Assembly (NCBI GenBank): GCA_965200965.1
Contig: OZ241744.1
Location: 2,560,001 to 2,624,000, forward strand
Source: an uncultured Candidatus Binatia bacterium
Lineage (GTDB): Bacteria > Desulfobacterota > Binatia > Bin18
Direction: 5' to 3'
DNA length: 64,000 nt
The notes beneath the pieces were generated by a model, which worked only from the letters and a program-made list of their open reading frames with translations, did no database searches and had not been told where the DNA came from. A program made the position numbers and the translations under genes. Below, in pieces: positions 1 through 64,000 of this stretch (positions are counted from its first letter, which is position 1; each line of letters begins with the position of its first letter).

Positions 1-861
1 AATGGAGGAAGCGGTGTTCCTCTGGCCGGCGTCGTGCAAGACCCGCCCGGTCTTCCCGTCGTGTGCTTGGAGGTCGCGGCTGTGGGCCAGCCGGGCGAGG
101 GGAATCCGACCGAGGAAGCAGCGCTCGACCTCGGCGAGGCGGCTGGAGAAGGCGGACTCGTCAAGCGCGAGATCACTGCCGACGATCACGACATTGCCGC
201 CAAACACGCGAAACACGACCGTGTGCGGCCAGGCCGCAGCAAAGGTAGTTCGGGCCGCGGGATAGGCGGGGACGCCTGAGTGCAGGTTGGTGGCAAGCAC
301 GCCGCCCGGGGCGAGGCAGGTTCGGCATTCGGCGTAAAACTTCCGGGTGCTCAGGTGGGCTGGAATGCCTTGGGCACGGTAGGCGTCAAGCAGGATCAGG
401 TCATAGGATGGCCGGCCGGCAGTCCGGCGCAGATAGTCCCAGCCGTCCTGGACGATAATCCGCTGACGGCTGTCCTGGACAAGACCAAAGAAGCGTTCGG
501 CTATCTCAACAACCAGCGGATCAAGCTCAACGGTGTGCAGGGTCGTCCGCTCCAGGTAGTGGTGGAGCGTCATTTGCAGGCGTCCGCCGCCCAGACCGAT
601 GAGCAGAATACGCCGGGGATGGGGCTGCCAGACCAGAGCCAGGAGCATGGCCTGGGTATAGGCCGAGGGCAGGGCCAGAGGGCTAGTAGGGTCAAGCCGT
701 GACTGGACTTCTTCGAGCCGGCTGTGTGGGTGGCGATAGCACAGCAGGAGTTGGCGGCGGGTGCGGCGGACGACGATGTGGTTGTAGGCCGAGACCTGCT
801 CATGCACGATGCCGGGCCGCATAGTGCGGACGCCGGCCAGCCGGTGGGCGAGAACGGCCAC
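1..861 (-). CDS. Spermidine-synthase-like SAM-dependent methyltransferase (partial, runs off left edge)
   Basis: Not in ORF track. Manual translation from GTG 861/ATG 822 gives ...RILLIGLGGGRL...TVELDPLVVEIAERFFG...IIVQDGWDYL...YDLILLDAY... (class I MTase motifs), open to position 1. Confidence 0.8.
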   Translation of the reverse strand, partial: MAVLAHRLAGVRTMRPGIVHEQVSAYNHIVVRRTRRQLLLCYRHPHSRLEEVQSRLDPTSPLALPSAYTQAMLLALVWQPHPRRILLIGLGGGRLQMTLHHYLERTTLHTVELDPLVVEIAERFFGLVQDSRQRIIVQDGWDYLRRTAGRPSYDLILLDAYRAQGIPAHLSTRKFYAECRTCLAPGGVLATNLHSGVPAYPAARTTFAAAWPHTVVFRVFGGNVVIVGSDLALDESAFSSRLAEVERCFLGRIPLARLAHSRDLQAHDGKTGRVLHDAGQRNTASSI

Positions 862-950
862 ATTGCGCTCTTGCCAAGATGATTGGGGGGCAGGATGTGG
901 TGCGCGTCGCCGCCAGCCGGGCATTCTTCCCCATCGTTGTGGGCGTGGCG

Positions 951-1367
951 TCATTTGAGGGTGGCGATGGCCAGGCGGTGCAGACCCTCGGTCCGGGCCA
1001 GGTCCATCACGCTCACCACCCGCCCGTGCTGGACTTCCTGGTCGGCGCGGACTACCAGGGTAATCTTGCCGCCCTTTTCCCGCTCGGCCTGGAACACGTC
1101 CTGAAGCTGCTCAAGGCTGGTCTCTTGGTCGTTCAGAAACAGGCCACCACCTTTGGCCAAGCTCACGGTCAGGCGTTTCTGTTCCTGTTGAGAGGCGGCT
1201 GAGGACGCCTTGGGGAGGCTGACATCAACCCGGCCCTCTCTGCTCTGACTGAATGTGGCAAGAAAGCTGAAGGTGATGAAGAAGAAGATGAACATGTTCA
1301 TGATGATGTCGGTCAGGGCTATTGAGTCGAGGCTCAGCTTGGGCGGTGCGTGCTTGCTAAACTGCAT
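951..1367 (-). CDS. exbD: ExbD/TolR family biopolymer transport protein
   Basis: TM helix with conserved Asp (ALTDIIMNMFIFF), VSLPKA, VVRADQEVQHGRVVSVMD. Confidence 0.9.
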   Translation of the reverse strand: MQFSKHAPPKLSLDSIALTDIIMNMFIFFFITFSFLATFSQSREGRVDVSLPKASSAASQQEQKRLTVSLAKGGGLFLNDQETSLEQLQDVFQAEREKGGKITLVVRADQEVQHGRVVSVMDLARTEGLHRLAIATLK

Positions 1368-2112
1368 GGCTCAGCGGCTCCTGGGACCGGGTGAGGATAT
1401 CGACCAGGGTCTCGGTGTACTCTTCGGTCAGCCGGGTCAGGTGTCGGACCCGGCTGGTGAGGTGATGATAGAGCAGATAGTATGGAATGGTCACACTCAG
1501 GCCGGCCGCGGTGGTGATCATGGCTTCGTAGATACCGCCGGCCAGGATGTTAATGGTAATCTGATCGCCCATGACCTCCCAACTCATAAAGGCGCGGATC
1601 AGACCGATGATTGTGCCCAGAAAGCCCAGCATCGGCGCGACCCCGACCACCGCCGCCAGGACGCTCAGATAGGACTCCAGACCGGCAACGACATCGCCAC
1701 CGAGACGTTCGAGACGCCGGGTCAACTCGCCGCGGCCGTGCTCACGGTACACAATGGCGGCTTCAAACAGCCGGCTGAGCGGGCTGGTGTATTCACGACA
1801 GACGCCAAGGGCGATTGAGATATTGCCCTCGGCCAACTGGGGTTCAATACGCTGGTTGAGGGCGTTGAGGTGCTTCCGAAACCGCCACAGGGACCAGAGT
1901 TTCGCCAGCACAATGGCAAGGGCTACGACTGACAGAGCGGCGATGATGAGCAGGACCACGCCGCCTTTGGCCAGAAAAAACCAGACTCCCTGGTCTGTTG
2001 GTAAAATCGTGATGGCCTTTCGCCCTTGCTGTACAGACGCCTCGCCTGTTTTCCGCTTGGCGAGCGGTGAGGACGGCTCGTCTTTGTCAGACTTCACAAT
2101 TCTTGGTGACAA
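1357..2112 (-). CDS. exbB: MotA/TolQ/ExbB proton channel protein; N-terminal ~35 aa derived from palindromic elements
   Basis: APMLGFLGTIIGLIRAF...AGGIYEAMITTAAGL motif; start uncertain (TTG 2112 or GTG 2097). Confidence 0.9.
   Translation of the reverse strand: MSPRIVKSDKDEPSSPLAKRKTGEASVQQGRKAITILPTDQGVWFFLAKGGVVLLIIAALSVVALAIVLAKLWSLWRFRKHLNALNQRIEPQLAEGNISIALGVCREYTSPLSRLFEAAIVYREHGRGELTRRLERLGGDVVAGLESYLSVLAAVVGVAPMLGFLGTIIGLIRAFMSWEVMGDQITINILAGGIYEAMITTAAGLSVTIPYYLLYHHLTSRVRHLTRLTEEYTETLVDILTRSQEPLSHAV
2034..2085 (-). repeat. Family A palindromic element (in exbB N-terminus)
   Basis: cagacgcctcgcctgttttccgcttggcgagcggtgaggacggctcgtcttt. Confidence 0.85.
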
Positions 2113-4549
2113 AGTCCTGGATCTGTTTTTTGAGCTGCGGGTCTCCCAGCCGGTTCAGCATGGCCCGGGTGCCGCGGGCGGTACGACAGCCGGCCTGGGC
2201 GTTGCCGAGTGAGGCGTTGAGGACGGCGACTTCATACGAGCCACGAAACCAGATCGGGTCTCCGACCTGTGAATCCTGGAGCATTTCTTCCCAGTAAGCC
2301 AGCGCTTGCTGTTTGTCGTCGTTGACCTCGGCGATGTGGGCGAGGCCGGCCAGCGAGACCAACGAATAGGCCCCGTCCTGGAGTTCGGTATACAGGGCCG
2401 CGGCCCGGTCGTAGTCTTTGACGTCCAGGTAGAGTTGGGCCAGTTCGTATTTGAACTTGTCCTGGGATTCGTCGGCGGCAAAGTCCTGGCGGGCAATTTT
2501 ATCGCTGTACAGGCGGACCAGGGTGCGCTTGGCGGCCTGGAGGTTTTCTCCAGGGGAATCGTCTGGTCTTCCGCTCGAAAGCTCAGGACGATTCATCTGC
2601 TTTGTCAGGGTCCGAATATCCCGGACTAAGACCTGGTCAAGGGCTTTGAGCAACTCAAGACGCTTGTCGCCGTTATAGTTGGCGAAGATGGCCTCTACGT
2701 TTTTTTCCAGTTCTTTGAACCGGCCGGCTTTCTCCAGGGTAATCAGCCGGACGCGGGCGACGGTTTCAAAGGCATCTTTGTGGACCGGATACTGCTGCTC
2801 GAAGTCGTGCAGCAGGTCGGCGATCTGGACGGCGTTGGCATCGATATCTTCGCTGAGCAGAACTGCATGCATGAACTTGACCCGGCCGCGGTAGTTCCTG
2901 AGATTTTCGCGTTTTTTGCCCTTGGGATTCTGCTGCTCAAACGCAGCGCTGCTCCGCTCAAAGGAGACGAGGGTATCGGCGATTCGCTGTTTGAGCTCGT
3001 CGAGACTGATGCCCGGGTCTTTGGCCGGTGCTTCTTGGCGCAACGCTGCATCGTCTTGTGACTGGTCAGGGCTATTCGTCTTGTGTTCGTAGATCGAAAA
3101 GTAGCTCTGGAGGGTGGCAAAATCGGCCCGGAAGCGAAATTCGATATTACCGCGCACCTGCCGATAGGCATTGACGGCTTCGAGATAGTTTTCCTGCCCG
3201 TGATGGTACTCACCGAGTCGAAAGTGTGCCTCGTGCAGAGCTTTTGAGCGGTTTTTGGTATCGCGCCTGATCAGGTCTCTGGCCGAATCCACATACAGGC
3301 GACCGTTGGCCTGATTCTGTGAGCGGGCAAACAAGGTCTCGGCGGCCTTGAAACGCAGGTAGGCAGCGTTGATCACATTTTTGGACGGCTTGCCACCCAG
3401 GTAGCTGTCGAGGGCGGTTATCGCTTGGCGCAGCCTGCCAGTCCTCACCAGGGCGTCGCCGAGATAATACTGGGCGTCCTGCTTGTAGCGCTGGGCGCGG
3501 GGGTCATCTGACTCCAGAACCGTCCGCAGCAGCGGAATGGCCTTGGCGTGCCGGCCTTGCCGAATAAAGGTCGCCGCGTTGTTCCACGGCAGGTAAGGGT
3601 TGAGGGTCAGCTTTTCGTCTTCGTTGAGTTCTTTGGCCAGCAGCGTATCGGCCCTGTTCTTCCACGAGTCGTCGGCGTCTTGGGATTCTTTGACCCCCAA
3701 TACCAGGCCGATTGCCCGCTCACGCGTCTTGTTGCGCTGCTTGCCCCGTTCTTGCTGGCTGCGCTCAAACAGGCCGGTGGCTTCGGCCAACTGTTGTTCG
3801 AGCAGGTCCTCAGCCGTGGGACCTTGGCGGGGCCGGCGGCCGCTCCTGGCCAGCCGGCGGGTCTCTTTCAGCGCGTTGCGGACCTTGGTACGCATGCTGG
3901 GGCTGGTTGCCCGATCTTGCAATAGCGCCTCAAAGTCTCTGATCGCCCAGTCATACTCGCCCAGTTCCCGCTCGCTCAGGGCGCGGCCGAACAGGGTTTC
4001 GCGTTTGACGTTGGACGCCGGCCCGGAGGCAAACTCGGAGAAGCCGTTAATCGCGTCTTTGAGCATTTGGGTTTGCCGCTTGCCCTCATGCACAAAGGAG
4101 CCGATATAGTTGAGCCAGTTCAGAAAATACAACGATCGGGCAGCCACATCCTGGGCGTCTCTCCAGCGGGCCTCTTCGTACAGCGCCTCAAGGTCGTCGT
4201 CAACGGCCATGATGTCTTGCATCCAGCGCTCCATAGCGTCGGTGTTGGCCTTGTAGATGGCGTGCAGAGGCGCGTTCAGGTCGGTATAAATCTGCCGCAC
4301 GGTTGAGCGCTTGGTCTTGACTGCGCTGGCCAGATCAGAGGCGGCCACAAACTCCATGACCAGCGGCCCGATGACGGCGATGGCGTCAAGCTGTCCGTCC
4401 TTGCCGGTGTTCTTCAACTCGTTGGCGCGATTTTTTGCCTGGACAGCACGCGACGACAAGTCTGAGATCGTCGCCGCACCGCTTGACCCGGGATCTGTCA
4501 GACCGGACGCCAGGGCCAAAAGACAAGTTATGACAATGATGCGTCGCAC
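2087..4549 (-). CDS. Large exported tetratricopeptide-repeat (TPR) protein, 820 aa
   Basis: Signal peptide MRRIIVITCLLALASG; repeated TPR-like helices (AQYYLGDALVR, AHFRLGEYH, YELAQLY). Confidence 0.75.
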   Translation of the reverse strand: MRRIIVITCLLALASGLTDPGSSGAATISDLSSRAVQAKNRANELKNTGKDGQLDAIAVIGPLVMEFVAASDLASAVKTKRSTVRQIYTDLNAPLHAIYKANTDAMERWMQDIMAVDDDLEALYEEARWRDAQDVAARSLYFLNWLNYIGSFVHEGKRQTQMLKDAINGFSEFASGPASNVKRETLFGRALSERELGEYDWAIRDFEALLQDRATSPSMRTKVRNALKETRRLARSGRRPRQGPTAEDLLEQQLAEATGLFERSQQERGKQRNKTRERAIGLVLGVKESQDADDSWKNRADTLLAKELNEDEKLTLNPYLPWNNAATFIRQGRHAKAIPLLRTVLESDDPRAQRYKQDAQYYLGDALVRTGRLRQAITALDSYLGGKPSKNVINAAYLRFKAAETLFARSQNQANGRLYVDSARDLIRRDTKNRSKALHEAHFRLGEYHHGQENYLEAVNAYRQVRGNIEFRFRADFATLQSYFSIYEHKTNSPDQSQDDAALRQEAPAKDPGISLDELKQRIADTLVSFERSSAAFEQQNPKGKKRENLRNYRGRVKFMHAVLLSEDIDANAVQIADLLHDFEQQYPVHKDAFETVARVRLITLEKAGRFKELEKNVEAIFANYNGDKRLELLKALDQVLVRDIRTLTKQMNRPELSSGRPDDSPGENLQAAKRTLVRLYSDKIARQDFAADESQDKFKYELAQLYLDVKDYDRAAALYTELQDGAYSLVSLAGLAHIAEVNDDKQQALAYWEEMLQDSQVGDPIWFRGSYEVAVLNASLGNAQAGCRTARGTRAMLNRLGDPQLKKQIQDFVTKNCEV
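2551..2599 (-). repeat. Family A element, in frame in TPR gene
   Basis: gaatcgtctggtcttccgctcgaaagctcaggacgattcatct; peptide MNRPELSSGRPDDS. Confidence 0.8.
3047..3082 (-). repeat. Family A element (internally deleted), in frame in TPR gene
   Basis: Peptide KTNSPDQSQDDA. Confidence 0.6.
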
Positions 4550-4575
4550 GCTCCCTCTCCTCTATGGTGTGCTTC

Positions 4576-4625
4576 TCCTCATCGTCCTCACATCTTGCTC
4601 AGTGAAGACAAGACGATGAGTCTTT
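4576..4625 (+). repeat. Family A element, intergenic (VWA-TPR)
   Basis: ctcatcgtcctcacatcttgctcagtgaagacaagacgatgagtcttt. Confidence 0.75.
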
Positions 4626-5842
4626 TAGCTCAGGTCTCGCAGGAAGCGTTCCATTTCCGTTTCCCACCGAGTGCCAAAAGTCAGCACGATGATCTGCTTG
4701 GTCAGCCGTTTCTCGTCGGTCAGCGGAATGAACTCCCCTCCGCCGGCTCTGGCGATGGAGGCCATGGTGTCACGAAACTCCTGGTAGAAACCGGGCAGCG
4801 GGGACGGTTTGAAAGCGATCCGGGTCAGATGTGCGTTCTGTTTCCACAGGGCCCGCTCAAAGTCTTCGTGCATCTTTTCGGCCAAGTCTATGACGCTCAC
4901 ATAGCCGCCCCCGGCCCGGAAGCTCTGGGCCAAGTTCAGGATATTGCTGACCGATTCGGGGTGCGGAGAAGAGCCCGACACGATGACCACAATCCGCCGC
5001 GATTTCTTGCGCCAACTGAAATCGTGAATCGCCACATCAACACCCTCGTACACGGCCTCGGGCCAGTCGCCCCCGCCACCGGCTTCGAGGTTGGCCAGAA
5101 AGCTCTGGAGCTTCGAGGTTGAGAAGCTGAAGTCAACCCAGCGGGTGACGAACTCCTCGCCCCGGTCCCGATAGGCAACAATGCCGACCCGTGTGGTATC
5201 GACCATAGTTTGCAGGGATCCGATCATATTGCTGAGTCGCTCTCGGACCGACTCAATCACAAACTGCATGCTGTCGGTCGCGTCAACGACGAGGGCGACA
5301 TCAATCCCGGTCCGACGGAGACCGCCGACGCGGTCGCCGAAGTCACCACCGAGCACACCGCTGACCGAGCCGCTCAGGTTGGTGATCTGGGTGGTCAGAC
5401 CCTTGAGATCGTCAGAGGTGCGGCTCATCTGAATCGTGACCGGACTGAATGCGTTACTCACAATCGGCATGGCGGTCGGCTTGATGGCTGCGACACGGCC
5501 GGCCAGAGGCGGCGGGCCCTCGGCCCATTTCCTGACCCTTTTATGCGGCAGCATATCCATGGACAAGGCCCCGGGCAGGTCTCGCAGAGACGGCTCGCCC
5601 TCCCAGTCGTCCGGGTCCTGTTCGTCTGCCTGCGCGGCCGGGTCTTGGGACGCCGGCAGGGCGGCTACTTTGATGAGCGCCTGGTTTTTCTGCATCACGG
5701 TCACGGCGGTCGTAGCAAACACCGACAGCAGCAGCAGGTGGGCGACGGTGGAGACGGCAAACCAGCGTGCGTTGCTGCCGAACCGGCTTCTGGAAAGCCA
5801 CAGGTCTTCAGGCGGTGTGTTGTTTTTTTCGATAGAAGCCAT
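4625..5842 (-). CDS. Membrane-anchored von Willebrand factor A (VWA) domain protein with TonB-like S-x3-H anchor
   Basis: TM FAVSTVAHLLLLSVF; acidic linker; MIDAS DVALVVDATDSM, RVGIVAYRD, GGGDWPEAV. Confidence 0.85.
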   Translation of the reverse strand: MASIEKNNTPPEDLWLSRSRFGSNARWFAVSTVAHLLLLSVFATTAVTVMQKNQALIKVAALPASQDPAAQADEQDPDDWEGEPSLRDLPGALSMDMLPHKRVRKWAEGPPPLAGRVAAIKPTAMPIVSNAFSPVTIQMSRTSDDLKGLTTQITNLSGSVSGVLGGDFGDRVGGLRRTGIDVALVVDATDSMQFVIESVRERLSNMIGSLQTMVDTTRVGIVAYRDRGEEFVTRWVDFSFSTSKLQSFLANLEAGGGGDWPEAVYEGVDVAIHDFSWRKKSRRIVVIVSGSSPHPESVSNILNLAQSFRAGGGYVSVIDLAEKMHEDFERALWKQNAHLTRIAFKPSPLPGFYQEFRDTMASIARAGGGEFIPLTDEKRLTKQIIVLTFGTRWETEMERFLRDLS

Positions 5843-5886
5843 GCGATCGCTCCCTTTTCTTCTCGCTTCCCTCAGCGCGGGCGTCT

Positions 5887-6306
5887 CTAGCCCGCCCCCT
5901 GCTGGGCGGCGATGGCGATCTGGGTCGCACCGGCCCGCTGGGCCGCGGACAGAATTTTGACGGCTTCGCCCAGAATGACCGATTGGTCGCCCTCAAGGAC
6001 GACCGGGACATCCTGCATCGCCTCGATAATGGGCCGGAGATACAGCTCCAATTCCGCCAGAGCAACCGGCTGGTTATTGACAAAAATTTCTTTCTGGGGC
6101 GTCACCGTGACGATGATCTGGCGCGGCTCGGACTCGGTTTCCTGGACCCGTGGCAGATCAATTGTGGCCCCCGACTGAACCATCGCCACACTGGTCACCA
6201 TAAAGATAATCAGCAGGACGAGAAAGATATCGGTTAGCGGGGTGATGTTGATCTCGGACATAACCTCATCACGCCCGCCCCTCTTCTTTGGACCGCTCAT
6301 TGCCAT
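5887..6306 (-). CDS. exbD: ExbD/TolR family protein
   Basis: EINITPLTDIFLVLLIIFMV motif; GAAGGAGA RBS before ATG 6306. Confidence 0.9.
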   Translation of the reverse strand: MAMSGPKKRGGRDEVMSEINITPLTDIFLVLLIIFMVTSVAMVQSGATIDLPRVQETESEPRQIIVTVTPQKEIFVNNQPVALAELELYLRPIIEAMQDVPVVLEGDQSVILGEAVKILSAAQRAGATQIAIAAQQGAG

Positions 6307-6328
6307 GCGTGTGTCTCCTTCCCCCCAG

Positions 6329-6345
6329 AAAGACGAATCGTCTTT
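6329..6345. repeat. Collapsed family A palindrome at exbB stop
   Basis: AAAGACGA-A-TCGTCTTT perfect 8-bp arms. Confidence 0.6.
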
Positions 6346-6991
6346 AGGAGGCCTGGGGCGCTTCTTTCCTGCCGGTGCGGATCGCGTCAATGATGCGATC
6401 GGAACCAATCGTCATGGCCGTATCAATACGTTCCAGCTTGGTATTGAAGTAATTATAGAAGATAACCGCAACAATCGCGACCGCCAAGCCCAACGCTGTA
6501 GCCACCAGGGCCTCAGAAATACCGCCGGCCACAACAGTAAACCCACCGCTGCCCTCGACCGCCATATTCTGGAAGGACTTGATAATCCCAATGACCGTAC
6601 CCAGCAGGCCGATAAACGGCGCGCTGACACCGGTGGTAGCGAGAATCCAGATTGCGCCCTTGAGCCCTTCGGCCTCTTCAAGACGCCGTTCTTCGGACAG
6701 GGCTGACAACTGCTCAGCAGACTCGTCCTGCTGGCGATCGATAATCTCGTGGAACACCCGCCCAGCAGGCCCTTTGTTCTGCTTCTGGCTGGTCTGTAAG
6801 GCGGCATTGAAATCACCCTGCTGCAGCGGGCTCACCAAGTCTCTGGCCAGATGCAGGGTTTTCGTCATGATCCCGCCCAGCGCCCACAGCCGTTCCAGGA
6901 TGATGGTAATACATACCACCGACATGACGATCAGCGGGTAGCTGACATACCACCCCTGGTGAATCATATCCATTACGCTTAGACCTTCCAT
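6344..6991 (-). CDS. exbB: MotA/TolQ/ExbB proton channel protein
   Basis: SAPFIGLLGTVIGIIKSF...AGGISEALVATALGL; AAAGGAGGA RBS before ATG 6991. Confidence 0.9.
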   Translation of the reverse strand: MEGLSVMDMIHQGWYVSYPLIVMSVVCITIILERLWALGGIMTKTLHLARDLVSPLQQGDFNAALQTSQKQNKGPAGRVFHEIIDRQQDESAEQLSALSEERRLEEAEGLKGAIWILATTGVSAPFIGLLGTVIGIIKSFQNMAVEGSGGFTVVAGGISEALVATALGLAVAIVAVIFYNYFNTKLERIDTAMTIGSDRIIDAIRTGRKEAPQAS

Positions 6992-7010
6992 CTGCTGTCC
7001 TCCTTTTGTG

Positions 7011-7622
7011 TCACCGACCCAGGTCTTCCTCTTCGGCTGAGAAAGACGCATCGTCCTCCCTTCCTGGGTCAACGAAGCTGTTTTGCACGTCGATCTCGTG
7101 CAGAAATCGTTCAAGCCAGTCGATCTCGGCTTTATGGTGAACCAAGCCGTGTTCAATAATTTTGGCCTGGGTGGGGGTGACCTTCCTTTGGGTTGTCCAG
7201 TAGCTTCGCTGTTCGACAATCCAGGCCAGCCGTTTTTGGGCCCATTTGAGGTGGGTGTTCAGGGCTTCGCGCAGTTCGGTGGGCCTGATGAAATGCCCAA
7301 AGGCCAGGGCCGCGTTGAGGGGGTCAAACACCTTCTCTCGGCCCTCGGTATCAAACAGCAGGCGGCGCAACTCGGTCTGGAGATACTCGCAGCCGGCCGC
7401 TGTGATCTGGTAAATCTGCCGCGTCGGGTAACGCCCCTTCTGTTCGGCCCAGGCTTTCTCCACATATCCAGAACGTTCGAGTTGGCCGAGGTTGTAGTAC
7501 AGCGACCCTCCGCTCAGGTTGATATACGTCGCGTACAGCCGCCGTTCGACCTCTTGGCGCAGTTCATAGCCGTGGTACGGTTGCTCAGACAGAAGACCAA
7601 GAACGACGAGTTGAACGCTCAC
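7011..7622 (-). CDS. PadR family transcriptional regulator
   Basis: VLGLLSEQPYHGYELRQ...GSLYYNLGQLERSGYV...YQITAAG winged HTH plus C-terminal helical domain; GTG start after AGGAAGG. Confidence 0.92.
   Translation of the reverse strand: MSVQLVVLGLLSEQPYHGYELRQEVERRLYATYINLSGGSLYYNLGQLERSGYVEKAWAEQKGRYPTRQIYQITAAGCEYLQTELRRLLFDTEGREKVFDPLNAALAFGHFIRPTELREALNTHLKWAQKRLAWIVEQRSYWTTQRKVTPTQAKIIEHGLVHHKAEIDWLERFLHEIDVQNSFVDPGREDDASFSAEEEDLGR
7042..7066 (-). repeat. Family A half element in padR C-terminus
   Basis: aaagacgcatcgtcctcccttcctg; peptide GREDDASF. Confidence 0.7.
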
Positions 7623-7639
7623 AGTATACCCTTCCTGAA

Positions 7640-7657
7640 ATAGTTTGCGTAGACTAT
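7640..7657. promoter_or_regulatory. Putative PadR operator (ATAGT-N8-ACTAT), site 1
   Basis: ATAGTTTGCGTAGACTAT palindrome just upstream of the padR RBS; repeated at 7772. Confidence 0.6.
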
Positions 7658-7771
7658 GGGGGAAGATCAAAAAGCAATAAAATGACCCTGGTGATAACCT
7701 GTATTGGTACTGAACCGTATCCAGTGGGGGGGCTTGACAGGGCTTTGTACTGAGGTGTTACCCTCCTCGAA

Positions 7772-7815
7772 ATAGTTTGCGCAAACCATATAGGCGAAGC
7801 TTGGGCTTTTGTCAA
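7772..7815 (-). promoter_or_regulatory. Putative sigma70 promoter (TTGACA) with overlapping operator site 2
   Basis: TTGACA on minus strand at 7810-7815; near-perfect palindrome ATAGTTTGCGCAAACCAT at 7772-7789 over the -10 region; AT-rich. Confidence 0.55.
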
Positions 7816-7867
7816 GAAAAATTTGAAGAAAAATACTCGGTGCTGTTTTCGTCACGGAGAATGGGGA

Positions 7868-8623
7868 TTATGTTAAACGGTCTTTCGCAACCATCCCCCG
7901 CTCGCGCAGTAAATTGAGGATGATATCGAGGCTGTGGTCCCACAGCTTGACCTTGAGTTGGTCGTACAGGGTGAAGTTGGCCAGCCTTAACATGGGCTGC
8001 TCAGCGACAAAGTCGATGATATTGATGCAGCCAAAGTCCTGATCAATGTTGAACACCCGCCCGTCGTTGATACCCAGAGCCGAAGCCAGCAGGGCGTTAT
8101 TGCTGCCGCCGTGGGCGACGACGAGCAACGTCCGCCAGTCGGCCTGGGCCAGGACTGTACGCAGAAACCGCTCCCCGCGTTCCCGGACTTGGCGGAAACT
8201 CTCGCCGCCCAGATACCGATCGTCCCAGCCGGTGGTCGGACTGGTGAAGAACCGATGCACGGACCGGAAAATATCGGTCAGGCTTTGTGCTGCGGTCAGT
8301 GCATCACTTGGCGTGATCTCTGTCAGGTCTGGATCGAGGCTGACTTCAAGGCCCGTCTCGTCGGCAATAATCTGGGCCGTTTCGTGGGCACGCGACAGCG
8401 GGCTGGAATAGATGCGATCGAGCCGGACGGCGCGAAACAGCAGGGCCGCGGTGGCGATCTGCTCCCGCCCGCGCTCGGTCAGTGCCCCGTTGCCGATCGC
8501 GCTCTCGTTGGTGGTCTGCGAAGACGCATCGTCCTGTCTTCCTCCTGGCGAACGGTGAGGACGATCCGTCTTTTGATAGAGGGTTTCCCCGTGGCGCATG
8601 AGATAGATCCGGCGGCGCGGCAT
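7868..8623 (-). CDS. Histidine phosphatase / phosphoglycerate mutase family protein
   Basis: RHGET, SSPLSRAHETA, GGESF, VVAHGG motifs; family A element inserted after RHGETLYQ. Confidence 0.9.
   Translation of the reverse strand: MPRRRIYLMRHGETLYQKTDRPHRSPGGRQDDASSQTTNESAIGNGALTERGREQIATAALLFRAVRLDRIYSSPLSRAHETAQIIADETGLEVSLDPDLTEITPSDALTAAQSLTDIFRSVHRFFTSPTTGWDDRYLGGESFRQVRERGERFLRTVLAQADWRTLLVVAHGGSNNALLASALGINDGRVFNIDQDFGCINIIDFVAEQPMLRLANFTLYDQLKVKLWDHSLDIILNLLRERGMVAKDRLT
8516..8573 (-). repeat. Family A element, in frame in histidine phosphatase
   Basis: aagacgcatcgtcctgtcttcctcctggcgaacggtgaggacgatccgtcttt; peptide KTDRPHRSPGGRQDDASSQ. Confidence 0.95.
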
Positions 8624-8636
8624 GGTATTCTCCCTC

Positions 8637-8688
8637 AATACTGATCGTCTTGTTTTCCTGATCAAGCTGTTAAGGCAATTCATCTTTT
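8637..8688 (-). repeat. Family A element, decayed, intergenic
   Basis: aatactgatcgtcttgttttcctgatcaagctgttaaggcaattcatctttt aligns to consensus with many transitions. Confidence 0.55.
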
Positions 8689-8699
8689 ACGCTGAAGTG

Positions 8700-10274
8700 C
8701 TAATACGCCTTGGCAAAAATGACCCGCCGCCGGCTCGGCTGACCGCTCAGCACGCACACGCCCTCCTCTTCCGGGGCACCCAGCGGAAGACACCGGATGG
8801 TGACGTTCAGATCGTTTTTGAGCGTCTCTTCTACCTCGGGTTGCCCGTTCCAATGGCTGAGGGCAAAGCCAGCGTGAATCTCTGGTTTGTCCCGCCGCTG
8901 CGAAGACGCATCGTCCTGTCTTCCTCCTGACGAACGGCGAGGACGATCTGTCTTTGGAGTGAAGAAGTCGTACAGGTCGACCTTGGAGTCAATGCGGTGC
9001 GTATGCTGATCCCGAAAGCTGCGGGCTCGATCGAACAGCGTGTGCTGAATGTTGTCGAGTTGGGATATCAGCGTTGCCACAAACTCGACCCGCGACTGGC
9101 TGAAGCGCTCCGACTGCGGTCGGTCGCGGCGACCGACAAAAACCGCGTCATTTTCCAGTTCACGCTGGCCGACCTCAAGGCGGATGGGCACGCCTTTTTT
9201 AATCCACGACCAGACCTTTTCTCCACCCGGGGCGTCCCGCACATCAAGTTCGACCCCGAGGGGCTGGTCATCGTAGCGCAAGGTCCGCAGTTCCCAGGCC
9301 AGACCCTCGCAGTAGGCCAGAATCTCGGCCCGATTCTCCTTGCGCAGCAGGGGCAGAATAACGACATGGCGGGGGGCCAGTCTGGGCGGCAGGACCAAGC
9401 CGTTATCGTCACTATGGGTCATGATCAAGCCACCGATGAGGCGGGTTGATACTCCCCACGAGGTGGTCCAGGCGTAGGTTTCCTGGCCGCTGGTGTCGGA
9501 GAATCGAATTTCAGACGACCGGGCGAAATTCTGGCCTAAAAAATGTGAGGTGCCGGCCTGGAGTGCCTTGCGGTCCTGCATCATGGCCTCAATAGAATAG
9601 GTGGCCACTGCGCCGGGGAAGCGCTCGCTCTGCGTCTTCTCGCCCTTGATGACCGGCATCGCCATGTACCGCTCGGCAAAATCGGCGTACACGTCAAGCA
9701 TCCGGGCGGTCTCTTGTTGGGCTTCCTGCGCGGTGGCGTGGACGGTGTGGCCCTCCTGCCACAGGAATTCCGCGGTACGCAGAAAAATACGCGGCCGCAT
9801 CTCCCAGCGCACAACGTTGGCCCACTGATTGATCAGCAGCGGCAGATCACGGTAGGACTGGACCCACTTGGCAAATGTCGCCCCAATAATAGTTTCAGAG
9901 GTGGGGCGGACAACCAGAGGCTCAGTCAACTCCCCTGATGGGACGAGGTGGCCGTCCGGTCCGGCCTCCAGCCGATGGTGGGTCACCACCGCGCATTCTT
10001 TGGCAAAGCCTTCGACGTGCTCGGCTTCTTTTTGCAGAAAGCTGAGCGGAATAAAGAGCGGAAAGTAGGCGTTTTGATGGCCGGTAGCCTTGAACATACC
10101 GTCTAAGACCCGCTGGATGTTCTCCCACAGGCTATAGCCCCACGGCTTAATGACCATACAGCCCCGGACCGCTGAGGTTTCGGCCAGGTCGGCAGCCCGA
10201 ATGACCTGCTGATACCACTCGGTGTAGTCTTCCGCTCGGGTTGGAGAAATCGCCGTCTTCAAGGCTCGCTTCAT
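8700..10274 (-). CDS. proS: Proline--tRNA ligase (archaeal/eukaryote-like type)
   Basis: VRPTSET, NQWANVVRWE, QAGTSHFLGQNF, C-terminal FAKAY. Confidence 0.97.
   Translation of the reverse strand: MKRALKTAISPTRAEDYTEWYQQVIRAADLAETSAVRGCMVIKPWGYSLWENIQRVLDGMFKATGHQNAYFPLFIPLSFLQKEAEHVEGFAKECAVVTHHRLEAGPDGHLVPSGELTEPLVVRPTSETIIGATFAKWVQSYRDLPLLINQWANVVRWEMRPRIFLRTAEFLWQEGHTVHATAQEAQQETARMLDVYADFAERYMAMPVIKGEKTQSERFPGAVATYSIEAMMQDRKALQAGTSHFLGQNFARSSEIRFSDTSGQETYAWTTSWGVSTRLIGGLIMTHSDDNGLVLPPRLAPRHVVILPLLRKENRAEILAYCEGLAWELRTLRYDDQPLGVELDVRDAPGGEKVWSWIKKGVPIRLEVGQRELENDAVFVGRRDRPQSERFSQSRVEFVATLISQLDNIQHTLFDRARSFRDQHTHRIDSKVDLYDFFTPKTDRPRRSSGGRQDDASSQRRDKPEIHAGFALSHWNGQPEVEETLKNDLNVTIRCLPLGAPEEEGVCVLSGQPSRRRVIFAKAY
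8898..8955 (-). repeat. Family A element, in frame in proS
   Basis: 3 mismatches to 8516-8573; peptide KTDRPRRSSGGRQDDASSQ. Confidence 0.95.
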
Positions 10275-10298
10275 GCCGCTCCTCCTCTCAGCAGAGGG

Positions 10299-10991
10299 TT
10301 ATCTCAAAAGCAATGTGGCCAGGCGCAGGTCGTCTGGAGTGGTAATTTTAAAATTCCGCCGCTCTCCGGGCACAATCTGGACTGTCCCACCAGTTTTTTC
10401 AACGAGCGAGGCGTCGTCGGTGGCGTGAATCGCTTCGGCCAAGGCACATTGGTGGGCGTCTCTTATCAGTTCAACGCGAAAGGTCTGCGGGGTCTGAGCC
10501 AGCCATACGTCTTGGCGTGGCAGCGTCTCCGCCACCCTCAGGTCAGAACGATTCATCTTTTCAGCCCGTTTGAGCGTGTCGGCCACTGGCTCCGCCACCA
10601 ATGCTGCCCCGACTTGGTCGGCAACCCGAATGCTGGTATGAATGACGGGCGGGCTGATAAATGGACGGGCGGCGTCGTGAATCACTACGATATCACACCC
10701 CGCATCAAGCGCGGCGAGGCCAAGACGGACCGAGTCTTGGCGTTGGGGGCCACCGTGTGCCAGGCGTATGTCACACCGAAACGGTCCGTGGACTTGGAGC
10801 AACTCACGACACAGTTGTTCGCACTCAGGTGCAATGACCACGACCAGGGTAGACAGCAGGTGGGCTTGGTCAAAGCTGCGCAGCGTATGCACCAGGAGAG
10901 GAACGCCACACACCGGCAGAAATGGCTTGGGGACGCGCGTCCCCAGGCGTTCGCCCTTCCCGGCCGCGACAATAACTGCGTTGACGTGCAT
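10299..10991 (-). CDS. ispD: 2-C-methyl-D-erythritol 4-phosphate cytidylyltransferase
   Basis: AAGKGERLG, RQDSV, HDAARPF, AQTPQ, TDDASLVE, KITTPDDL. Confidence 0.96.
   Translation of the reverse strand: MHVNAVIVAAGKGERLGTRVPKPFLPVCGVPLLVHTLRSFDQAHLLSTLVVVIAPECEQLCRELLQVHGPFRCDIRLAHGGPQRQDSVRLGLAALDAGCDIVVIHDAARPFISPPVIHTSIRVADQVGAALVAEPVADTLKRAEKMNRSDLRVAETLPRQDVWLAQTPQTFRVELIRDAHQCALAEAIHATDDASLVEKTGGTVQIVPGERRNFKITTPDDLRLATLLLR
10541..10561 (-). repeat. Family A half element in ispD
   Basis: rc aaaagatgaatcgttctgacc; peptide KMNRSD. Confidence 0.55.
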
Positions 10992-11000
10992 CCGCCAGGA

Positions 11001-11726
11001 CTACTGTTGAAAATGTTTCTTCCCGTATTTGGAAAAATAGTAAAGGATTGATCGTTCAGCAATATCCTTCATAATCGTAGTCATTTCGGCGACTGTCCAT
11101 TGTCTCTCTCGGAAATAGAAACTTCCCCTGTTGAATTTTCCGTCCTCAAGATTGTGGAGATGTGTTTTATTCAGTTCGCCAAACATTGCCATTGTAGATA
11201 CGCGATCCAAGACTGACGATCCCTCTTCAAAATCGCACCCGTAGCCAAAACAAACGAATGGGAAGATGCTCTCCCGCATGAGAGCTGTTCGCAACCCTAT
11301 CAGGTTCTTGCCAAGACGCTCAATGGCGTTGCCACGCGCCTGTCTCCCTAATCCTTCCTTCGCGCGTAAATCATTCGTCCCTTGATTCTTCACTTCCGAA
11401 ATCAGAATTGGGAAGACCAGATTGTCGCCCTGTTTGCCCCGGATATAGAGGAAACCGCCATCCGGGCGTATAAAGCTGGTGTCGGAGTGATGGTGGAAAT
11501 TGACCCCGCCGCCACTGTGGCTATACTGAAGCTCACGAACGATGTCACGAAGATACCACGACTTATCGTGAACAAATTTGATGCTTTGGAACTTTTCATC
11601 AAGGTACTTGGCTACGTTAGAGAGCGCTACTATTAAGTCCGTTTCCTGACTCTTGGCAGTAGTATTAATTACGGTGCCAGTGCGTTGACTTCGCAATTGG
11701 GTTTTTCGTGCCATGCCCGTTGTCAC
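11001..11726 (-). CDS. EcoRI-family type II restriction endonuclease
   Basis: IRPDGG...ISEVKNQG (PD..ExK) and GNAIER motifs as in EcoRI; lower GC. Confidence 0.8.
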   Translation of the reverse strand: MTTGMARKTQLRSQRTGTVINTTAKSQETDLIVALSNVAKYLDEKFQSIKFVHDKSWYLRDIVRELQYSHSGGGVNFHHHSDTSFIRPDGGFLYIRGKQGDNLVFPILISEVKNQGTNDLRAKEGLGRQARGNAIERLGKNLIGLRTALMRESIFPFVCFGYGCDFEEGSSVLDRVSTMAMFGELNKTHLHNLEDGKFNRGSFYFRERQWTVAEMTTIMKDIAERSILYYFSKYGKKHFQQ

Positions 11727-12916
11727 CTCTTCTCGACGAGAAAGAGCTGCTCAGTCACATGTACTGACCGCTGGCGTAGATTACGGCTTCCTCGAAACGT
11801 GTTATAGGGGATTTCAAAAATTTCTACCGTGCCGATATTCTTCAGCATCGTCCGCATTTCATCGGGTTTGATGAATCCTTCGTTGTTGAAGGAGACGAGG
11901 AGAAAGCGAGTGTCAAGCGTCTCCAGAAGCTGCTTCAATAGAGGCAAGGACTTTGCGCGGACATTATACCCGGAACGCCGCCAGTCTGTCGGGATGCCAG
12001 ATACATGACTCAGGTGTAACGGGCGTTGATAGCGAACCAGCAGATTGAGCATGAAATAGTTTGAGCCATACGGATGCTGATTATACGGCGGATCAATATA
12101 CACCAAATCCAGCCCTGTCAGGTGCTTGGCGACCGTGTTGGCGTCGCTCCGATGAACAGCGTACTCGCACTCAAAACTGCTCAGAACGGGCATTTCAAGT
12201 TCTATCTTCCCCCTGATGCGCTTCAGCGCATCCGCTGATGTCCCTCCATATTGCCCTATACCGCTGTGGCGATTTTTGTAAAAGCCTTTGAATATACCGG
12301 CAGTATTGGCATGGACCGACGCCTTGTTCAAAAGTGAGGCTAAAAGCATATCGTGGACATCGGGCGGGGTTGCGTCAATGAGCCGCCGGTAGTTATCCAG
12401 CCGCCGCGCATTGTCAATCGTATAAAACACCCGCTCTTCCCTTGAGATGTTCGTCTCGTCGCTCGGCGCATATAACTCCTGGATAAACCCCTGGGGAAAA
12501 TCCTGAGTGACTCGCGTGTTCAACTCCTCTACGAGCACGGCGAGGCGTGAAAAATTGACCGTACTCCGGTTGCGGAGATAACAGCGTCCAATGACGGCAG
12601 CATACTCTTCAAGATCGTTGCTGATGAGCAGAGACGTGTGCGCTTTCACAAAGCGGGATACTATCCCCGAGCCGCTGAAAGCGTCAAACACGCGCAGCCT
12701 GTCTTTGCCCAGCCGTTTCTTGACCCGTGTCAGTGCTCTGCCAATCTGACCAAGCAGTGCCCTCTTGTTCCCGATATAGGTGATAATCTGACGGGACAGG
12801 TAAGCAGGATTCTCTCCGATGGGGAGACCTTGCTCTACGGTTTTCAAGACCTCACAGGCATCGTCATGAGCGACCTGGGTTGCCCTTGCGCCATGTATCC
12901 CTTCGAGTTTATCCAC
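11723..12916 (-). CDS. D12-class N6-adenine DNA methyltransferase
   Basis: TYIGNKR, DAFSGSGIVS (motif I), YIDPPYN (motif IV); overlaps nuclease start. Confidence 0.92.
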   Translation of the reverse strand: MDKLEGIHGARATQVAHDDACEVLKTVEQGLPIGENPAYLSRQIITYIGNKRALLGQIGRALTRVKKRLGKDRLRVFDAFSGSGIVSRFVKAHTSLLISNDLEEYAAVIGRCYLRNRSTVNFSRLAVLVEELNTRVTQDFPQGFIQELYAPSDETNISREERVFYTIDNARRLDNYRRLIDATPPDVHDMLLASLLNKASVHANTAGIFKGFYKNRHSGIGQYGGTSADALKRIRGKIELEMPVLSSFECEYAVHRSDANTVAKHLTGLDLVYIDPPYNQHPYGSNYFMLNLLVRYQRPLHLSHVSGIPTDWRRSGYNVRAKSLPLLKQLLETLDTRFLLVSFNNEGFIKPDEMRTMLKNIGTVEIFEIPYNTFRGSRNLRQRSVHVTEQLFLVEKR

Positions 12917-12978
12917 CGGAAAATTTCTTACTATCGCAGTTTTCCTTCTCCGTTCTCTTAAATTTCAGATTCTGCGCC

Positions 12979-13461
12979 TCAATGGGCGAAGATGGTTCTC
13001 AGATCATCCATAATTTTCTCTTCGGTGTGGGCACTGGCTATGGACAACTCTTTGACGAGCAGGCTCTGGGCCGTGTCGAGCATTTTCCGCTCCCCAAACG
13101 ACAGCTCTTTGTCGGCTTTGATCACAAACAGGTCGCGCAGCACCTTGGCAATTTCCAACACCGAGCCGGTTTTGATCATGTCGGTATACTCTCGATACCG
13201 ACGGTTCCAGGTCTGTTGATCGACCGCGACTTTTTTTGTGCGCAGGATGCGATAGACTTTCCCGACCATTTCTTTGCTGATGACCGGCCGGAGTCCTGCC
13301 GCTGCAACGTTGGTGGTCGGTATCATGATAGTCATGTCAGTCTCGAGAATCCGCAACACATAGAATTTCTGCTCATGGCCAGATATGCTCTTCGCCCGCA
13401 TCCCTTCAATCACCCCTACACCATGACTAGGATAGACGACCTTCTCCCCAATTTTGAACAT
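12979..13461 (-). CDS. carD: CarD/CdnL family transcriptional regulator
   Basis: FKIGEKVVYPSHGVGVI...WNRRYREY...LSFGERKML. Confidence 0.96.
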   Translation of the reverse strand: MFKIGEKVVYPSHGVGVIEGMRAKSISGHEQKFYVLRILETDMTIMIPTTNVAAAGLRPVISKEMVGKVYRILRTKKVAVDQQTWNRRYREYTDMIKTGSVLEIAKVLRDLFVIKADKELSFGERKMLDTAQSLLVKELSIASAHTEEKIMDDLRTIFAH

Positions 13462-13496
13462 CGGTTTCCCTCCTAGCAGCATTACAGGACCGGAGG

Positions 13497-13525
13497 ATGG
13501 TAGCGGATTCGGCGGCCGTCGTCAA
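13497..13525 (-). promoter_or_regulatory. sigma70-type promoter for carD
   Basis: TTGACG-17 nt-TACCAT on minus strand. Confidence 0.6.
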
Positions 13526-13555
13526 ACCTGACTATCCGAAAACAGATAACTCTAT

Positions 13556-14023
13556 TTAGAATGGCAGTTCAATTTCGACCACACGGCCGTGCCCGACTTG
13601 GGACCCCACCCAAGCAGCAAGACGTGCTCTCAGGTACTTACCACGGAACATCTCATGGATTCGTTCCGTTTCTGCTGGATCGTCTATGAATCGGGCCTTG
13701 CCAGCAAAAGCAAGGTCTCCAATCTTCAAACCTATCTGATTATTTTTCTTCAGGTTTCGATACCAGGCGGTCTTGCCGTCGTTGCCGGCCTGGATGTGAA
13801 AGCGGCCGGCCTCATAAACAAACCAGATAGGGATAGTGCGCGGCTTGCCGCTTTTTCGGCCAATCGTCGTAATTTCGACAATCGACTCTGAGGCGCGCGC
13901 CTCGAGATCTGCCCGGCTGGGGCCGGACTCTTGGACCGAACTCACAGCCCAGCCGGCCAAGCCGAGTGTGAGGCTCACACTGCAAAGCAGCAAAACGTTG
14001 CGTCGCAGGTCAAGTCGTGTCAT
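13556..14023 (-). CDS. Deazaflavin (F420)-dependent nitroreductase / split-barrel family protein with N-terminal signal/TM segment
   Basis: ITTIGRKSGKPRTIPIWF...WYRNLKKN motif; N-terminus LRRNVLLL plus hydrophobic stretch. Confidence 0.75.
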   Translation of the reverse strand: MTRLDLRRNVLLLCSVSLTLGLAGWAVSSVQESGPSRADLEARASESIVEITTIGRKSGKPRTIPIWFVYEAGRFHIQAGNDGKTAWYRNLKKNNQIGLKIGDLAFAGKARFIDDPAETERIHEMFRGKYLRARLAAWVGSQVGHGRVVEIELPF

Positions 14024-14202
14024 TGCATCCTCCTGTCCTGTGCGTCTCCTCGGCCGGACTGTCACCCGACCCTTCCATATTGCCGTTCCTGTGCGCCGAC
14101 ACAATCCCACCAAGTCGGGACTTTGGCCAGAGCTCCTCTTTTCCAGGCAACACAGAGTGTGCTAGCCTTGGGCAACTTTATTGTTCCGAAGGAGGAGTCC
14201 GC

Positions 14203-14541
14203 ATGGCCACGCAATTTCACTTTCGTGTCGCCAATGAGGCCATTGAGGTGCAAACCGGTGCGCACGCTTCGCCCAATATCACAATTTCCATGAAGGAGAG
14301 CGATTACCTGGATATGATAAACGGGAAATTGAACGAGCAGATGGCCTTTATGAGCGGCAAGCTCAAAATCACAGGAGATATGGGCTTGGCCATGCGGCTG
14401 CAAGGGCTGTTTACACCCCGTGGCTCGGATGATCCAGAGATTGCCTCGGTCCGGCAGGCCATTGATGGCGCGGCTGATAAGTTCAACAAGTCGGCCGCAA
14501 AAGGTCTGGACGCGGTCTTTCAGTTTGATCTGAGCAACTGA
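14203..14541 (+). CDS. SCP2 sterol-carrier domain protein, circularly permuted
   Basis: AAGGAGGAG RBS; GKLNEQMAFMSGKLKITGDMGLAMRL core; the usual N-terminal segment (FNKSAAKGLDAVFQFDLS) is at the C-terminus. Confidence 0.8.
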   Translation: MATQFHFRVANEAIEVQTGAHASPNITISMKESDYLDMINGKLNEQMAFMSGKLKITGDMGLAMRLQGLFTPRGSDDPEIASVRQAIDGAADKFNKSAAKGLDAVFQFDLSN

Positions 14542-14574
14542 CTCCGGCTTCGCGCGTCTTTCCCGAGCTTCCCC

Positions 14575-15822
14575 ATGACGACCCACACCCTCATTGGCCT
14601 GATGTCCGGCACCTCGCACGACGGGATTGACGCCGCGCTGGTTGATATCAACTCAAAGACGAACCGTCCTGACCGTTTTCAGGTTCGTCAGCGGGCCTTT
14701 CGCGCTTTTCCGTATACGCGCCCAGTGCGTGAGCGTTTATTGCGGCTCAGTCAGGGCGCTGCGGTTCAGGCCGGTGAGGTCGCCCAGGTCAATGTGCTGC
14801 TGGGCGAACTGTTTGCCAAAGCCGCGCTCAAGCTGTGTCAGGCAGCCCATATCGCCTGCGACCGCGTGATGGCGATCGGTTCACACGGGCATACGATCTA
14901 CCATCAGCCCCGTCAGCGCCCAAGCCCCGGCTCTACCCTCCAAATCGGTGAGCCGGCCGTCATTGCCGCCCGGACGGGTATCACCACGGTGGCCGATTTT
15001 CGGCCCGCCGATCTGGCAATGGGCGGAGAGGGCGCGCCCCTCGTCCCCTATGTCCACCACGCCTTGTTTCACCAGCCCCGGCGGTCGGTCGCCGTCCACA
15101 ATATCGGCGGCATCGCCAACCTAACCTATTTGCCCGCCCACCACGCGCTCGACGGCGTCCTGGCCTTTGATACCGGCCCCGGCAATATGGTCATTGATGG
15201 GGTGGTTCAGGCGGTCAGCGGGGGAAAAAAGCTGTACGACAAAGGGGGGCGTATGGCTCGCCGGGGCAGGGTCCACAAGGCCCTCTTGGCCGAACTCTTG
15301 CGCCACCCATATTTTCGACGCCGGCCGCCCAAATCCACCGGCCGCGAGGAGTTTGGTGAGCCGTATATCCGACACTTCCTCAGCCGGGCTTCAGGGCTGA
15401 CTGCCGAAGATCAGGTTGCGACAGCCACCGCGCTGACGGTCGAAAGCATGGCCCGCGCCTACCGCAACTTTGTGTGCCGAAAGACGACTCGTCCTGACCG
15501 TTCGCACAGAGAAAGAGCGGACGACTCGTCTTTGCCGGGCACGCTGGATGAGATTGTGCTGACCGGTGGCGGAAGCCTCAACCCGGTGCTGGGTGAGTGG
15601 CTGGCCGAGGCGCTACTGCACATCCGTGTGCGGCCCTCGGAAGAACTCGGATTTGACAGTCAGGCCCTTGAGGCGCTGGCATTCGCGGTGCTGGCGTATG
15701 CAACGCTCCACGGCATAGCGTCGAATGTGCGGGGCGCAACAGGCGCTCGGGCACCGGTCGTTCTGGGCAAAGTGGCCCCGGGGCGCAACTATCGCACCAT
15801 GCGACTCATCTTGTCTTCCTGA
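14575..15822 (+). CDS. anmK: Anhydro-N-acetylmuramic acid kinase
   Basis: IGLMSGTSHDGID, GSHGHT, GGEGAPLVP, NIGGIAN, FDTGPGN, KSTGREEF. Confidence 0.96.
   Translation: MTTHTLIGLMSGTSHDGIDAALVDINSKTNRPDRFQVRQRAFRAFPYTRPVRERLLRLSQGAAVQAGEVAQVNVLLGELFAKAALKLCQAAHIACDRVMAIGSHGHTIYHQPRQRPSPGSTLQIGEPAVIAARTGITTVADFRPADLAMGGEGAPLVPYVHHALFHQPRRSVAVHNIGGIANLTYLPAHHALDGVLAFDTGPGNMVIDGVVQAVSGGKKLYDKGGRMARRGRVHKALLAELLRHPYFRRRPPKSTGREEFGEPYIRHFLSRASGLTAEDQVATATALTVESMARAYRNFVCRKTTRPDRSHRERADDSSLPGTLDEIVLTGGGSLNPVLGEWLAEALLHIRVRPSEELGFDSQALEALAFAVLAYATLHGIASNVRGATGARAPVVLGKVAPGRNYRTMRLILSS
14655..14680 (+). repeat. Family A half element in anmK
   Basis: aaagacgaaccgtcctgaccgtt; peptide KTNRPDR. Confidence 0.75.
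15480..15533 (+). repeat. Family A element, in frame in anmK
   Basis: aaagacgactcgtcctgaccgttcgcacagagaaagagcggacgactcgtcttt; peptide KTTRPDRSHRERADDSSL. Confidence 0.92.
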
Positions 15823-15863
15823 GCAAAAGCTTGGGACGATGGGTCTCGAAGGAGGGCAATCCG

Positions 15864-16949
15864 ATGCCGAAGCGCGTAGTCATTATTCCCGGCGATGACG
15901 CCGCCCCAGAGGCCATGGCACCAACGCTCGATATACTGAAAAGCCTGGCCCTCGATATGGAGTTCACCGAATTTCCAATCGGACAAGAAGGGGTCAGACA
16001 GTACGGTTCCCGACGAGATTTTCACCAGGCATTGTGCCGAGCGATTGATCAGTCTGACACGACCCTGTTCGGTTCGACAAACGGCACGACCGGTGGGATC
16101 AGCTATCTGCGCTGGGGCAAGCAGACCTATGCCAATGTGCGCCCAAGCCGTTGGCTGCCCGGTTTCCTCAGCCCGTTGAAACAGCCCGAGGGCATAGACT
16201 TGGTCATTGTGCGTGAAAACCTCGAAGACCTGTATATGGGGATTGAGGGCGACCTTGGCATGCTGTCAGCTCTGCCTGAGACGAGTGTGACTAGCTATTT
16301 GACAAGAAAACCCCTCGATACAACGCCCGCCGGTACATTCGCCATCAAGGTGATCACCGTCCACGCTACCCAACGGGTCGTCCACTTTGCCTGTGAGTTG
16401 GCCCGCAAGCGCAAAGCGCGTGGCGGCCGCGGCCTGGTCACCTGTACCAGCAAGTATAATATGCTGCGCACCAGCGACGGCTTGTTCCGACAGGTGGCTG
16501 AAGAAACGGCCAAAGCATATCCCGATATTGAGTATAACCAGTACCTTGTTGACGATTTTGCTCACCGTCTGGTGGCGAACCCGAGTCAATTTGACGTGGT
16601 GGTGATGCCAAATCTGTACGGTGACCTGCTCTCGGACGCGGCTGCCGGAACGATTGGCGGTCTTGGTTTAGCGCCCAGCGGCTGTTATGGACAGGACTAC
16701 GCCTATTTTGAGTCCGCCCACGGAACAGCCCCGGATATTGCCGGCCGCAATGTTATTAACCCGACCGCAACCCTGCTGTCGGCCGCACTGATGCTGGAAT
16801 ATCTTGGCTGGCAGGATGCCGCGGCTGGTCTTGAGGCGGCTATTGCCCGTGTGTATGCCGAGGGTAAGGTCCTCACCCCCGACCAGGGTGGCTCATCCTC
16901 AACCACCGACTTCTGTCAAGCGGTCAAAGACTGTGTTCTTGACGGCTAG
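15864..16949 (+). CDS. Isocitrate/isopropylmalate dehydrogenase family protein
   Basis: YANVRP, VRENLEDLY, PNLYGDLLSD, FESAHGTAPDIAG. Confidence 0.92.
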   Translation: MPKRVVIIPGDDAAPEAMAPTLDILKSLALDMEFTEFPIGQEGVRQYGSRRDFHQALCRAIDQSDTTLFGSTNGTTGGISYLRWGKQTYANVRPSRWLPGFLSPLKQPEGIDLVIVRENLEDLYMGIEGDLGMLSALPETSVTSYLTRKPLDTTPAGTFAIKVITVHATQRVVHFACELARKRKARGGRGLVTCTSKYNMLRTSDGLFRQVAEETAKAYPDIEYNQYLVDDFAHRLVANPSQFDVVVMPNLYGDLLSDAAAGTIGGLGLAPSGCYGQDYAYFESAHGTAPDIAGRNVINPTATLLSAALMLEYLGWQDAAAGLEAAIARVYAEGKVLTPDQGGSSSTTDFCQAVKDCVLDG

Positions 16950-17022
16950 AGACACCGCAGCGGGGTGTCTCAGCGAAAAGGTCTCACAGGTAGTCTCCCC
17001 GTCAGGACAGTCCGGGGTGGGA

Positions 17023-17068
17023 AAACACGAGCATCGTCCTGCTCAGGAAGAGGAGACGAGGCGTCTTT
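17023..17068 (+). repeat. Family A element providing the stop of the 53-aa ORF
   Basis: gcatcgtcctgctcaggaagaggagacgaggcgtcttt. Confidence 0.65.
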
Positions 17069-17204
17069 GGCCCCGTTTGATGACAATAACGTCTTGGCCG
17101 TTGACGCGCAGGGTACGGCGGTAGGCGGGGGCTTGTGGTGACGCTTTGCGGGCACGGTCTTCACGCCATTTTTTCAGCTGCTTTTCCAGATTTTTCTGAC
17201 TCAC
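17043..17204 (-). CDS. Small basic hypothetical protein (53 aa)
   Basis: GAGGAGG RBS then GTG; MSQKNLEKQLKKWREDRARKASPQAPAYRRTLRVNGQDVIVIKRGQRRLVSSS; below ORF-track cutoff. Confidence 0.6.
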   Translation of the reverse strand: MSQKNLEKQLKKWREDRARKASPQAPAYRRTLRVNGQDVIVIKRGQRRLVSSS

Positions 17205-17248
17205 ATATCCTCCTCTGAGCAGGATTGCTTGATTGCAGGATTCCCGCG

Positions 17249-18964
17249 CTAGCCGTTACTAAACGCTTCGATGCTTTTGGCCCGTTTCTCACTGCGTAAT
17301 TTCCGCAGCGCCTTGGCCTCAATCTGACGGATGCGCTCACGGGTGACGGCAAAGCGTTGGCCGACTTCTTCGAGCGTATAATCGGTTTTTTCGTCAATGC
17401 CGAAGCGCATACGCAGAATCTGCTCTTCACGAGGGGTGAGGGTGGCGAGCACCTTGCGGGTTTGCTCTTCGAGACTCAGCGCCATTGCGGCATCGGCCGG
17501 AGACAAGGTTTGGCGATCCTCAACAAAATCGCCCAGCGAGCTCTCTTCGTCATCGCCAATCGGGGTTTCCAGGGACACCGGCTCTTTCACAATTTTGAGG
17601 ACTTTACGCACCTTGTCGGCCGGGACCTCCATCTGGGCGGCGATTTCCTCAGGTGAGGGTTCGCGCCCGAGCTGTTGGACAAGATAGCGTGAGGTGCGGA
17701 GCACCTTGTTGATCGTTTCAATCATATGGACAGGAATACGGATCGTGCGGGCCTGGTCGGCAATCGCGCGACTGACCGACTGTCGAATCCACCAAGTGGC
17801 ATAGGTCGAGAATTTGTAGCCGCGTTGATACTCGAATTTTTCCACCGCCCGCATCAGACCGATATTCCCCTCTTGGACGAGGTCCAGGAAGCCCAGCCCG
17901 CGGTTGACATAGCGTTTGGCAATACTGACAACCAGACGCAGGTTGGCCTCAATTAAACGCCGTTTGCCCTCTTGGGCCTGGGCTTCGCCGCGAGCGATGC
18001 TGTAGAGCGAGCTGTGCAAGTCCTCGCTGCTGATGCTCAGCTCGGCTTCGATTTTCTGGATCTTTCGGCACGCAGTGTGGATGACCTGACTGGCGTTCTG
18101 GATTTTCTGGATCTGGGTTTTGCTCAGTTCCCCGGACCGTCTGCCCACCCGCTGCACTCCGGACTTCAGACCCCGAGCCAGAGACACGATCTCGGGGGAT
18201 TTGCGGTGGACAATTTCTTCTTGAAAACGGACCGCCCGCTGGGACTCTTCTATCAGTTCACCTACCTCTTTGAGCTTGGCTGCAATGACACCGATGTGGT
18301 GCCGCCCAAAGGGGATACTTTCCAGGGCGAGCTGTGTTTTTTCTCTCACCTCGCCCGCTTTTTTGATCGCCTTTTGCCGTTCTTTGGCTGGCAGCCGCCT
18401 GCGCTTGAGCGTCTCCAGCTTGTGCATCTCCCCGGCGATCCGTTTCAGCGAGGTCATTTTGCTGAGAAACAGCGCAATCCGCCGGTCTTCTTTGCCGGTC
18501 GCCTCAACCTCGTCGTCGCCAAAGATATAGCGGGGCTCGATGTCTTCTTGTCTGAGCTTTTCGCCCAGGGAGAGGACATAGCGCAGGGCCAGGGGCGATG
18601 AAAAGACTTCCTGCTTGATGCGTTTTTCGCCGGCCTCAATTTCTTTGGCAATCGCCACCTCTTCTTCACGACTCAGCAGCGGGATATTGCCCATCTCCTG
18701 GAGATACATGCGAACCGGGTCGGAGGTGTCTGCGATGTGCGGCTCTTCAACCGGAGCCGCCTCTTCCTCCCAGTCGTTCTCTTCCCGTTTGGGAATATCA
18801 ATGCTGATGCTATTCTCGTCGTCAAGCACATCGGCCGCTTCAACGTCTATTTCCCCAAGAATGGACATGACGCTGTCAATGTCTTCTGCTGGTGCGGCTT
18901 TCGGAACAGAAAGATTTGCCGCGGGAGTCGGCTTTTTCCTGTCGGCTTCTTTGCGTTTGTCCAT
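17249..18964 (-). CDS. rpoD: RpoD-family sigma70 factor (probable paralogue)
   Basis: [57 protein letters not shown]. Confidence 0.9.
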
Positions 18965-19230
18965 AGAATCCCTATCCCTGTGGGTGTGAGTGGGCGGCAC
19001 AGTACGGATGAACGGCTCCGGTGCGAGTCCGGGCGAAGACAGGGGGCACAGAGCGTGCCCGTGGAATATTTTTGCCTGAACCGTGCAAATTTGTCAGGGA
19101 GGCTCCCCAGCCAAGCTTTACATCCTGGTCTGGGATGTAAAGTTCCCCGCATCTTAAAAATGCTTGACCGAGAAGTCAAGAGACACATCCTTCTCGATTT
19201 CTTGGTGGCGGCATGGGAGGAGCGATCGAC

Positions 19231-20098
19231 TTATGGACGCGAAGTCATGCCCACGGTTCGGGCCGCACCAATAGCGGTGGCATACTCAGAGGAGGGATGC
19301 TGAAGTCCACCCTACGCCGGGGCGTGAGAGCCGCAAGCCGTTTTCTGAAGGCCTCCAGTCGGGTCAGTTTCCCGGTAAACACGATGTGTTTGGGCTGACG
19401 GGTCTGAGCCGCAAACATACTCAGGGTAAAGGTAATCCAGGCGACCATGTTGACGAGGCCCGGCTTTGTCGGCTTGAGAGGGGTCGGTCTGGAGTTTTCC
19501 AAAGTGGCTGGCGACCGCTTTGGCTGGGACAATGCCAACCGGGCCACCCGCAATGTCGCCGACGGTCAGATCAACCTGTGCCAAATCTCCCTGGGCGGCC
19601 AGTTGTTCAAGCGTATCCAGCTGGGTAATCCCGAGAAAATGGCGGGCGAGGCCGCGCAGTGCACCCCCGCCTATGCCGGTGCCGCCCAGGTGCAGGAGCT
19701 GCTCTTTCCGAACAGAAACCAGAGGAGTGCCAGTGCCAAGGGAAACGGACCAGAGCGTCCGATTTTCTGGCCACGTTACTCCCGCCTGCCCCAATCGCGG
19801 TGATTTCTGGAATCTTCACTATCAGCACACCAAAGATCTCGTCGGCTAACTGGTGGCTGCCCCCGCCGCTGATGGCAATCGTCTGAATATCGGCCAGTTT
19901 CCGGCCGGCGTTCTTCAGCAGTTTGCCCAAAGCCCCGGCCGCGGCTGCCAGCGGGTCGCTGGTTTCCAGAGTTTCAACCGGGATCGTTTGTTCAGAGGGC
20001 AGGCATGATGTCCTTTGGGTCTCTTGTGTGATCACGCTTGCCTTTTCCAGCAGAACGGCGTCAGTTGTTGAACCGCCAATATCAATGCCAACAATCAT
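19231..20098 (-). pseudogene. coaW: Type II pantothenate kinase (CoaW/Fumble-like), three frameshifts
   Basis: Motifs GIDIGGS / SLGTGT..GGTGIGGG..DLTVGDI..ASHFGK / IVFTG / EYATAIGA lie in successive different frames. Confidence 0.8.
19999..20041. repeat. Family B palindromic element in PanK pseudogene
   Basis: gcaggcatgat..atcacgcttgc imperfect hairpin. Confidence 0.6.
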
Positions 20099-21306
20099 AT
20101 GTCTATCCGGTACACACCGATGGTCTTTTTCCTGGCCGGATCGTAGTGCCGCCATTTTTCGGCCGGGACCTGTTCGGCCGTAACCCGCCGGAAGCCACTG
20201 CGTTCGAACAAACGCCGAGCCCCGGCCTGAGAGGTACAGGCAAACACATAGCCCAAACCAGCCGCCCGGGCCTGTTCCAGCATCGTCCCGACCAAACGGC
20301 CACCGATTCCCTCGCCCTGAAAACGGGTAATCGTATACAGCCCCGCGATTTCTGCAGCATTCTTCCTGGGATAGGGCAGCAGGGCACAGACCCCGGCCAA
20401 CTCTCCGCCGGCCGCTCCGAGACGGGCACAGTGTCCGTGGAACAGCAATTGACTGGTCTCTGTGTGGCTGCGAGGTTTGAGGCCGCCATCGCGTTCGCCA
20501 CGCCGGATCAGCCGCTCGGCTTCATAAAAGTCGTCTAATCCCAGCGGCTCTAGCCGGCAGTAATCGGTCAGGGTAAAGAGTGTCCCCTGCCCTTCATAGG
20601 TAAACAGTTCTCCCGCCACATCGGCCGGCCGACACAGCGAAACCGAGGCAACCCCACCCTCCAGGGCCGCCCGGACCGACGCCAGGACGCCCAAGTCTTT
20701 CTCTTGAACGGTGCGGACAGGCGGTGTTCCTGCCGCCCGGGATTGGTCCAGGAGTTTATTCAGCGCGGCCCCATTCATAAAAGACACGCGATTTCCTCTG
20801 ATGCAGAGACCACCGTTCGGGTCAAGGATGACGAGTTTATGGACCTTGAGACGAACGGCTAAACGTTGGGCCGGGGATTGCTCACCGACGCCAGGACGCC
20901 CAAAAGATGCATCGTCCTGTCTTCCCCTGGGACGATGCGCCTTTACCGGCCCGACGGTCCGCCTCTGAGGAGCCGGCCACAGGCCGACAAAGATCGGTGT
21001 TGTTCTGAGAACTGTCCATATGTGTTCCAAGACACTGTTTTCCTCGGCCGGCAACGCGACGAACCGGGCGGCCAGAGCGATGCGCAACAGTTCCAGCCCG
21101 GGTTGGTCCGAGTCGTCCGTTTCGATCAGAACGATCAGTCGCGTTTCGTTACGCGTCAACTGCTGGCAGACCTCGGCCATCGCCTTGACCGCTGCCGTGT
21201 CTCTCAGGTCTTCGGCCCGCAGGCTGAAAAAGAGACTCTTGCCGCAAAACTCTTTAAGGTAAAAGTCTTGTTCGATAAACGAAGCGGGCGTGAAGGTCTG
21301 GCTCAT
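20095..21306 (-). CDS. Amino-acid N-acetyltransferase (ArgA-like: degenerate AAK domain + GNAT)
   Basis: ELFTYEGQGTLF, LKPRS, AEIAGLY...FQGEGIG acetyl-CoA motif. Confidence 0.75.
   Translation of the reverse strand: MSQTFTPASFIEQDFYLKEFCGKSLFFSLRAEDLRDTAAVKAMAEVCQQLTRNETRLIVLIETDDSDQPGLELLRIALAARFVALPAEENSVLEHIWTVLRTTPIFVGLWPAPQRRTVGPVKAHRPRGRQDDASFGRPGVGEQSPAQRLAVRLKVHKLVILDPNGGLCIRGNRVSFMNGAALNKLLDQSRAAGTPPVRTVQEKDLGVLASVRAALEGGVASVSLCRPADVAGELFTYEGQGTLFTLTDYCRLEPLGLDDFYEAERLIRRGERDGGLKPRSHTETSQLLFHGHCARLGAAGGELAGVCALLPYPRKNAAEIAGLYTITRFQGEGIGGRLVGTMLEQARAAGLGYVFACTSQAGARRLFERSGFRRVTAEQVPAEKWRHYDPARKKTIGVYRIDI
20903..20944 (-). repeat. Family A element, in frame in argA-like gene
   Basis: aaagatgcatcgtcctgtcttcccctgggacgatgcgccttt; peptide KAHRPRGRQDDASF. 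Confidence 0.9.
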
Positions 21307-21338
21307 ATCTCAAAAGGTGAAGGAAGCTCTCTTCTCGA

Positions 21339-24300
21339 TCAGGTGGACATTCGCCTTTGTGCAAGCAGGGCTTGGGCGTCAGCCCGGGCCCGCTCGTCCC
21401 AGGCAAAGTGTATACCTGTGGACGAACGGACAAACAGGACCGCCAAGTCCTTTACAGGATAGGCGGTCAGTTGCTCAAGGGCGAGGGCATAGGCGTATAG
21501 CCCAGAGCGGCAGCGGGCGGCCTGACTTTCAGCTTGGCCGTCCGCAACAGCATCCGTCTTCAGATCAAGAATGACCCAGGCCTTGTTTTCAACAAAAGCC
21601 AGGTCGATCACGCCGTTCAGGACTATGTCCGTGTGGGGTGGGGCTTGATAATGCAGGCTGAAGGGCAGGTCGGCAAAACAGTCCTGGGCGGCGCGGGCCC
21701 TGCTCAGGAGCGGGCCGGTCAGGACGTTGCGGACGAAGCGTTGCAGGGGGGTGCCGGCGCTGACAGCAAAGGGAAGCGTGATCTCCTGTGTGTTACCACG
21801 ATTCCCCGTGCCGTCATTTGGGCGGTGGCTCGTTTTGATGCTCTGTTTCAACGCCATGCGCACGGCGCGGCCGAACTGCGGCTCTGCCCCTGGCGAGATG
21901 AATCGTCTCGTCTTCCGCTCGAAAGGTGAAGACGATTCATCTCTATCCCGAGGGTGATCAGAATCTTGGGTATGCTGGACCAGAGACTCGACGCTTAAGG
22001 TAAGCGACGATCTCTTCTCGATGAGGTGGTCTGCATTATACACGGTCTGGGGCTGTCTGCCCTGTTCTCTGATCGCCTGTTGATCGGCCTGCCAGGACTG
22101 GTAGCGCTCAAACGCGGACTGATTGGGCGGGACGGGGGGCCGCGGTCCTCCTGCGGCTGGGCGGCCGGCGGCGTGGAGAGGTGGGGGGTCTGGGGAGATG
22201 ATCGGCTTGGGTTCGGCGGCATTGAAGACCTGCCACAGGCTCTGGCCGGTGGTGCTTTCCAACTCGGGCAGCAGGGGCAAAATGAGCCGGTCGCGCGCCC
22301 GTGTTGCGGCGACATACCACAGGCGTCGCTCCTCGGCCTCCTCGCGGGCTCCCTCACGCGCCTCCGCCTCCCGCCAGCCGAGCGTATGCCAGGCCAGGGT
22401 CTGCGGACCGAGCCGCAGTTCGAGGTGCCCCCGGGGCTGGACAAGTCGGTCCCCTTCCGCCTCCTGAGGCGACGGCGGTTTGTGGCTGCGTTCGATCAGA
22501 CCGGTCCGGCTTGAGCGACCCGGGGCGAGGATTGCATCGGCAAGAATCACGACCGGAAACTCAAGTCCTTTGGCCTTGTGAATCGTCAGGAAGCGAACGG
22601 CCGGTCCATGCTCTTCTGCGACCGCCGCCTCGCCTTCCTCAGTCGCCCGGTGGTGATGAGCAAGAAAGCGGTTGAAGGCGCTCAGGCTGCGAACGCCCTG
22701 GTCAGCCAAGCTCTGGGCAAGCTCAATCAGTTTGATCAAGTTTGCCGTTCGCTGGCTCCCCTGGGGGCGGAGGGCAAACAGGGGCACGAGATGGGTCTGA
22801 TAGATATCGTACAACACCGTTGATGGGCTGCACTGCCGGGAGCGGGCGTACAGCTCGCGCAGCAACGCAAAAGCCGCTCCAAAGCGGTCCGCGTCCGGCA
22901 GCCCGGCCGGCGGGGCGTGGGTGTAGTCAAAGACTCCCCCGGCAGCGGCGAAGTGCAAGAGCGCTTCGTCTGAAAAGCCGAACAGGCACGACCGTAAGCT
23001 CGCTACCAGGGCGTTGCTGTCAGCCGGACTGTCGATGACACGCAGCAGCACACGGAGTTCCTCAACCTCGTCCCGAGTCATATACTGACGCCCGCCGAGA
23101 ATCTGATATGCGATAGCGGCACTCTGGAAGGCTTCCTCGTAGGCATCCATGGCGCGATAGGTACGGAACAGCACGGCAATGTCACCATACGCCTGGTCTC
23201 CCTGCCCGAGGCGGTGTTTGAGGAAGCCGGCCACGGTTTGGGCCTCTGCCCGGCGCAGGTCGTCACGCCCCGGCTGGGACGGCAGCAGGTCCGGGGGAAC
23301 TGGAACGGAGATGACCGTCTGTCCTTGGGCGGTCTGGCCCGTGTCTGTGCTGTGTTCTTCCTGTTCTTCGTGGCGGGTTGGCAGCAGTGGACGATAGCTG
23401 GGGGCATCTTCAGCAGTGTTGGGCGCAAACACGCGAGAAAACGTTTCGTTAATCCAGCTCAGAATTGGCGCTCGGGTCCGGAAATTGCTTGACAGGCTCA
23501 GCAGCGTTCCCTGGCTTTCGATAGTGGCCCGGACGAGATGATAGACGGCGAGATCGGCACGTCGAAAACGGTAAATGGACTGGTGTGGATCGCCGACCAG
23601 AAAAAGCTTGCCGGGTTTCAGGATAACGTGGCTCCAGGCGTGAGCCCGAGGCGTGTGTTCGGCCAAAAAGAAGATAATTTCGGCCTGGAGGGGATCGGTA
23701 TCCTGGAATTCATCAACCAGAAGAAAGTCGAATTTCTGCTGAAAATACCGGCGCACCTCCATATTGTTGGCCAGCAGGTCTCGGGTGTACAGCAGCAGGT
23801 CGGTAAAATCGAGAGACATCTGCTGGCGTTTTGCGTCGTCATACACTGCCAGATAGCCGCTCAGCCACCGGACAAGCGCAAGCGTGTGGTTATGCACCCA
23901 GGCCGCACGCGCCTTGCTGTGGGCGTCACGCAACTCGGCAAAACAACGCCGCACCTCATCCAGACGGAGGGTCGGCTGCCAGTGGGTTTTGTTGCCGACC
24001 CGCTCCGGCAACTCCAGCCGGCTGTACAGCAGACGCTCCCAAAGCGGGTCAGCGTCGCGGTCCGGCATTTGCCGGATGAGGTCCATCATCCGTACAAAGG
24101 CCCGGTCGCTCGGCTCTGTACACGCCGACCGGAGCTGAGACAAACGCCCGATGGACTGCCGAAAGCTATGCCGGAATTGGGCCAGGGGGGAGGCCAGCGG
24201 CTTGGGCAGGAGGGCCAAGCAGTCTCGCTGCTCAACAACAAAGTCACGCAAGGCCCGCAGATGGCTCAGGCTCAGACCGGCCCGGAGGGCTGTTTTCAGG

Positions 24301-24866
24301 AAAGCCGCAACGTCCTCATGTGAAGACGATGCGTATGGTCTTGCTCTTGGCGAGCGGTGAGGACGCTGCGGCTTTCTGTCCTGGCTTGACCCCATCTCTT
24401 GGGCCAGCCAGTCGCGCCAGGTTTGATCCTGGACGACCCGCCTGCCAACCCCGTCCAGGACGCTGAAATTCGGGTCGACCAACGCCTCCAGGGGCCGCTC
24501 GCGGAGTAACAGGGCGCAAAAAGCATGCACGGTCAGAATCGAGGCCCGTTCGAGTTGAAGACGCGCGGTGAGCAGATTACGCTGCTCGTCCTGGCCGAGC
24601 GGTGTGTTCAGGGCGGTGTCAATCTCGGTCCGCAACCGAATACGGAGTTCGGTCGCCGCCTTTTCGGTAAAGGTGATGGCAGCGATCCGATCCAGGCGGC
24701 TCCGACCGGTCCGAATCACCGTGAGCAGGCGTTGGAGCAGGACGCTCGTCTTGCCCGTGCCCGCCCCGGCTTCTACCAGGAAGCTGGTGTCGAGCTCACT
24801 CGCCGCCCGATCGCGCGGCTGAGCGTCACAGGCACGCGTGGTGTCCTGGTTGTCTGGGTTGCTCAT
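21339..24866 (-). CDS. addA: ATP-dependent helicase/nuclease subunit A (UvrD-like + PD-(D/E)xK)
   Basis: EAGAGTGKT, AITFTEKAA, VDEFQDT, VGDPHQSIYRFR, TIHKAKGLEF, YVAATRAR, GVIDL..DLKT. Confidence 0.93.
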   Translation of the reverse strand: MSNPDNQDTTRACDAQPRDRAASELDTSFLVEAGAGTGKTSVLLQRLLTVIRTGRSRLDRIAAITFTEKAATELRIRLRTEIDTALNTPLGQDEQRNLLTARLQLERASILTVHAFCALLLRERPLEALVDPNFSVLDGVGRRVVQDQTWRDWLAQEMGSSQDRKPQRPHRSPRARPYASSSHEDVAAFLKTALRAGLSLSHLRALRDFVVEQRDCLALLPKPLASPLAQFRHSFRQSIGRLSQLRSACTEPSDRAFVRMMDLIRQMPDRDADPLWERLLYSRLELPERVGNKTHWQPTLRLDEVRRCFAELRDAHSKARAAWVHNHTLALVRWLSGYLAVYDDAKRQQMSLDFTDLLLYTRDLLANNMEVRRYFQQKFDFLLVDEFQDTDPLQAEIIFFLAEHTPRAHAWSHVILKPGKLFLVGDPHQSIYRFRRADLAVYHLVRATIESQGTLLSLSSNFRTRAPILSWINETFSRVFAPNTAEDAPSYRPLLPTRHEEQEEHSTDTGQTAQGQTVISVPVPPDLLPSQPGRDDLRRAEAQTVAGFLKHRLGQGDQAYGDIAVLFRTYRAMDAYEEAFQSAAIAYQILGGRQYMTRDEVEELRVLLRVIDSPADSNALVASLRSCLFGFSDEALLHFAAAGGVFDYTHAPPAGLPDADRFGAAFALLRELYARSRQCSPSTVLYDIYQTHLVPLFALRPQGSQRTANLIKLIELAQSLADQGVRSLSAFNRFLAHHHRATEEGEAAVAEEHGPAVRFLTIHKAKGLEFPVVILADAILAPGRSSRTGLIERSHKPPSPQEAEGDRLVQPRGHLELRLGPQTLAWHTLGWREAEAREGAREEAEERRLWYVAATRARDRLILPLLPELESTTGQSLWQVFNAAEPKPIISPDPPPLHAAGRPAAGGPRPPVPPNQSAFERYQSWQADQQAIREQGRQPQTVYNADHLIEKRSSLTLSVESLVQHTQDSDHPRDRDESSSPFERKTRRFISPGAEPQFGRAVRMALKQSIKTSHRPNDGTGNRGNTQEITLPFAVSAGTPLQRFVRNVLTGPLLSRARAAQDCFADLPFSLHYQAPPHTDIVLNGVIDLAFVENKAWVILDLKTDAVADGQAESQAARCRSGLYAYALALEQLTAYPVKDLAVLFVRSSTGIHFAWDERARADAQALLAQRRMST
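21771..21806. repeat. Family B element, in frame in addA
   Basis: gggaagcgtgatctcctgtgtgttaccacgattccc; peptide GNRGNTQEITLP. Confidence 0.8.
21895..21943 (-). repeat. Family A element in addA (alternative frame)
   Basis: 14-bp perfect arms gagatgaatcgtct/agacgattcatctc; peptide RDESSSPFERKTRRFI. Confidence 0.85.
24323..24375 (-). repeat. Family A element, in frame in addA
   Basis: Peptide KPQRPHRSPRARPYASS. Confidence 0.88.
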
Positions 24867-24880
24867 CACGAGTGCCGGTG

Positions 24881-27800
24881 TCAGCCGATTGTGTGGAGCT
24901 GGTGCAGGACGGCCCAACGCGGGTCATGGCGTTTGTGTCGCATCCGTTTGCCGACCTGGCTGCCGCAGATCTCGGGAAAAGGGCACGGATAACAGGTGTC
25001 GGGGTGTGGAAAAAAGCAGCCGGACCGGATTCCCTCCAGCAGAGTGGTGAGGAGAGACCGCAGGACGCGGACTGACTCCGGCCAAGTTTCTTCGCTAAAC
25101 ATGGGGGTGACGGTATGGACACGCTGGCCGAGCCCGACATAGCTGGCCGATTCCCACGCCAAGTCAGGCCGCAGGCTGCGGGCCGCAAACAGATACAGCG
25201 GAAGTTGCAGGGCGGTCCCTGCGGCAAACAAGCGTGATGTCCTTGTGGGCCTTGTCACGATTGCCTGTGACCGACCGCGTGGCAGGTGGCCGGTTTTATA
25301 GTCAATGATCCGGGCTTTTACCTCAGTGGAAGACACATCGATCCGATCAATCCTGCCCTGCAAGCAAATAGGCTCCCCGTCTTCGAGGCTGAAGCTGACC
25401 GGTCGGTCAGGGAAAAACTGCGAGTCGCGTATTGGCGAGCGGTGAGGACGCTGCGGCTTTGCTGAACCAAAGGCGACCTCAAAAGCGTGGGGCACAAACT
25501 CTGATTCGTCCGCCGCCTCCTGATGGACCAGGCGAATCAGGCCTTCCCGCAACTGTTCCTGTTCAAGCTCCCATAGCAGAGGCAGGCCGGTGGGCTGAAG
25601 TTCGGCAAAACGGGTAAAGTGTTGGTCAGCAATGGGTATCAGCCGCCGGACCAAAAGCTGAGGGTCCTGGCCGTGCATGGGCAGTTGACCGGCCGCCTTC
25701 AACTGGGAGAAAAAGTCGTACACAATAGCGTGCAGCAGAAGGCCCCGCTGGCGAGGGCTGAGGGCCACCATCTCCTCAGCATCGTCCGTCGGAGTCAGAC
25801 CCAGCACATGACTGAGGAAATAGAGAAAGGGACACCGGGCGTAGGTTTCGAGGGCACTTGGCGAGACACAAACCCCGGAGGGAAACAGATGTTGGTGCAG
25901 CCTGCGCTTGGCCTCAGGAGCTTTGAGCAGACCGTCAAAGGCGGTGAGATGTGGACTGTCCAGACGTTGGCCGATCGCCTGCTGGGCGTAGGAAAAGGCG
26001 GGTGAGGCGAGCGGGAGATAGCCCAGGACACTCACATCGCCGCTGGCCAGCGCCTGCTCAACCGTCGCCAAGTGGAATTCGAGGGCATCTTGGGCCTGCT
26101 GGACGGACCCGGCGTACACTGGTGTCAGCGGGACGCGCTGACACCAGGCTTCCAGATCGGCAAAGGTTTGCACTTGACCCCGCAGGGCCTCAAGGACGCG
26201 CAACAGATACCAGGAGGGCAGCTGGGGACGGCCGCTCGCCTGGTCGTGGCTGGGATAGCTCAGGATGAGGTGTTCAACCGCACTCTGGGTAGCCAGACAG
26301 AACAGCAGACGTTCTTCCTCGGTGTGCTGACTGCGTTGGGCAAGCTCACAGCCGAGCGTCTCGGCCAGGTGTTGGCGTTCAGCGTCGAGCAGCAGCGGGT
26401 CTTGTCGAACGCTGCGCGGGAAGCCCCCGTCAACCATGCCGGGAATGATGACGGCTCGAAAACGGACGCCCCGAGCCGCGGACAGCTCACCGATGAAAAC
26501 GCCGTTGGTCTGACCGGTGGGGGAAAGACGATCCGTCTGTGTGGCAAGGGCCTGGCTGACGGCCTTCGCCCAGTCTTCAAGGCGTGGGGTGGGCGCGTCC
26601 TGTCTTGCGCTTTGCGACCGGTGAGGATGCTGCGTCTGGTCGCTCAGGTCAAGCTGGGCCAAATCCAGCAGCAGTTCTTCAATGTGGTCGGTATACACCG
26701 TCGTGCCGCTATAGGTGCGGTACAGCCGCCAGCTGTAGTCTGCCCAGGCGTGCCAACTCGGCCGGCTCGGCCGCGGCTCGGCCGCGGCGAACAGCCCACG
26801 CATAAAGGCCATGCACGCTTGCAACATGGGCAGAACGGCCGTGGCCTGGTCTGCACCTTTCTCGGCCTCGTAGGCTTTTTCAAGCTGGGCCAGACCGCGT
26901 TGCCACTCCCGGCGGCCGCTGACAATGCCTGCCTGCTGGACCAAGGCGTGCCAGCGGTCGGGCTGGGCGTGCTGAACCATAGCGTCCGGCAGCAGGCTGG
27001 CGTAGGGCGGCTGGCTGACACGCAGAAACTCAAACACCCGGTCAGGCGCGTAGTCTTCAACCAGCATACGACACAGCAGGTGCAGGGCTCGGCCGGCCGA
27101 GGTATGGAGCAGCGGCAGACCGCCGGACAGCCAGCTTGGGATGCCCAGATTCTTGAAGGTCTCGGTCAACAACGGACCGTAGCGGGCCGGGTCGCGCAGC
27201 ACGATCCCAATTTCAGAAAAACGGAGCCTGTGGTCGCGGACAAGAGACAGCACCATCCGACTGATCTCACGCGCCTCGCGGCTGTAACTCGGCGCTGCCA
27301 GGCAACGAACGGGGACGGCGCTGGCCGAAGAGATATCTTCATGGGGTCGGTCATCAACCCTGTCTGGTGTGGTCTGGGGCACCTCTTCAAAAAGGGAACG
27401 GTGGAGCCGAGACAGCCCGGACTCTGCCGAGCGGGCGAGAGGGGTAGAGGTGAACCCCAAGCTCCGCAGCCAGCTCAGCGTCGGCGTCGCATGGGCATAC
27501 GCGTTGCCCGCCCGCCAGGGAAAGAAAACCAAGCCGTCGCGGTCTTGCAGGGCGGCCACAATCAGACGCCGCTGGAGTGGGCTGAAGTCAGAGAACCCGT
27601 ACACAAACAGAGCGCCCGAAAGACGCCTCGGCCCGTCTTCCTCTCGTCTTTGTGATGCTTCAAGCTCAAGGGCGGCCTGTTCCAGCATATCCTGATCATC
27701 GTACAGCCGCCGGTCGGTGAGAAACCGCTGGTACTGCCCGTACAGCATGGCAAGACTTTCGATCTTTTTCCGGTAGACACCGCTCAGTCCTGCCCGAGTC

Positions 27801-28228
27801 ACAAAGGTGTGCAGGCCGTCTGCAGTGACGCCGGCGTGTTTACAATCGGCCAGGGTTTCCAACACGCTGGTGGGAAAGCTGGGCTGGTCGGCCAAGCCAC
27901 CAAACAGGTGCTCAGGGCCGAGCTGGGCGAGCAGATTTTTGACGATCAACGGAGCGGCCAGACGCGGCAGGGGCCGCCAGCCCTGTCGATCCAAACGGTC
28001 TTCGGCACACGCACGGGCAAAATCAATCAGGCGAAAAAACCGCACCCCCACATGGCCACGTCCAGCCCGGGCAATGGCTTGGCGCAGGTGGTCGGCCAGG
28101 GAATCGTGCGGCACAAGGATAGTCAGGGGGATGAGGGGCTGGACCGTCTGGACAGCTTGGACTGCGGCGATACAGGCGTCTTGCAGAACGCCGAACGCAT
28201 CCGTCACAAACACACGCCGTTGGGGCAT
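24881..28228 (-). CDS. addB: ATP-dependent nuclease subunit B (AddB-like, Fe-S PD-(D/E)xK)
   Basis: SPSALETYARCPF, GRIDRID..IIDYKTG, LQLPLY, C-terminal CxxCxxxxxC; adjacent to addA. Confidence 0.9.
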   Translation of the reverse strand: MPQRRVFVTDAFGVLQDACIAAVQAVQTVQPLIPLTILVPHDSLADHLRQAIARAGRGHVGVRFFRLIDFARACAEDRLDRQGWRPLPRLAAPLIVKNLLAQLGPEHLFGGLADQPSFPTSVLETLADCKHAGVTADGLHTFVTRAGLSGVYRKKIESLAMLYGQYQRFLTDRRLYDDQDMLEQAALELEASQRREEDGPRRLSGALFVYGFSDFSPLQRRLIVAALQDRDGLVFFPWRAGNAYAHATPTLSWLRSLGFTSTPLARSAESGLSRLHRSLFEEVPQTTPDRVDDRPHEDISSASAVPVRCLAAPSYSREAREISRMVLSLVRDHRLRFSEIGIVLRDPARYGPLLTETFKNLGIPSWLSGGLPLLHTSAGRALHLLCRMLVEDYAPDRVFEFLRVSQPPYASLLPDAMVQHAQPDRWHALVQQAGIVSGRREWQRGLAQLEKAYEAEKGADQATAVLPMLQACMAFMRGLFAAAEPRPSRPSWHAWADYSWRLYRTYSGTTVYTDHIEELLLDLAQLDLSDQTQHPHRSQSARQDAPTPRLEDWAKAVSQALATQTDRLSPTGQTNGVFIGELSAARGVRFRAVIIPGMVDGGFPRSVRQDPLLLDAERQHLAETLGCELAQRSQHTEEERLLFCLATQSAVEHLILSYPSHDQASGRPQLPSWYLLRVLEALRGQVQTFADLEAWCQRVPLTPVYAGSVQQAQDALEFHLATVEQALASGDVSVLGYLPLASPAFSYAQQAIGQRLDSPHLTAFDGLLKAPEAKRRLHQHLFPSGVCVSPSALETYARCPFLYFLSHVLGLTPTDDAEEMVALSPRQRGLLLHAIVYDFFSQLKAAGQLPMHGQDPQLLVRRLIPIADQHFTRFAELQPTGLPLLWELEQEQLREGLIRLVHQEAADESEFVPHAFEVAFGSAKPQRPHRSPIRDSQFFPDRPVSFSLEDGEPICLQGRIDRIDVSSTEVKARIIDYKTGHLPRGRSQAIVTRPTRTSRLFAAGTALQLPLYLFAARSLRPDLAWESASYVGLGQRVHTVTPMFSEETWPESVRVLRSLLTTLLEGIRSGCFFPHPDTCYPCPFPEICGSQVGKRMRHKRHDPRWAVLHQLHTIG
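25229..25263. repeat. Family B element, in frame in addB
   Basis: caagcgtgatgtccttgtgggccttgtcacgattg, between DYKTG and LQLPLY. Confidence 0.7.
25412..25460 (-). repeat. Family A element, in frame in addB
   Basis: 29 nt identical to 24347-24375; peptide KPQRPHRSP. Confidence 0.88.
26595..26638 (-). repeat. Family A element, in frame in addB
   Basis: gcgtcctgtcttgcgctttgcgaccggtgaggatgctgcgtctg; peptide QTQHPHRSQSARQDA. Confidence 0.82.
27619..27651 (-). repeat. Short family A element in addB (third frame)
   Basis: aaagacgcctcggcccgtcttcctctcgtcttt (33 nt). Confidence 0.75.
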
Positions 28229-28305
28229 GTTGTCCTGCTTACGCGGTTTGTCTTTCTTTTTCAACGATTGTGTGGCTGACAAAGGGGACGCTGCTCTCCT
28301 CGTGA

Positions 28306-28791
28306 TCAGATTTGATCGAGCGCACACACCATCAGCAGCCCGTCTTCGCCGTCGGCGTAATACTTGTGTCGCACGCTGACCGTCTCAAAGCCGAATTTCC
28401 GATAGACCCCAATCGCCGCCCGGTTGCTGCGGCGGACCTCGAGATTGGCCCTGTGGGCTCCCGTCTGCCGGGCTTGGGCCAGGGTCTGGCCCAGCAGTGC
28501 CCGGCCGATCCCGCGGCGGCGACAGTCGGACTGGACGGCAATGTTGAGGATATGAACCTCGTCGATAATCAGCCAGCTACACACATAGCCGACAATACGG
28601 CCCTGGTGTTCAGCCACCACAAAACGCCCGTGGTGGTTGTGGAGTTCGTGGACAAAAGCGGTACGCGTCCAGGCGGTCGGATAGCTGGCACGTTCGATAT
28701 TGAGGATAGCCGGCAGGTCTGCCTCAGTGCAGGGGCGGAGCGATACTGCCCCGCCCGCTTGGAGCGGAGCCGTATCCCTGACGGTCTTCAC
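28306..28791 (-). CDS. rimI: Ribosomal protein S18 alanine N-acetyltransferase
   Basis: EVHILNIAV..RRRGIG..LEVRRSNRAAI..YYADGEDG. Confidence 0.93.
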   Translation of the reverse strand: MKTVRDTAPLQAGGAVSLRPCTEADLPAILNIERASYPTAWTRTAFVHELHNHHGRFVVAEHQGRIVGYVCSWLIIDEVHILNIAVQSDCRRRGIGRALLGQTLAQARQTGAHRANLEVRRSNRAAIGVYRKFGFETVSVRHKYYADGEDGLLMVCALDQI

Positions 28792-28802
28792 CCTGCGCTC
28801 CG

Positions 28803-30158
28803 CTAGCGTTGAAACAGAATCACTTCGAGGGTTTTGTCCCGATAGCGGTGTTTAAAACTTGCGATGGGACGATCAAACGCAATCCGCTTGGTAAAATCGG
28901 GCGGAAAAGCGGGTGAGACAGATGCCAATTTGCGGATATCGGGGTCGGGCATGGTGCCCTTGATCAGAAACTGATCTCCCTGTAACGACAGCTCGTACTC
29001 ATAGTCGGGCATTGCATCGCCAATACCCATCTCTCGCTTGAGGGCAGAGACCGGCACACGGCGCGGAAACTCCAGGCGCAACAGGTAGGCGTTGCTCTCT
29101 TCTTCAACGCTATACGCCTCGCCATAGCGGCGTGAGCGTTCTGTCTTTTCGTCAAACTCGCTGCTGTAATAGCCCTCGACCGGAATAGCGCCCTGCTCTT
29201 GCGAATGCCTGGACCGCATCCCAAGAAACGGAGCGGCCAGGGGAGCGAGGGCCAAGCCGTACGGCGCGCCGCGGAACCTGGCCTCATCGCTTGCCACGCC
29301 TTGGAACAAAGCCTCACGCAGGCGGACTGCGGTCTCGCCCGAGGCGAGCAGCAGGCCAACAAAAATACTCGCGTTGGCCTGCTGGCTGAACAACTCGCCG
29401 CCCGTCGCGGTATAGGCGGCCAGACACAGGGCGGGATACAGAATCATGTTGAGCAGAACATTCATGCCCGTAGATGAGGCAGCGCTAAAGTAGCGCGGGT
29501 CATCGAGCGCTTCTTCCAGGGAGCTTTTGGTCGAAGCGGGCAGCGCACCGAGCAGCGGTTGCAGAAGAGCCACTGCCGAGCCGACTCCAAGAGGGGCGCG
29601 GGCCGGGGCAATACGGGACAGGGCGGCTTCGTAGCTCTCGGCCAACTCGCCGGGAAAGAGTTTTTCGCGGACCTCTTTTTTCGGGACTGAGGCTTTGGGG
29701 GCCGCCGGCTTTGAGGCGACCGCGGCTGGGGCCGCAACAGGAGCGGGAGCCGCGGTCGGTTCGGCCGCGCCGTTGATCTGTGAGGCGGGGGTTTCGGCAG
29801 GAGCCGCGGCCGACACTTCGGCTCCGCCGACCTTGAAACGGGATGGAAAATCACCCTCAAAGCTCTGGTCCGGGTGCAGATCTTTGGCACGCGCAATGAG
29901 AACATCTTCGGTCTCTGGAATGTCCGGGTCGGGGACGCAGCAATCGACCGGGCAGACGGCCGCGCAGGCTTCCTGCTCGTAAAACCCGACACATTCGGTG
30001 CATTTCTGAGGAACGATATAGAAGATATCTTCAGAGATGGCTGGTGATGTCGTGTCCCCGAGTTCCCATTCCACCCCGCCCTGGTAGATGGCGGTGTTGG
30101 GACACTCAGGCTCGCAGGCTCCGCAGTTGATGCAGTCGCTTGTGATCAGTGTCGCCAT
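28803..30158 (-). CDS. YfhL-like 2[4Fe-4S] ferredoxin fused to membrane segment and Hsp20-like C-terminal domain
   Basis: CINCGACEPECP and CTECVG..CAAVCPVDCC; Ala/Pro linker; hydrophobic helices; beta-rich C-terminus. Confidence 0.75.
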   Translation of the reverse strand: MATLITSDCINCGACEPECPNTAIYQGGVEWELGDTTSPAISEDIFYIVPQKCTECVGFYEQEACAAVCPVDCCVPDPDIPETEDVLIARAKDLHPDQSFEGDFPSRFKVGGAEVSAAAPAETPASQINGAAEPTAAPAPVAAPAAVASKPAAPKASVPKKEVREKLFPGELAESYEAALSRIAPARAPLGVGSAVALLQPLLGALPASTKSSLEEALDDPRYFSAASSTGMNVLLNMILYPALCLAAYTATGGELFSQQANASIFVGLLLASGETAVRLREALFQGVASDEARFRGAPYGLALAPLAAPFLGMRSRHSQEQGAIPVEGYYSSEFDEKTERSRRYGEAYSVEEESNAYLLRLEFPRRVPVSALKREMGIGDAMPDYEYELSLQGDQFLIKGTMPDPDIRKLASVSPAFPPDFTKRIAFDRPIASFKHRYRDKTLEVILFQR

Positions 30159-30312
30159 ACGGTCTCCTTACTCAAGACGTGTGCCCATTTCGTATCGGTT
30201 TTGCCGGAAACGGTCAACTTTGACCAGGGGCGGAGGGAGGATCTGGGTTGACACTAAGATATACTTGACGTGGGCTGGACCGGACCACCAACACTGACAA
30301 GGAGGAAAAGCA

Positions 30313-30783
30313 ATGACCACCAAAATGATGACCACGGCCGGGGTGCTGACCACCCTGCTGGCTCTCGGTGCCCCAACTGTGTCCGCGCAGCCGGAGCAGC
30401 AGGTGAACGTCCTGTACAATTACGATCCGTCCTGTAAAGTGGACGGCCGCTGCTTCTGCGGCACGGTGCCTATTCATATTCTTATTCGTGATCTTATTCG
30501 TGAGCCAGACCCATTGCTGCCGCTGCCTCTTCCGCGGCTGCAATGGGAACAAATGCGGCCCCATCCCAAGGCCGACTGAGCCGCCCCAGCCGAGACGATA
30601 AACATCAATACGGCCTGTGCCGAAGAACTCCAGACGCTGCCCAATATCGGCGAGAAAAAGGCCCAGGCCATCATTGACTACCGCACCGAGAACGGCGCGT
30701 TCACATCTCTTGAGGATATCAGGAATGTCCCTGGGGTCGGGGAGAAGACCTGTGAGAGATTGAAGGCCTTCCTGACGCTGTAA
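30313..30783 (+). pseudogene. comEA: ComEA-like HhH DNA-binding protein interrupted by in-frame TGA (30577-30579)
   Basis: GGAGGA RBS, signal peptide; same frame continues after TGA as ININTACAEELQTLPNIGEKKAQAIIDYR..GAFTSLEDIRNVPGVGEKT to TAA 30781-30783. Confidence 0.75.
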
Positions 30784-30822
30784 GAACACGGGCGGGGCCT
30801 CACCCGCCCCACCGCATGGGGC

Positions 30823-31104
30823 TCATGTCCCTGCATGTTTGGCATCGCACTCGGCCCGGCACTGATTTGAATACTCGTCGGCCTCGGTGCCGCACTCACT
30901 CAGCCGATCAAACGCCTCCTGGGCGCGCAGTCTGTCAATACATTCCTGGTTGAGCTTCTCCGAAGCTGACCGACACTCGCTCCGACACGCCGCCAAGGGA
31001 CTCGGCGGCTTTGGCTTGGGTGGCTCTTTTTCTTCCTGACACGCCGTCAGGAACAGGAAGCCGAGGCCAAATAGAAGCCCTGCGACTGCTTTCCAGTGGT
31101 TCAT
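30823..31104 (-). CDS. Small Cys-rich lipoprotein
   Basis: Lipobox FLTAC; six further Cys (CxxxC..C..C..CxxxC); GGAGGG RBS. Confidence 0.7.
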   Translation of the reverse strand: MNHWKAVAGLLFGLGFLFLTACQEEKEPPKPKPPSPLAACRSECRSASEKLNQECIDRLRAQEAFDRLSECGTEADEYSNQCRAECDAKHAGT

Positions 31105-31248
31105 GCCATGCCCTCCACCATCGCTTCCCTTGATATGCGCTCCCTGCTTTCATACCATTGATGTTGCGGCGCGAAAAGGGGAGAAGCAGGAGCCCCCAGT
31201 GCGCCGGATTGTGGATCAATTCTGACCCAACAGACAACAACACCAGGC

Positions 31249-33141
31249 ATGGGTACCAAGGCCACACCGTCATCGTCCAACTCCCAGCCGGCGACCGACT
31301 TTGCCACCAAGCTGGCCACCCTGCCGACGCGGCCCGGGGTGTATCTGTTCAAAGACAGGCGCGGCCGGGTCATCTATGTCGGCAAAGCGAAAAGCCTGCG
31401 TGCCCGCGTCCGGCAATACGCCCGGGGGGGGGACGGGCGACCCCAGATCCGTTTCCTGCTGGCCCAGCTGGCCGATGTAGAGGTCCTGGTCACCCAGAGC
31501 GAAAAAGAAGCCCTGCTGCTTGAAGACACGCTCATCAAGCAGTATACGCCCCGCTACAATATCCAGCTCAAGAACAATACCGGCTACTGGCATGTCAAAA
31601 TTACCAGCCAGGACGCCTGGCCGCGCATGCTGTTGACCCGCCAAGTGAGGAAAGACGGCAGCCGTTATCTAGGGCCTTTTCATTCCAGCCGGGCGGTGCA
31701 GGACACCCTGGAAATCATCCGCAAAGTGTTTCCCCTGCGGACTTGCTCAGACCCGGTGTTTCGCAACCGGACCCGCCCCTGCCTCGAATACCAGATCAAG
31801 CGCTGCTTAGGGCCGTGCGCGCTGCCGGTCGAGCCGGACGAATATCAGCGCCAGCTCAAGGGCGCGCTGCTGCTCCTTGAAGGCAAAAATACCCAGCTTA
31901 CAGCCCAACTGACGACCCGCATGAACGAGGCGGCCGCAGACCTGCGCTACGAAGCCGCGGCCCGCCTGCGGGATCAACTCCGGGCTGTTCAGCAGACCAC
32001 CGAAAAACAGCAGGTCGCCGCTCCGCTGGGCAATGACCAGGACATGTTTGGCCTGTACCGCGAGGGCGGGCTGATTGAAGGCCAAGTGCTCTTTGTGCGG
32101 GCCGGCAAGCTGGTCGGCAACCTCGGCTACAGCTTCGCCGACAACGAGTTCCCGGATGAGGAAGTCCTGTCCGAACTGCTGACCCAGTTCTATCAGGGCG
32201 GTCGGTTTGTGCCCGATGAGATTGTGTTGCCGCTCCCACTCGAAGACGCCGCCGCGCGGTCTGAACTGCTGGGCGAGCGCAAGGGAAAAAAAGTCACTTT
32301 TGTGTGTCCCCGGCGGGGCGCAAAGCTGCGCCTGGTCAGGATGGCGGTTGAGAATGCCCGCCACAGCTTTTTAGAAAAACGCCGGGGTGACGAACAGCGC
32401 GAGCGGGCGCTCGAGGGCTTGCGGGTCGGCCTGCGGCTGCGGGCCGCCCCAAAGCGCATTGAGTGCTTTGATATTTCCAATATCCAGGGCAGGCTGGCGG
32501 TTGGCTCGCTCGTCGTGTTTGACGAGGGCGAACCGGATAAAAGTCGCTACCGTCGTTTTCGGATTAAAACGGTGGATGGGGCGGATGATTTTGCCATGAT
32601 GTACGAGGTCCTGACGCGCCGTTACACGCGCGCCCTGGCCGACGAGGACCTGCCCGACCTGTTGATGGTTGACGGTGGCAAAGGCCAGCTGGGGGTTGCC
32701 GTCCAGGTGTTCAAAGAGCTGGCCATCGATCAGGTTGATCTGATCGGTCTGGCCAAGATGCGGACCGAGCGCAACCCGTTTGGCGAGGAGGTGACCCGGT
32801 CTGCCGAACGGGTTTTTGTCCCGGGCCGCAAAAACCCGATTCTCCTCAAGCAGAACTCCAGCGCGCTGTTCCTCCTCCAGCGGGTGCGAGACGAGGCCCA
32901 CCGCTTTGCTATCAGCTATCACCGTCAGATGCGCGCCAAAGAACGGCTGAGTTCCTCCCTCGATACCATCCCGGGGATTGGTCCCAGCCGCCGCAAGGCC
33001 CTGCTGCGGCATTTTGGCAGCGTAAAGCGGGTCCGGGCGGCCAGCCGTGAGGAACTCGCCGCGGTGCCGGGCATCACGCCGGCCCTTGCCGAAGCCATTG
33101 TGCGTCATCTGGAGACGGCGCAGGGCAGGCCGGCAGAGTGA
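31249..33141 (+). CDS. uvrC: Excinuclease ABC subunit C
   Basis: GIY-YIG (PGVYLF..YVGKAKSLR), RIECFDISN, DGGKGQL, RDEAHRFAI, HhH. Confidence 0.98.
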   Translation: MGTKATPSSSNSQPATDFATKLATLPTRPGVYLFKDRRGRVIYVGKAKSLRARVRQYARGGDGRPQIRFLLAQLADVEVLVTQSEKEALLLEDTLIKQYTPRYNIQLKNNTGYWHVKITSQDAWPRMLLTRQVRKDGSRYLGPFHSSRAVQDTLEIIRKVFPLRTCSDPVFRNRTRPCLEYQIKRCLGPCALPVEPDEYQRQLKGALLLLEGKNTQLTAQLTTRMNEAAADLRYEAAARLRDQLRAVQQTTEKQQVAAPLGNDQDMFGLYREGGLIEGQVLFVRAGKLVGNLGYSFADNEFPDEEVLSELLTQFYQGGRFVPDEIVLPLPLEDAAARSELLGERKGKKVTFVCPRRGAKLRLVRMAVENARHSFLEKRRGDEQRERALEGLRVGLRLRAAPKRIECFDISNIQGRLAVGSLVVFDEGEPDKSRYRRFRIKTVDGADDFAMMYEVLTRRYTRALADEDLPDLLMVDGGKGQLGVAVQVFKELAIDQVDLIGLAKMRTERNPFGEEVTRSAERVFVPGRKNPILLKQNSSALFLLQRVRDEAHRFAISYHRQMRAKERLSSSLDTIPGIGPSRRKALLRHFGSVKRVRAASREELAAVPGITPALAEAIVRHLETAQGRPAE

Positions 33142-33236
33142 GCTGCTGACAGCTTCGTGTCACCAGGAACGGCAAGCCCTTGCAAAGACAAGTCTTACAT
33201 GACAGGATTGGGCATCTTTAACCGGGAGGCATATGT

Positions 33237-34514
33237 ATGGACCGGCTCAAGACTATCAACACGCACGTTACGGCGACGACAGAGACAATTTCGTCGGCCT
33301 ATGTGCCCCCCCTCCAACTCACACAAGGCCAGCCACCACCCATCGCTGCAAATGGAGGCTTATCCTACATGTCGTTCGATCGGGGCGGGGACGCGGGGAC
33401 TGCTGCGGCAATGGAGGCGGCCCTCCGCCTGATTGCTGAGGGGGAGGGGCAGGCGATTATCGACATGCTCGACAAGGCTCCCCCCGGCCCTGTCAAGACC
33501 AAGTGGGGCGTCGGGTTTCGCAGCTACGCAGAATGCCTGGACTATATCCGGGCGAACAACATCACAGCCCCTGAAGGCGGCCTCGCGCTGCCGCTGCGCT
33601 ACACCGTCTATGAGTGGCCGTCCTACTCCATCGTCCCGTCCAACGCACTCTGGCGGGACCCGAGGCGCGAGGCCCAAGCAAAAGCCTTGAGCAGGGAAGA
33701 GCAGGACATTGGGCGGCGATGCCTCTATTTTCCGCAGGTGATGCGCGACGCCCGACGAATGCAGGAGTACTACCCAGGTCTCTCGCCCAACAGCCCTGAA
33801 TGCATGGATAAGCTCGGCGTTTCGCTGGCGCACTGCGAGTCCAAGTGCCAGAACTTCTACGACGCCGCGGAGGTGGAGCGCGTGTTCTACCCTGAGATGG
33901 AGAAGCTCCTCTTGGAGTTTTTCCCAGACGCGACGGACGCGCTTGTGTACAACCACGACGTGTTTGACAAAGACTACAAGGGCGATCGCACGGAGGACCA
34001 GGACAACAAGAACCCGGGTGTGAACGCCAACTACGCCAACATCGTCCACAATGACCTGAACGACAACAGCGGCCGCGTGCGCTGCCGCGAACTGCTCACA
34101 CAGAACCTGCGGAACTTCGGGCGCGAACAGCACTACACCGAGGAGCAGGCCGACGCCAAGATGTCGCGGCGGTTCATGTCGATCAACCTCGCCAAGCCGA
34201 TGGAGACCGTGCGCCAGAACCCCTTTGTGCTCTGCGCCTGGCCCTCTTTTGCCGACCAGCCGTACATCACCAACTACCGTGTCTACGACGACCGCGTCGG
34301 CGAGACCACCCGCTTCACCTACCGTCCCGACCACGAGTGGTACTGGTTTCCCCAGCAGAAGCCCACCGAGGTCTCAATGCTCAAGTGCTACGACTCTGTC
34401 ACGGACGGCTCGGTCTCGCGCTGGTCTTTCCACACTGCCTGCATTGACCCCACCACGCCCGAGGACGCTCCCTGCCGCAAGAACGTCGTGGTCCGCTCCT
34501 TCGTCTTCTTCTGA
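33237..34514 (+). CDS. CmcJ/NvfI (AsaB-like) family oxidoreductase with N-terminal extension
   Basis: VFYPEMEKLL, IVHNDL, HEWYWFPQQKPTEVSMLKCYDS, SFHTACIDP, VVVRSFVFF. Confidence 0.7.
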   Translation: MDRLKTINTHVTATTETISSAYVPPLQLTQGQPPPIAANGGLSYMSFDRGGDAGTAAAMEAALRLIAEGEGQAIIDMLDKAPPGPVKTKWGVGFRSYAECLDYIRANNITAPEGGLALPLRYTVYEWPSYSIVPSNALWRDPRREAQAKALSREEQDIGRRCLYFPQVMRDARRMQEYYPGLSPNSPECMDKLGVSLAHCESKCQNFYDAAEVERVFYPEMEKLLLEFFPDATDALVYNHDVFDKDYKGDRTEDQDNKNPGVNANYANIVHNDLNDNSGRVRCRELLTQNLRNFGREQHYTEEQADAKMSRRFMSINLAKPMETVRQNPFVLCAWPSFADQPYITNYRVYDDRVGETTRFTYRPDHEWYWFPQQKPTEVSMLKCYDSVTDGSVSRWSFHTACIDPTTPEDAPCRKNVVVRSFVFF

Positions 34515-34564
34515 GAACACTCGGATTCGCCGTCGGCCGGCACAGACACGGCCAGAGCGGACTG

Positions 34565-37060
34565 GTGACGCTCCGGCCTGTCGCGCAAGCCCTGTCCCGG
34601 CCGCTCAGTTCCTATGTGTTGATTGGCCTGAGCTTGGCCTGTCTGCTGGGTCAGGCGGCCGCCGGCTGGGGCTGGTCGGTGTGGTGGGGAAGCGGACCGG
34701 GCCTGTGCCTCATCGGCCTGGCCTGGGTCTGGGCGGGACGCCGGCTGGCCGGCCTTACCGCCTGTTTCGTCCTGGGCTTTGCCCTTGGTCATCTTTCCCT
34801 GTCGCGGGTCCTTGAACCGGCCCTGCCGCCCGAGCATGTGGGCCGGCTCAGCCTGCCGCAAAAGACTAGAATTGAAGGCTGGCTGTATCGGGAGCCGGAG
34901 CGTCTGCCCCACCGGACCCGGTTATACCTCCAAGTGACGCGACACCAAGTGACGCGACACGACGATGGCGCGGCCGGCTGGCTGCCGGCCACCGGGCAGG
35001 TGCTGATACATGTCCGCTTCGCGTCCCGCGGCTGGCAGTACGGAGATGTTGTCCGCCTGCCGGCGCGACTCCGCAGCCCGCGCAACTTCCGCGCCCCGGG
35101 CAGCTTTGACTATGCCGGTTATCTGGCACGGCGTGACATCTATACCACCGCTTTTCTCTGGAATGATGAGAAGATCGAGAAAATCGACACGCGGCCCGAA
35201 ACCGTCTGCGGCTGGCTGGAGCAGGCCCGGCGGCGGATTGGGACCTTCTTCGATACACGCCTGAACAGCCACAGCGCGACAATCCTGCGAGCGCTCATCA
35301 TCGGGGAGACAAGCGGCATTGACAAGGACCTCCGAAAAACCTTTGCCAGGGCCGGCGTGGCCCATGTCCTGGCGATCTCTGGACTGCACATCGGTCTTGT
35401 TGCCGGGGCCGCCTATGGCGCGTGGTGGTGGCTGCTGGGCCGCAGCCGGCGCATTCTGCTGACCTTCACCATGCCAAAGCTGGCCGCCCTGCTGAGCGTG
35501 CCGGCGGTGCTCTTGTACACCGGTCTGGCCGGTGGACGGATGACAGTCTGTCGGGCGCTTAGCATGGTCCTGGTGTATCTGGCGGCGGTGCTGCTCGGGC
35601 GTTCGCAGGAAGTCTATCGCAGTCTGGCCCTGGCCGCGCTAATCGTCTCGCTAGTCTGGCCGGGAGCTGTCTTTGAGGTGTCGTTCCAGCTGTCGTTTGT
35701 CGCCGTGCTGGCCATTCTTGTCGGTCTGGACTCCTTCCGGGCATGGTGGGAAACGTTCAGCGACCGCCGGATGTTCCAGCTGCGCCCGCAGCGGGGCCGG
35801 GTATTCCGCTGGCTGGCCGCCTGTGGGCTGGTGTCTGGCTGTGCAACTCTCGCGGTTGCCCCAATTACTGCCGTACACTTCAACACTATTGCCATTGCCG
35901 GCCTTGTGACCAATGTTGTCGTTCTCCCGTTGGTCGGTGTGACGGTGGTCTCAGGGCTGGCCGCCGCGGTCCTCGTTGTGGTGCATGAAGGGCTGGCCGG
36001 CCCGCCTGTTTTCATAGCCGGCCTTGCCGTCCAAGTCGTAAGCTGGGTCGTCCACGCGGTCGGCACTTGGCCGTGGTCAGCCTTTGCCGTTGTCACCCCG
36101 AATCTTTTGGAGCTGGTCTTAGCCTATGGGATAGTGGCCTGCCTGTTTTTCGTCTTTCAGCCACCAACGCCCATCCGTTCGGCCCTGCTCCGCTCCGTAC
36201 TGCCCATTTTGTGCGTCGCGCTCCTGGCCGATTGCGCCTACTGGAGCTGGCAGCGTTTCTTTCGTCAGGACCTGCGGGTGACATTTCTTGATGTCGGGCA
36301 GGGCGATGCCGCGGTCGTTGAGTTTCCAGGCTCGCATGTCATGGTCATTGATGGCGGAGGATTTGCCAGCCCGACGTTTGACTCAGGCGAGGCGATTATC
36401 GCCCCGTTTTTATGGAGCCGCAAAATCGGGCGGGTCGATACCCTGGTGCTGAGCCACGCTCAGTTGGACCACTACGGCGGGCTGGCCTTCGTGGCCGAGC
36501 GCTTTGGGCCGCGTGAGTTCTGGTCGAGCGGACAGCCGGCCAAGAGCAAGCGGTTTGCGCGGCTGACGCGGGCGCTTGAGCAGGCTGGGATTGTCACCCG
36601 CAAAATGTGTCGAGACAGCCCGGATATGGTTATCTCTGGGGTACGGATTGCGGTGCTTCACCCGCCGTGTCAGAACACCGGCCTTAATACCAACAACGCC
36701 TCTGTGGTCCTGCGGCTCAGCCACGGAGAGGTGAACTTTCTGCTGACCGGCGATATTGAAGCCACAGGGGAGAAGGTCTTGCTTGAATCGGGCCAGACGC
36801 TCCACAGCGAGATTATCAAAGTCCCCCATCACGGCAGCCGCAGTTCGAGCAGCCCCGCCTTTGTCGCCGCCGTAGCGCCGCGGGCGGCTATCGCCTCCCT
36901 TGGCCTGCACAACCGTTTTGATTTTCCGGCCGACGAGGTCGCCCAACGCTACCACAAGCGGGGAGCGCGGCTGCTGCGGACAGACCGGGACGGGACGGTG
37001 CTTGTCATCAGCGATGGAAAGGGCTACCGGCTCGAAGCGCCGTTTTCCACACGCGACTGA
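34565..37060 (+). CDS. comEC: DNA uptake channel ComEC/Rec2
   Basis: AGVAHVLAISGLHIG, SFQLSF, FLDVGQGDA, KVPHHGS. Confidence 0.95.
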   Translation: MTLRPVAQALSRPLSSYVLIGLSLACLLGQAAAGWGWSVWWGSGPGLCLIGLAWVWAGRRLAGLTACFVLGFALGHLSLSRVLEPALPPEHVGRLSLPQKTRIEGWLYREPERLPHRTRLYLQVTRHQVTRHDDGAAGWLPATGQVLIHVRFASRGWQYGDVVRLPARLRSPRNFRAPGSFDYAGYLARRDIYTTAFLWNDEKIEKIDTRPETVCGWLEQARRRIGTFFDTRLNSHSATILRALIIGETSGIDKDLRKTFARAGVAHVLAISGLHIGLVAGAAYGAWWWLLGRSRRILLTFTMPKLAALLSVPAVLLYTGLAGGRMTVCRALSMVLVYLAAVLLGRSQEVYRSLALAALIVSLVWPGAVFEVSFQLSFVAVLAILVGLDSFRAWWETFSDRRMFQLRPQRGRVFRWLAACGLVSGCATLAVAPITAVHFNTIAIAGLVTNVVVLPLVGVTVVSGLAAAVLVVVHEGLAGPPVFIAGLAVQVVSWVVHAVGTWPWSAFAVVTPNLLELVLAYGIVACLFFVFQPPTPIRSALLRSVLPILCVALLADCAYWSWQRFFRQDLRVTFLDVGQGDAAVVEFPGSHVMVIDGGGFASPTFDSGEAIIAPFLWSRKIGRVDTLVLSHAQLDHYGGLAFVAERFGPREFWSSGQPAKSKRFARLTRALEQAGIVTRKMCRDSPDMVISGVRIAVLHPPCQNTGLNTNNASVVLRLSHGEVNFLLTGDIEATGEKVLLESGQTLHSEIIKVPHHGSRSSSSPAFVAAVAPRAAIASLGLHNRFDFPADEVAQRYHKRGARLLRTDRDGTVLVISDGKGYRLEAPFSTRD

Positions 37061-37085
37061 TCTGTGGTGGCGTCGCCCGACTCAA

Positions 37086-37128
37086 AAGGGAATCGTGATA
37101 GAAATTGAAGGGGCATCACGATTCCCTT
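37086..37128. repeat. Family B element, intergenic comEC-GST
   Basis: 14-bp perfect arms aagggaatcgtgat/atcacgattccctt. Confidence 0.85.
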
Positions 37129-37192
37129 GTTCCGGTGGACGCCCGGCGGCGGGTCGTGTAGATTCTGGTCTTTGACACGAAAGGCGGTGCTT

Positions 37193-38041
37193 ATGGCTGG
37201 CAGTTCGTCTGAGACAACAGCGTTTGATCTGCGGGTCTTTTCCTATCTGCCCAACCCCCGGATCTGGAAAGCGACCATTGCCGCCCGGCTGTGCGGTGTC
37301 CGGCTCGACCTCAGAGGGGGCAAACCCCAAGAGCTATCGAACTGGCTGTGGGACTTTGACGCCCAGCCGTTGACCGATGCGGAGCGGAAGGCGTCGCCGG
37401 CGACCGAACGACAGGGGCGGACTGGCTTTTCAGGCCGCCTGCACAAGACCGGGGCATTTCTGGACGCCCATCCGTTCGGTACCGTGCCGGCCGCCTTCAG
37501 CCCGGATGGGACGGTCGGCATCTTTGAATCCAACAGCATCATGCGGGCCGTGGCCCGGCTGGGTCAGGACGCCTGTCCCCTGTACGGCACAGATGCGTAT
37601 GCCGCGGCGCGTATCGACAGCTTTCTTGACGCCAGCCTGGTTTTTGCCCGGGATATGCAGCTGTATCTGCTGGCCCTTGCCGACGGCTCGCTCACGGCCG
37701 AGCTCCAGACCCGCATGAAGGACGCCTTTGGGGTCTATCTGGGCGGCATTGAGCGGGCCTTGGTGCCGAACCGGCATTTCCTGGTCGGCGATGCCATCAC
37801 GCTGGCCGATATCTGTTTTGTGGCCGAACTGACGCTCTTCTCAAACGAGAAGGCACAGGCGAGCCGCCTGGCCGCACAGGGTCTGGAGTGCGTTTTTCAC
37901 GACACAGTCGCGGCGCAATTTCCAAGAGCTTTTGCCCACTATGCCAAGCTGTGTCAGCATCCGGCGTTTCGGCCTGATGTGGCACCCTATGTAGAGAAGC
38001 TCGACCGCGCCATTGCCAGGGACAGACACACTGGACGCTGA
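37193..38041 (+). CDS. Glutathione S-transferase family protein
   Basis: HPFGTVPA..IFESNSIMR, FLVGDAITLADI. Confidence 0.85.
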   Translation: MAGSSSETTAFDLRVFSYLPNPRIWKATIAARLCGVRLDLRGGKPQELSNWLWDFDAQPLTDAERKASPATERQGRTGFSGRLHKTGAFLDAHPFGTVPAAFSPDGTVGIFESNSIMRAVARLGQDACPLYGTDAYAAARIDSFLDASLVFARDMQLYLLALADGSLTAELQTRMKDAFGVYLGGIERALVPNRHFLVGDAITLADICFVAELTLFSNEKAQASRLAAQGLECVFHDTVAAQFPRAFAHYAKLCQHPAFRPDVAPYVEKLDRAIARDRHTGR

Positions 38042-38204
38042 TAGCCTCCTGCTCAGCAGCACGTCATCGTCCACGCCCCGCATTGCTCTCACAACCCGCC
38101 ATAATTGATTGCCCGGTGTCCCTCTGGCACAATGGCTTACCCGGTACGGAGGGATGACTGTCCGGTTGTTCCTCCTTTTCCGTATGGAGCGGAAGGGAGA
38201 CAGG

Positions 38205-39977
38205 GTGGAATCGTTAGGCGACTGGCAGCGGAGTTGCGCGTGTGGAGCCCCTCGGAGCAGTCAGGTGGGGCAAGAGATGGTCCTGATGGGCTGGGTTCAC
38301 TCCCAGCGTGACCACGGTGGCGTCACGTTTATTGACCTGCGTGACCGTTCGGGCTTGGTCCAGATTGTGTGCAATCCCCAGGTCAGCCCCGCGGCCCACA
38401 ACCGGGCCAAAGCCCTGCGGGCCGAGTTTGTGGTGGCCGCCCGGGGCCGGCTGGAGCGGCGTTCGGCGGACACCATCAACTCCAATCTGCCGACCGGCGA
38501 GCTTGAGCTCATCGTTGATGAGCTGCGGATTCTGAACCCCTCCCGGACACCGCCCTTTCCGATTGAGGACGACACCGAGCCGACCGAAAACACCCGTCTG
38601 CGCTACCGCTATCTGGACTTGCGACGGCCCAGGATGTTTGAGAATCTGCGCCTGCGCCACCGCCTGGCCAAAATTGTCCGGGATTATCTGGACGGCGAAG
38701 GCTTCCTGGAGATCGAAACGCCGGTCCTGACCCGCAGCACGCCCGAAGGCGCACGCGACTATCTGGTGCCGAGTCGCGTCAATCCGGGGGCGTTTTTTGC
38801 CCTGCCCCAGTCTCCCCAGCTGTTCAAACAACTGTTGATGGTCAGCAGCGTGGACAAGTATTTTCAGATTGTGCGCTGCTTTCGGGATGAAGACCTGCGG
38901 GCTGACCGCCAGCCGGAGTTTACCCAGATTGATGTGGAGATGTCGTTTGTCCGGCCCGATGACATTTTTGGCCTGATCGAGGGCCTGATGGTCCGGCTGT
39001 GCCACGAAGTGAAGGGTTTTGCGCCCCCTGTCCCCTTCCCGCGCCTGCCGTATGCCGAGGCCATAGCCCGCTACGGCACCGATAAACCGGATATTCGCTT
39101 TGGTCTGGAGTTGCGGGAGCTGACCGACCTGTTCGCAGGCACCGACATCAAGGTTTTCCGCGATGTGATTGCTGGCGGCGGGGTTGTGCGTGGTCTCGTC
39201 GTGCCCAAGGCCGGTATGTCGCGCAAAGAGATTGACGACCTGACCCCGCTGGCAGTCAGTTTTGGAGCAAAGGGCCTGGCCTGGTTTCGGATGACCGCTG
39301 CCGGCTGGCAGTCTCCCCTGGCCAAGTTTGTCAGCGACCGGGACAAAGGGGCGATTGAAGCGGCCCTCGGTCTGCAAGAGGGAGACCTGGTGGTGATGGT
39401 GGCCGATACTGAGCCGGTGGCAGGCGATGTCATGTCCCGGCTGCGGTTGCATCTCGGGGCGGCCCTGGGCCTCATCCCTGAGCAGGACTTCAACTTCCTG
39501 TGGGTGACGGATTTTCCGCTGCTTGAGTATGACGCCGAGGCCGAGCGGTATACCGCCATGCACCATCCGTTCACATCTCCGCATGACGCTGACATCCCCC
39601 TGTTGGAGAGTGCGCCCGGAAAAGTCCGCGCCTTTGCCTACGACCTCGTTCTCAACGGCGTGGAGCTGGGCGGGGGCAGTATCAGAATCCACCGCCAGGA
39701 CATCCAGCAGAAGGTCTTTGCCCTGCTCGGCATCAATGCAGTCGAGGCCCGGCAGAAATTCGGTTTTCTGCTGGAGGCGCTGTCATATGGTGCCCCCCCC
39801 CACGGGGGCATTGCGCTGGGCTTTGACCGCCTGGCCATGCTGTTTGCCGGGGCAGACTCGCTGCGTGAGGTGATTGCCTTCCCCAAGACCGCCAAGGCCG
39901 TGTGTCTGATGACCAACGCCCCCGGCGGAGTGGATGCCAAGCAGCTCCGCGAACTGCGCATCAAAGGAGACGGCTGA
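38205..39977 (+). CDS. aspS: Aspartate--tRNA ligase
   Basis: RDHGGVTFIDLRD, ALPQSPQLFKQ, FRDEDLRADRQPEF, PPHGGIALGFDR. Confidence 0.98.
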   Translation: MESLGDWQRSCACGAPRSSQVGQEMVLMGWVHSQRDHGGVTFIDLRDRSGLVQIVCNPQVSPAAHNRAKALRAEFVVAARGRLERRSADTINSNLPTGELELIVDELRILNPSRTPPFPIEDDTEPTENTRLRYRYLDLRRPRMFENLRLRHRLAKIVRDYLDGEGFLEIETPVLTRSTPEGARDYLVPSRVNPGAFFALPQSPQLFKQLLMVSSVDKYFQIVRCFRDEDLRADRQPEFTQIDVEMSFVRPDDIFGLIEGLMVRLCHEVKGFAPPVPFPRLPYAEAIARYGTDKPDIRFGLELRELTDLFAGTDIKVFRDVIAGGGVVRGLVVPKAGMSRKEIDDLTPLAVSFGAKGLAWFRMTAAGWQSPLAKFVSDRDKGAIEAALGLQEGDLVVMVADTEPVAGDVMSRLRLHLGAALGLIPEQDFNFLWVTDFPLLEYDAEAERYTAMHHPFTSPHDADIPLLESAPGKVRAFAYDLVLNGVELGGGSIRIHRQDIQQKVFALLGINAVEARQKFGFLLEALSYGAPPHGGIALGFDRLAMLFAGADSLREVIAFPKTAKAVCLMTNAPGGVDAKQLRELRIKGDG

Positions 39978-40005
39978 CCGCGCGAACCGAGTCGGGAGCG
40001 AACCG

Positions 40006-41448
40006 ATGGGGACGCTCACCCTGAACGATACCATCGTGCTGACTCCGCAGCCTCGTTCACTGTGCCTGTCCGTCCTGCTGTGCGTGTCCCTGACGCTCGT
40101 CTGTCCCGTGTGGGCCGAGACCGGCCCGCCAGCCCCCTGCGCTGGGCTGTCAACCGAGCGCTTTACCCTCAGACCAGACGACCCGCGCTGGCCGGCCTTT
40201 CTGGCCTGGGCCAAAGACCAGGGCCTGTTCACCTCCAGGCTGCTCGCCTGGACCGCTTCGGGCCTCAGCGTCCGCTGGGCCACGGACACCCAATGGGAAA
40301 CACAGGTGACACTGCCGGTGGGCCACGCCCTGGCCCATCTGATCGCCGAACGGCGGTGGCAGGATGGGGATTTCTCAGGGTTTTTTGCCTCGCGGGGCGG
40401 CGTGTACGCGGTGAATCTGGCCGAGCGTCTGGCCCTTGAGGCTGACCCACCCGCGGCTTGGCGGGTGTTTTTCGCCACCCTGCCGGCCAACGCGCCCCTG
40501 TCCGCTCATCTGTCCGCCATTGCCCCAGACGGCCAGTCTGCCGAGGTGAGGTTTGGCTCAGACCGCGCCGCGGTGAACGACGCTGACACTCAGCAAGAGA
40601 CCGCCGTTATCACCTACTCGGCCCAGCGGCTGCTGCTTGACTTGCGCAGCTTTTTGACCGACTGTCGCGTCTCGGCCTTCTTTCAAGCCGCCGACCAGAG
40701 CGCAGAGCAGGTGAGAGGCGAGCCTGGGCCGGTGCCCTCGTCGGATTCCGCCCTCCGGGCTCCAGCGTCCCAAGAGCGGGGCCGGGCGATCTACGAACAG
40801 CAGTGCGCCGGTTGTCATGGGATCGGGGGCGACGGTCAGGGGGTCTTTGCCGCCCGTCTGAGTCCCCGCCCGCGTGATTTCACCCGGGGCCTTTTTCGCT
40901 ACCGTTCCACCCCGACCGGTCAACTCCCCACCGATGCAGACCTGTCCCAGTCGGTGACACACGGCTTGGCCGGCAGCGGAATGCCGGCCTTCGGGGCGTT
41001 TCTCAGCCCTGCGGACATCCGCGATGTGGTAGCCTACCTGAAGCGTTTTTCCCCCCGCTTTACGCGCGAGGCTCCCCCACAGCCCCTTCCCATCTCAGAC
41101 CCGCCGGCGGTGTCTGCCGAGCGTCTGGCACGCGGAGCGCGGCTCTACCGGGACTCGGGCTGCCCAAGCTGCCACGGCCCGGGCGGACGGGGCGACGGCC
41201 GCTCTGGACACGACCTGAAAACCTCCGAAGGTGAGCCGATCGCCCCCCGGGACCTGAGGGATAAATGGCGCTTCCGCGGCGGCTTCAGCCCCCAGGCTGT
41301 CTATCTGCGTCTGGCCGCCGGCATGGATGGTTCGTCAATGGCCTCGTACAGCGACGCCCTGACCGAAGACCAGATGTGGAATCTGGCCTTGTATGTGCTG
41401 GCCCTGTCCCCCCAGGAGAGGCCGCCGGCCGCGGTTCCGACACCATAG
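40006..41448 (+). CDS. Exported di-haem cytochrome c with uncharacterised N-terminal domain
   Basis: CAGCH and CPSCH; PRPRDFT, GSGMPAF. Confidence 0.85.
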   Translation: MGTLTLNDTIVLTPQPRSLCLSVLLCVSLTLVCPVWAETGPPAPCAGLSTERFTLRPDDPRWPAFLAWAKDQGLFTSRLLAWTASGLSVRWATDTQWETQVTLPVGHALAHLIAERRWQDGDFSGFFASRGGVYAVNLAERLALEADPPAAWRVFFATLPANAPLSAHLSAIAPDGQSAEVRFGSDRAAVNDADTQQETAVITYSAQRLLLDLRSFLTDCRVSAFFQAADQSAEQVRGEPGPVPSSDSALRAPASQERGRAIYEQQCAGCHGIGGDGQGVFAARLSPRPRDFTRGLFRYRSTPTGQLPTDADLSQSVTHGLAGSGMPAFGAFLSPADIRDVVAYLKRFSPRFTREAPPQPLPISDPPAVSAERLARGARLYRDSGCPSCHGPGGRGDGRSGHDLKTSEGEPIAPRDLRDKWRFRGGFSPQAVYLRLAAGMDGSSMASYSDALTEDQMWNLALYVLALSPQERPPAAVPTP

Positions 41449-41463
41449 CCCCCTTGGTCACTG

Positions 41464-41508
41464 CTATCCCCCTCCCCCCTTGAGGGGGAAGGTCAGGGTC
41501 GGGGGTAG
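41464..41508. repeat. REP-like GC hairpin (CCCCCTCCCCCCTTGAGGGGGAAGGTCAGGGTCGGGGG)
   Basis: Nested hairpin downstream of cytochrome c stop; resembles the widespread CCCTCYCCC..GGGRGAGGG repeats. Confidence 0.55.
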
Positions 41509-41644
41509 CCGCCGGACCGGGGGCAGCGGCTTCAACATCGGTGCAGACACTCATGTGTTGTCGAGCTTGTTAAGGTCGGCAAGCCCACGTTTCGCCTTAG
41601 CTGCGGTGTCTTCGTCACCAGCCTCTCAGGCCAAGGCAAGCGCC

Positions 41645-42253
41645 TTAGCCAAAGGACATCTCCCTTTCCCACTCGATTAGGCTGATCGGTACTTCCCACC
41701 AAACTTGCCAGCTGAGCCTCTCCACAATTCGCATGTGGATGCTGCGCTGATTGATTTGGCGATAGGTGACAGCGCCCTTTGGCGAAACGGACTTCAGCCA
41801 ATTTTCAGGAACGACACGGAGCATCTCGATGGGGAGGTAGCCCACTTTGTAGATGTGCCTCCTCCCCATTTCACCATCGACGCGCTGATACGCGAGCAAA
41901 ATGATGTCCGCGGCGTCGGGCCTGTTCAAGTAGGCTGACATCTCATCCACATCTCCCGAAAATCGGCCCAGCCTGTGACCGGACAGGGAGATTTTGCCTC
42001 TTGGCCTCTCCCTGCCGGATTTCACCTGCAAAGGGATTACATGGCCGTTGTCGCGGATGATGATGTCAGCTTCATCGTCATGGCCTCCTTCCTGCCAATG
42101 CGCCCTGCTGGGCGCTTGTGGATCGGCGTTGATTGATCGGAATAAAAGCTCCTCGGTTTGGATGCCTTCGCATCGGCATCCGCTGAACAGTTGATGGAAA
42201 TCCCCAAGGAGCTTCTCAAACTCCTGCAAAGAGCGGCGGCTCAGCTTCCACAT
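41645..42253 (-). CDS. Putative type II restriction endonuclease (PD-(D/E)xK-like)
   Basis: Overlaps MTase 3' end; EADIII..LQVKSG motif. Confidence 0.5.
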   Translation of the reverse strand: MWKLSRRSLQEFEKLLGDFHQLFSGCRCEGIQTEELLFRSINADPQAPSRAHWQEGGHDDEADIIIRDNGHVIPLQVKSGRERPRGKISLSGHRLGRFSGDVDEMSAYLNRPDAADIILLAYQRVDGEMGRRHIYKVGYLPIEMLRVVPENWLKSVSPKGAVTYRQINQRSIHMRIVERLSWQVWWEVPISLIEWEREMSFG

Positions 42254-43136
42254 TCCATTCCCCTCGTTTCGTCTTGCGCAGCCATGCCTGGGCGAAATCC
42301 ACATAGTGGGGATTGATTTCAACCCCAACGAACGGGATGGCCATGAGCTTTGCTACCACGCATTCCGATCCAGAACCGGAGAATGGAACCAAAAGCCGCC
42401 CGCTGCTGCCGTTGATGCGGGACATCAGCAGCCTTTTGGTAAGGCGCATTGGCTTCTGGGTTGCGTGCTTCCATGTCTCGTGGTCTTGGTGCTGCCTGCT
42501 TTCCTTCGGAGGGAAGGCATCCCCGCAATCCTCGCACCAAAACCATCTCTCCTTGTTCCCCGCGCCGCCGGCCAAGGCGGGAAACTTGAGGATGTCCCTT
42601 GGCAGTGCGCCGTTCCGATGGAGCCTGTAGGTCGTCTCTTTGCCACCGCCAAAGCGGGATTTGGTGCCTGCCCGCTTCTTGCCGTCCGCCTTGAGGACTC
42701 CAGGCGTGTAGGGCTCTCTGAGTTGATCGATCTCCAAGTCCGGCTTCTTGCGCCCATTGCGCCACAGGCACAGGATCGATTCATGGCTGCGCTGCCAAAA
42801 CTTGGAGGCTGCTACGGTCTTGTTCGTGTAGTGCCATGCCAGCCAGCGCTGCCGCTCCAACGGGAACCGGACGGCGATGTGGGCCAGTATCTCCGGGAAG
42901 CCGTAGACATAGGCGATGCCGTTGGGAGTTAAGAGCTCAATGGCCCTGCTCAGCCAGGTCATCGTCCACTCGACGTACTCCGACAGTGGCATGCTGTCCC
43001 TGGTCTCCCCAAAGTCCTTGCCGATGTTGTAAGGCGGATCGGCAATCACCACATCAAACGGCTGGTCAAGTGGCAAGGCGTTCAGCCAATGCACCACGTC
43101 GCCTTGCAGAATTCTCGACCCCTGACTTACCCTCAT
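42216..43136 (-). CDS. N4/N6 DNA methyltransferase (beta class)
   Basis: ADPPYN first, HATQKP, PFSGSGS motif I near C-terminus. Confidence 0.92.
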   Translation of the reverse strand: MRVSQGSRILQGDVVHWLNALPLDQPFDVVIADPPYNIGKDFGETRDSMPLSEYVEWTMTWLSRAIELLTPNGIAYVYGFPEILAHIAVRFPLERQRWLAWHYTNKTVAASKFWQRSHESILCLWRNGRKKPDLEIDQLREPYTPGVLKADGKKRAGTKSRFGGGKETTYRLHRNGALPRDILKFPALAGGAGNKERWFWCEDCGDAFPPKESRQHQDHETWKHATQKPMRLTKRLLMSRINGSSGRLLVPFSGSGSECVVAKLMAIPFVGVEINPHYVDFAQAWLRKTKRGEWNVEAEPPLFAGV

Positions 43137-43174
43137 GAGGGGAGACTAACAGAGGAGGGGGCTGGGGTGCTAGG

Positions 43175-43223
43175 AGGACGAAGTGTGTCACCAGATCGCC
43201 AGGAAGGCGGCACGTTTCGTCCT
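43175..43223. repeat. Family C palindromic element between hsdS and MTase
   Basis: gtgtcaccagatcgccaggaaggcggcacg matches core of 45279 copy. Confidence 0.75.
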
Positions 43224-43292
43224 TGGTCTTGGCCTGAACAGAACTGGCAAGAGGTCTGAACCGGGATTCATCTGATTATGAGATTCCCGTGA

Positions 43293-44648
43293 TTACCTGC
43301 CCTGTCCCTGCTCCCCTTTTTCTTGAAGATCAGAGGTCTGTGCTGCTGCGTCACGGACGCGGATTTGGCCCGAGAGGAGCTTGGGCAGCAGGGTATCCCG
43401 GAGGGCGGCGAGGACAGCAGATTCTTGCATATTGACGACAGTCCGCCGATACAGAGGACGGACGGCGGTATCGAAAGCCAGCAGCAGGGGCCGAGGAGGA
43501 ATGAGTACCGGCAGAGGACGAAAGGTCTGTTTGCTAATCTCCGCAAAGGTCGAGCCGCCCGCAATGGCCTTGATGGCCTCCAGATGTTCAGCGCACCAGT
43601 GCAGGACATACCAATGGGAAAGCCGACCGGGACAAATCAGGGCGATGAAGCCTTGGTTGATCGCTGTGGGCACTTCGGTCATCGCCAAGTAGCCAATCGG
43701 AGCCCGAGAGGACAGCAGGACGGTTCCGACAGGGAGCAGCCCCGAGCTGATTTTTTCAAGCCCGGCGTCACTGATTTTGCGGGCGGTGTTCAGCAGGACG
43801 GGTGAGGTCAGCTTGGCGAGGTCCTTGGGTGTGGCCCAGTAATGGCGGGCGTCGTGCCAATAGGCGGGTTCTTTGGTACTTGGGGTTCCTCCCCCGACCG
43901 CCTGAGTCTCTTGACCGATTGTGGACAACTCCCACCCGGCGGGAATCGGCCCCAATGCCGAGTCTACAAAGCGATCGGGGAATAAGGCCGCTAGGGCCGG
44001 CTCCAGCCGGTCCAGATAGGCCCGGGCCACCAGCCATGCACTTCCCCCTGGAGACGCGCGTTGTGTGAGAGCGGCTTTGGCACGCACGGGGTCGAAATGG
44101 ACAAACCACGAGGTGAACAGGGCCCGGGCTATGTCGTCGAGGGTGGCGTTCATGCGCCGGTTCACCTCGATCTTGGCGTCAAGCGTACCGAGGATGTGGG
44201 CGATGGTGCGCTGCTCAGCCAGCGGCGGAACGCGGACCGGAAGGCTATAGAACGCTTCGCGGGTAGTCGAGGGGATCGCCGAGCCGCTGTCGAGGCCATT
44301 GATGTCATGGCTCAGCAATTCGTAGTAGGCCCAGCGAACATCAAATTGTACTCTTTGCTTCAGATAGAAAGCGGTGTCGATGACAAAGAACGGACCTGGG
44401 GTGTACTGAACGCCCAATGTCCCCTTACGTCCAACGATAACGCTGGGCCCAGCGTCCAGCATGTCAGTGTGCCACCCGATTGGGCCATTCGTCCCAAAAA
44501 CTGGATACTGCCCTTCTGCTGACCGATAACCGCGGAGTGCTTTGCCGTACTCAAGCGTTGCCAACTCGCCCCAGATACAGGAATGCCACGACCGGCCCGC
44601 CGTCTGATCTGTGCCTGTCACCACACGCTGCCGCGGCTCGCTCCGCAT
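43293..44648 (-). CDS. hsdS: Type I R-M specificity subunit (orphan)
   Basis: Two TRDs; PPLAEQRTIAHILGTLDAKIE, SSRAPIGY, LRDTLLPKLLSG. Confidence 0.92.
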   Translation of the reverse strand: MRSEPRQRVVTGTDQTAGRSWHSCIWGELATLEYGKALRGYRSAEGQYPVFGTNGPIGWHTDMLDAGPSVIVGRKGTLGVQYTPGPFFVIDTAFYLKQRVQFDVRWAYYELLSHDINGLDSGSAIPSTTREAFYSLPVRVPPLAEQRTIAHILGTLDAKIEVNRRMNATLDDIARALFTSWFVHFDPVRAKAALTQRASPGGSAWLVARAYLDRLEPALAALFPDRFVDSALGPIPAGWELSTIGQETQAVGGGTPSTKEPAYWHDARHYWATPKDLAKLTSPVLLNTARKISDAGLEKISSGLLPVGTVLLSSRAPIGYLAMTEVPTAINQGFIALICPGRLSHWYVLHWCAEHLEAIKAIAGGSTFAEISKQTFRPLPVLIPPRPLLLAFDTAVRPLYRRTVVNMQESAVLAALRDTLLPKLLSGQIRVRDAAAQTSDLQEKGEQGQGR

Positions 44649-45349
44649 CAGGAGTCCTGCGGGCCGTTTTCCTGGCGGGCCTCTTTGCGGGCCCGGCGAC
44701 CCAGGTAGCCGCCGTGGTGGAACTTGGCGTAGTCGGCCTTGGTGAAGCCCTTGCGGTCCATCAGCACCAGGGCCAGGGCGTCGCCAAGGGCCATCATGGC
44801 CGCGGTGCTTGACGAGGGGGTGAGGCCGAGCGAGCAGGCTTCTTTGACCGCGCCGATACTCAGCACCACATCGCTCTGGCGGGCTATGGGCGAGCGCGGG
44901 TGGCCGGTGATGGCGATCAGCGGCAGACTGTTGAGCGCTTTGGCCCGGCCTAGCATCTCGATGACTTCCCGCGTTTTGCCGCTGTTGGAGAAGATGATCA
45001 TCACGTCGTCGGGGCTGACGAGGCCGAGATCGCCGTGGGCGGCTTCTCCGGGGTGGAGAAAGCAGGCCGGCGTGCCGGTTGATGACAAGGTGGTGGCGGT
45101 TTTCAGGGCGATGATGCCGACCTTGCCCATGCCGGTGGTGATGACCTTGCCCTTGCAGTGCTGCAAAATCTGGACCGCACGCAGGAAATCGGCGGTGAGC
45201 GGAATGGCCCGGATGGCCTCGGCCTCGGCGGTCAGCACGGCCCGGGCCCGGACGAGTTCGGGGGGCAGGTCAAAAGCAGTGAACGTGTCATCAGATCGAC
45301 CGGAAGGCGACACATTCACTCCTCGCGGCTTGTTCTTGCGGGGCGGCAT
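44648..45349 (-). CDS. kdsD: SIS-domain arabinose-5-phosphate isomerase (no CBS domains)
   Basis: TGMGKVGII, HPGEAAHGDLG, SNSGKT, PSSSTAAMMALGDAL, FHHGGYLG. Confidence 0.88.
   Translation of the reverse strand: MPPRKNKPRGVNVSPSGRSDDTFTAFDLPPELVRARAVLTAEAEAIRAIPLTADFLRAVQILQHCKGKVITTGMGKVGIIALKTATTLSSTGTPACFLHPGEAAHGDLGLVSPDDVMIIFSNSGKTREVIEMLGRAKALNSLPLIAITGHPRSPIARQSDVVLSIGAVKEACSLGLTPSSSTAAMMALGDALALVLMDRKGFTKADYAKFHHGGYLGRRARKEARQENGPQDS
45279..45319. repeat. Family C element at kdsD 5' end
   Basis: 41 nt perfect inverted match to 47572-47612. Confidence 0.95.
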
Positions 45350-45351
45350 GG

Positions 45352-47466
45352 TCAGGTGTGGGCCTGTGCCGGCCGGCCGCCTTTGGTGCGCGATTTGCCT
45401 GGCCGTCGGGCGGTCTTTTTGGCCGCCCGACGGCTGGTGGCTGGGGTCGCCTCAGCGGCTCCGGTCGGGGCCGGCAGGCCGAGGCTGTGCTGCTCCAGGG
45501 CATGCAGATGGTTGCGCAACCGGGCGGCTTCTTCAAACTCCAGGGCGGCCGCGGCGTCCTGCATGGCCTGGCGGGTCTGGTCAATCTGTGCGGCCAACTG
45601 CTGGGCATGGTCCTGGCTGTCCTCCGCCACCGCGGGAATGTCTCCATAGTCGGCCTCGTAGACCCTGACCAGGGGCGAGGCCAGCGCTTTCTGAACGCTC
45701 TGCGGGGTGATCTTGTGCCGCGTGTTGTAGGCCGACTGAATCCGCCGCCGGCGCTGGGTCTCGTCAAGCGCCCGGCGCATGGAAACGGTGATCGTATCAG
45801 CATACATCAGGACCTGGCCGTTGACGTTCCGGGCCGCCCGGCCAATGGTCTGGATCAAGGATCGCTCGGAGCGCAGATAGCCCTCTTTGTCGGCGTCAAG
45901 AATCGCCACCAGAGATACCTCGGGGATATCCAGCCCTTCGCGCAGGAGGTTAATGCCGATCAATACGTCAAAGGTGCCGCAGCGCAGGGCGCGCAGGATT
46001 TCGACCCGCTCAATGGTGTCAATATCAGAGTGCAGATAACGGACTTTGACCCCGATGTCCTGGTAATAGTCGCTCAGGTCTTCGGCCAGCCGCTTGGTCA
46101 GGGTGGTGGCCATGACCCGCTCGCCCTGGTCTACCCGCTTGCGGATTTCTTCCAGCAGGTCGTCAACCTGGTTCCTGGCCGGGCGGACAATGACTTCGGG
46201 GTCAAGCAGGCCGGTCGGGCGGATCAATTGCTCGACAATGTGCCGCCGGCTCTTGTCCAGCTCATAGTCGCCGGGCGTGGCCGAGACATAGATGGCTTGG
46301 CCGACCTTGCGCTCAAACTCCTGAAAGCTGAGCGGGCGGTTATCAATAGCCGACGGCAGCCGAAAGCCGTATTCCACCAGGGTGGTCTTACGCGAGCGGT
46401 CGCCGCGGTACATGCCGCCGATCTGCGGAATGGTGACATGGCTCTCGTCAATGAACAGCAGGTAGTCATCAGGAAAATAATCGATCAGGGTGGAGGGCGG
46501 TTCGCCCGGCTGGCGGCCGTCCAGATGCCGGGAGTAGTTCTCAATGCCGGGGCAGAAGCCCATCTCGGCCAGCAGGGCCAAGTCGTAGCGGGTGCGTTGC
46601 TCCAGGCGTTGGGCTTCCAGTAGTCTGTTGTCGGCCCGCAGTTCCTCAAGCCGCTGATCGAGTTCGGCCTGGATCGCCGCGGCCGCGGTCCGGGTCCGGC
46701 TTGCACTGGTGACATAGTGGCTGGCCGGATAGATGGTGACTTTGTCCAGCCGGCGCGTGACCTTGCCGCGCAGCGGGTCAATTTCTGCCACTGACTCAAT
46801 GCTGTCGCCAAAGAACTCGATGCGGACGGCTCTGCTCTCTTCGTAGGCCGGGAAGACCTCAACCACATCGCCGCGCACCCGGAAGGTGCCGCGATGAAAG
46901 TCAAAATCGTTCCGCTGGTACTGGATATCGACCAGCTTGCGCAGTAGGGCATCACGGTCAACCTCGGTGTTTTCCTCGACAAACACGATCAGGTCAAAGT
47001 ACGACTCAGGCGATCCCAGGCCATAGATGCACGACACGCTGGCGACAATGATGGTGTCGCGGCGCTCCAACAGGGCCTTGGTGGCCGAGTGGCGCATTTT
47101 GTCGATCTCTTCGTTGATGGCCGCGTCTTTCTCAATATAGGTATCGCTCTGGGGGACATACGCCTCCGGCTGGTAGTAGTCGTAGTAGCTGACAAAATAG
47201 CGCACCGCGTTGTGGGGGAAGAGTTCGGCAAACTCGCTGTACAACTGGGCCGCCAGCGTCTTGTTGGGGGCGATGATGAGGGCCGGGCGGTTTGACCGGA
47301 CGATGACATGAGCCATTGAGAAGGTCTTGCCCGAGCCGGTCACGCCAAGCAGGACCTGGTGCCGGTGGGCCTGCCTGAGTCCCTCAAGCAGGGCGTCAAT
47401 CGCCTGGGGCTGGTCGCCCTGGGGCTGAAAATCCGAAACGATCTGAAATACGCCGTCCTGTCGCAT
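45352..47466 (-). CDS. uvrB: Excinuclease ABC subunit B
   Basis: [34 protein letters not shown] domain. Confidence 0.98.
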
Positions 47467-47571
47467 GGCTGCGCATCGTAGCAGGAATGCCGCAGAAAGC
47501 AGAGGGTGGCCGGCCCTTGAAGGGGGACATTGCAAAACGGGCGTGCTTATGGCTGACTACGGCAGAGAGAC

Positions 47572-47612
47572 GTGAATGTGTCGCCTTCCGGTCGATCTGA
47601 TGACACGTTCAC
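47572..47612. repeat. Family C element upstream of uvrB / cupredoxin
   Basis: gtgaatgtgtcgccttccggtcgatctgatgacacgttcac. Confidence 0.95.
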
Positions 47613-47646
47613 GCCTTGACGAATCGTGCGGGAGGGAGAAGACGTG

Positions 47647-48036
47647 ATGAAACTGATGTATGGGCGGACAGTGCGTCGCGCGTTGGGGCTCAGCCTGCTT
47701 GTGTGGACTCTTGCTCAGCCCGGCGCGGCCCAGGAAGCTGGGGCTGAGCCAAAGACATTCACGGTCGTGAATGTGCTTTTTGAAGGCTCAAAGATGTTTG
47801 TGCCTTCGGTGTTGGCCGTATCCAAGGGGGATCGGGTCTCGGTCACGGTCATCAACAATATCCCCGGCGAGCCTCCCAACCACGGGTTTGCGATTCCGGC
47901 TTTCGGGGTGGAGACGGTGGTCAACCGCGGCGAGAAAAAGACGCTTGAGTTTACCGCGGACAAGGCCGGGATTTTTGATATTCAGTGCCAGTTGCACCCG
48001 GCCCACCTGCACGGGCAGTTGATCGTAGCGGAATAG
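47647..48036 (+). CDS. Exported cupredoxin-domain protein
   Basis: Signal peptide; HGFAI..CQLHPAH copper-site pattern. Confidence 0.85.
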   Translation: MKLMYGRTVRRALGLSLLVWTLAQPGAAQEAGAEPKTFTVVNVLFEGSKMFVPSVLAVSKGDRVSVTVINNIPGEPPNHGFAIPAFGVETVVNRGEKKTLEFTADKAGIFDIQCQLHPAHLHGQLIVAE

Positions 48037-48042
48037 GGCCGC

Positions 48043-49038
48043 TTATGTCCGGCCCACTTTCTGCAACAGCGCCTCGACGAGCGCATCCGGCTGTATGCCC
48101 TCGGCTTCGGCCTGAAAGTTGAGCAGACAGCGGTGTCGCAGTGCCGGCAGGGCCACATCGGCGATGTCTTCGTAGCTGACATTCACCCGCCTATCCAACA
48201 ACGCGTTGACTTTCGCCCCCAGGGTCATGGCCTGCGCACCCCGGGGGCTGGGACCAAAGCGCAGATACTGGTTGATCTCGGGCAGGGCCTCTGGATTGCC
48301 CGGGGTGGCCGAGGCAATCAGGCGGGCGATGTAGCGGTTCAGCGGCGGGGCCAGCAGGACTTCCCGGACAAGCCGCTTCAGTTCTTCCACCTTGGCCGCG
48401 GCCTGCTCTTCAGAGTTGAGCAGCGCGTGCGCCTCAGCCCGCTCGTCGGCGGTCGTCCGGTTGAGGATCTCGGTCAGTTCCTCGGTACTGGGCGGGTGAA
48501 TGATGAGCTTGAACAAAAATCGGTCGAGTTGGGCTTCGGGCAGCGGATAGGTGCCCTCAATTTCAATCGGATTCTGGGTCGCCATGACAAAAAAGGGCGG
48601 GGGCAGGCGGTGGGTCTGGCCAAACACCGAGACTTGGTGTTCCTCCATCGCCTCCAGAATGGCCGACTGGGTTTTGGGCGTGGCCCGGTTGACCTCATCG
48701 GCCAGCACAATATGGGTGAAAACCGGACCTGGTTTGAACACAAGTTCGCCGCGGCTCCCGGACAAGATTTCTGTGCCCACAATATCCGACGGCATCAGGT
48801 CGGGGGTAAACTGAATCCGCTTGGCACCTAAGGTCACCGCCTGACTTAGGGATTTCATCAGCAGGGTTTTGCCCAAGCCGGGCGCACTCTCCAGCAGGAC
48901 ATGCCCTCCAGCAAAAAAGGCTGTCAGCACCTTGCTCACAATCTCGCGATTGCCGACAATAACGCGCCCGACCTCCTCCTCCAGCGCGCTGAAGAACTGA
49001 CAAAAGCGCCCGATTCGATCTTCGTCTGCCTGGATCAT
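48043..49038 (-). CDS. moxR: MoxR-family AAA+ ATPase
   Basis: APGLGKT, RIQFTPDLMPSD, ADEVNRATPKTQSA, GTYPLPEAQLDRF. Confidence 0.95.
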   Translation of the reverse strand: MIQADEDRIGRFCQFFSALEEEVGRVIVGNREIVSKVLTAFFAGGHVLLESAPGLGKTLLMKSLSQAVTLGAKRIQFTPDLMPSDIVGTEILSGSRGELVFKPGPVFTHIVLADEVNRATPKTQSAILEAMEEHQVSVFGQTHRLPPPFFVMATQNPIEIEGTYPLPEAQLDRFLFKLIIHPPSTEELTEILNRTTADERAEAHALLNSEEQAAAKVEELKRLVREVLLAPPLNRYIARLIASATPGNPEALPEINQYLRFGPSPRGAQAMTLGAKVNALLDRRVNVSYEDIADVALPALRHRCLLNFQAEAEGIQPDALVEALLQKVGRT

Positions 49039-50519
49039 TCTGTCCTGGGGTCAGCATCGTCTACCGCATTGAGAAGCGGACGGTACTCCAGGGGGATCGG
49101 CTGGCGTACCCGCGCTGGGCCGCGCTGCCGGTCCGTGAGCGGGGCGTTGCTGTACGGTGTTCTGGGCCGGGCTGGGCTGGTATTGGCCGTGCGTTGCCAG
49201 GTGTCGCTCCGGGCCACCTCTCCGACCGGTACCCGGACTTTGACAAAGCGCGCGTCTCTGGTCAGAAAACCGCCCGGTTTTTCTCCAGCCTGGACACGGG
49301 CTTTTCCTTGGCTTGGGCCTTTGCCGCCGCCCTGCCCTTTGGGGCCGGCCCGGTTGGGGTCGGACTGGGGACCGGGCGTATTTCTGTCCGGTCGGTGTCG
49401 CTCCCCGGGGATATTCGGGTCGTCTCCTTGGGCGCGCTGGGTGGGGGCGTGTCGGGGCGACACACCCCTCGCCCCGTCTGCCTGTTGCTCAGCCGGGGGT
49501 TGCTGTTGGCCGTGCCGCTCTGTCTGCTCAAATTGAATACCGCCACCCTGTTGGGACGGCTTGTGGTTCTGATCGCCCTCTGACGGCCCGGCATCCCGCG
49601 GCTGTTGGCCGGCTTGGGTCCCCTCGGCCGCGGAGGAAGGTGTGTTGAGTCCCTCGGACTGTTTGGCGAGGTCCTGTTTCTGATTGCCGCCCGCCCCGTC
49701 ATTCCGGCCCTCAGCAACAAACAACTTCAGGTCAATTGGCAGCAGTTGCGGTAGCCGGATATCCAGTGTAATACGCTGCTCAGCCTCCTCAATCAGGCGT
49801 TCTTTCTGGCGGCGGCTCAGACCCGGCATCCTGAGTTGCTCAACCAGGGCGACAAGTTCGGTGCCGGCCGCTTGCTCCTGTGGCGTGTTGCCCTGAGCCG
49901 CCAGCTCACGCGTCTTTTTTTCGAGTTCGGCCAGGGACTCGGATGAGGGGTCGAGGCTGGGAGAGAGCCGTGCCGAAATGGGCTGAGGCTGAGGCCGCGG
50001 CCAGAACAGGCCCAGGGCGACGGCCACACACAGGCCGGACACCAGCAGGCCGATTGGCACACGCCTGTCCAGCTGGAAGGGTACCTCCCGTTCTGGAACA
50101 AAAAACGCCGCCCGTCTGGCCGTGTCACGCTGGAGAAAGAGCGCCATGTGGTCTGGAGGCTGAGCGAGGGTTACCAGGGTCAGAAAGCGCTCTTTGCTCA
50201 GCGTTTTTTCGTCCAGCAGCGCGGCCGCGGTCTCGTGGCTCATGTGGACGTGACGCAGGGTCTTCCAGAAGAAGAAAGCCCACCCTCCGAGGGGACCGAG
50301 CAACAGGGTGAGCGGCCAGGACAAGCTCACCAGCGTCAATGAACCGCCCAGCCCAAGTGCCAGCCCCAGGGGCAGAAAAAAGCTCAGGATGTTGAGATAG
50401 CGGTGCCGACGGAGGCGCTGAGCCGTCCTGTTGATAACGCCGGGAATCATGACCTCCTTGTGATCGCTGTTGTCACGATTCCCGGTGTGGGCCGGAGGCG
50501 GGCGGCTGGGGTCTTGCAC
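49035..50519 (-). CDS. Membrane protein with long Gln/Gly/Pro-rich C-terminus (MoxR-associated)
   Basis: Three hydrophobic segments, coiled coil, low-complexity tail ending IPLEYR; start uncertain. Confidence 0.65.
   Translation of the reverse strand: MQDPSRPPPAHTGNRDNSDHKEVMIPGVINRTAQRLRRHRYLNILSFFLPLGLALGLGGSLTLVSLSWPLTLLLGPLGGWAFFFWKTLRHVHMSHETAAALLDEKTLSKERFLTLVTLAQPPDHMALFLQRDTARRAAFFVPEREVPFQLDRRVPIGLLVSGLCVAVALGLFWPRPQPQPISARLSPSLDPSSESLAELEKKTRELAAQGNTPQEQAAGTELVALVEQLRMPGLSRRQKERLIEEAEQRITLDIRLPQLLPIDLKLFVAEGRNDGAGGNQKQDLAKQSEGLNTPSSAAEGTQAGQQPRDAGPSEGDQNHKPSQQGGGIQFEQTERHGQQQPPAEQQADGARGVSPRHAPTQRAQGDDPNIPGERHRPDRNTPGPQSDPNRAGPKGQGGGKGPSQGKARVQAGEKPGGFLTRDARFVKVRVPVGEVARSDTWQRTANTSPARPRTPYSNAPLTDRQRGPARVRQPIPLEYRPLLNAVDDADPRTE
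50441..50490. repeat. Family B element downstream of mltG
   Basis: cgggaatcatgac..gtcacgattcccg; 32 nt perfect inverted match to 51705-51736. Confidence 0.92.
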
Positions 50520-50528
50520 GGATCTGTC

Positions 50529-51560
50529 CTAAGAGCGGCTGGGGGAGCGGTATCTTTGAAAACGCCGGACAGCCCGATTGTGCTCGGCCAGGCTGGATGA
50601 AAAATGATGGGTGCCATCGCCGCGAGCCACAAAGTACAGGTAGTCGGTGTCTGCCGGGTAGAGGGCAGCCCGCAGGGCAGCCAGGCCGGGGCTGGCGATC
50701 GGGCCGGGCGGCAGGCCCCGGATCACATAGGTGTTATACGGCGTTGGCGTGCGCAGGTGATGACGGGTGAGATTGCCGTCAAAGTTCTCGATGCCATAGA
50801 TAACGGTCGGGTCGCACTGGAGCCGGATGCCCCTGCGGAGCCGATTATGAATCACCGCGGCGATCAGCGGGCGTTCGGCAGCCTGGCCGGTCTCTTTTTC
50901 AATAATTGAGGCCAGCGTCACCACCTCGTGCAGGCTCAGCCCAAGCTCGGCCGCCCGCCGAGCTTGGGCCAAGTCCCAGGCGGCATAAAAACGGGCGATC
51001 ATGCGGCCCAGGATATCCCGGGCCGAGGCGTGGGCCGAGAACTGATAGGTGGCCGGGTAGAGGTAGCCTTCGAGGCTGTTGGCCGGCAGTCCCCAGTCGG
51101 CCAGAAACCCAGGGTCGGCATTCAGACACAGAAAACTCTCCACCGTCCCAAACCCCTGCCGTTCCAGCAACTGCGCGATCTGAGCCAGGTTGAATCCCTC
51201 TGGAATAGTGACGGTCCGGCGCACGAGTTGGCCCCGGTTCAGCCGGTTGAGCAGAGCCAGCGGAGACAGCGACCCGACAAAGACGTATTCGCCGTGCTTG
51301 ATGTGTCTGTCCATGCCGCTCAGGCGGGCCCACAGGCGAAAGACCCAGACCTGACTGAGCAGCCCTTCGGCGTGCAGATGCCGGGCAATTGCTTTCAATG
51401 ACGAGCCGCTTTGGACAAAGAAACGAACCGGCTGGTGCAGCGGTGGCTCCGGTGTGACCAAGGCACGATGGCCAAACCAGGCAACACTCCCACCGAGCAG
51501 GAGCGGCACAAGCAGGATGGCCAGAAACAGGTGGCGCTTTCCCCGCTTGCCTGTCCGCAT
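50529..51560 (-). CDS. mltG: Endolytic transglycosylase MltG (YceG)
   Basis: VTIPEG, LEGYLYPATY, ASIIEKET, LQCDPTVIY, GLPPGPIASPG. Confidence 0.95.
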   Translation of the reverse strand: MRTGKRGKRHLFLAILLVPLLLGGSVAWFGHRALVTPEPPLHQPVRFFVQSGSSLKAIARHLHAEGLLSQVWVFRLWARLSGMDRHIKHGEYVFVGSLSPLALLNRLNRGQLVRRTVTIPEGFNLAQIAQLLERQGFGTVESFLCLNADPGFLADWGLPANSLEGYLYPATYQFSAHASARDILGRMIARFYAAWDLAQARRAAELGLSLHEVVTLASIIEKETGQAAERPLIAAVIHNRLRRGIRLQCDPTVIYGIENFDGNLTRHHLRTPTPYNTYVIRGLPPGPIASPGLAALRAALYPADTDYLYFVARGDGTHHFSSSLAEHNRAVRRFQRYRSPSRS

Positions 51561-51681
51561 AGCAAAAGACACTACCATTCCCCGCTCTGCAACACAATCT
51601 CGGCGGCCGCGGTCGTTCTTGACATTCCTGTCTGGGGCTGGCAAGCTTGGCTGTATTCTCCACCGGGGGGCTGAATACGAG

Positions 51682-53178
51682 ATGGGACGGAACACGGGCG
51701 CTTTCCACACCGGGAATCGTGACAACAGCGATCACACCCAACTCAGGATTCCCTGTGTCACCCATACAGCGCAACATGGCTCCATTCAGTTCCTGATTCT
51801 GGCTCCTGTTCTGACCCTTTGCCTTTTAGGGCTTATTGTCCGCAGCGCCAGTTCGGCCGTCGATCATCGGATTGAAAAGCAAAAGATCGCCGAACAACTC
51901 AGGCAGCGTTTGAGCGAGGTCTACAGCGACCCCACTCCGCCGCGGCTGAGCCGCCCCGCTCCGGAGCCGACGGCTGAGCCGCCCGCTGTGGCTGAGCCGG
52001 CCGCTGCTCAAGTGGCAGCTGCAACTGCCGAGCAGCCATCTCAGCCCCAATCCTTCCCGCTCCAGACCACGCACACGGTGCGCAAGAAGGATACCTTTGA
52101 GACCATACTGCGAGGCCAGGGGCTTGGCCGGAGCGCCGCCAGCACCTGGATTACGGCCTGGATTACGGCCGCCGGAAAAGAGAAGCAAGTCCGCAATCTG
52201 CAAATCGATCGGCGCTTCTCTTTTGTTTTTGATGAAGGTCCCGAAGAGCCGCTTCTGACCAGTCTGAGCTATGACCTCAGCGCCCTCTCACGGCTGACTC
52301 TTGAACGAAGGCCAGACGGCAACGTTACCTCCCGCCTCGAAGCGCTGCCGACCAGCCTGGTGTGGCGGGCGGTCTCTGGCCGGATTACCAGTAGTCTGTA
52401 CGAGGCGGCGGTAAACACCGCCGGGGTGCCCGACCGTATTGTTGACGAAATGATTGATCTGGGCTGGGATTTCGATTTCTCTTCCGACCTGAGGGCCGGC
52501 GACACCTTCAAGGTGATCTTTGAAGAATACCAGCGTGACGGCCAGCCGGTTCAATATGGGCGAGTCCTGGCGACTGAAATCGTCAATCAAGGCAAGTCCT
52601 CGACAGTCTTGTCACTTGACCAAACCGAGGGCTTCCTGCGCTATCCGCTGCGTTTCACCCGGATTTCGTCGGTGTTTACCAAGGCCAGGTTTCATCCTGT
52701 TCTCAAACGTCACCGGCCTCATAACGGCGTTGATTTTGCCGCCCCACGCGGTACGCCGGTACGGGCGGTGGCCAATGGGAGGGTCACCTGCGCCGGTTGG
52801 GAGGGCGGGTTTGGTCGGCTTGTCCGCATTGACCATCCTGGGGCGTACTCCACCGAGTACGCCCATCTGCATAGCATTGCCAAAGGGATCAGGGTTGGAG
52901 TGCGGGTCAAGCGTGGTCAAAAAATTGGCAGTGTAGGTTCGACCGGTTTGGCCACTGGACCGCATCTCCACTTCGGGCTGTTCAAGAATGGCAGATATGT
53001 AAATCCGTTGAGCGCAAACCTTCCCAGAGTTCCGAAAACCGATACGCGCAAACCGGACCCGGTCCGGGCCAAGCTGAAAAAAACGCTGACCGAATACCTG
53101 GCTCGGCTGGAGCCTGACCAGGCCTCAACTTTTGCCGCGGTAGAAACGACCAAGCCGCCAAGCCGGCCCCGCTCCTGA
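51682..53178 (+). CDS. M23 family peptidoglycan DD-endopeptidase (MepM-like)
   Basis: HNGVDFAAPRGTPV, YAHL, TGPHLHF; start uncertain. Confidence 0.92.
   Translation: MGRNTGAFHTGNRDNSDHTQLRIPCVTHTAQHGSIQFLILAPVLTLCLLGLIVRSASSAVDHRIEKQKIAEQLRQRLSEVYSDPTPPRLSRPAPEPTAEPPAVAEPAAAQVAAATAEQPSQPQSFPLQTTHTVRKKDTFETILRGQGLGRSAASTWITAWITAAGKEKQVRNLQIDRRFSFVFDEGPEEPLLTSLSYDLSALSRLTLERRPDGNVTSRLEALPTSLVWRAVSGRITSSLYEAAVNTAGVPDRIVDEMIDLGWDFDFSSDLRAGDTFKVIFEEYQRDGQPVQYGRVLATEIVNQGKSSTVLSLDQTEGFLRYPLRFTRISSVFTKARFHPVLKRHRPHNGVDFAAPRGTPVRAVANGRVTCAGWEGGFGRLVRIDHPGAYSTEYAHLHSIAKGIRVGVRVKRGQKIGSVGSTGLATGPHLHFGLFKNGRYVNPLSANLPRVPKTDTRKPDPVRAKLKKTLTEYLARLEPDQASTFAAVETTKPPSRPRS
51705..51753. repeat. Family B element upstream of mltG / 5' end of M23 gene
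   Basis: ccacaccgggaatcgtgacaacagcgatcaca..ggattccc. Confidence 0.92.
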
Positions 53179-53261
53179 GCCCACACGGCCCGGGCTGCTA
53201 TGGCCTCAGGCTGCATGGCCGGGAGTTGACGCCCTCAAGCCGCTCACATAGGGACACAGCA

Positions 53262-53576
53262 ATGGCATACGCAGTTATTCAAACTGGCGGAAAGCAGTAC
53301 CGGGTCGCGCCCGGCGAACTGCTCAGAATCGAGTCCTTGAAGGGCGAGCCCGGCAGCCAGGTGCAGTTCAGTGAGGTGCTGCTCACTTCAAGCGAGGGAA
53401 CGGTTCAGGTTGGCCGGCCAACCGTCGCCGGGGCCAGCGTGACGGCCCAGATTGTCGAGCACGGCAAAGAACACAAAATCATCGTGTTCAAGAAAAAACG
53501 ACGTAAAGGATACCGGCGCAAACAGGGCCACCGCCAGCCGTTTACCGCGGTGCGCATCCAGAGTATCGGTAGCTGA
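53262..53576 (+). CDS. rplU: 50S ribosomal protein L21
   Basis: [20 protein letters not shown]. Confidence 0.98.
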
Positions 53577-53583
53577 TGACACA

Positions 53584-53628
53584 GGGAGCCGTGATCTCCT
53601 TGCAGTCGCTGATATTCTCACATGTTCT
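53584..53628. repeat. Family B element (decayed) between rplU and rpmA
   Basis: gggagccgtgatctccttgcagtcgctg aligns with 50442 gggaatcatgacctccttgtgatcgctg. Confidence 0.6.
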
Positions 53629-53649
53629 ACACAGTCGGGAGGACGAATC

Positions 53650-53928
53650 ATGGCGCATAAAAAAGGACAGGGATCAAGTCGAAATGGACGCGACAGCCCG
53701 GGCCAGAGGCGTGGGGTGAAACTCTTTGGCGGCCAGCGCGCCAGGGCAGGAAATATCATTATTCGTCAACTCGGCACCAGAATTTATCCCGGCTCAAATG
53801 TCGGCATGGGGCGCGACTATACCATCTTTGCCAAAATCGACGGCATTGTCCGTTTCGAACGGATGGGGAAGACACGCAAACGGGTGAGCGTACATCCGGC
53901 CGAGCCTGTCGCTCCCGCCGCCTCATAA
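53650..53928 (+). CDS. rpmA: 50S ribosomal protein L27
   Basis: [16 protein letters not shown]. Confidence 0.98.
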
Positions 53929-53962
53929 GCATTGACGCCATCTGTTCTGGAACATCTTTGTG

Positions 53963-53985
53963 AAGCCCCGCACGGGGCTTTTTTT
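53963..53985 (+). terminator. Rho-independent terminator between rpmA and obgE
   Basis: AAGCCCCG-CA-CGGGGCTT followed by T-run, 5 nt before the obgE ATG. Confidence 0.8.
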
Positions 53986-53990
53986 GTAGT

Positions 53991-55046
53991 ATGCACTTTG
54001 TTGATGAAGTTCGGGTTTTTGTCAAAGCGGGCAACGGCGGCAACGGCTGTATCAGCTTCCTGCGCGAAAAATACCGTCCCCGAGGCGGGCCGAACGGCGG
54101 CAACGGCGGCAACGGCGGGAGTGTGATTTTTCAGGTTGACCCGCAGCTCAGCACCTTGCTTGACCTGCGCTATGCCCAACATATCCGGGCGGCGCACGGT
54201 GAGCACGGACGCGGCAAGGACCAGCACGGGCGTGCGGCACGCGACCGTGTTGTCCGCGTGCCGCCCGGGACCCTCATTCGTGACCTTGACAGCGGAGAAC
54301 TGCTGGCCGACCTGACCCGACCCGGCAGCCAGGTCCTTGTCGCCAGAGGCGGCAACGGCGGCAAGGGAAATGCGTCTTTTACCTCGGCCAGAAACCGCTT
54401 GCCGCGCCAAGCCCAGCCCGGACAGGCCGGAGAAGAGCGCACCCTGCGGCTTGAGTTGCGCGTTCTGGCCGATGTGGGCCTGGTCGGATTTCCGAATGCC
54501 GGGAAATCGACCTTGCTGTCCAGCGTATCTGCCGCCCGGCCCCGGATTGCGGATTTTCCGTTTACCACCCTGACGCCCCACCTCGGTGTCGTCCGCTATG
54601 GAGACGACGGCGCGTTTGTCATGGCTGACATTCCCGGACTGATTGAGGGCGCGCACGAAGGGCATGGGCTTGGCGCGCGGTTTCTGCGTCACCTGTCACG
54701 CGCCTCGGTCCTGGTCTGTCTGCTCGATATTTCTGATCCCCAGCGCGATCCGTGGCACGATTATGGAGTCCTCACGCATGAGCTCCGCAGCTTTGATCCT
54801 GCCCTGCTTGAGCGGCCCCGGTTAGTCGCGATCACTAAGTATGATCTGCCCGCCGCCCAGGAGCGCTTTGCCGAGGTGGCGGCAACATTCGCCAGCCACG
54901 ATATTGGGCTGATGGCGCTGAGCGCTGTCAGCCGCAAGGGCGTGAGCGATCTGGTCTGGAACATCGTTCATGCGCTTGTCGACGCTCGAAAGCGGGCTGA
55001 GGAAGCTGCCGCCCAGCCCGACGATGAGGCTCAGGTATGGGATTAG
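53991..55046 (+). CDS. obgE: GTPase Obg/CgtA
   Basis: FVDEV..GNGGNG, GFPNAGKST, PFTT, DIPG. Confidence 0.97.
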   Translation: MHFVDEVRVFVKAGNGGNGCISFLREKYRPRGGPNGGNGGNGGSVIFQVDPQLSTLLDLRYAQHIRAAHGEHGRGKDQHGRAARDRVVRVPPGTLIRDLDSGELLADLTRPGSQVLVARGGNGGKGNASFTSARNRLPRQAQPGQAGEERTLRLELRVLADVGLVGFPNAGKSTLLSSVSAARPRIADFPFTTLTPHLGVVRYGDDGAFVMADIPGLIEGAHEGHGLGARFLRHLSRASVLVCLLDISDPQRDPWHDYGVLTHELRSFDPALLERPRLVAITKYDLPAAQERFAEVAATFASHDIGLMALSAVSRKGVSDLVWNIVHALVDARKRAEEAAAQPDDEAQVWD

Positions 55047-56191
55047 CCCAGACCCAACTCCTCCATAAAGCCGATATCCTGCGCCGCGCCCAGCGGGTCG
55101 TCATCAAGGTGGGCAGCAGTATCCTGTCCCGGCAGGATGGGGTGAACATCAACAGCGTCGAGCGTCTGGCACGGGAAATGTCGGCGCTGCGGGTCGGCAG
55201 TCAAGACCGGGACAGAGACATCGTTCTGGTCAGTTCAGGAGCCGTTGCTGCAGGAATGGGTCGCCTCGGTACCCAGTCCGAGCGGTCCCGGACAATTCCC
55301 AGCAAACAGGCCGCCGCGGCGGTCGGTCAGATCGCCCTGATGGCCCTGTATGAGCAGGCTTTTTCCCGCCACGGTGCTCATGTTGGCCAGATTCTGCTGA
55401 CCCATGACGATGTGGCCGACCGCCGCCGCTATCTGAACGCCAAGCACACCATGCGCACCCTGCTGGAGGCCGGCGTCATCCCGATTGTGAATGAGAACGA
55501 CAGTGTGGCCGTTGAGGAGATCGAGTTTGGCGATAACGATCATCTGTCGGCCCTGGTCGCCGTCCTTATCGAGGCCGACCTGCTGGTGATTCTGAGCGAT
55601 GTCAAGGGCTTGTACGAGCGCGACCCCCGGCTGCACGCCGATGCCCGACTGGTGCCCCTGGTGGAGCGGTGTGACACGCCCTATGCGGCCGGCGGTGCCG
55701 GTCCGCTCGGTCGGGGCGGTATGACCTCCAAACTCCAGGCCGCCCATAAGGCGGCCCTGTCCGGTATTCCGACGATTATCGCCGATGGACGCCACGACAA
55801 CAGCCTGCGGGCCGTTTTTGATCCCCATCTCCCGACCGGAACCGTATTTCTGCCGGTCAGCGACCGTATTGCCAACCGCAAGCACTGGATCGCCTATACG
55901 CTGAAACCGGCTGGCAGCTTACAGCTTGACGCCGGTGCCGCCGACGCAGTCCGGCACGCCGGCCGCAGCCTGCTGCCGGCCGGCGTGCGTGAGATACGGG
56001 GAACATTCGAGGTTGGCGAGTGTGTCGCCTGTGTAGACGAAAGCGGCCACGAGTTTGCCCGCGGGCTGGTCAACTACCATTCGACGGCCCTGGAGCGGAT
56101 CAAGGGCCTGAAAACCGGCCAGATTGAGCAGACCTTGGGCTATAAGGTCAGCGATGAGGTCATCCATCGGGACGATTTGGCCCTGTTGTAA
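55037..56191 (+). CDS. proB: Glutamate 5-kinase
   Basis: VIKVGSS, NENDSV, GDND, GGMTSK, PUA domain. Confidence 0.97.
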   Translation: MGLAQTQLLHKADILRRAQRVVIKVGSSILSRQDGVNINSVERLAREMSALRVGSQDRDRDIVLVSSGAVAAGMGRLGTQSERSRTIPSKQAAAAVGQIALMALYEQAFSRHGAHVGQILLTHDDVADRRRYLNAKHTMRTLLEAGVIPIVNENDSVAVEEIEFGDNDHLSALVAVLIEADLLVILSDVKGLYERDPRLHADARLVPLVERCDTPYAAGGAGPLGRGGMTSKLQAAHKAALSGIPTIIADGRHDNSLRAVFDPHLPTGTVFLPVSDRIANRKHWIAYTLKPAGSLQLDAGAADAVRHAGRSLLPAGVREIRGTFEVGECVACVDESGHEFARGLVNYHSTALERIKGLKTGQIEQTLGYKVSDEVIHRDDLALL

Positions 56192-56230
56192 GACCCATGC
56201 TGACAGAACGATGGGCTGTGGGAGACTGGT

Positions 56231-57487
56231 ATGGACCTTGAACATATGGTGGTCACGCTGTGTCAGGCGGCGAAAAAAGCGGCGCGGGAGTTGGCGACAA
56301 GCTCAACCCAGGCCAAAAACGAGGCGCTGCTCAAGGCCGCCGCGGCCCTGCGGCAGGCCAGCCGAACGCTCCTGGCCGCGAACGCTCAGGATGTTGAGGC
56401 CGGCCGCCAGAGTGGGCTGTCCCCGGCCATGCTTGATCGCCTGAGGCTGACCGAAGAGCGTATTGAGAGCATGGCGAACGGCCTGGAGATTCTGGTTGAT
56501 CTGCCCGACCCGGTGGGCGAGACAGTGGCCGCCTGGCGGCGTCCCAACGGCCTGGAGATCGCTCAGGTCCGTGTGCCGCTCGGCGTAGCAGGGATTATCT
56601 ATGAATCGCGTCCCAATGTAACCGCGGACGCCGCCGGCCTGGGGCTTAAGGCCGGCAATGCGGTCATTCTCAAAGGCGGCTCGGAGGCGTTTCGGACCAA
56701 CGGGGCCATTGTTGATGTGCTGACAACCGCCTGTGTCGAAGCCGGTTTGCCGCCAGCCGCGGCGCAACTCGTTCGTTCGACCGACCGGCAGTCGGTGCGC
56801 GTCCTGCTGCAACAGGACCGTTTTGTGGATGTGATTATCCCGCGTGGCGGGGAAGAACTCATTCAGGCGGTAACGGCGCAGTCCTCCATTCCGGTCATCC
56901 AGCACTTTTCGGGCGTCTGTCATACCTATGTGGATGCCGCGGCCGATTGCGACAAAGCCATGCGGATCGCCCTCAACGCCAAGACCCAACGTCCCTGGGT
57001 GTGTAACGCTATGGAAAATTTGCTGGTCCATAAAGCTGTTGCCCCCCGCTTCCTGCCGCCCTGCGTTGAGGCGCTTCACAAAGCCGGCGTAGAGGTTCGT
57101 GGCTGTGAGCGAAGCAGACGCCTCGTCCCCCACATCAAGGCGGCGACCGAGGCGGACTGGCAGACCGAGTACTTAGACCTGATCCTGTCGGTCAAGGTTG
57201 TTGATTCGGTTGACGAAGCCATTGCCTTTATTAACGATAATGGTTCCGGGCTGGCCGACGCCATTGTCAGCGAGGATTACACCAGCACACGGCGTTTTCT
57301 GCGCGAGATTGACTCGGCAACTGTGTACGCCAACGCCTCGACCCGCTTCACAGACGGCTATGAGTTCGGCTTTGGGGCCGAGGTCGGCATCTCCACCAAC
57401 CGGCTCCATGCCCGCGGCCCGATGGGGCTGCGCGAGCTGACGACGTATAAATATGTGATCCACGGTGACGGTCAGGTCAGAGCGTAG
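56231..57487 (+). CDS. proA: Gamma-glutamyl phosphate reductase
   Basis: IYESRPNVT, CNAME, NASTRFTDG, LHARGPMG. Confidence 0.97.
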   Translation: MDLEHMVVTLCQAAKKAARELATSSTQAKNEALLKAAAALRQASRTLLAANAQDVEAGRQSGLSPAMLDRLRLTEERIESMANGLEILVDLPDPVGETVAAWRRPNGLEIAQVRVPLGVAGIIYESRPNVTADAAGLGLKAGNAVILKGGSEAFRTNGAIVDVLTTACVEAGLPPAAAQLVRSTDRQSVRVLLQQDRFVDVIIPRGGEELIQAVTAQSSIPVIQHFSGVCHTYVDAAADCDKAMRIALNAKTQRPWVCNAMENLLVHKAVAPRFLPPCVEALHKAGVEVRGCERSRRLVPHIKAATEADWQTEYLDLILSVKVVDSVDEAIAFINDNGSGLADAIVSEDYTSTRRFLREIDSATVYANASTRFTDGYEFGFGAEVGISTNRLHARGPMGLRELTTYKYVIHGDGQVRA

Positions 57488-57494
57488 GCGTGTC

Positions 57495-58133
57495 ATGCGG
57501 GTTGGCATTTTTGGCGGCACATTCAATCCGATCCACCTCGGCCACGTTCGGAGCGCCAACGAGATTCGTCACAGCTGCAACCTGGACCATATCTATTTTG
57601 TCCCCTCGGCCCGTCCCCCGCATAAAGACGCCGGTGAGATGGCGGGCGGGCGGCATCGGCTGCGGATGGTCGAGCTGGCCGTAGCCGATGAGCCGGCCTT
57701 CTCGGCCTCGGCGGTTGAGCTTGAGCGCGCCGGGCCGTCCTACTCGGTCGATACGATCCGGCACTTTCGGGCCGCGCTGCCATCGGCCTCGCTGTCCTTC
57801 ATCCTGGGGCTTGACGCCTTTCTGGCAATTCAGACCTGGAAAGACTATCGGACGCTTCCCTCCCTGTGTCACCTGATTGTCACCTCACGGCCCGGCACAC
57901 CACGCCCGCGCTGCCCGCTTCCCGTTGATTTTCGATCTGTTTTTTGTTATGACCCAGCCCTGAGGATGTATACCCACCCTTCACATTCTACCCTTGTTCT
58001 GTGTGAGATCCGCGGTCTCAATATCTCAGCGTCAGCGATCCGTCGAAACATTCAAAGCGGCGCATCTGTTCGCTCTCTCGTCCATCCGGCGGTGGCTGCC
58101 TATATTGCAGACCACGGTTTGTACCAGAGGTGA
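57495..58133 (+). CDS. nadD: Nicotinate-nucleotide adenylyltransferase
   Basis: GGTFNPIHLGH, PPHK, ISASAIR. Confidence 0.96.
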   Translation: MRVGIFGGTFNPIHLGHVRSANEIRHSCNLDHIYFVPSARPPHKDAGEMAGGRHRLRMVELAVADEPAFSASAVELERAGPSYSVDTIRHFRAALPSASLSFILGLDAFLAIQTWKDYRTLPSLCHLIVTSRPGTPRPRCPLPVDFRSVFCYDPALRMYTHPSHSTLVLCEIRGLNISASAIRRNIQSGASVRSLVHPAVAAYIADHGLYQR

Positions 58134-58185
58134 TTATGATGTGGTGGTATCACGTTCACTTTTACCCGCGGGAGAGGTTGGTATT

Positions 58186-58578
58186 TTGATCGATACAAGC
58201 TGGGAAAAAGCTCTTCAGTGCGCCCAGTCTGCGCTTGACAAAAAAGCCTATGACCTCGTTGCGCTCAAGGTCAGCACCCTTACCCCGGTCGCCGACTATT
58301 TCATTGTGTGTACCGGCCGCTCGGATACCCAGGTGCGCGGCATTTGCGAGGCCGTCCGGGAAGCCTTGTCGGCGCAGGGCATCCACCCCTTGGCGGTAGA
58401 AGGTTTTGTCAACGGCCAGTGGGTGCTGATCGATTTTGGCGATGTGGTGGTCCATATTTTCTATGAGGATGTCCGGGAGTTCTACAATCTGGACGGTCTG
58501 TGGGCCAAGGCGTCACGCTGTGAGTTGCCCGAACCATACTCAAGCCAAGCCCAAGACCTCAAGCTCGCAACGGCCTGA
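58186..58578 (+). CDS. rsfS: Ribosome silencing factor
   Basis: DKKAYD, DYFIVCTG, WVLIDFGDVVVHIF..FYNLDGLW. Confidence 0.95.
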   Translation: MIDTSWEKALQCAQSALDKKAYDLVALKVSTLTPVADYFIVCTGRSDTQVRGICEAVREALSAQGIHPLAVEGFVNGQWVLIDFGDVVVHIFYEDVREFYNLDGLWAKASRCELPEPYSSQAQDLKLATA

Positions 58579-58615
58579 GGGCTCGGCTACAGGCGGAGTT
58601 TGACGGGGAGATTCC

Positions 58616-59053
58616 ATGGCTCGCACTTCTACTCTGACCGAAATCCTCTACTATGGGAGCACCCGCCAGGAACAGTACTGGGAAAACGAAGGCCAAACGC
58701 TCCGTATTGCCCGTGATACCTCATCGCCGATGTGGCTGGCCTACCGCAAGCAGAGCGGTGCCTACCAGCCTTTTCCAGCCCGACCGCGCACGGCCGCAAC
58801 ACGAAAACGGAACCGTCATGGACAGGCCGCGGCCCTGCCCCTGGCCGGGCGCAGCGCCGAAGAGGTGGTCGCCCAGCTCAAAAAGTTTCATAAGTTGAGC
58901 CTGTTCCTTGAGCAGCGTTTGCGGAGATGGATGAACAAGAGTTCAGGCGAGCGGGTCCTGGCCTTTCTTGACCCCAACCAGGGCGGCACGCCGGTCATGA
59001 CCGATCCTGGGATTCCGCACTCCCAGCACAGCCACCCGCCCAAAGCGCACTAG
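58616..59053 (+). CDS. Hypothetical protein
   Basis: GGGGAG RBS, 145-aa ORF co-oriented with operon. Confidence 0.55.
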   Translation: MARTSTLTEILYYGSTRQEQYWENEGQTLRIARDTSSPMWLAYRKQSGAYQPFPARPRTAATRKRNRHGQAAALPLAGRSAEEVVAQLKKFHKLSLFLEQRLRRWMNKSSGERVLAFLDPNQGGTPVMTDPGIPHSQHSHPPKAH

Positions 59054-59107
59054 GGCTGGTCTGTCCTCCCCATGTACTCCGGCGCATGATGCAGCAGGCG
59101 GTGGCCT

Positions 59108-59824
59108 ATGGATAGAGAGGCGGTTGAGTCCAAGACGCAGCGCTTTCAGCACAAAATAGACCAACTGCGGCCGGCCCTCGACGAGCGCCGACAGGTCTAC
59201 AAGCAGAAAAAAGCCAGGGGTCAAAGGCTCAGGAAACGGATCACGGCGGTGGCGCTCGGCGTGGTCGGGACTGCTCTGCTGGCCCTCTACATCCGGCCCG
59301 CTCATGTCCCCGAGCGCCACGAAACCGCCGCCCCAAAGCTGGTGCCGCCCGCGGTCCAGCAAAAACCGGCCGTCTCCGACCCTCCCGCCCCACCCCCTCA
59401 GCCGGCCTCCCCAACGCCGGAAGCGGCACCTGACCCGGCCCTGACCGTCATAGTTGCCGCGGCCGAGGCGGCTGAAGTTCCCCCGCCGAAGCCGCCGGCC
59501 CAACTGCGGATTGACCGCAGCCTGAGTTGCCGGGCAGTGTGGGAACGAGAATGCAGCCAGCCCCAGGCCAGCTTTGCCCCGCACGAGCGTCCCCATGTCT
59601 GGACGATCGTCCTCGCCCAGTCCACGCCACAGGTCCTGACCCATGTCTGGTACCACGAGGGCCGGAAATACTGCGAAGTGCCGCTCGATATTGAACATCC
59701 CCGCACCCGGACCTGGAGTGCGGTCAGCCTGCGCGGCCCGGTCCACCTTGGTTCCTGGAAGGTCGATATTGTAACCGAAGACGGCACCGTATTAGACTCG
59801 GTGGCGTTCTCTGTCAGCGCGTAA
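59108..59824 (+). CDS. DUF2914-like membrane-anchored protein
   Basis: TM, Pro-rich linker, HVWYHEG..RTWS..GSWKVDIV. Confidence 0.75.
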   Translation: MDREAVESKTQRFQHKIDQLRPALDERRQVYKQKKARGQRLRKRITAVALGVVGTALLALYIRPAHVPERHETAAPKLVPPAVQQKPAVSDPPAPPPQPASPTPEAAPDPALTVIVAAAEAAEVPPPKPPAQLRIDRSLSCRAVWERECSQPQASFAPHERPHVWTIVLAQSTPQVLTHVWYHEGRKYCEVPLDIEHPRTRTWSAVSLRGPVHLGSWKVDIVTEDGTVLDSVAFSVSA

Positions 59825-59966
59825 TCGTCCACGAGAGAAAGACAGCCACGACCGCCTTTCCCCCCACTCCAACACCCACGCCAGAAACCCGCGGCCAAGG
59901 CTTGCAGGAGGCTTTTCAAACTTGCTACATATCTGCGCAACCGCAGACCAGACAGGGGCGACACCG

Positions 59967-60536
59967 ATGAATACACAACACAGCGAACCATCTCCACAGC
60001 AGAGCAGAGAGATTGCCACCCTCGGCGGCGGCTGCTTCTGGTGTCTCGAAGCGGTCTATGTCGAACTCAAGGGCGTTGAGCAGGTGGTGTCCGGCTACAC
60101 CGGCGGGCAGGTTCCAGACCCGTCGTATGAGGCGGTGTGTGCCGGCACGACCGGCCACGCCGAAGTGGTCCAGGTGACGTATGACCCCGGGGCGATCTCC
60201 TTCCAGGACATCCTCCAGGTCTTCTTCACCATCCACGACCCGACCACCCTGAACCGCCAGGGCGCGGATGTCGGCACCCAGTACCGATCGGCCATCTACT
60301 ACCACACCCCGGCCCAGGCAGAGATTGCCGCCGCGGTCATCCAGGAGCTTGAGACCGCCGGCGTGTGGGACGGCAACATTGTCACCGAAGTCACCCCGGC
60401 CGGTCCCTTCTATCCGGCAGAAGACTACCACCAGGACTTTTTCGCCAACAATCCCTACCAGCCCTACTGTCAGTATGTCGTGGTCCCCAAGGTCACGAAG
60501 CTGCGCAAAGCCTTTGCCGAAAAGCTCAAACGCTAA
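59967..60536 (+). CDS. msrA: Peptide methionine sulfoxide reductase A
   Basis: GGGCFWC, GHAEVV, HDPT, AEDYHQ. Confidence 0.97.
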   Translation: MNTQHSEPSPQQSREIATLGGGCFWCLEAVYVELKGVEQVVSGYTGGQVPDPSYEAVCAGTTGHAEVVQVTYDPGAISFQDILQVFFTIHDPTTLNRQGADVGTQYRSAIYYHTPAQAEIAAAVIQELETAGVWDGNIVTEVTPAGPFYPAEDYHQDFFANNPYQPYCQYVVVPKVTKLRKAFAEKLKR

Positions 60537-60560
60537 GCCTCCCTCACAGGTGAAGGAGGA

Positions 60561-61817
60561 ATGACGATGGCTGATATGGTGGAGGAGGGACGGGAATATT
60601 GCCGTCTTCGGGGCGAGGGGCATTCAATCGAAGAAATCGCCTCAACGATTGGGAAGAGGGCTCAGTATGTCCGAGACCGGATTGCGGTGTGGAACTCTGG
60701 TGATGACCTCAAGAAAGTAGCAAAGGACATTGACCAAGGGGGGATAGGCAAGAACTTTGCCGCGCGGATCGCACGGCGGACCAAAGACGACCCTGAGAAG
60801 CAAAAGGAGTTGGTCAAGCGAGCGAAGAAGGGGCCTGAAGAGCGGGAAAAGATCAAGAAAGAGCTTAACCAAAACGGCCGGGTCGTGACCCGCTTTCCGC
60901 CCAAAGGAAGGGAACGGGAACTTGTCCCTGACCCTTCTCCTACTCCCGACCTGAACACCCTGGCCGGCGAGCTCCTGTTCGACATTGCCGAGTTGCGTAA
61001 CATTGAGCGGCTGCTTGACGACAAACGCCAAGTCATCTTTCAGGGGCCGCCCGGAACGGGCAAGACCTATGTTGCGCAGCAGCTGGCGGCCTGCCTGGCC
61101 GGCTCTGATGAGCGCGTCCGGCTGGTCCAGTTTCACCCGTCCTACGCCTACGAGGATTTCGTCCAAGGCTTCCGCCCCACGCTGGAGGGCGGGCAGCCCG
61201 GCTTTACGCTCAGAGACGGCCCGCTGCTGGAAACGGCCAAGAGGGCGCGGGAGGAGCCGGACACGCGCCACTTTCTGGTGATTGACGAAATCAACCGTGG
61301 CAATCTCGCCAAGGTGTTCGGTGAGCTCTATTTTCTGCTGGAGTACCGGGACCACAAGATGCGCCTGCTGTACGCCGATCGGCCGTTCTCGCTCCCCGCC
61401 AATCTCTTCATCATCGGCACGATGAACACCGCCGACCGCTCCATTGCGCTGGTAGACCTCGCGCTGCGCCGCCGCTTCCACTTCGTAGAGTTCCACCCCG
61501 ACACGCCGCCGGTCAAGGGGCTGCTGAGGCGTTGGCTGGCAGAGAACAAGCCCGATATGGCGCAGGTGGCCGCCCTTGTTGACCGTGCCAACGAGAAGCT
61601 GGACGACCGGCAGGCGGCCATCGGCCCGAGCTACTTTATGAAGGACGGCCTCAACGAGGAAACGCTGAGCCTGATCTGGCAGCACAACGTGCTCCCCTAC
61701 ATCGAAGAGCATCTGTATGGGGAGCGCGACCGCCTCGGCAAGTTCGCCCTTGATGAACTCCGGCGCGACGTGAGACAAGACCGCGGCGAGCAGGACGCCG
61801 GCGATGCGTCAGATTGA
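60561..61817 (+). CDS. mcrB: McrB-family GTPase with ParB/Spo0J-like HTH N-terminus
   Basis: GPPGTGKT, QFHPSYAYEDF, IDEINRGN, MNTADRS. Confidence 0.9.
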   Translation: MTMADMVEEGREYCRLRGEGHSIEEIASTIGKRAQYVRDRIAVWNSGDDLKKVAKDIDQGGIGKNFAARIARRTKDDPEKQKELVKRAKKGPEEREKIKKELNQNGRVVTRFPPKGRERELVPDPSPTPDLNTLAGELLFDIAELRNIERLLDDKRQVIFQGPPGTGKTYVAQQLAACLAGSDERVRLVQFHPSYAYEDFVQGFRPTLEGGQPGFTLRDGPLLETAKRAREEPDTRHFLVIDEINRGNLAKVFGELYFLLEYRDHKMRLLYADRPFSLPANLFIIGTMNTADRSIALVDLALRRRFHFVEFHPDTPPVKGLLRRWLAENKPDMAQVAALVDRANEKLDDRQAAIGPSYFMKDGLNEETLSLIWQHNVLPYIEEHLYGERDRLGKFALDELRRDVRQDRGEQDAGDASD

Positions 61818-63039
61818 TCTGTGTGAACACGTCCCAAGCGCCCCCGTCCGGCTTTCTGTCACCGAGCGCGACCGCCTGCGTGAAGTCCTGCCCTCACTCG
61901 CCATTGCGCCGGCGCGTGGCCAAGACGGCGTGTACTGCCTGACCCCCGGTTCCACCATCGGCGCGCTTGAGATTGGCGAGCTGTCGGTATCCATCCGTCC
62001 CAAACTTGACATTGCGCGCGTCCTCTTCCTGGCCTCCTACGCCCTGGGCGCGTTCAGACTGCGGGACAGGGAGCGTTTCGATTTCGAGGACGCGCCGTCG
62101 CTTGTCGAAGCCCTGGCCTTAGCGCTTGTTGCCGCGGCCCGCCGGGCGTTTGCCCACGGCCTGCTCCACGGCTATCGGACCGAAGAAGAGGCCCTGCCCA
62201 CCGTTCGTGGCCGCGTCCGCACCGCCGAGCAGATACGCCGCCGGTTCGGCGTCGCTCCGCCCCTTGAAGTCCGCTACGACGAGTTTACCTGTGACATCAC
62301 GGCCAACCGCCTGGTGAAGGCGGCTGCCGCGCGGCTCGGTCGCAGACGGCTCCGCGGGCCGCGCACCCGCGCCGGCCTCGGCTGGGTCGGCACACGGCTG
62401 GAGAACGTATCGTCCGTCGAGTTCCCGGCGACCAGGGTTCCCGAAGTGGCATTTGACCGGCTGAACGCCCACTACCGCGAGGTCGTGGCCCTGTCGCGGC
62501 TCGTCCTGCGCCAGCACTCCTTTGAAGCCGGTCGCGGCCCCGCCCGGGCCGCCGGCTTTCTGATGGACATGAACACGGTCTTCCAGGGTTTTGTCACCCA
62601 GGCACTCCGGGAGAAACTCGGCCTCTCAGACAGAACATTCCGCACCGACACCGGCCTTCCCCGCCCCAGCCTTGATGAGGCCGGGCTGATTTTGCTCAAG
62701 CCCGACCTGTCGTGGTGGGACGGCCGGCGCTGCGTCTTTGTCGGCGACGCCAAGTACAAGCGCATCAACGAGCGCGTGCCCAACGCCGACCTCTATCAAC
62801 TCCTGGCCTACGCCAGCGCCCTTGAGTTGCCGGGCGGGCTGCTCGTCTATGCCGAGGGCGAGGCCGAGCCGGCGGTCCATCGCGTCCGCCACGCTGGAAA
62901 ACGGCTGGAGATTGCCGCCCTTGACCTGTCCGGAACAACAGATGCATTGCTGGCCGACATTGGCAAGCTGGCGCACAGCGTCCGCGCCTTGCGCCATACA
63001 GTTGGCGGCTTGAGGCCGGGCGGTGTCGCCGTGGCCTGA
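61804..63039 (+). CDS. mcrC: McrC-family nuclease
   Basis: FLMDMNTVFQ, LKPDL..GDAKYK, DLYQLLAY; overlaps mcrB. Confidence 0.9.
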   Translation: MRQIDLCEHVPSAPVRLSVTERDRLREVLPSLAIAPARGQDGVYCLTPGSTIGALEIGELSVSIRPKLDIARVLFLASYALGAFRLRDRERFDFEDAPSLVEALALALVAAARRAFAHGLLHGYRTEEEALPTVRGRVRTAEQIRRRFGVAPPLEVRYDEFTCDITANRLVKAAAARLGRRRLRGPRTRAGLGWVGTRLENVSSVEFPATRVPEVAFDRLNAHYREVVALSRLVLRQHSFEAGRGPARAAGFLMDMNTVFQGFVTQALREKLGLSDRTFRTDTGLPRPSLDEAGLILLKPDLSWWDGRRCVFVGDAKYKRINERVPNADLYQLLAYASALELPGGLLVYAEGEAEPAVHRVRHAGKRLEIAALDLSGTTDALLADIGKLAHSVRALRHTVGGLRPGGVAVA

Positions 63040-63092
63040 CTTGTCCTGGCCGGTCCAGGATGCTTTAAGTTTCAGCCACAAGGAGGACAGCC

Positions 63093-63857
63093 ATGCCCAT
63101 GTTTGACGACTACGCCCACGCCTACAAGCACGTTCGCATGGAACGGCGGGACGGCATTTTGCAGATGCAACTCCACACCGACGGTGGCACGCTGCGCTGG
63201 GGAGAGGGGCCGCATTCCGAGTTGGGGCGCTGCTTTTACGATGTCGGCAGTGACCCGGACAACAAGGTCATTATTCTGACCGGGACGGAGGACAAGTTTA
63301 TCGCCCGCTTCGCGCGTGAGGACCAGTGGGAGATCACCCCCCAACGCTGGGACCATATCTACTGGGACGCCAAAAAGCTGCTGATGAACCACCTCGATAT
63401 TGAGGTACCGATGATTGCCGCGGTCAACGGCCCGGCCACCATCCACGCCGAGCTGGGCGTGCTGTGTGATATCGTGCTGGCGACCGAGGACAGCGTCTTC
63501 CAGGACGCGCCCCATTTTCCAAACGGCATCGTGCCAGGCGATGGCGTGCATGTGGTCTGGCCGCTGCTGCTCGGCATCAACCGGGGCCGCTACTTTCTGC
63601 TGACCGGCCAGAAGCTATCGGCTCAGGACGCGCTGAACCTCGGTGTGGTGAACGAGATTGTGCCGCGTGAGCAACTGCTGGCCCGCGCCTGGGAGCTGGC
63701 CGGGCAGATCGCCGACCAACCGCGGCTGACCGTCCGCTACGCCCGGGTTGCCCTCACCCAGCAACTCAAGCGGCTGATGCTTGACCACCTCGGCTACGGC
63801 CTGTCGCTGGAAGGCTTGGGCGCGAACGATTACTGGCCGGGCGGCAAAAAGCGTTAG
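63093..63857 (+). CDS. Crotonase-fold enoyl-CoA hydratase / 6-oxocamphor (beta-diketone) hydrolase-like
   Basis: [34 protein letters not shown]. Confidence 0.85.
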
Positions 63858-64000
63858 AGCGGACGGTCGCTGGCTTGGCCCAACAGGTATTTGCCCATCA
63901 GTTCGGCCACCCGGTCGGGGTGGGCGTTGATATGCAGCGGCATGGCCTGAAAGTCACGATAACGGCGCGCAAAGGACCCGCTCTCACGCAGGCCATTGCC
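63854..64000 (-). CDS. C-terminus of acyl-CoA dehydrogenase-like / flavin monooxygenase (partial)
   Basis: [37 protein letters not shown]. Confidence 0.5.

Follow-up and report, generated by a model that had tools for sequence, protein, structure and literature searches.

Why does the same short palindrome recur, in frame, in one housekeeping gene after another of an uncultured Candidatus Binatia bacterium, and what could have put it there? The question is raised by a 64-kb stretch of its genome (hereafter the window; the genome under study is designated G000), in which an earlier note had described about 20 full, half or decayed copies of such an element. Our preferred reading, to which we give a probability of roughly 0.55, is that a hairpin of 51 or 54 bp, inserted flush and without target duplication at about 180 sites in several waves, was mobilised by an HUH (RAYT/IS200-like) transposase that recognises hairpins, acted in trans and has since been lost from G000, and that copies in genes would survive only where an insert of whole codons, read in an open and hydrophilic frame, causes little damage.

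Copies in the window and structure of the unit

A profile built from 32 stored copies was scanned over the window, with the reversed window as control. It gave 21 matches (full, half or decayed) between positions 2034 and 27646, in line with the number first reported, and none in the reversed window; beyond these, one AddB copy (25432) and two remnants of a third subfamily (21997 and 28281) were found. An exact 17-mer of the element, searched with up to three mismatches, matched 12 times in the 64-kb window vs. 0.23 expected.

The unit measures 54 bp (16 + 22 + 16) or 51 bp (16 + 19 + 16), two inverted 16-bp arms enclosing a loop of 22 or 19 nt; the palindromic form given in the earlier note stood, its size (about 52 bp, with arms of about 15 bp) did not. 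Arm positions are mostly 97–100% fixed in the copies of relatives, the loop is variable, and weak self-complementarity of the arms is a feature of subfamily A only. Two-sided changes were found in 190 cells vs. 77 in shuffles (0/500 reach this value, which kinship among copies inflates), an excess that indicates that the arms function as a pair. Arm mismatches of the G-T and A-C types are equally frequent (84 and 97), pointing to a DNA rather than an RNA structure. The copy at 8520..8573 has a fold z-score of -3.4, and the window has no match to Rfam at gathering thresholds.

Gene names were assigned from NCBIfam. All the host genes named in the earlier note carry copies: ProS, AnmK (two), IspD (a half), AddA (two), AddB (four), an ArgA-like gene (two), a histidine phosphatase gene, PadR, ExbB (a lone arm at the 3' end) and a TPR protein gene (two). 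Directly past the stop codon of the TPR gene lies a decayed subfamily-A copy (2034..2085, minus strand), with a shortened copy in the sister genome G007 and a different subfamily at the same site in G005. The gene itself holds, in frame, a 51-bp copy (2550..2600, minus), the allele of G004, G005 and G002 being shorter, and a 42-bp internally deleted copy (3042..3083, minus), common to G007 and facing an exact 42-bp gap in G004 and G005. An antisense intergenic copy, also common to G007, abuts the stop of the 4625-5842 gene (4573..4625, plus). The profile further matched a self-complementary arm that stands alone where the ExbB/TolQ-like gene ends (3' end; 6329..6346, unstranded), what is left of a right half in PadR, within the C-terminal tail (7042..7065, minus), and a decayed copy in the interval between the ProS and phosphatase genes (8643..8687, minus). 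Two genes have a full 54-bp copy in frame: that of the histidine phosphatase, where it lies a few codons past the catalytic histidine motif (8520..8573, minus; exact empty site in G001, G002, G004, G005 and G006), and that of prolyl-tRNA synthetase, where it lies near the C-terminus (8902..8955, minus; precisely empty in five congeners, with an identical gap in G002 and G013).

In IspD, an in-frame left-arm remnant (10540..10560, minus) amounts to 12 bp more than the G004 allele, and G001, G003, G005 and G006 have another subfamily at the same codon. AnmK contains, in frame, a left-half remnant near its start (14654..14680, plus; profile match) and a full 54-bp copy (15480..15533, plus; exact empty site in five congeners); a decayed antisense copy spanning its stop (15801..15846, minus) and an intergenic remnant (17031..17068, plus) are both profile matches. 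As for the ArgA-like gene, it has a short remnant, longer in G007 (20695..20717, minus), and an in-frame 42-bp loop-deleted copy matched by the profile (20903..20944, minus). AddA carries a 51-bp copy in the other sense frame (21894..21944, minus; profile match), a remnant of the older subfamily D common to G007 and G004 (21997..22031, minus) and an in-frame composite remnant of 75 bp (24301..24375, minus), which is 105 bp long in G007 and has an exact empty site in five congeners. In AddB were found the left part of a composite copy, longer in G007 (25432..25461, minus), and, in frame, a 12-bp arm remnant (26524..26538, minus) and a decayed copy (26595..26637, minus), both profile matches, as well as a 33-bp internally deleted copy (27619..27651, minus), common to G007 and opposite an exact 33-bp gap in four congeners. 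The genome-wide scan added subfamily-D remnants upstream of AddB (28281..28310, minus) and at 38032..38074 (minus), and three 51-bp copies of the younger subfamily BC were also located: one intergenic (43174..43224, plus) and two empty in G007 (45274..45324, plus; 47567..47617, minus). The last four lie outside the range first described, 2034..28255, and the family extends genome-wide.

Copies within 1900-9100 are present in public contigs from four runs of four studies, in none of which a joint skips a copy; they are therefore not assembly artefacts.

Genome-wide distribution and waves of insertion

The whole G000 genome holds 181 copies, in three subfamilies, vs. none in the codon-shuffled and none in the reversed genome. 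Among the Binatia, the fixed-arm form was found in 25 of 401 genomes and is confined to two of 146 genera; within one genus, 20 of the 28 genomes carry it. The 25 matches of 16 bases in viral contigs were all single, lacked a partner arm and were taken as chance. Two further large families of short repeats are also present in G000.

Insertion took place in waves: subfamily D is genus-wide, A mostly predates the split from the sister G007, and BC mostly postdates it. At BC sites, G007 is empty at 18, filled at three and otherwise at two, and at A sites it is filled at nine and otherwise at three; its orthologues of the insert-bearing genes are 80-92% identical. Subfamily D was found in G004, G005 and G006 besides G000, its presence ruling out G004 as an element-free genome.

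Empty alleles and target preference

A check for ancestral loops showed the orthologues to be empty at insert sites: a flush empty allele, with zero extra bases in a relative, was found at 22 of the 39 comparable sites. Repeats at the junctions of these 22 measure 0 bp at ten sites, 1 bp at six, 2 bp at three, and 3, 4 and 5 bp at one each; since they vary from 0 to 5 bp and are mostly 0, there is no fixed duplication of the kind that the earlier note had proposed to seek at empty sites. A model-free comparison of 535 orthologues gave 45 segments of at least 8 residues extra in G000 over G004, of which 27 overlap detected copies; 19 of the 45 are 17 or 18 codons long, vs. 3 of the 19 segments extra in G004.

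The target preference is weak and roughly symmetric, one side suffices, and an independent set shows it again. C at -4 or G at +4 occurs at 101/164 half-sites (63/136 in the independent set); by site, at least one of the two is present at 78/82 and both at 23 (Fisher p 1.6e-4; independent set p 0.048). Similarity of the flank to the 3' end of the element itself exceeds that of random DNA (0/500). No per-copy pairing of guide to target was detected, 50-186 of 500 shuffles equalling the end-to-target resemblance.

Copies in genes

Genes, which make up about 80% of G000, contain 70 of the 181 copies, and 111 are intergenic; at the relatives' loci, copies are also mostly between genes. In the window, internal in-gene matches are all sense (15/15; 12 in the frame named in the earlier note, 2 and 1 in the others) and antisense matches are confined to gene ends or intergenic DNA, as already noticed. 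Genome-wide, this bias was upheld for subfamily A (21 sense vs. 1 antisense; one frame in 14/21) and weakened in the younger 51-bp BC subfamily (29 vs. 10; sense frames 9, 10 and 10). Because it is weaker in BC, where all three frames are equal, the bias is a filter rather than a built-in property. The three sense frames are stop-free in the consensus, as claimed, but not in actual intergenic copies, in 14 of which they are open in 14, 10 and 6. The frame used by 14/21 in-gene A copies is the sole always-open one (14/14) and the most hydrophilic (GRAVY -2.07), and the near-always closed BC frame (open in 1/42) is absent from genes. We consider it very likely that selection for open, hydrophilic frames caused the in-gene bias in frame and strand.

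The inserts are probably tolerated in protein loops. Alignment of ProS to PDB 1h4q gives two blocks, and the insert lies in the gap that separates them; the protein with its insert scores 470 bits vs. a TIGR00408 cut-off of 437. In AnmK, the insert (15480..15533) stands opposite a gap when aligned with 4zxz, a homologue of solved structure. Concerning the histidine phosphatase, its single-sequence fold had a mean pLDDT of 38.7, too low for use, and no PDB match was obtained at the threshold used.

Chromosomal position

Copies are enriched in the chromosome quarter nearest dnaA in four genomes (96/181 in G000, 28/58 in G006, 34/57 in G031 and 32/68 in G036), dnaA being taken as a proxy for the origin (in G000, the GC-skew minimum is 220 kb away from it). 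In the DNA common to G000 and G004, 40 copies were counted in 316 kb near dnaA vs. 5 in 314 kb far from it. No bias between leading and lagging strands was found (69 vs. 54 of 123; 35 vs. 35 single half-sites).

Comparison with known palindromic elements

The element works like the Rickettsia palindromic elements (RPEs) and the REPINs and, judged by size, host, arm structure and neighbouring genes, is a member of neither. Like RPEs (Ogata et al. 2000, 2002, as summarised in PMC2229807 and PMC10969869), it is a lineage-restricted palindromic repeat that has no known mover and is intergenic as well as in frame in conserved protein genes. The RPE-like, non-autonomous hairpin of the earlier note, which would add hydrophilic peptides to housekeeping proteins, was borne out; the predicted insert peptides have a hydrophobic fraction of 0.21 vs. 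0.45 in the proteome. RPEs, however, measure 105-146 bp and belong to Rickettsia, whereas the Binatia element has 51-54 bp and another phylum (PMC2229807, PMC10969869); duplication is listed as unknown for RPEs (PMC2229807), in contrast to the flush, duplication-free empty alleles found here. A measured target preference and origin bias also distinguish the Binatia element.

With REPINs it shares two conserved inverted 16-mers, compensatory changes, a ssDNA hairpin and a spacer that varies but keeps a fixed length, but it is about half their size, neither arm is a tagged REP hairpin, and RAYT genes neither adjoin it nor occur in G000 (PMC3116915, PMC5581495). REPINs are mostly extragenic, and the 39% of its copies that are in genes may set it apart as well. 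GTAG- and CGTC-tagged REPs and the TIR families of TIRYTs are likewise short palindromes, some of them in replication, repair (including recB-type) and tRNA-synthetase genes, and the CGTC-tagged families also have no known transposase in the source (PMC3733652). These REPs have a terminal tag, a stem of 8-9 bp and a loop of 4-5 nt (PMC3733652), those with the CGTC tag also a short tail, whereas here the stem has 16 bp, the loop 19-22 nt, and the letters CGTC lie within the arm. No TIRYT gene is flanked by the element's arms; a dimer of TIRYT ends was rejected as its origin, those of relatives being different. MITEs (Correia/NEMIS, ERIC, RUP) are also non-autonomous, with terminal inverted repeats and occasional in-frame fusions, but have about 100-200 bp, duplications and often TA ends (PMC2229807, PMC10969869); the Binatia element is half as long and has neither. 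It resembles IS200/IS605-type HUH elements in having no target duplication. These have a strict, one-sided target of 4-5 bases with a guide in the end, which may differ from its weak and not copy-specific preference (78/82 sites), and in IS608 orientation is tied to the direction of replication, unlike the counts given above.

Candidate mobilising enzymes

HUH enzymes are not known to leave a target duplication. They bind hairpins, and cut through base interactions near the hairpin foot, according to 10.1101/279083. Mobilisation in trans is, in our judgement, highly probable; the identity of the mover as an HUH enzyme is put forward only tentatively, at somewhat below even odds. It is in doubt because Y1 is missing in G000 and G007 although the BC wave postdates their split, because there is no replication-strand bias, unlike IS608, because the end-to-target resemblance is not copy-specific and the best-defined target of all (in the DUF559-flanking repeat, see below) deviates from the general preference, and because it leaves, by itself, the origin bias unexplained. 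Neither genome has a Y1 by Pfam, and a profile of 23 relatives' Y1 proteins gave a best E of 0.52. Copies adjoin 0/43 Y1 loci of relatives, and 0/10 in a further set; these loci have GTAG REPs or inverted repeats of other kinds on their flanks, and the RAYT of G006 (NF047646) has GTAG REPs, not this element, beside it. The mobilising enzyme supposed by the earlier note to be encoded elsewhere was not found in G000 among the families searched.

In a rather improbable alternative, the element would need no transposase of its own, and an enzyme of host replication or repair would copy or capture the hairpin and join it blunt into breaks. This would account for an element thriving in transposase-poor genomes and densest near the origin, and G000 has no Y1/RAYT, IS110, IS4/IS5-type or ISAzo13 transposase, no DUF559 gene and only two tyrosine recombinases, searched as mobilisers and found not to fit; the dnaA-proximal enrichment and the lack of strand bias also agree with it. 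However, the near-fixed arms in 25 genomes suggest sequence-specific recognition, the patchy distribution (2/146 genera, 20/28 genomes in one genus) better fits a mobile partner, the origin is placed by a proxy 220 kb off the GC-skew minimum, and a search of six enzyme families plus reverse transcriptase leaves room for an unrecognised transposase. Reverse transcriptase itself was rejected, being missing from several copy-rich genomes, e.g. G036, G165 and G149.

It is unlikely that the mover, or at any rate the vehicle between lineages, is a DUF559 (Vsr-like) nuclease cassette. Six copies in G031 sit at one identical bond of a GC-rich double-hairpin repeat around a DUF559 gene; 17/190 distinct copies at relatives' loci are nested in this repeat, in both genera, with differing loops and both orientations; and of 30 DUF559 loci, six, all from a single subgroup of seven, are no more than 1.5 kb from a copy. 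Yet 173/190 copies are not nested, three of the six loci represent a single orthologous site at which the host repeat is missing, the gene is missing from G000 and G007 and the repeat from G000, and the close clade occurs in eight genomes only, none in genus g1. Hitch-hiking after one or a few insertions would account for the nesting equally well. No viral relatives of the DUF559 protein were found.

That the element is a common MITE, derived from a DDE insertion sequence with a transposase that leaves no duplication, is very unlikely: the conserved 16-bp terminal inverted repeats and the roughly symmetric target preference would suit it, but there is no duplication, no convincing pair of lone arms surrounds a gene, and none a transposase, in G000 or the relatives' loci examined, the ends of 10 IS4/IS5-type, 4 ISAzo13 and 1 IS110 loci show no likeness to the arms, ISAzo13 is missing from 28/28 genomes of genus g8, and 51 bp would be very short for a paired-end complex. 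Retention of copies for a function, as RNA hairpin or useful protein loop, is most improbable: many intergenic copies in genus g8 adjoin stop or start codons and some in-gene inserts are common to two species at about 89% DNA identity, but G-U pairs are not in excess over A-C, Rfam gave no match, intergenic copies have no orientation relative to flanking genes (20 sense, 26 antisense), and copies within genes are worn down by deletions, to 42, 33 and 12 bp.

Significance

The element is likely selfish, akin to the Rickettsia palindromic elements. Palindromes within genes are a known phenomenon, and the hosts here are uncultured; how RPE-like repeats enter protein genes has, however, been an open question since 2000, mainly for want of empty alleles and footprints. 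The congener panel supplies dated filled and empty sites, an exact footprint of whole codons without duplication, a preference in target, subfamilies that differ in age and, in four genomes, an origin bias, and the footprint, target preference, origin bias and dated sites narrow the possible enzymes. A more far-reaching version, which we regard as doubtful, would be a minimal mobile DNA without a classical transposase, a whole-codon hairpin joined blunt by an origin-associated host enzyme or the DUF559 nuclease. Successive waves of it would have extended dozens of core proteins, and DUF559 cassettes with nested copies would have carried it from one genus to another; if true, this would provide a first firm lead on the way in which RPE-like elements are mobilised. 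The copies in ProS, AnmK, AddAB and other proteins provide a countable natural experiment in loop insertion.

Setting and anatomy of the repeat

The window (G000:C1:2560001-2624000) is part of a single 3.62-Mb contig (61.5% G+C) of the source Binatia genome, G000, which shares synteny and about 89% identity with its sister genome G007; several public sequencing runs containing the stretch carry the label sponge metagenome. Gene names in the window follow NCBIfam, and genome-wide gene calls come from our own hexamer model, so that gene starts are approximate. The palindromic repeat described in the earlier note proved real, its 17-mer having 12 matches against 0.23 expected and a profile 21 matches (2034-27646) against none in the reversed window. 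The shared orientation claimed for copies in genes also held: internal in-gene matches were sense in 15 of 15 cases, with one frame used in 12 of 15. Copies lying in 1900-9100 were present in contigs of four studies, where no copy-skipping joint was found, contigs being apt to drop rare variants.

As a whole, G000 possesses 181 copies in three subfamilies, A (the window's type, 48), BC (87) and D (46), although decayed A copies are easier to detect near the window, whose copies seeded the models, than elsewhere; reversed and codon-shuffled genomes gave 0 matches for each subfamily model. Among the 123 copies in which 10 or more of the 16 arm positions pair, the loop measures 19 nt (51 bp in total) in 96 and 22 nt (54 bp) in 8. 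Single-strand folding was good in the eight full copies tested (z from -1.1 to -3.4), and the arms covary, with a score of 0.496 vs. 0.222 and 190 vs. 77 double changes, reached in none of 500 shuffles, values which copy relatedness inflates. G-T and A-C mismatches in the arms are equally frequent (84 and 97, respectively).

Composite copies of ~105 bp, one subfamily inside another, were observed in AddA and AddB of G007 (L032:14093-14199 and 12929-13030), the orientation at one gene being opposite to that at the other; their G000 counterparts are deleted forms (window 24301-24375 and 25432-25461).

Concerning other features, G000 also has two short repeat families, with ~225 and ~130 exact copies, whose appearance resembles that of CRISPR repeats; on C1, around 0.27-0.30 and 1.13-1.16 Mb, a total of ~26 near-identical large membrane-protein genes form two tandem arrays. 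Methyltransferase, restriction-specificity and McrBC-like genes occupy window positions 11723-12916, 42216-44462 and 60561-63039, and the genes at 11723, 42216, 43293 and 60567 have no orthologue in the available relatives' DNA.

Distribution among relatives

A covariance model matched 14 of 61 relatives, namely 6 of 7 congeners (genus g1) and 7 of 10 genomes of a second genus, g8, with none elsewhere, counted among the matches listed and possibly on both strands. Of the 401 genomes of the class, 25 carry the fixed-arm form (g1, 5/7; g8, 20/28), which is absent from the 144 other genera; 56 metagenome loci have it as well. In this set, the arms are 97-100% invariant at most positions and the length ranges from 46 to 57 bp (54 bp in 59 of 112). 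Within core operons, g8 copies often adjoin a stop or start codon (L206, L213, L217 and L222), the genes presumably being, as recognised by eye, pheS-pheT, rplT and ftsQ-ftsA.

Insertion footprint and waves

That the copies are insertions was borne out by congeners lacking exactly the 54-bp block in ProS and the histidine phosphatase, and having likewise empty alleles of AnmK, AddA, AddB and the TPR gene. For 22 of the 39 full copies with both flanks alignable in the available relatives' DNA, some relative shows exactly zero extra bases. The target-site duplication envisaged earlier did not emerge at these 22 flush sites, where junction repeats are mostly 0-1 bp and of no fixed length. A model-free comparison of G000 with 940 kb of the congener G004 (535 orthologues) revealed 45 extra segments in G000; 27 of them coincide with detected copies, and lengths of 17 (11 segments) and 18 codons (8) stand out. 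In the opposite direction, 19 segments were obtained and neither length stood out.

When looked up in G007, A sites were filled in 9 cases (3 other), whereas BC sites were empty in 18, filled in 3 and other in 2, so that A mostly predates the G000/G007 split and BC mostly postdates it. Subfamily D is present in G000 and also in the congeners G004, G005 and G006. Different subfamilies occupy the same site across species in IspD (window 10540), at the TPR stop (2034) and in ArgA (20903), which suggests target or tolerance hot spots, or old copies that were rewritten.

Copies in genes

Only 70 of the 181 copies lie in genes, vs. about 80% of the genome being coding. In-gene A copies are sense in 21 cases vs. 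1 antisense, with one frame in 14 of 21; the corresponding numbers are 29 vs. 10 for BC (frames 9, 10 and 10) and 8 vs. 1 for D. Of the A frames, the favoured one is the most hydrophilic and is alone in being open in 14 of 14 intergenic copies; the BC frame that is open in 1 of 42 copies is never used in genes. Host reading frames are intact, their G007 orthologues being 80-92% identical. The ProS and AnmK inserts fall in alignment gaps vs. solved homologues, positions inferred to be surface loops. Among insertions into genes, purifying selection has probably spared just those of whole-codon length with an open, hydrophilic frame.

Target preference and chromosomal position

Of the G000 half-sites, 101 of 164 carry C at -4 or G at +4, as do 63 of 136 in an independent set, whose flanks also show A at -6 in 3% and G at -5 in 54%. 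The preferred base occurs on both sides at 23 sites, on one side at 55 and on neither at 4; one good side is enough, a pattern fitted equally by a one-sided target and by a threshold on two half-sites.

In G000, 96 of 181 copies (or 62 of 147 once the 95-kb cluster to which the window belongs is left out) lie in the chromosome quarter nearest dnaA, the origin position being approximate since the GC-skew minimum is 220 kb away from this gene. The same quarter holds 28 of 58 copies in the congener G006 (arms with at most one mismatch), and 34 of 57 and 32 of 68 in two further relatives, G031 and G036 (best 150 of 245 matches). Within the DNA shared with G004, 40 copies were counted in 316 kb near dnaA vs. 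5 in 314 kb far from it.

Candidate movers

The element is most likely a non-autonomous hairpin that is mobilised in trans and enters its target flush. The mobilising enzyme was expected to be encoded elsewhere, but G000 and G007 yielded no Y1, IS110, IS4/IS5-type DDE, ISAzo13 or DUF559 gene; two tyrosine recombinases were found. In general, both have almost no mobile genes, in contrast to G006, where one IS4/IS5-type transposase is present on contig C8 in about 42 copies of equal score, alongside 11 reverse-transcriptase matches. A reverse-transcriptase match with one internal stop lies at G000:C1:2405378-2405806 and is open in G007.

Because of the flush footprint and the REPIN-like layout, an HUH transposase, since lost, is tentatively favoured as the mover (probability roughly 0.4). 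Against it, the gene and the REP tag are missing, and no strand bias relative to replication was found in G000; moreover, the element adjoined none of 43 Y1 loci of relatives, nor any of 10 in a second set. Relatives do contain RAYT genes with GTAG REPs (L129, L161, L163 and L164), as well as longer Y1 genes with inverted repeats on either side (L119, L123, L167, L168 and L180), unrelated to the element.

A host enzyme would account for the origin bias better than the HUH transposase, and is the next, rather unlikely, candidate. A DUF559 nuclease is more doubtful still. In G031 (L376:1300-6100), such a gene lies among tandem GC-rich double-hairpin repeats, intermixed with other REP-like repeats, and six element copies are nested at one bond of the double-hairpin repeat around it; across relatives' loci, such nesting is seen for 17 of 190 distinct copies, in both genera and both orientations. 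However, DUF559 is absent from G000 and G007, and its close clade is confined to 8 genomes, all of g8, which makes hitch-hiking the plainer reading. The DUF559-flanking repeat resembles the TM/BoxC consensus, as far as the accessible text of PMC4666352 gives it, without matching it. A DDE parent as the source of mobility is improbable.

Comparison with known systems

The accessible text of PMC2229807 and PMC10969869, relaying the Ogata papers, and of PMC3116915, PMC5581495 and PMC3733652, with 10.1101/279083 on HUH enzymes, served for comparison with RPEs and REPINs; the same papers and PMC4666352 are our second-hand source for the Wolbachia and Methanocaldococcus parallels. Full-text literature searches turned up no account of this family, though a related one could be present in subscription papers, in figures or in supplementary material, among them the consensus tables of PMC3733652. 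The element behaves like the RPEs and in build resembles a half-size REPIN, yet departs from each in defining features.
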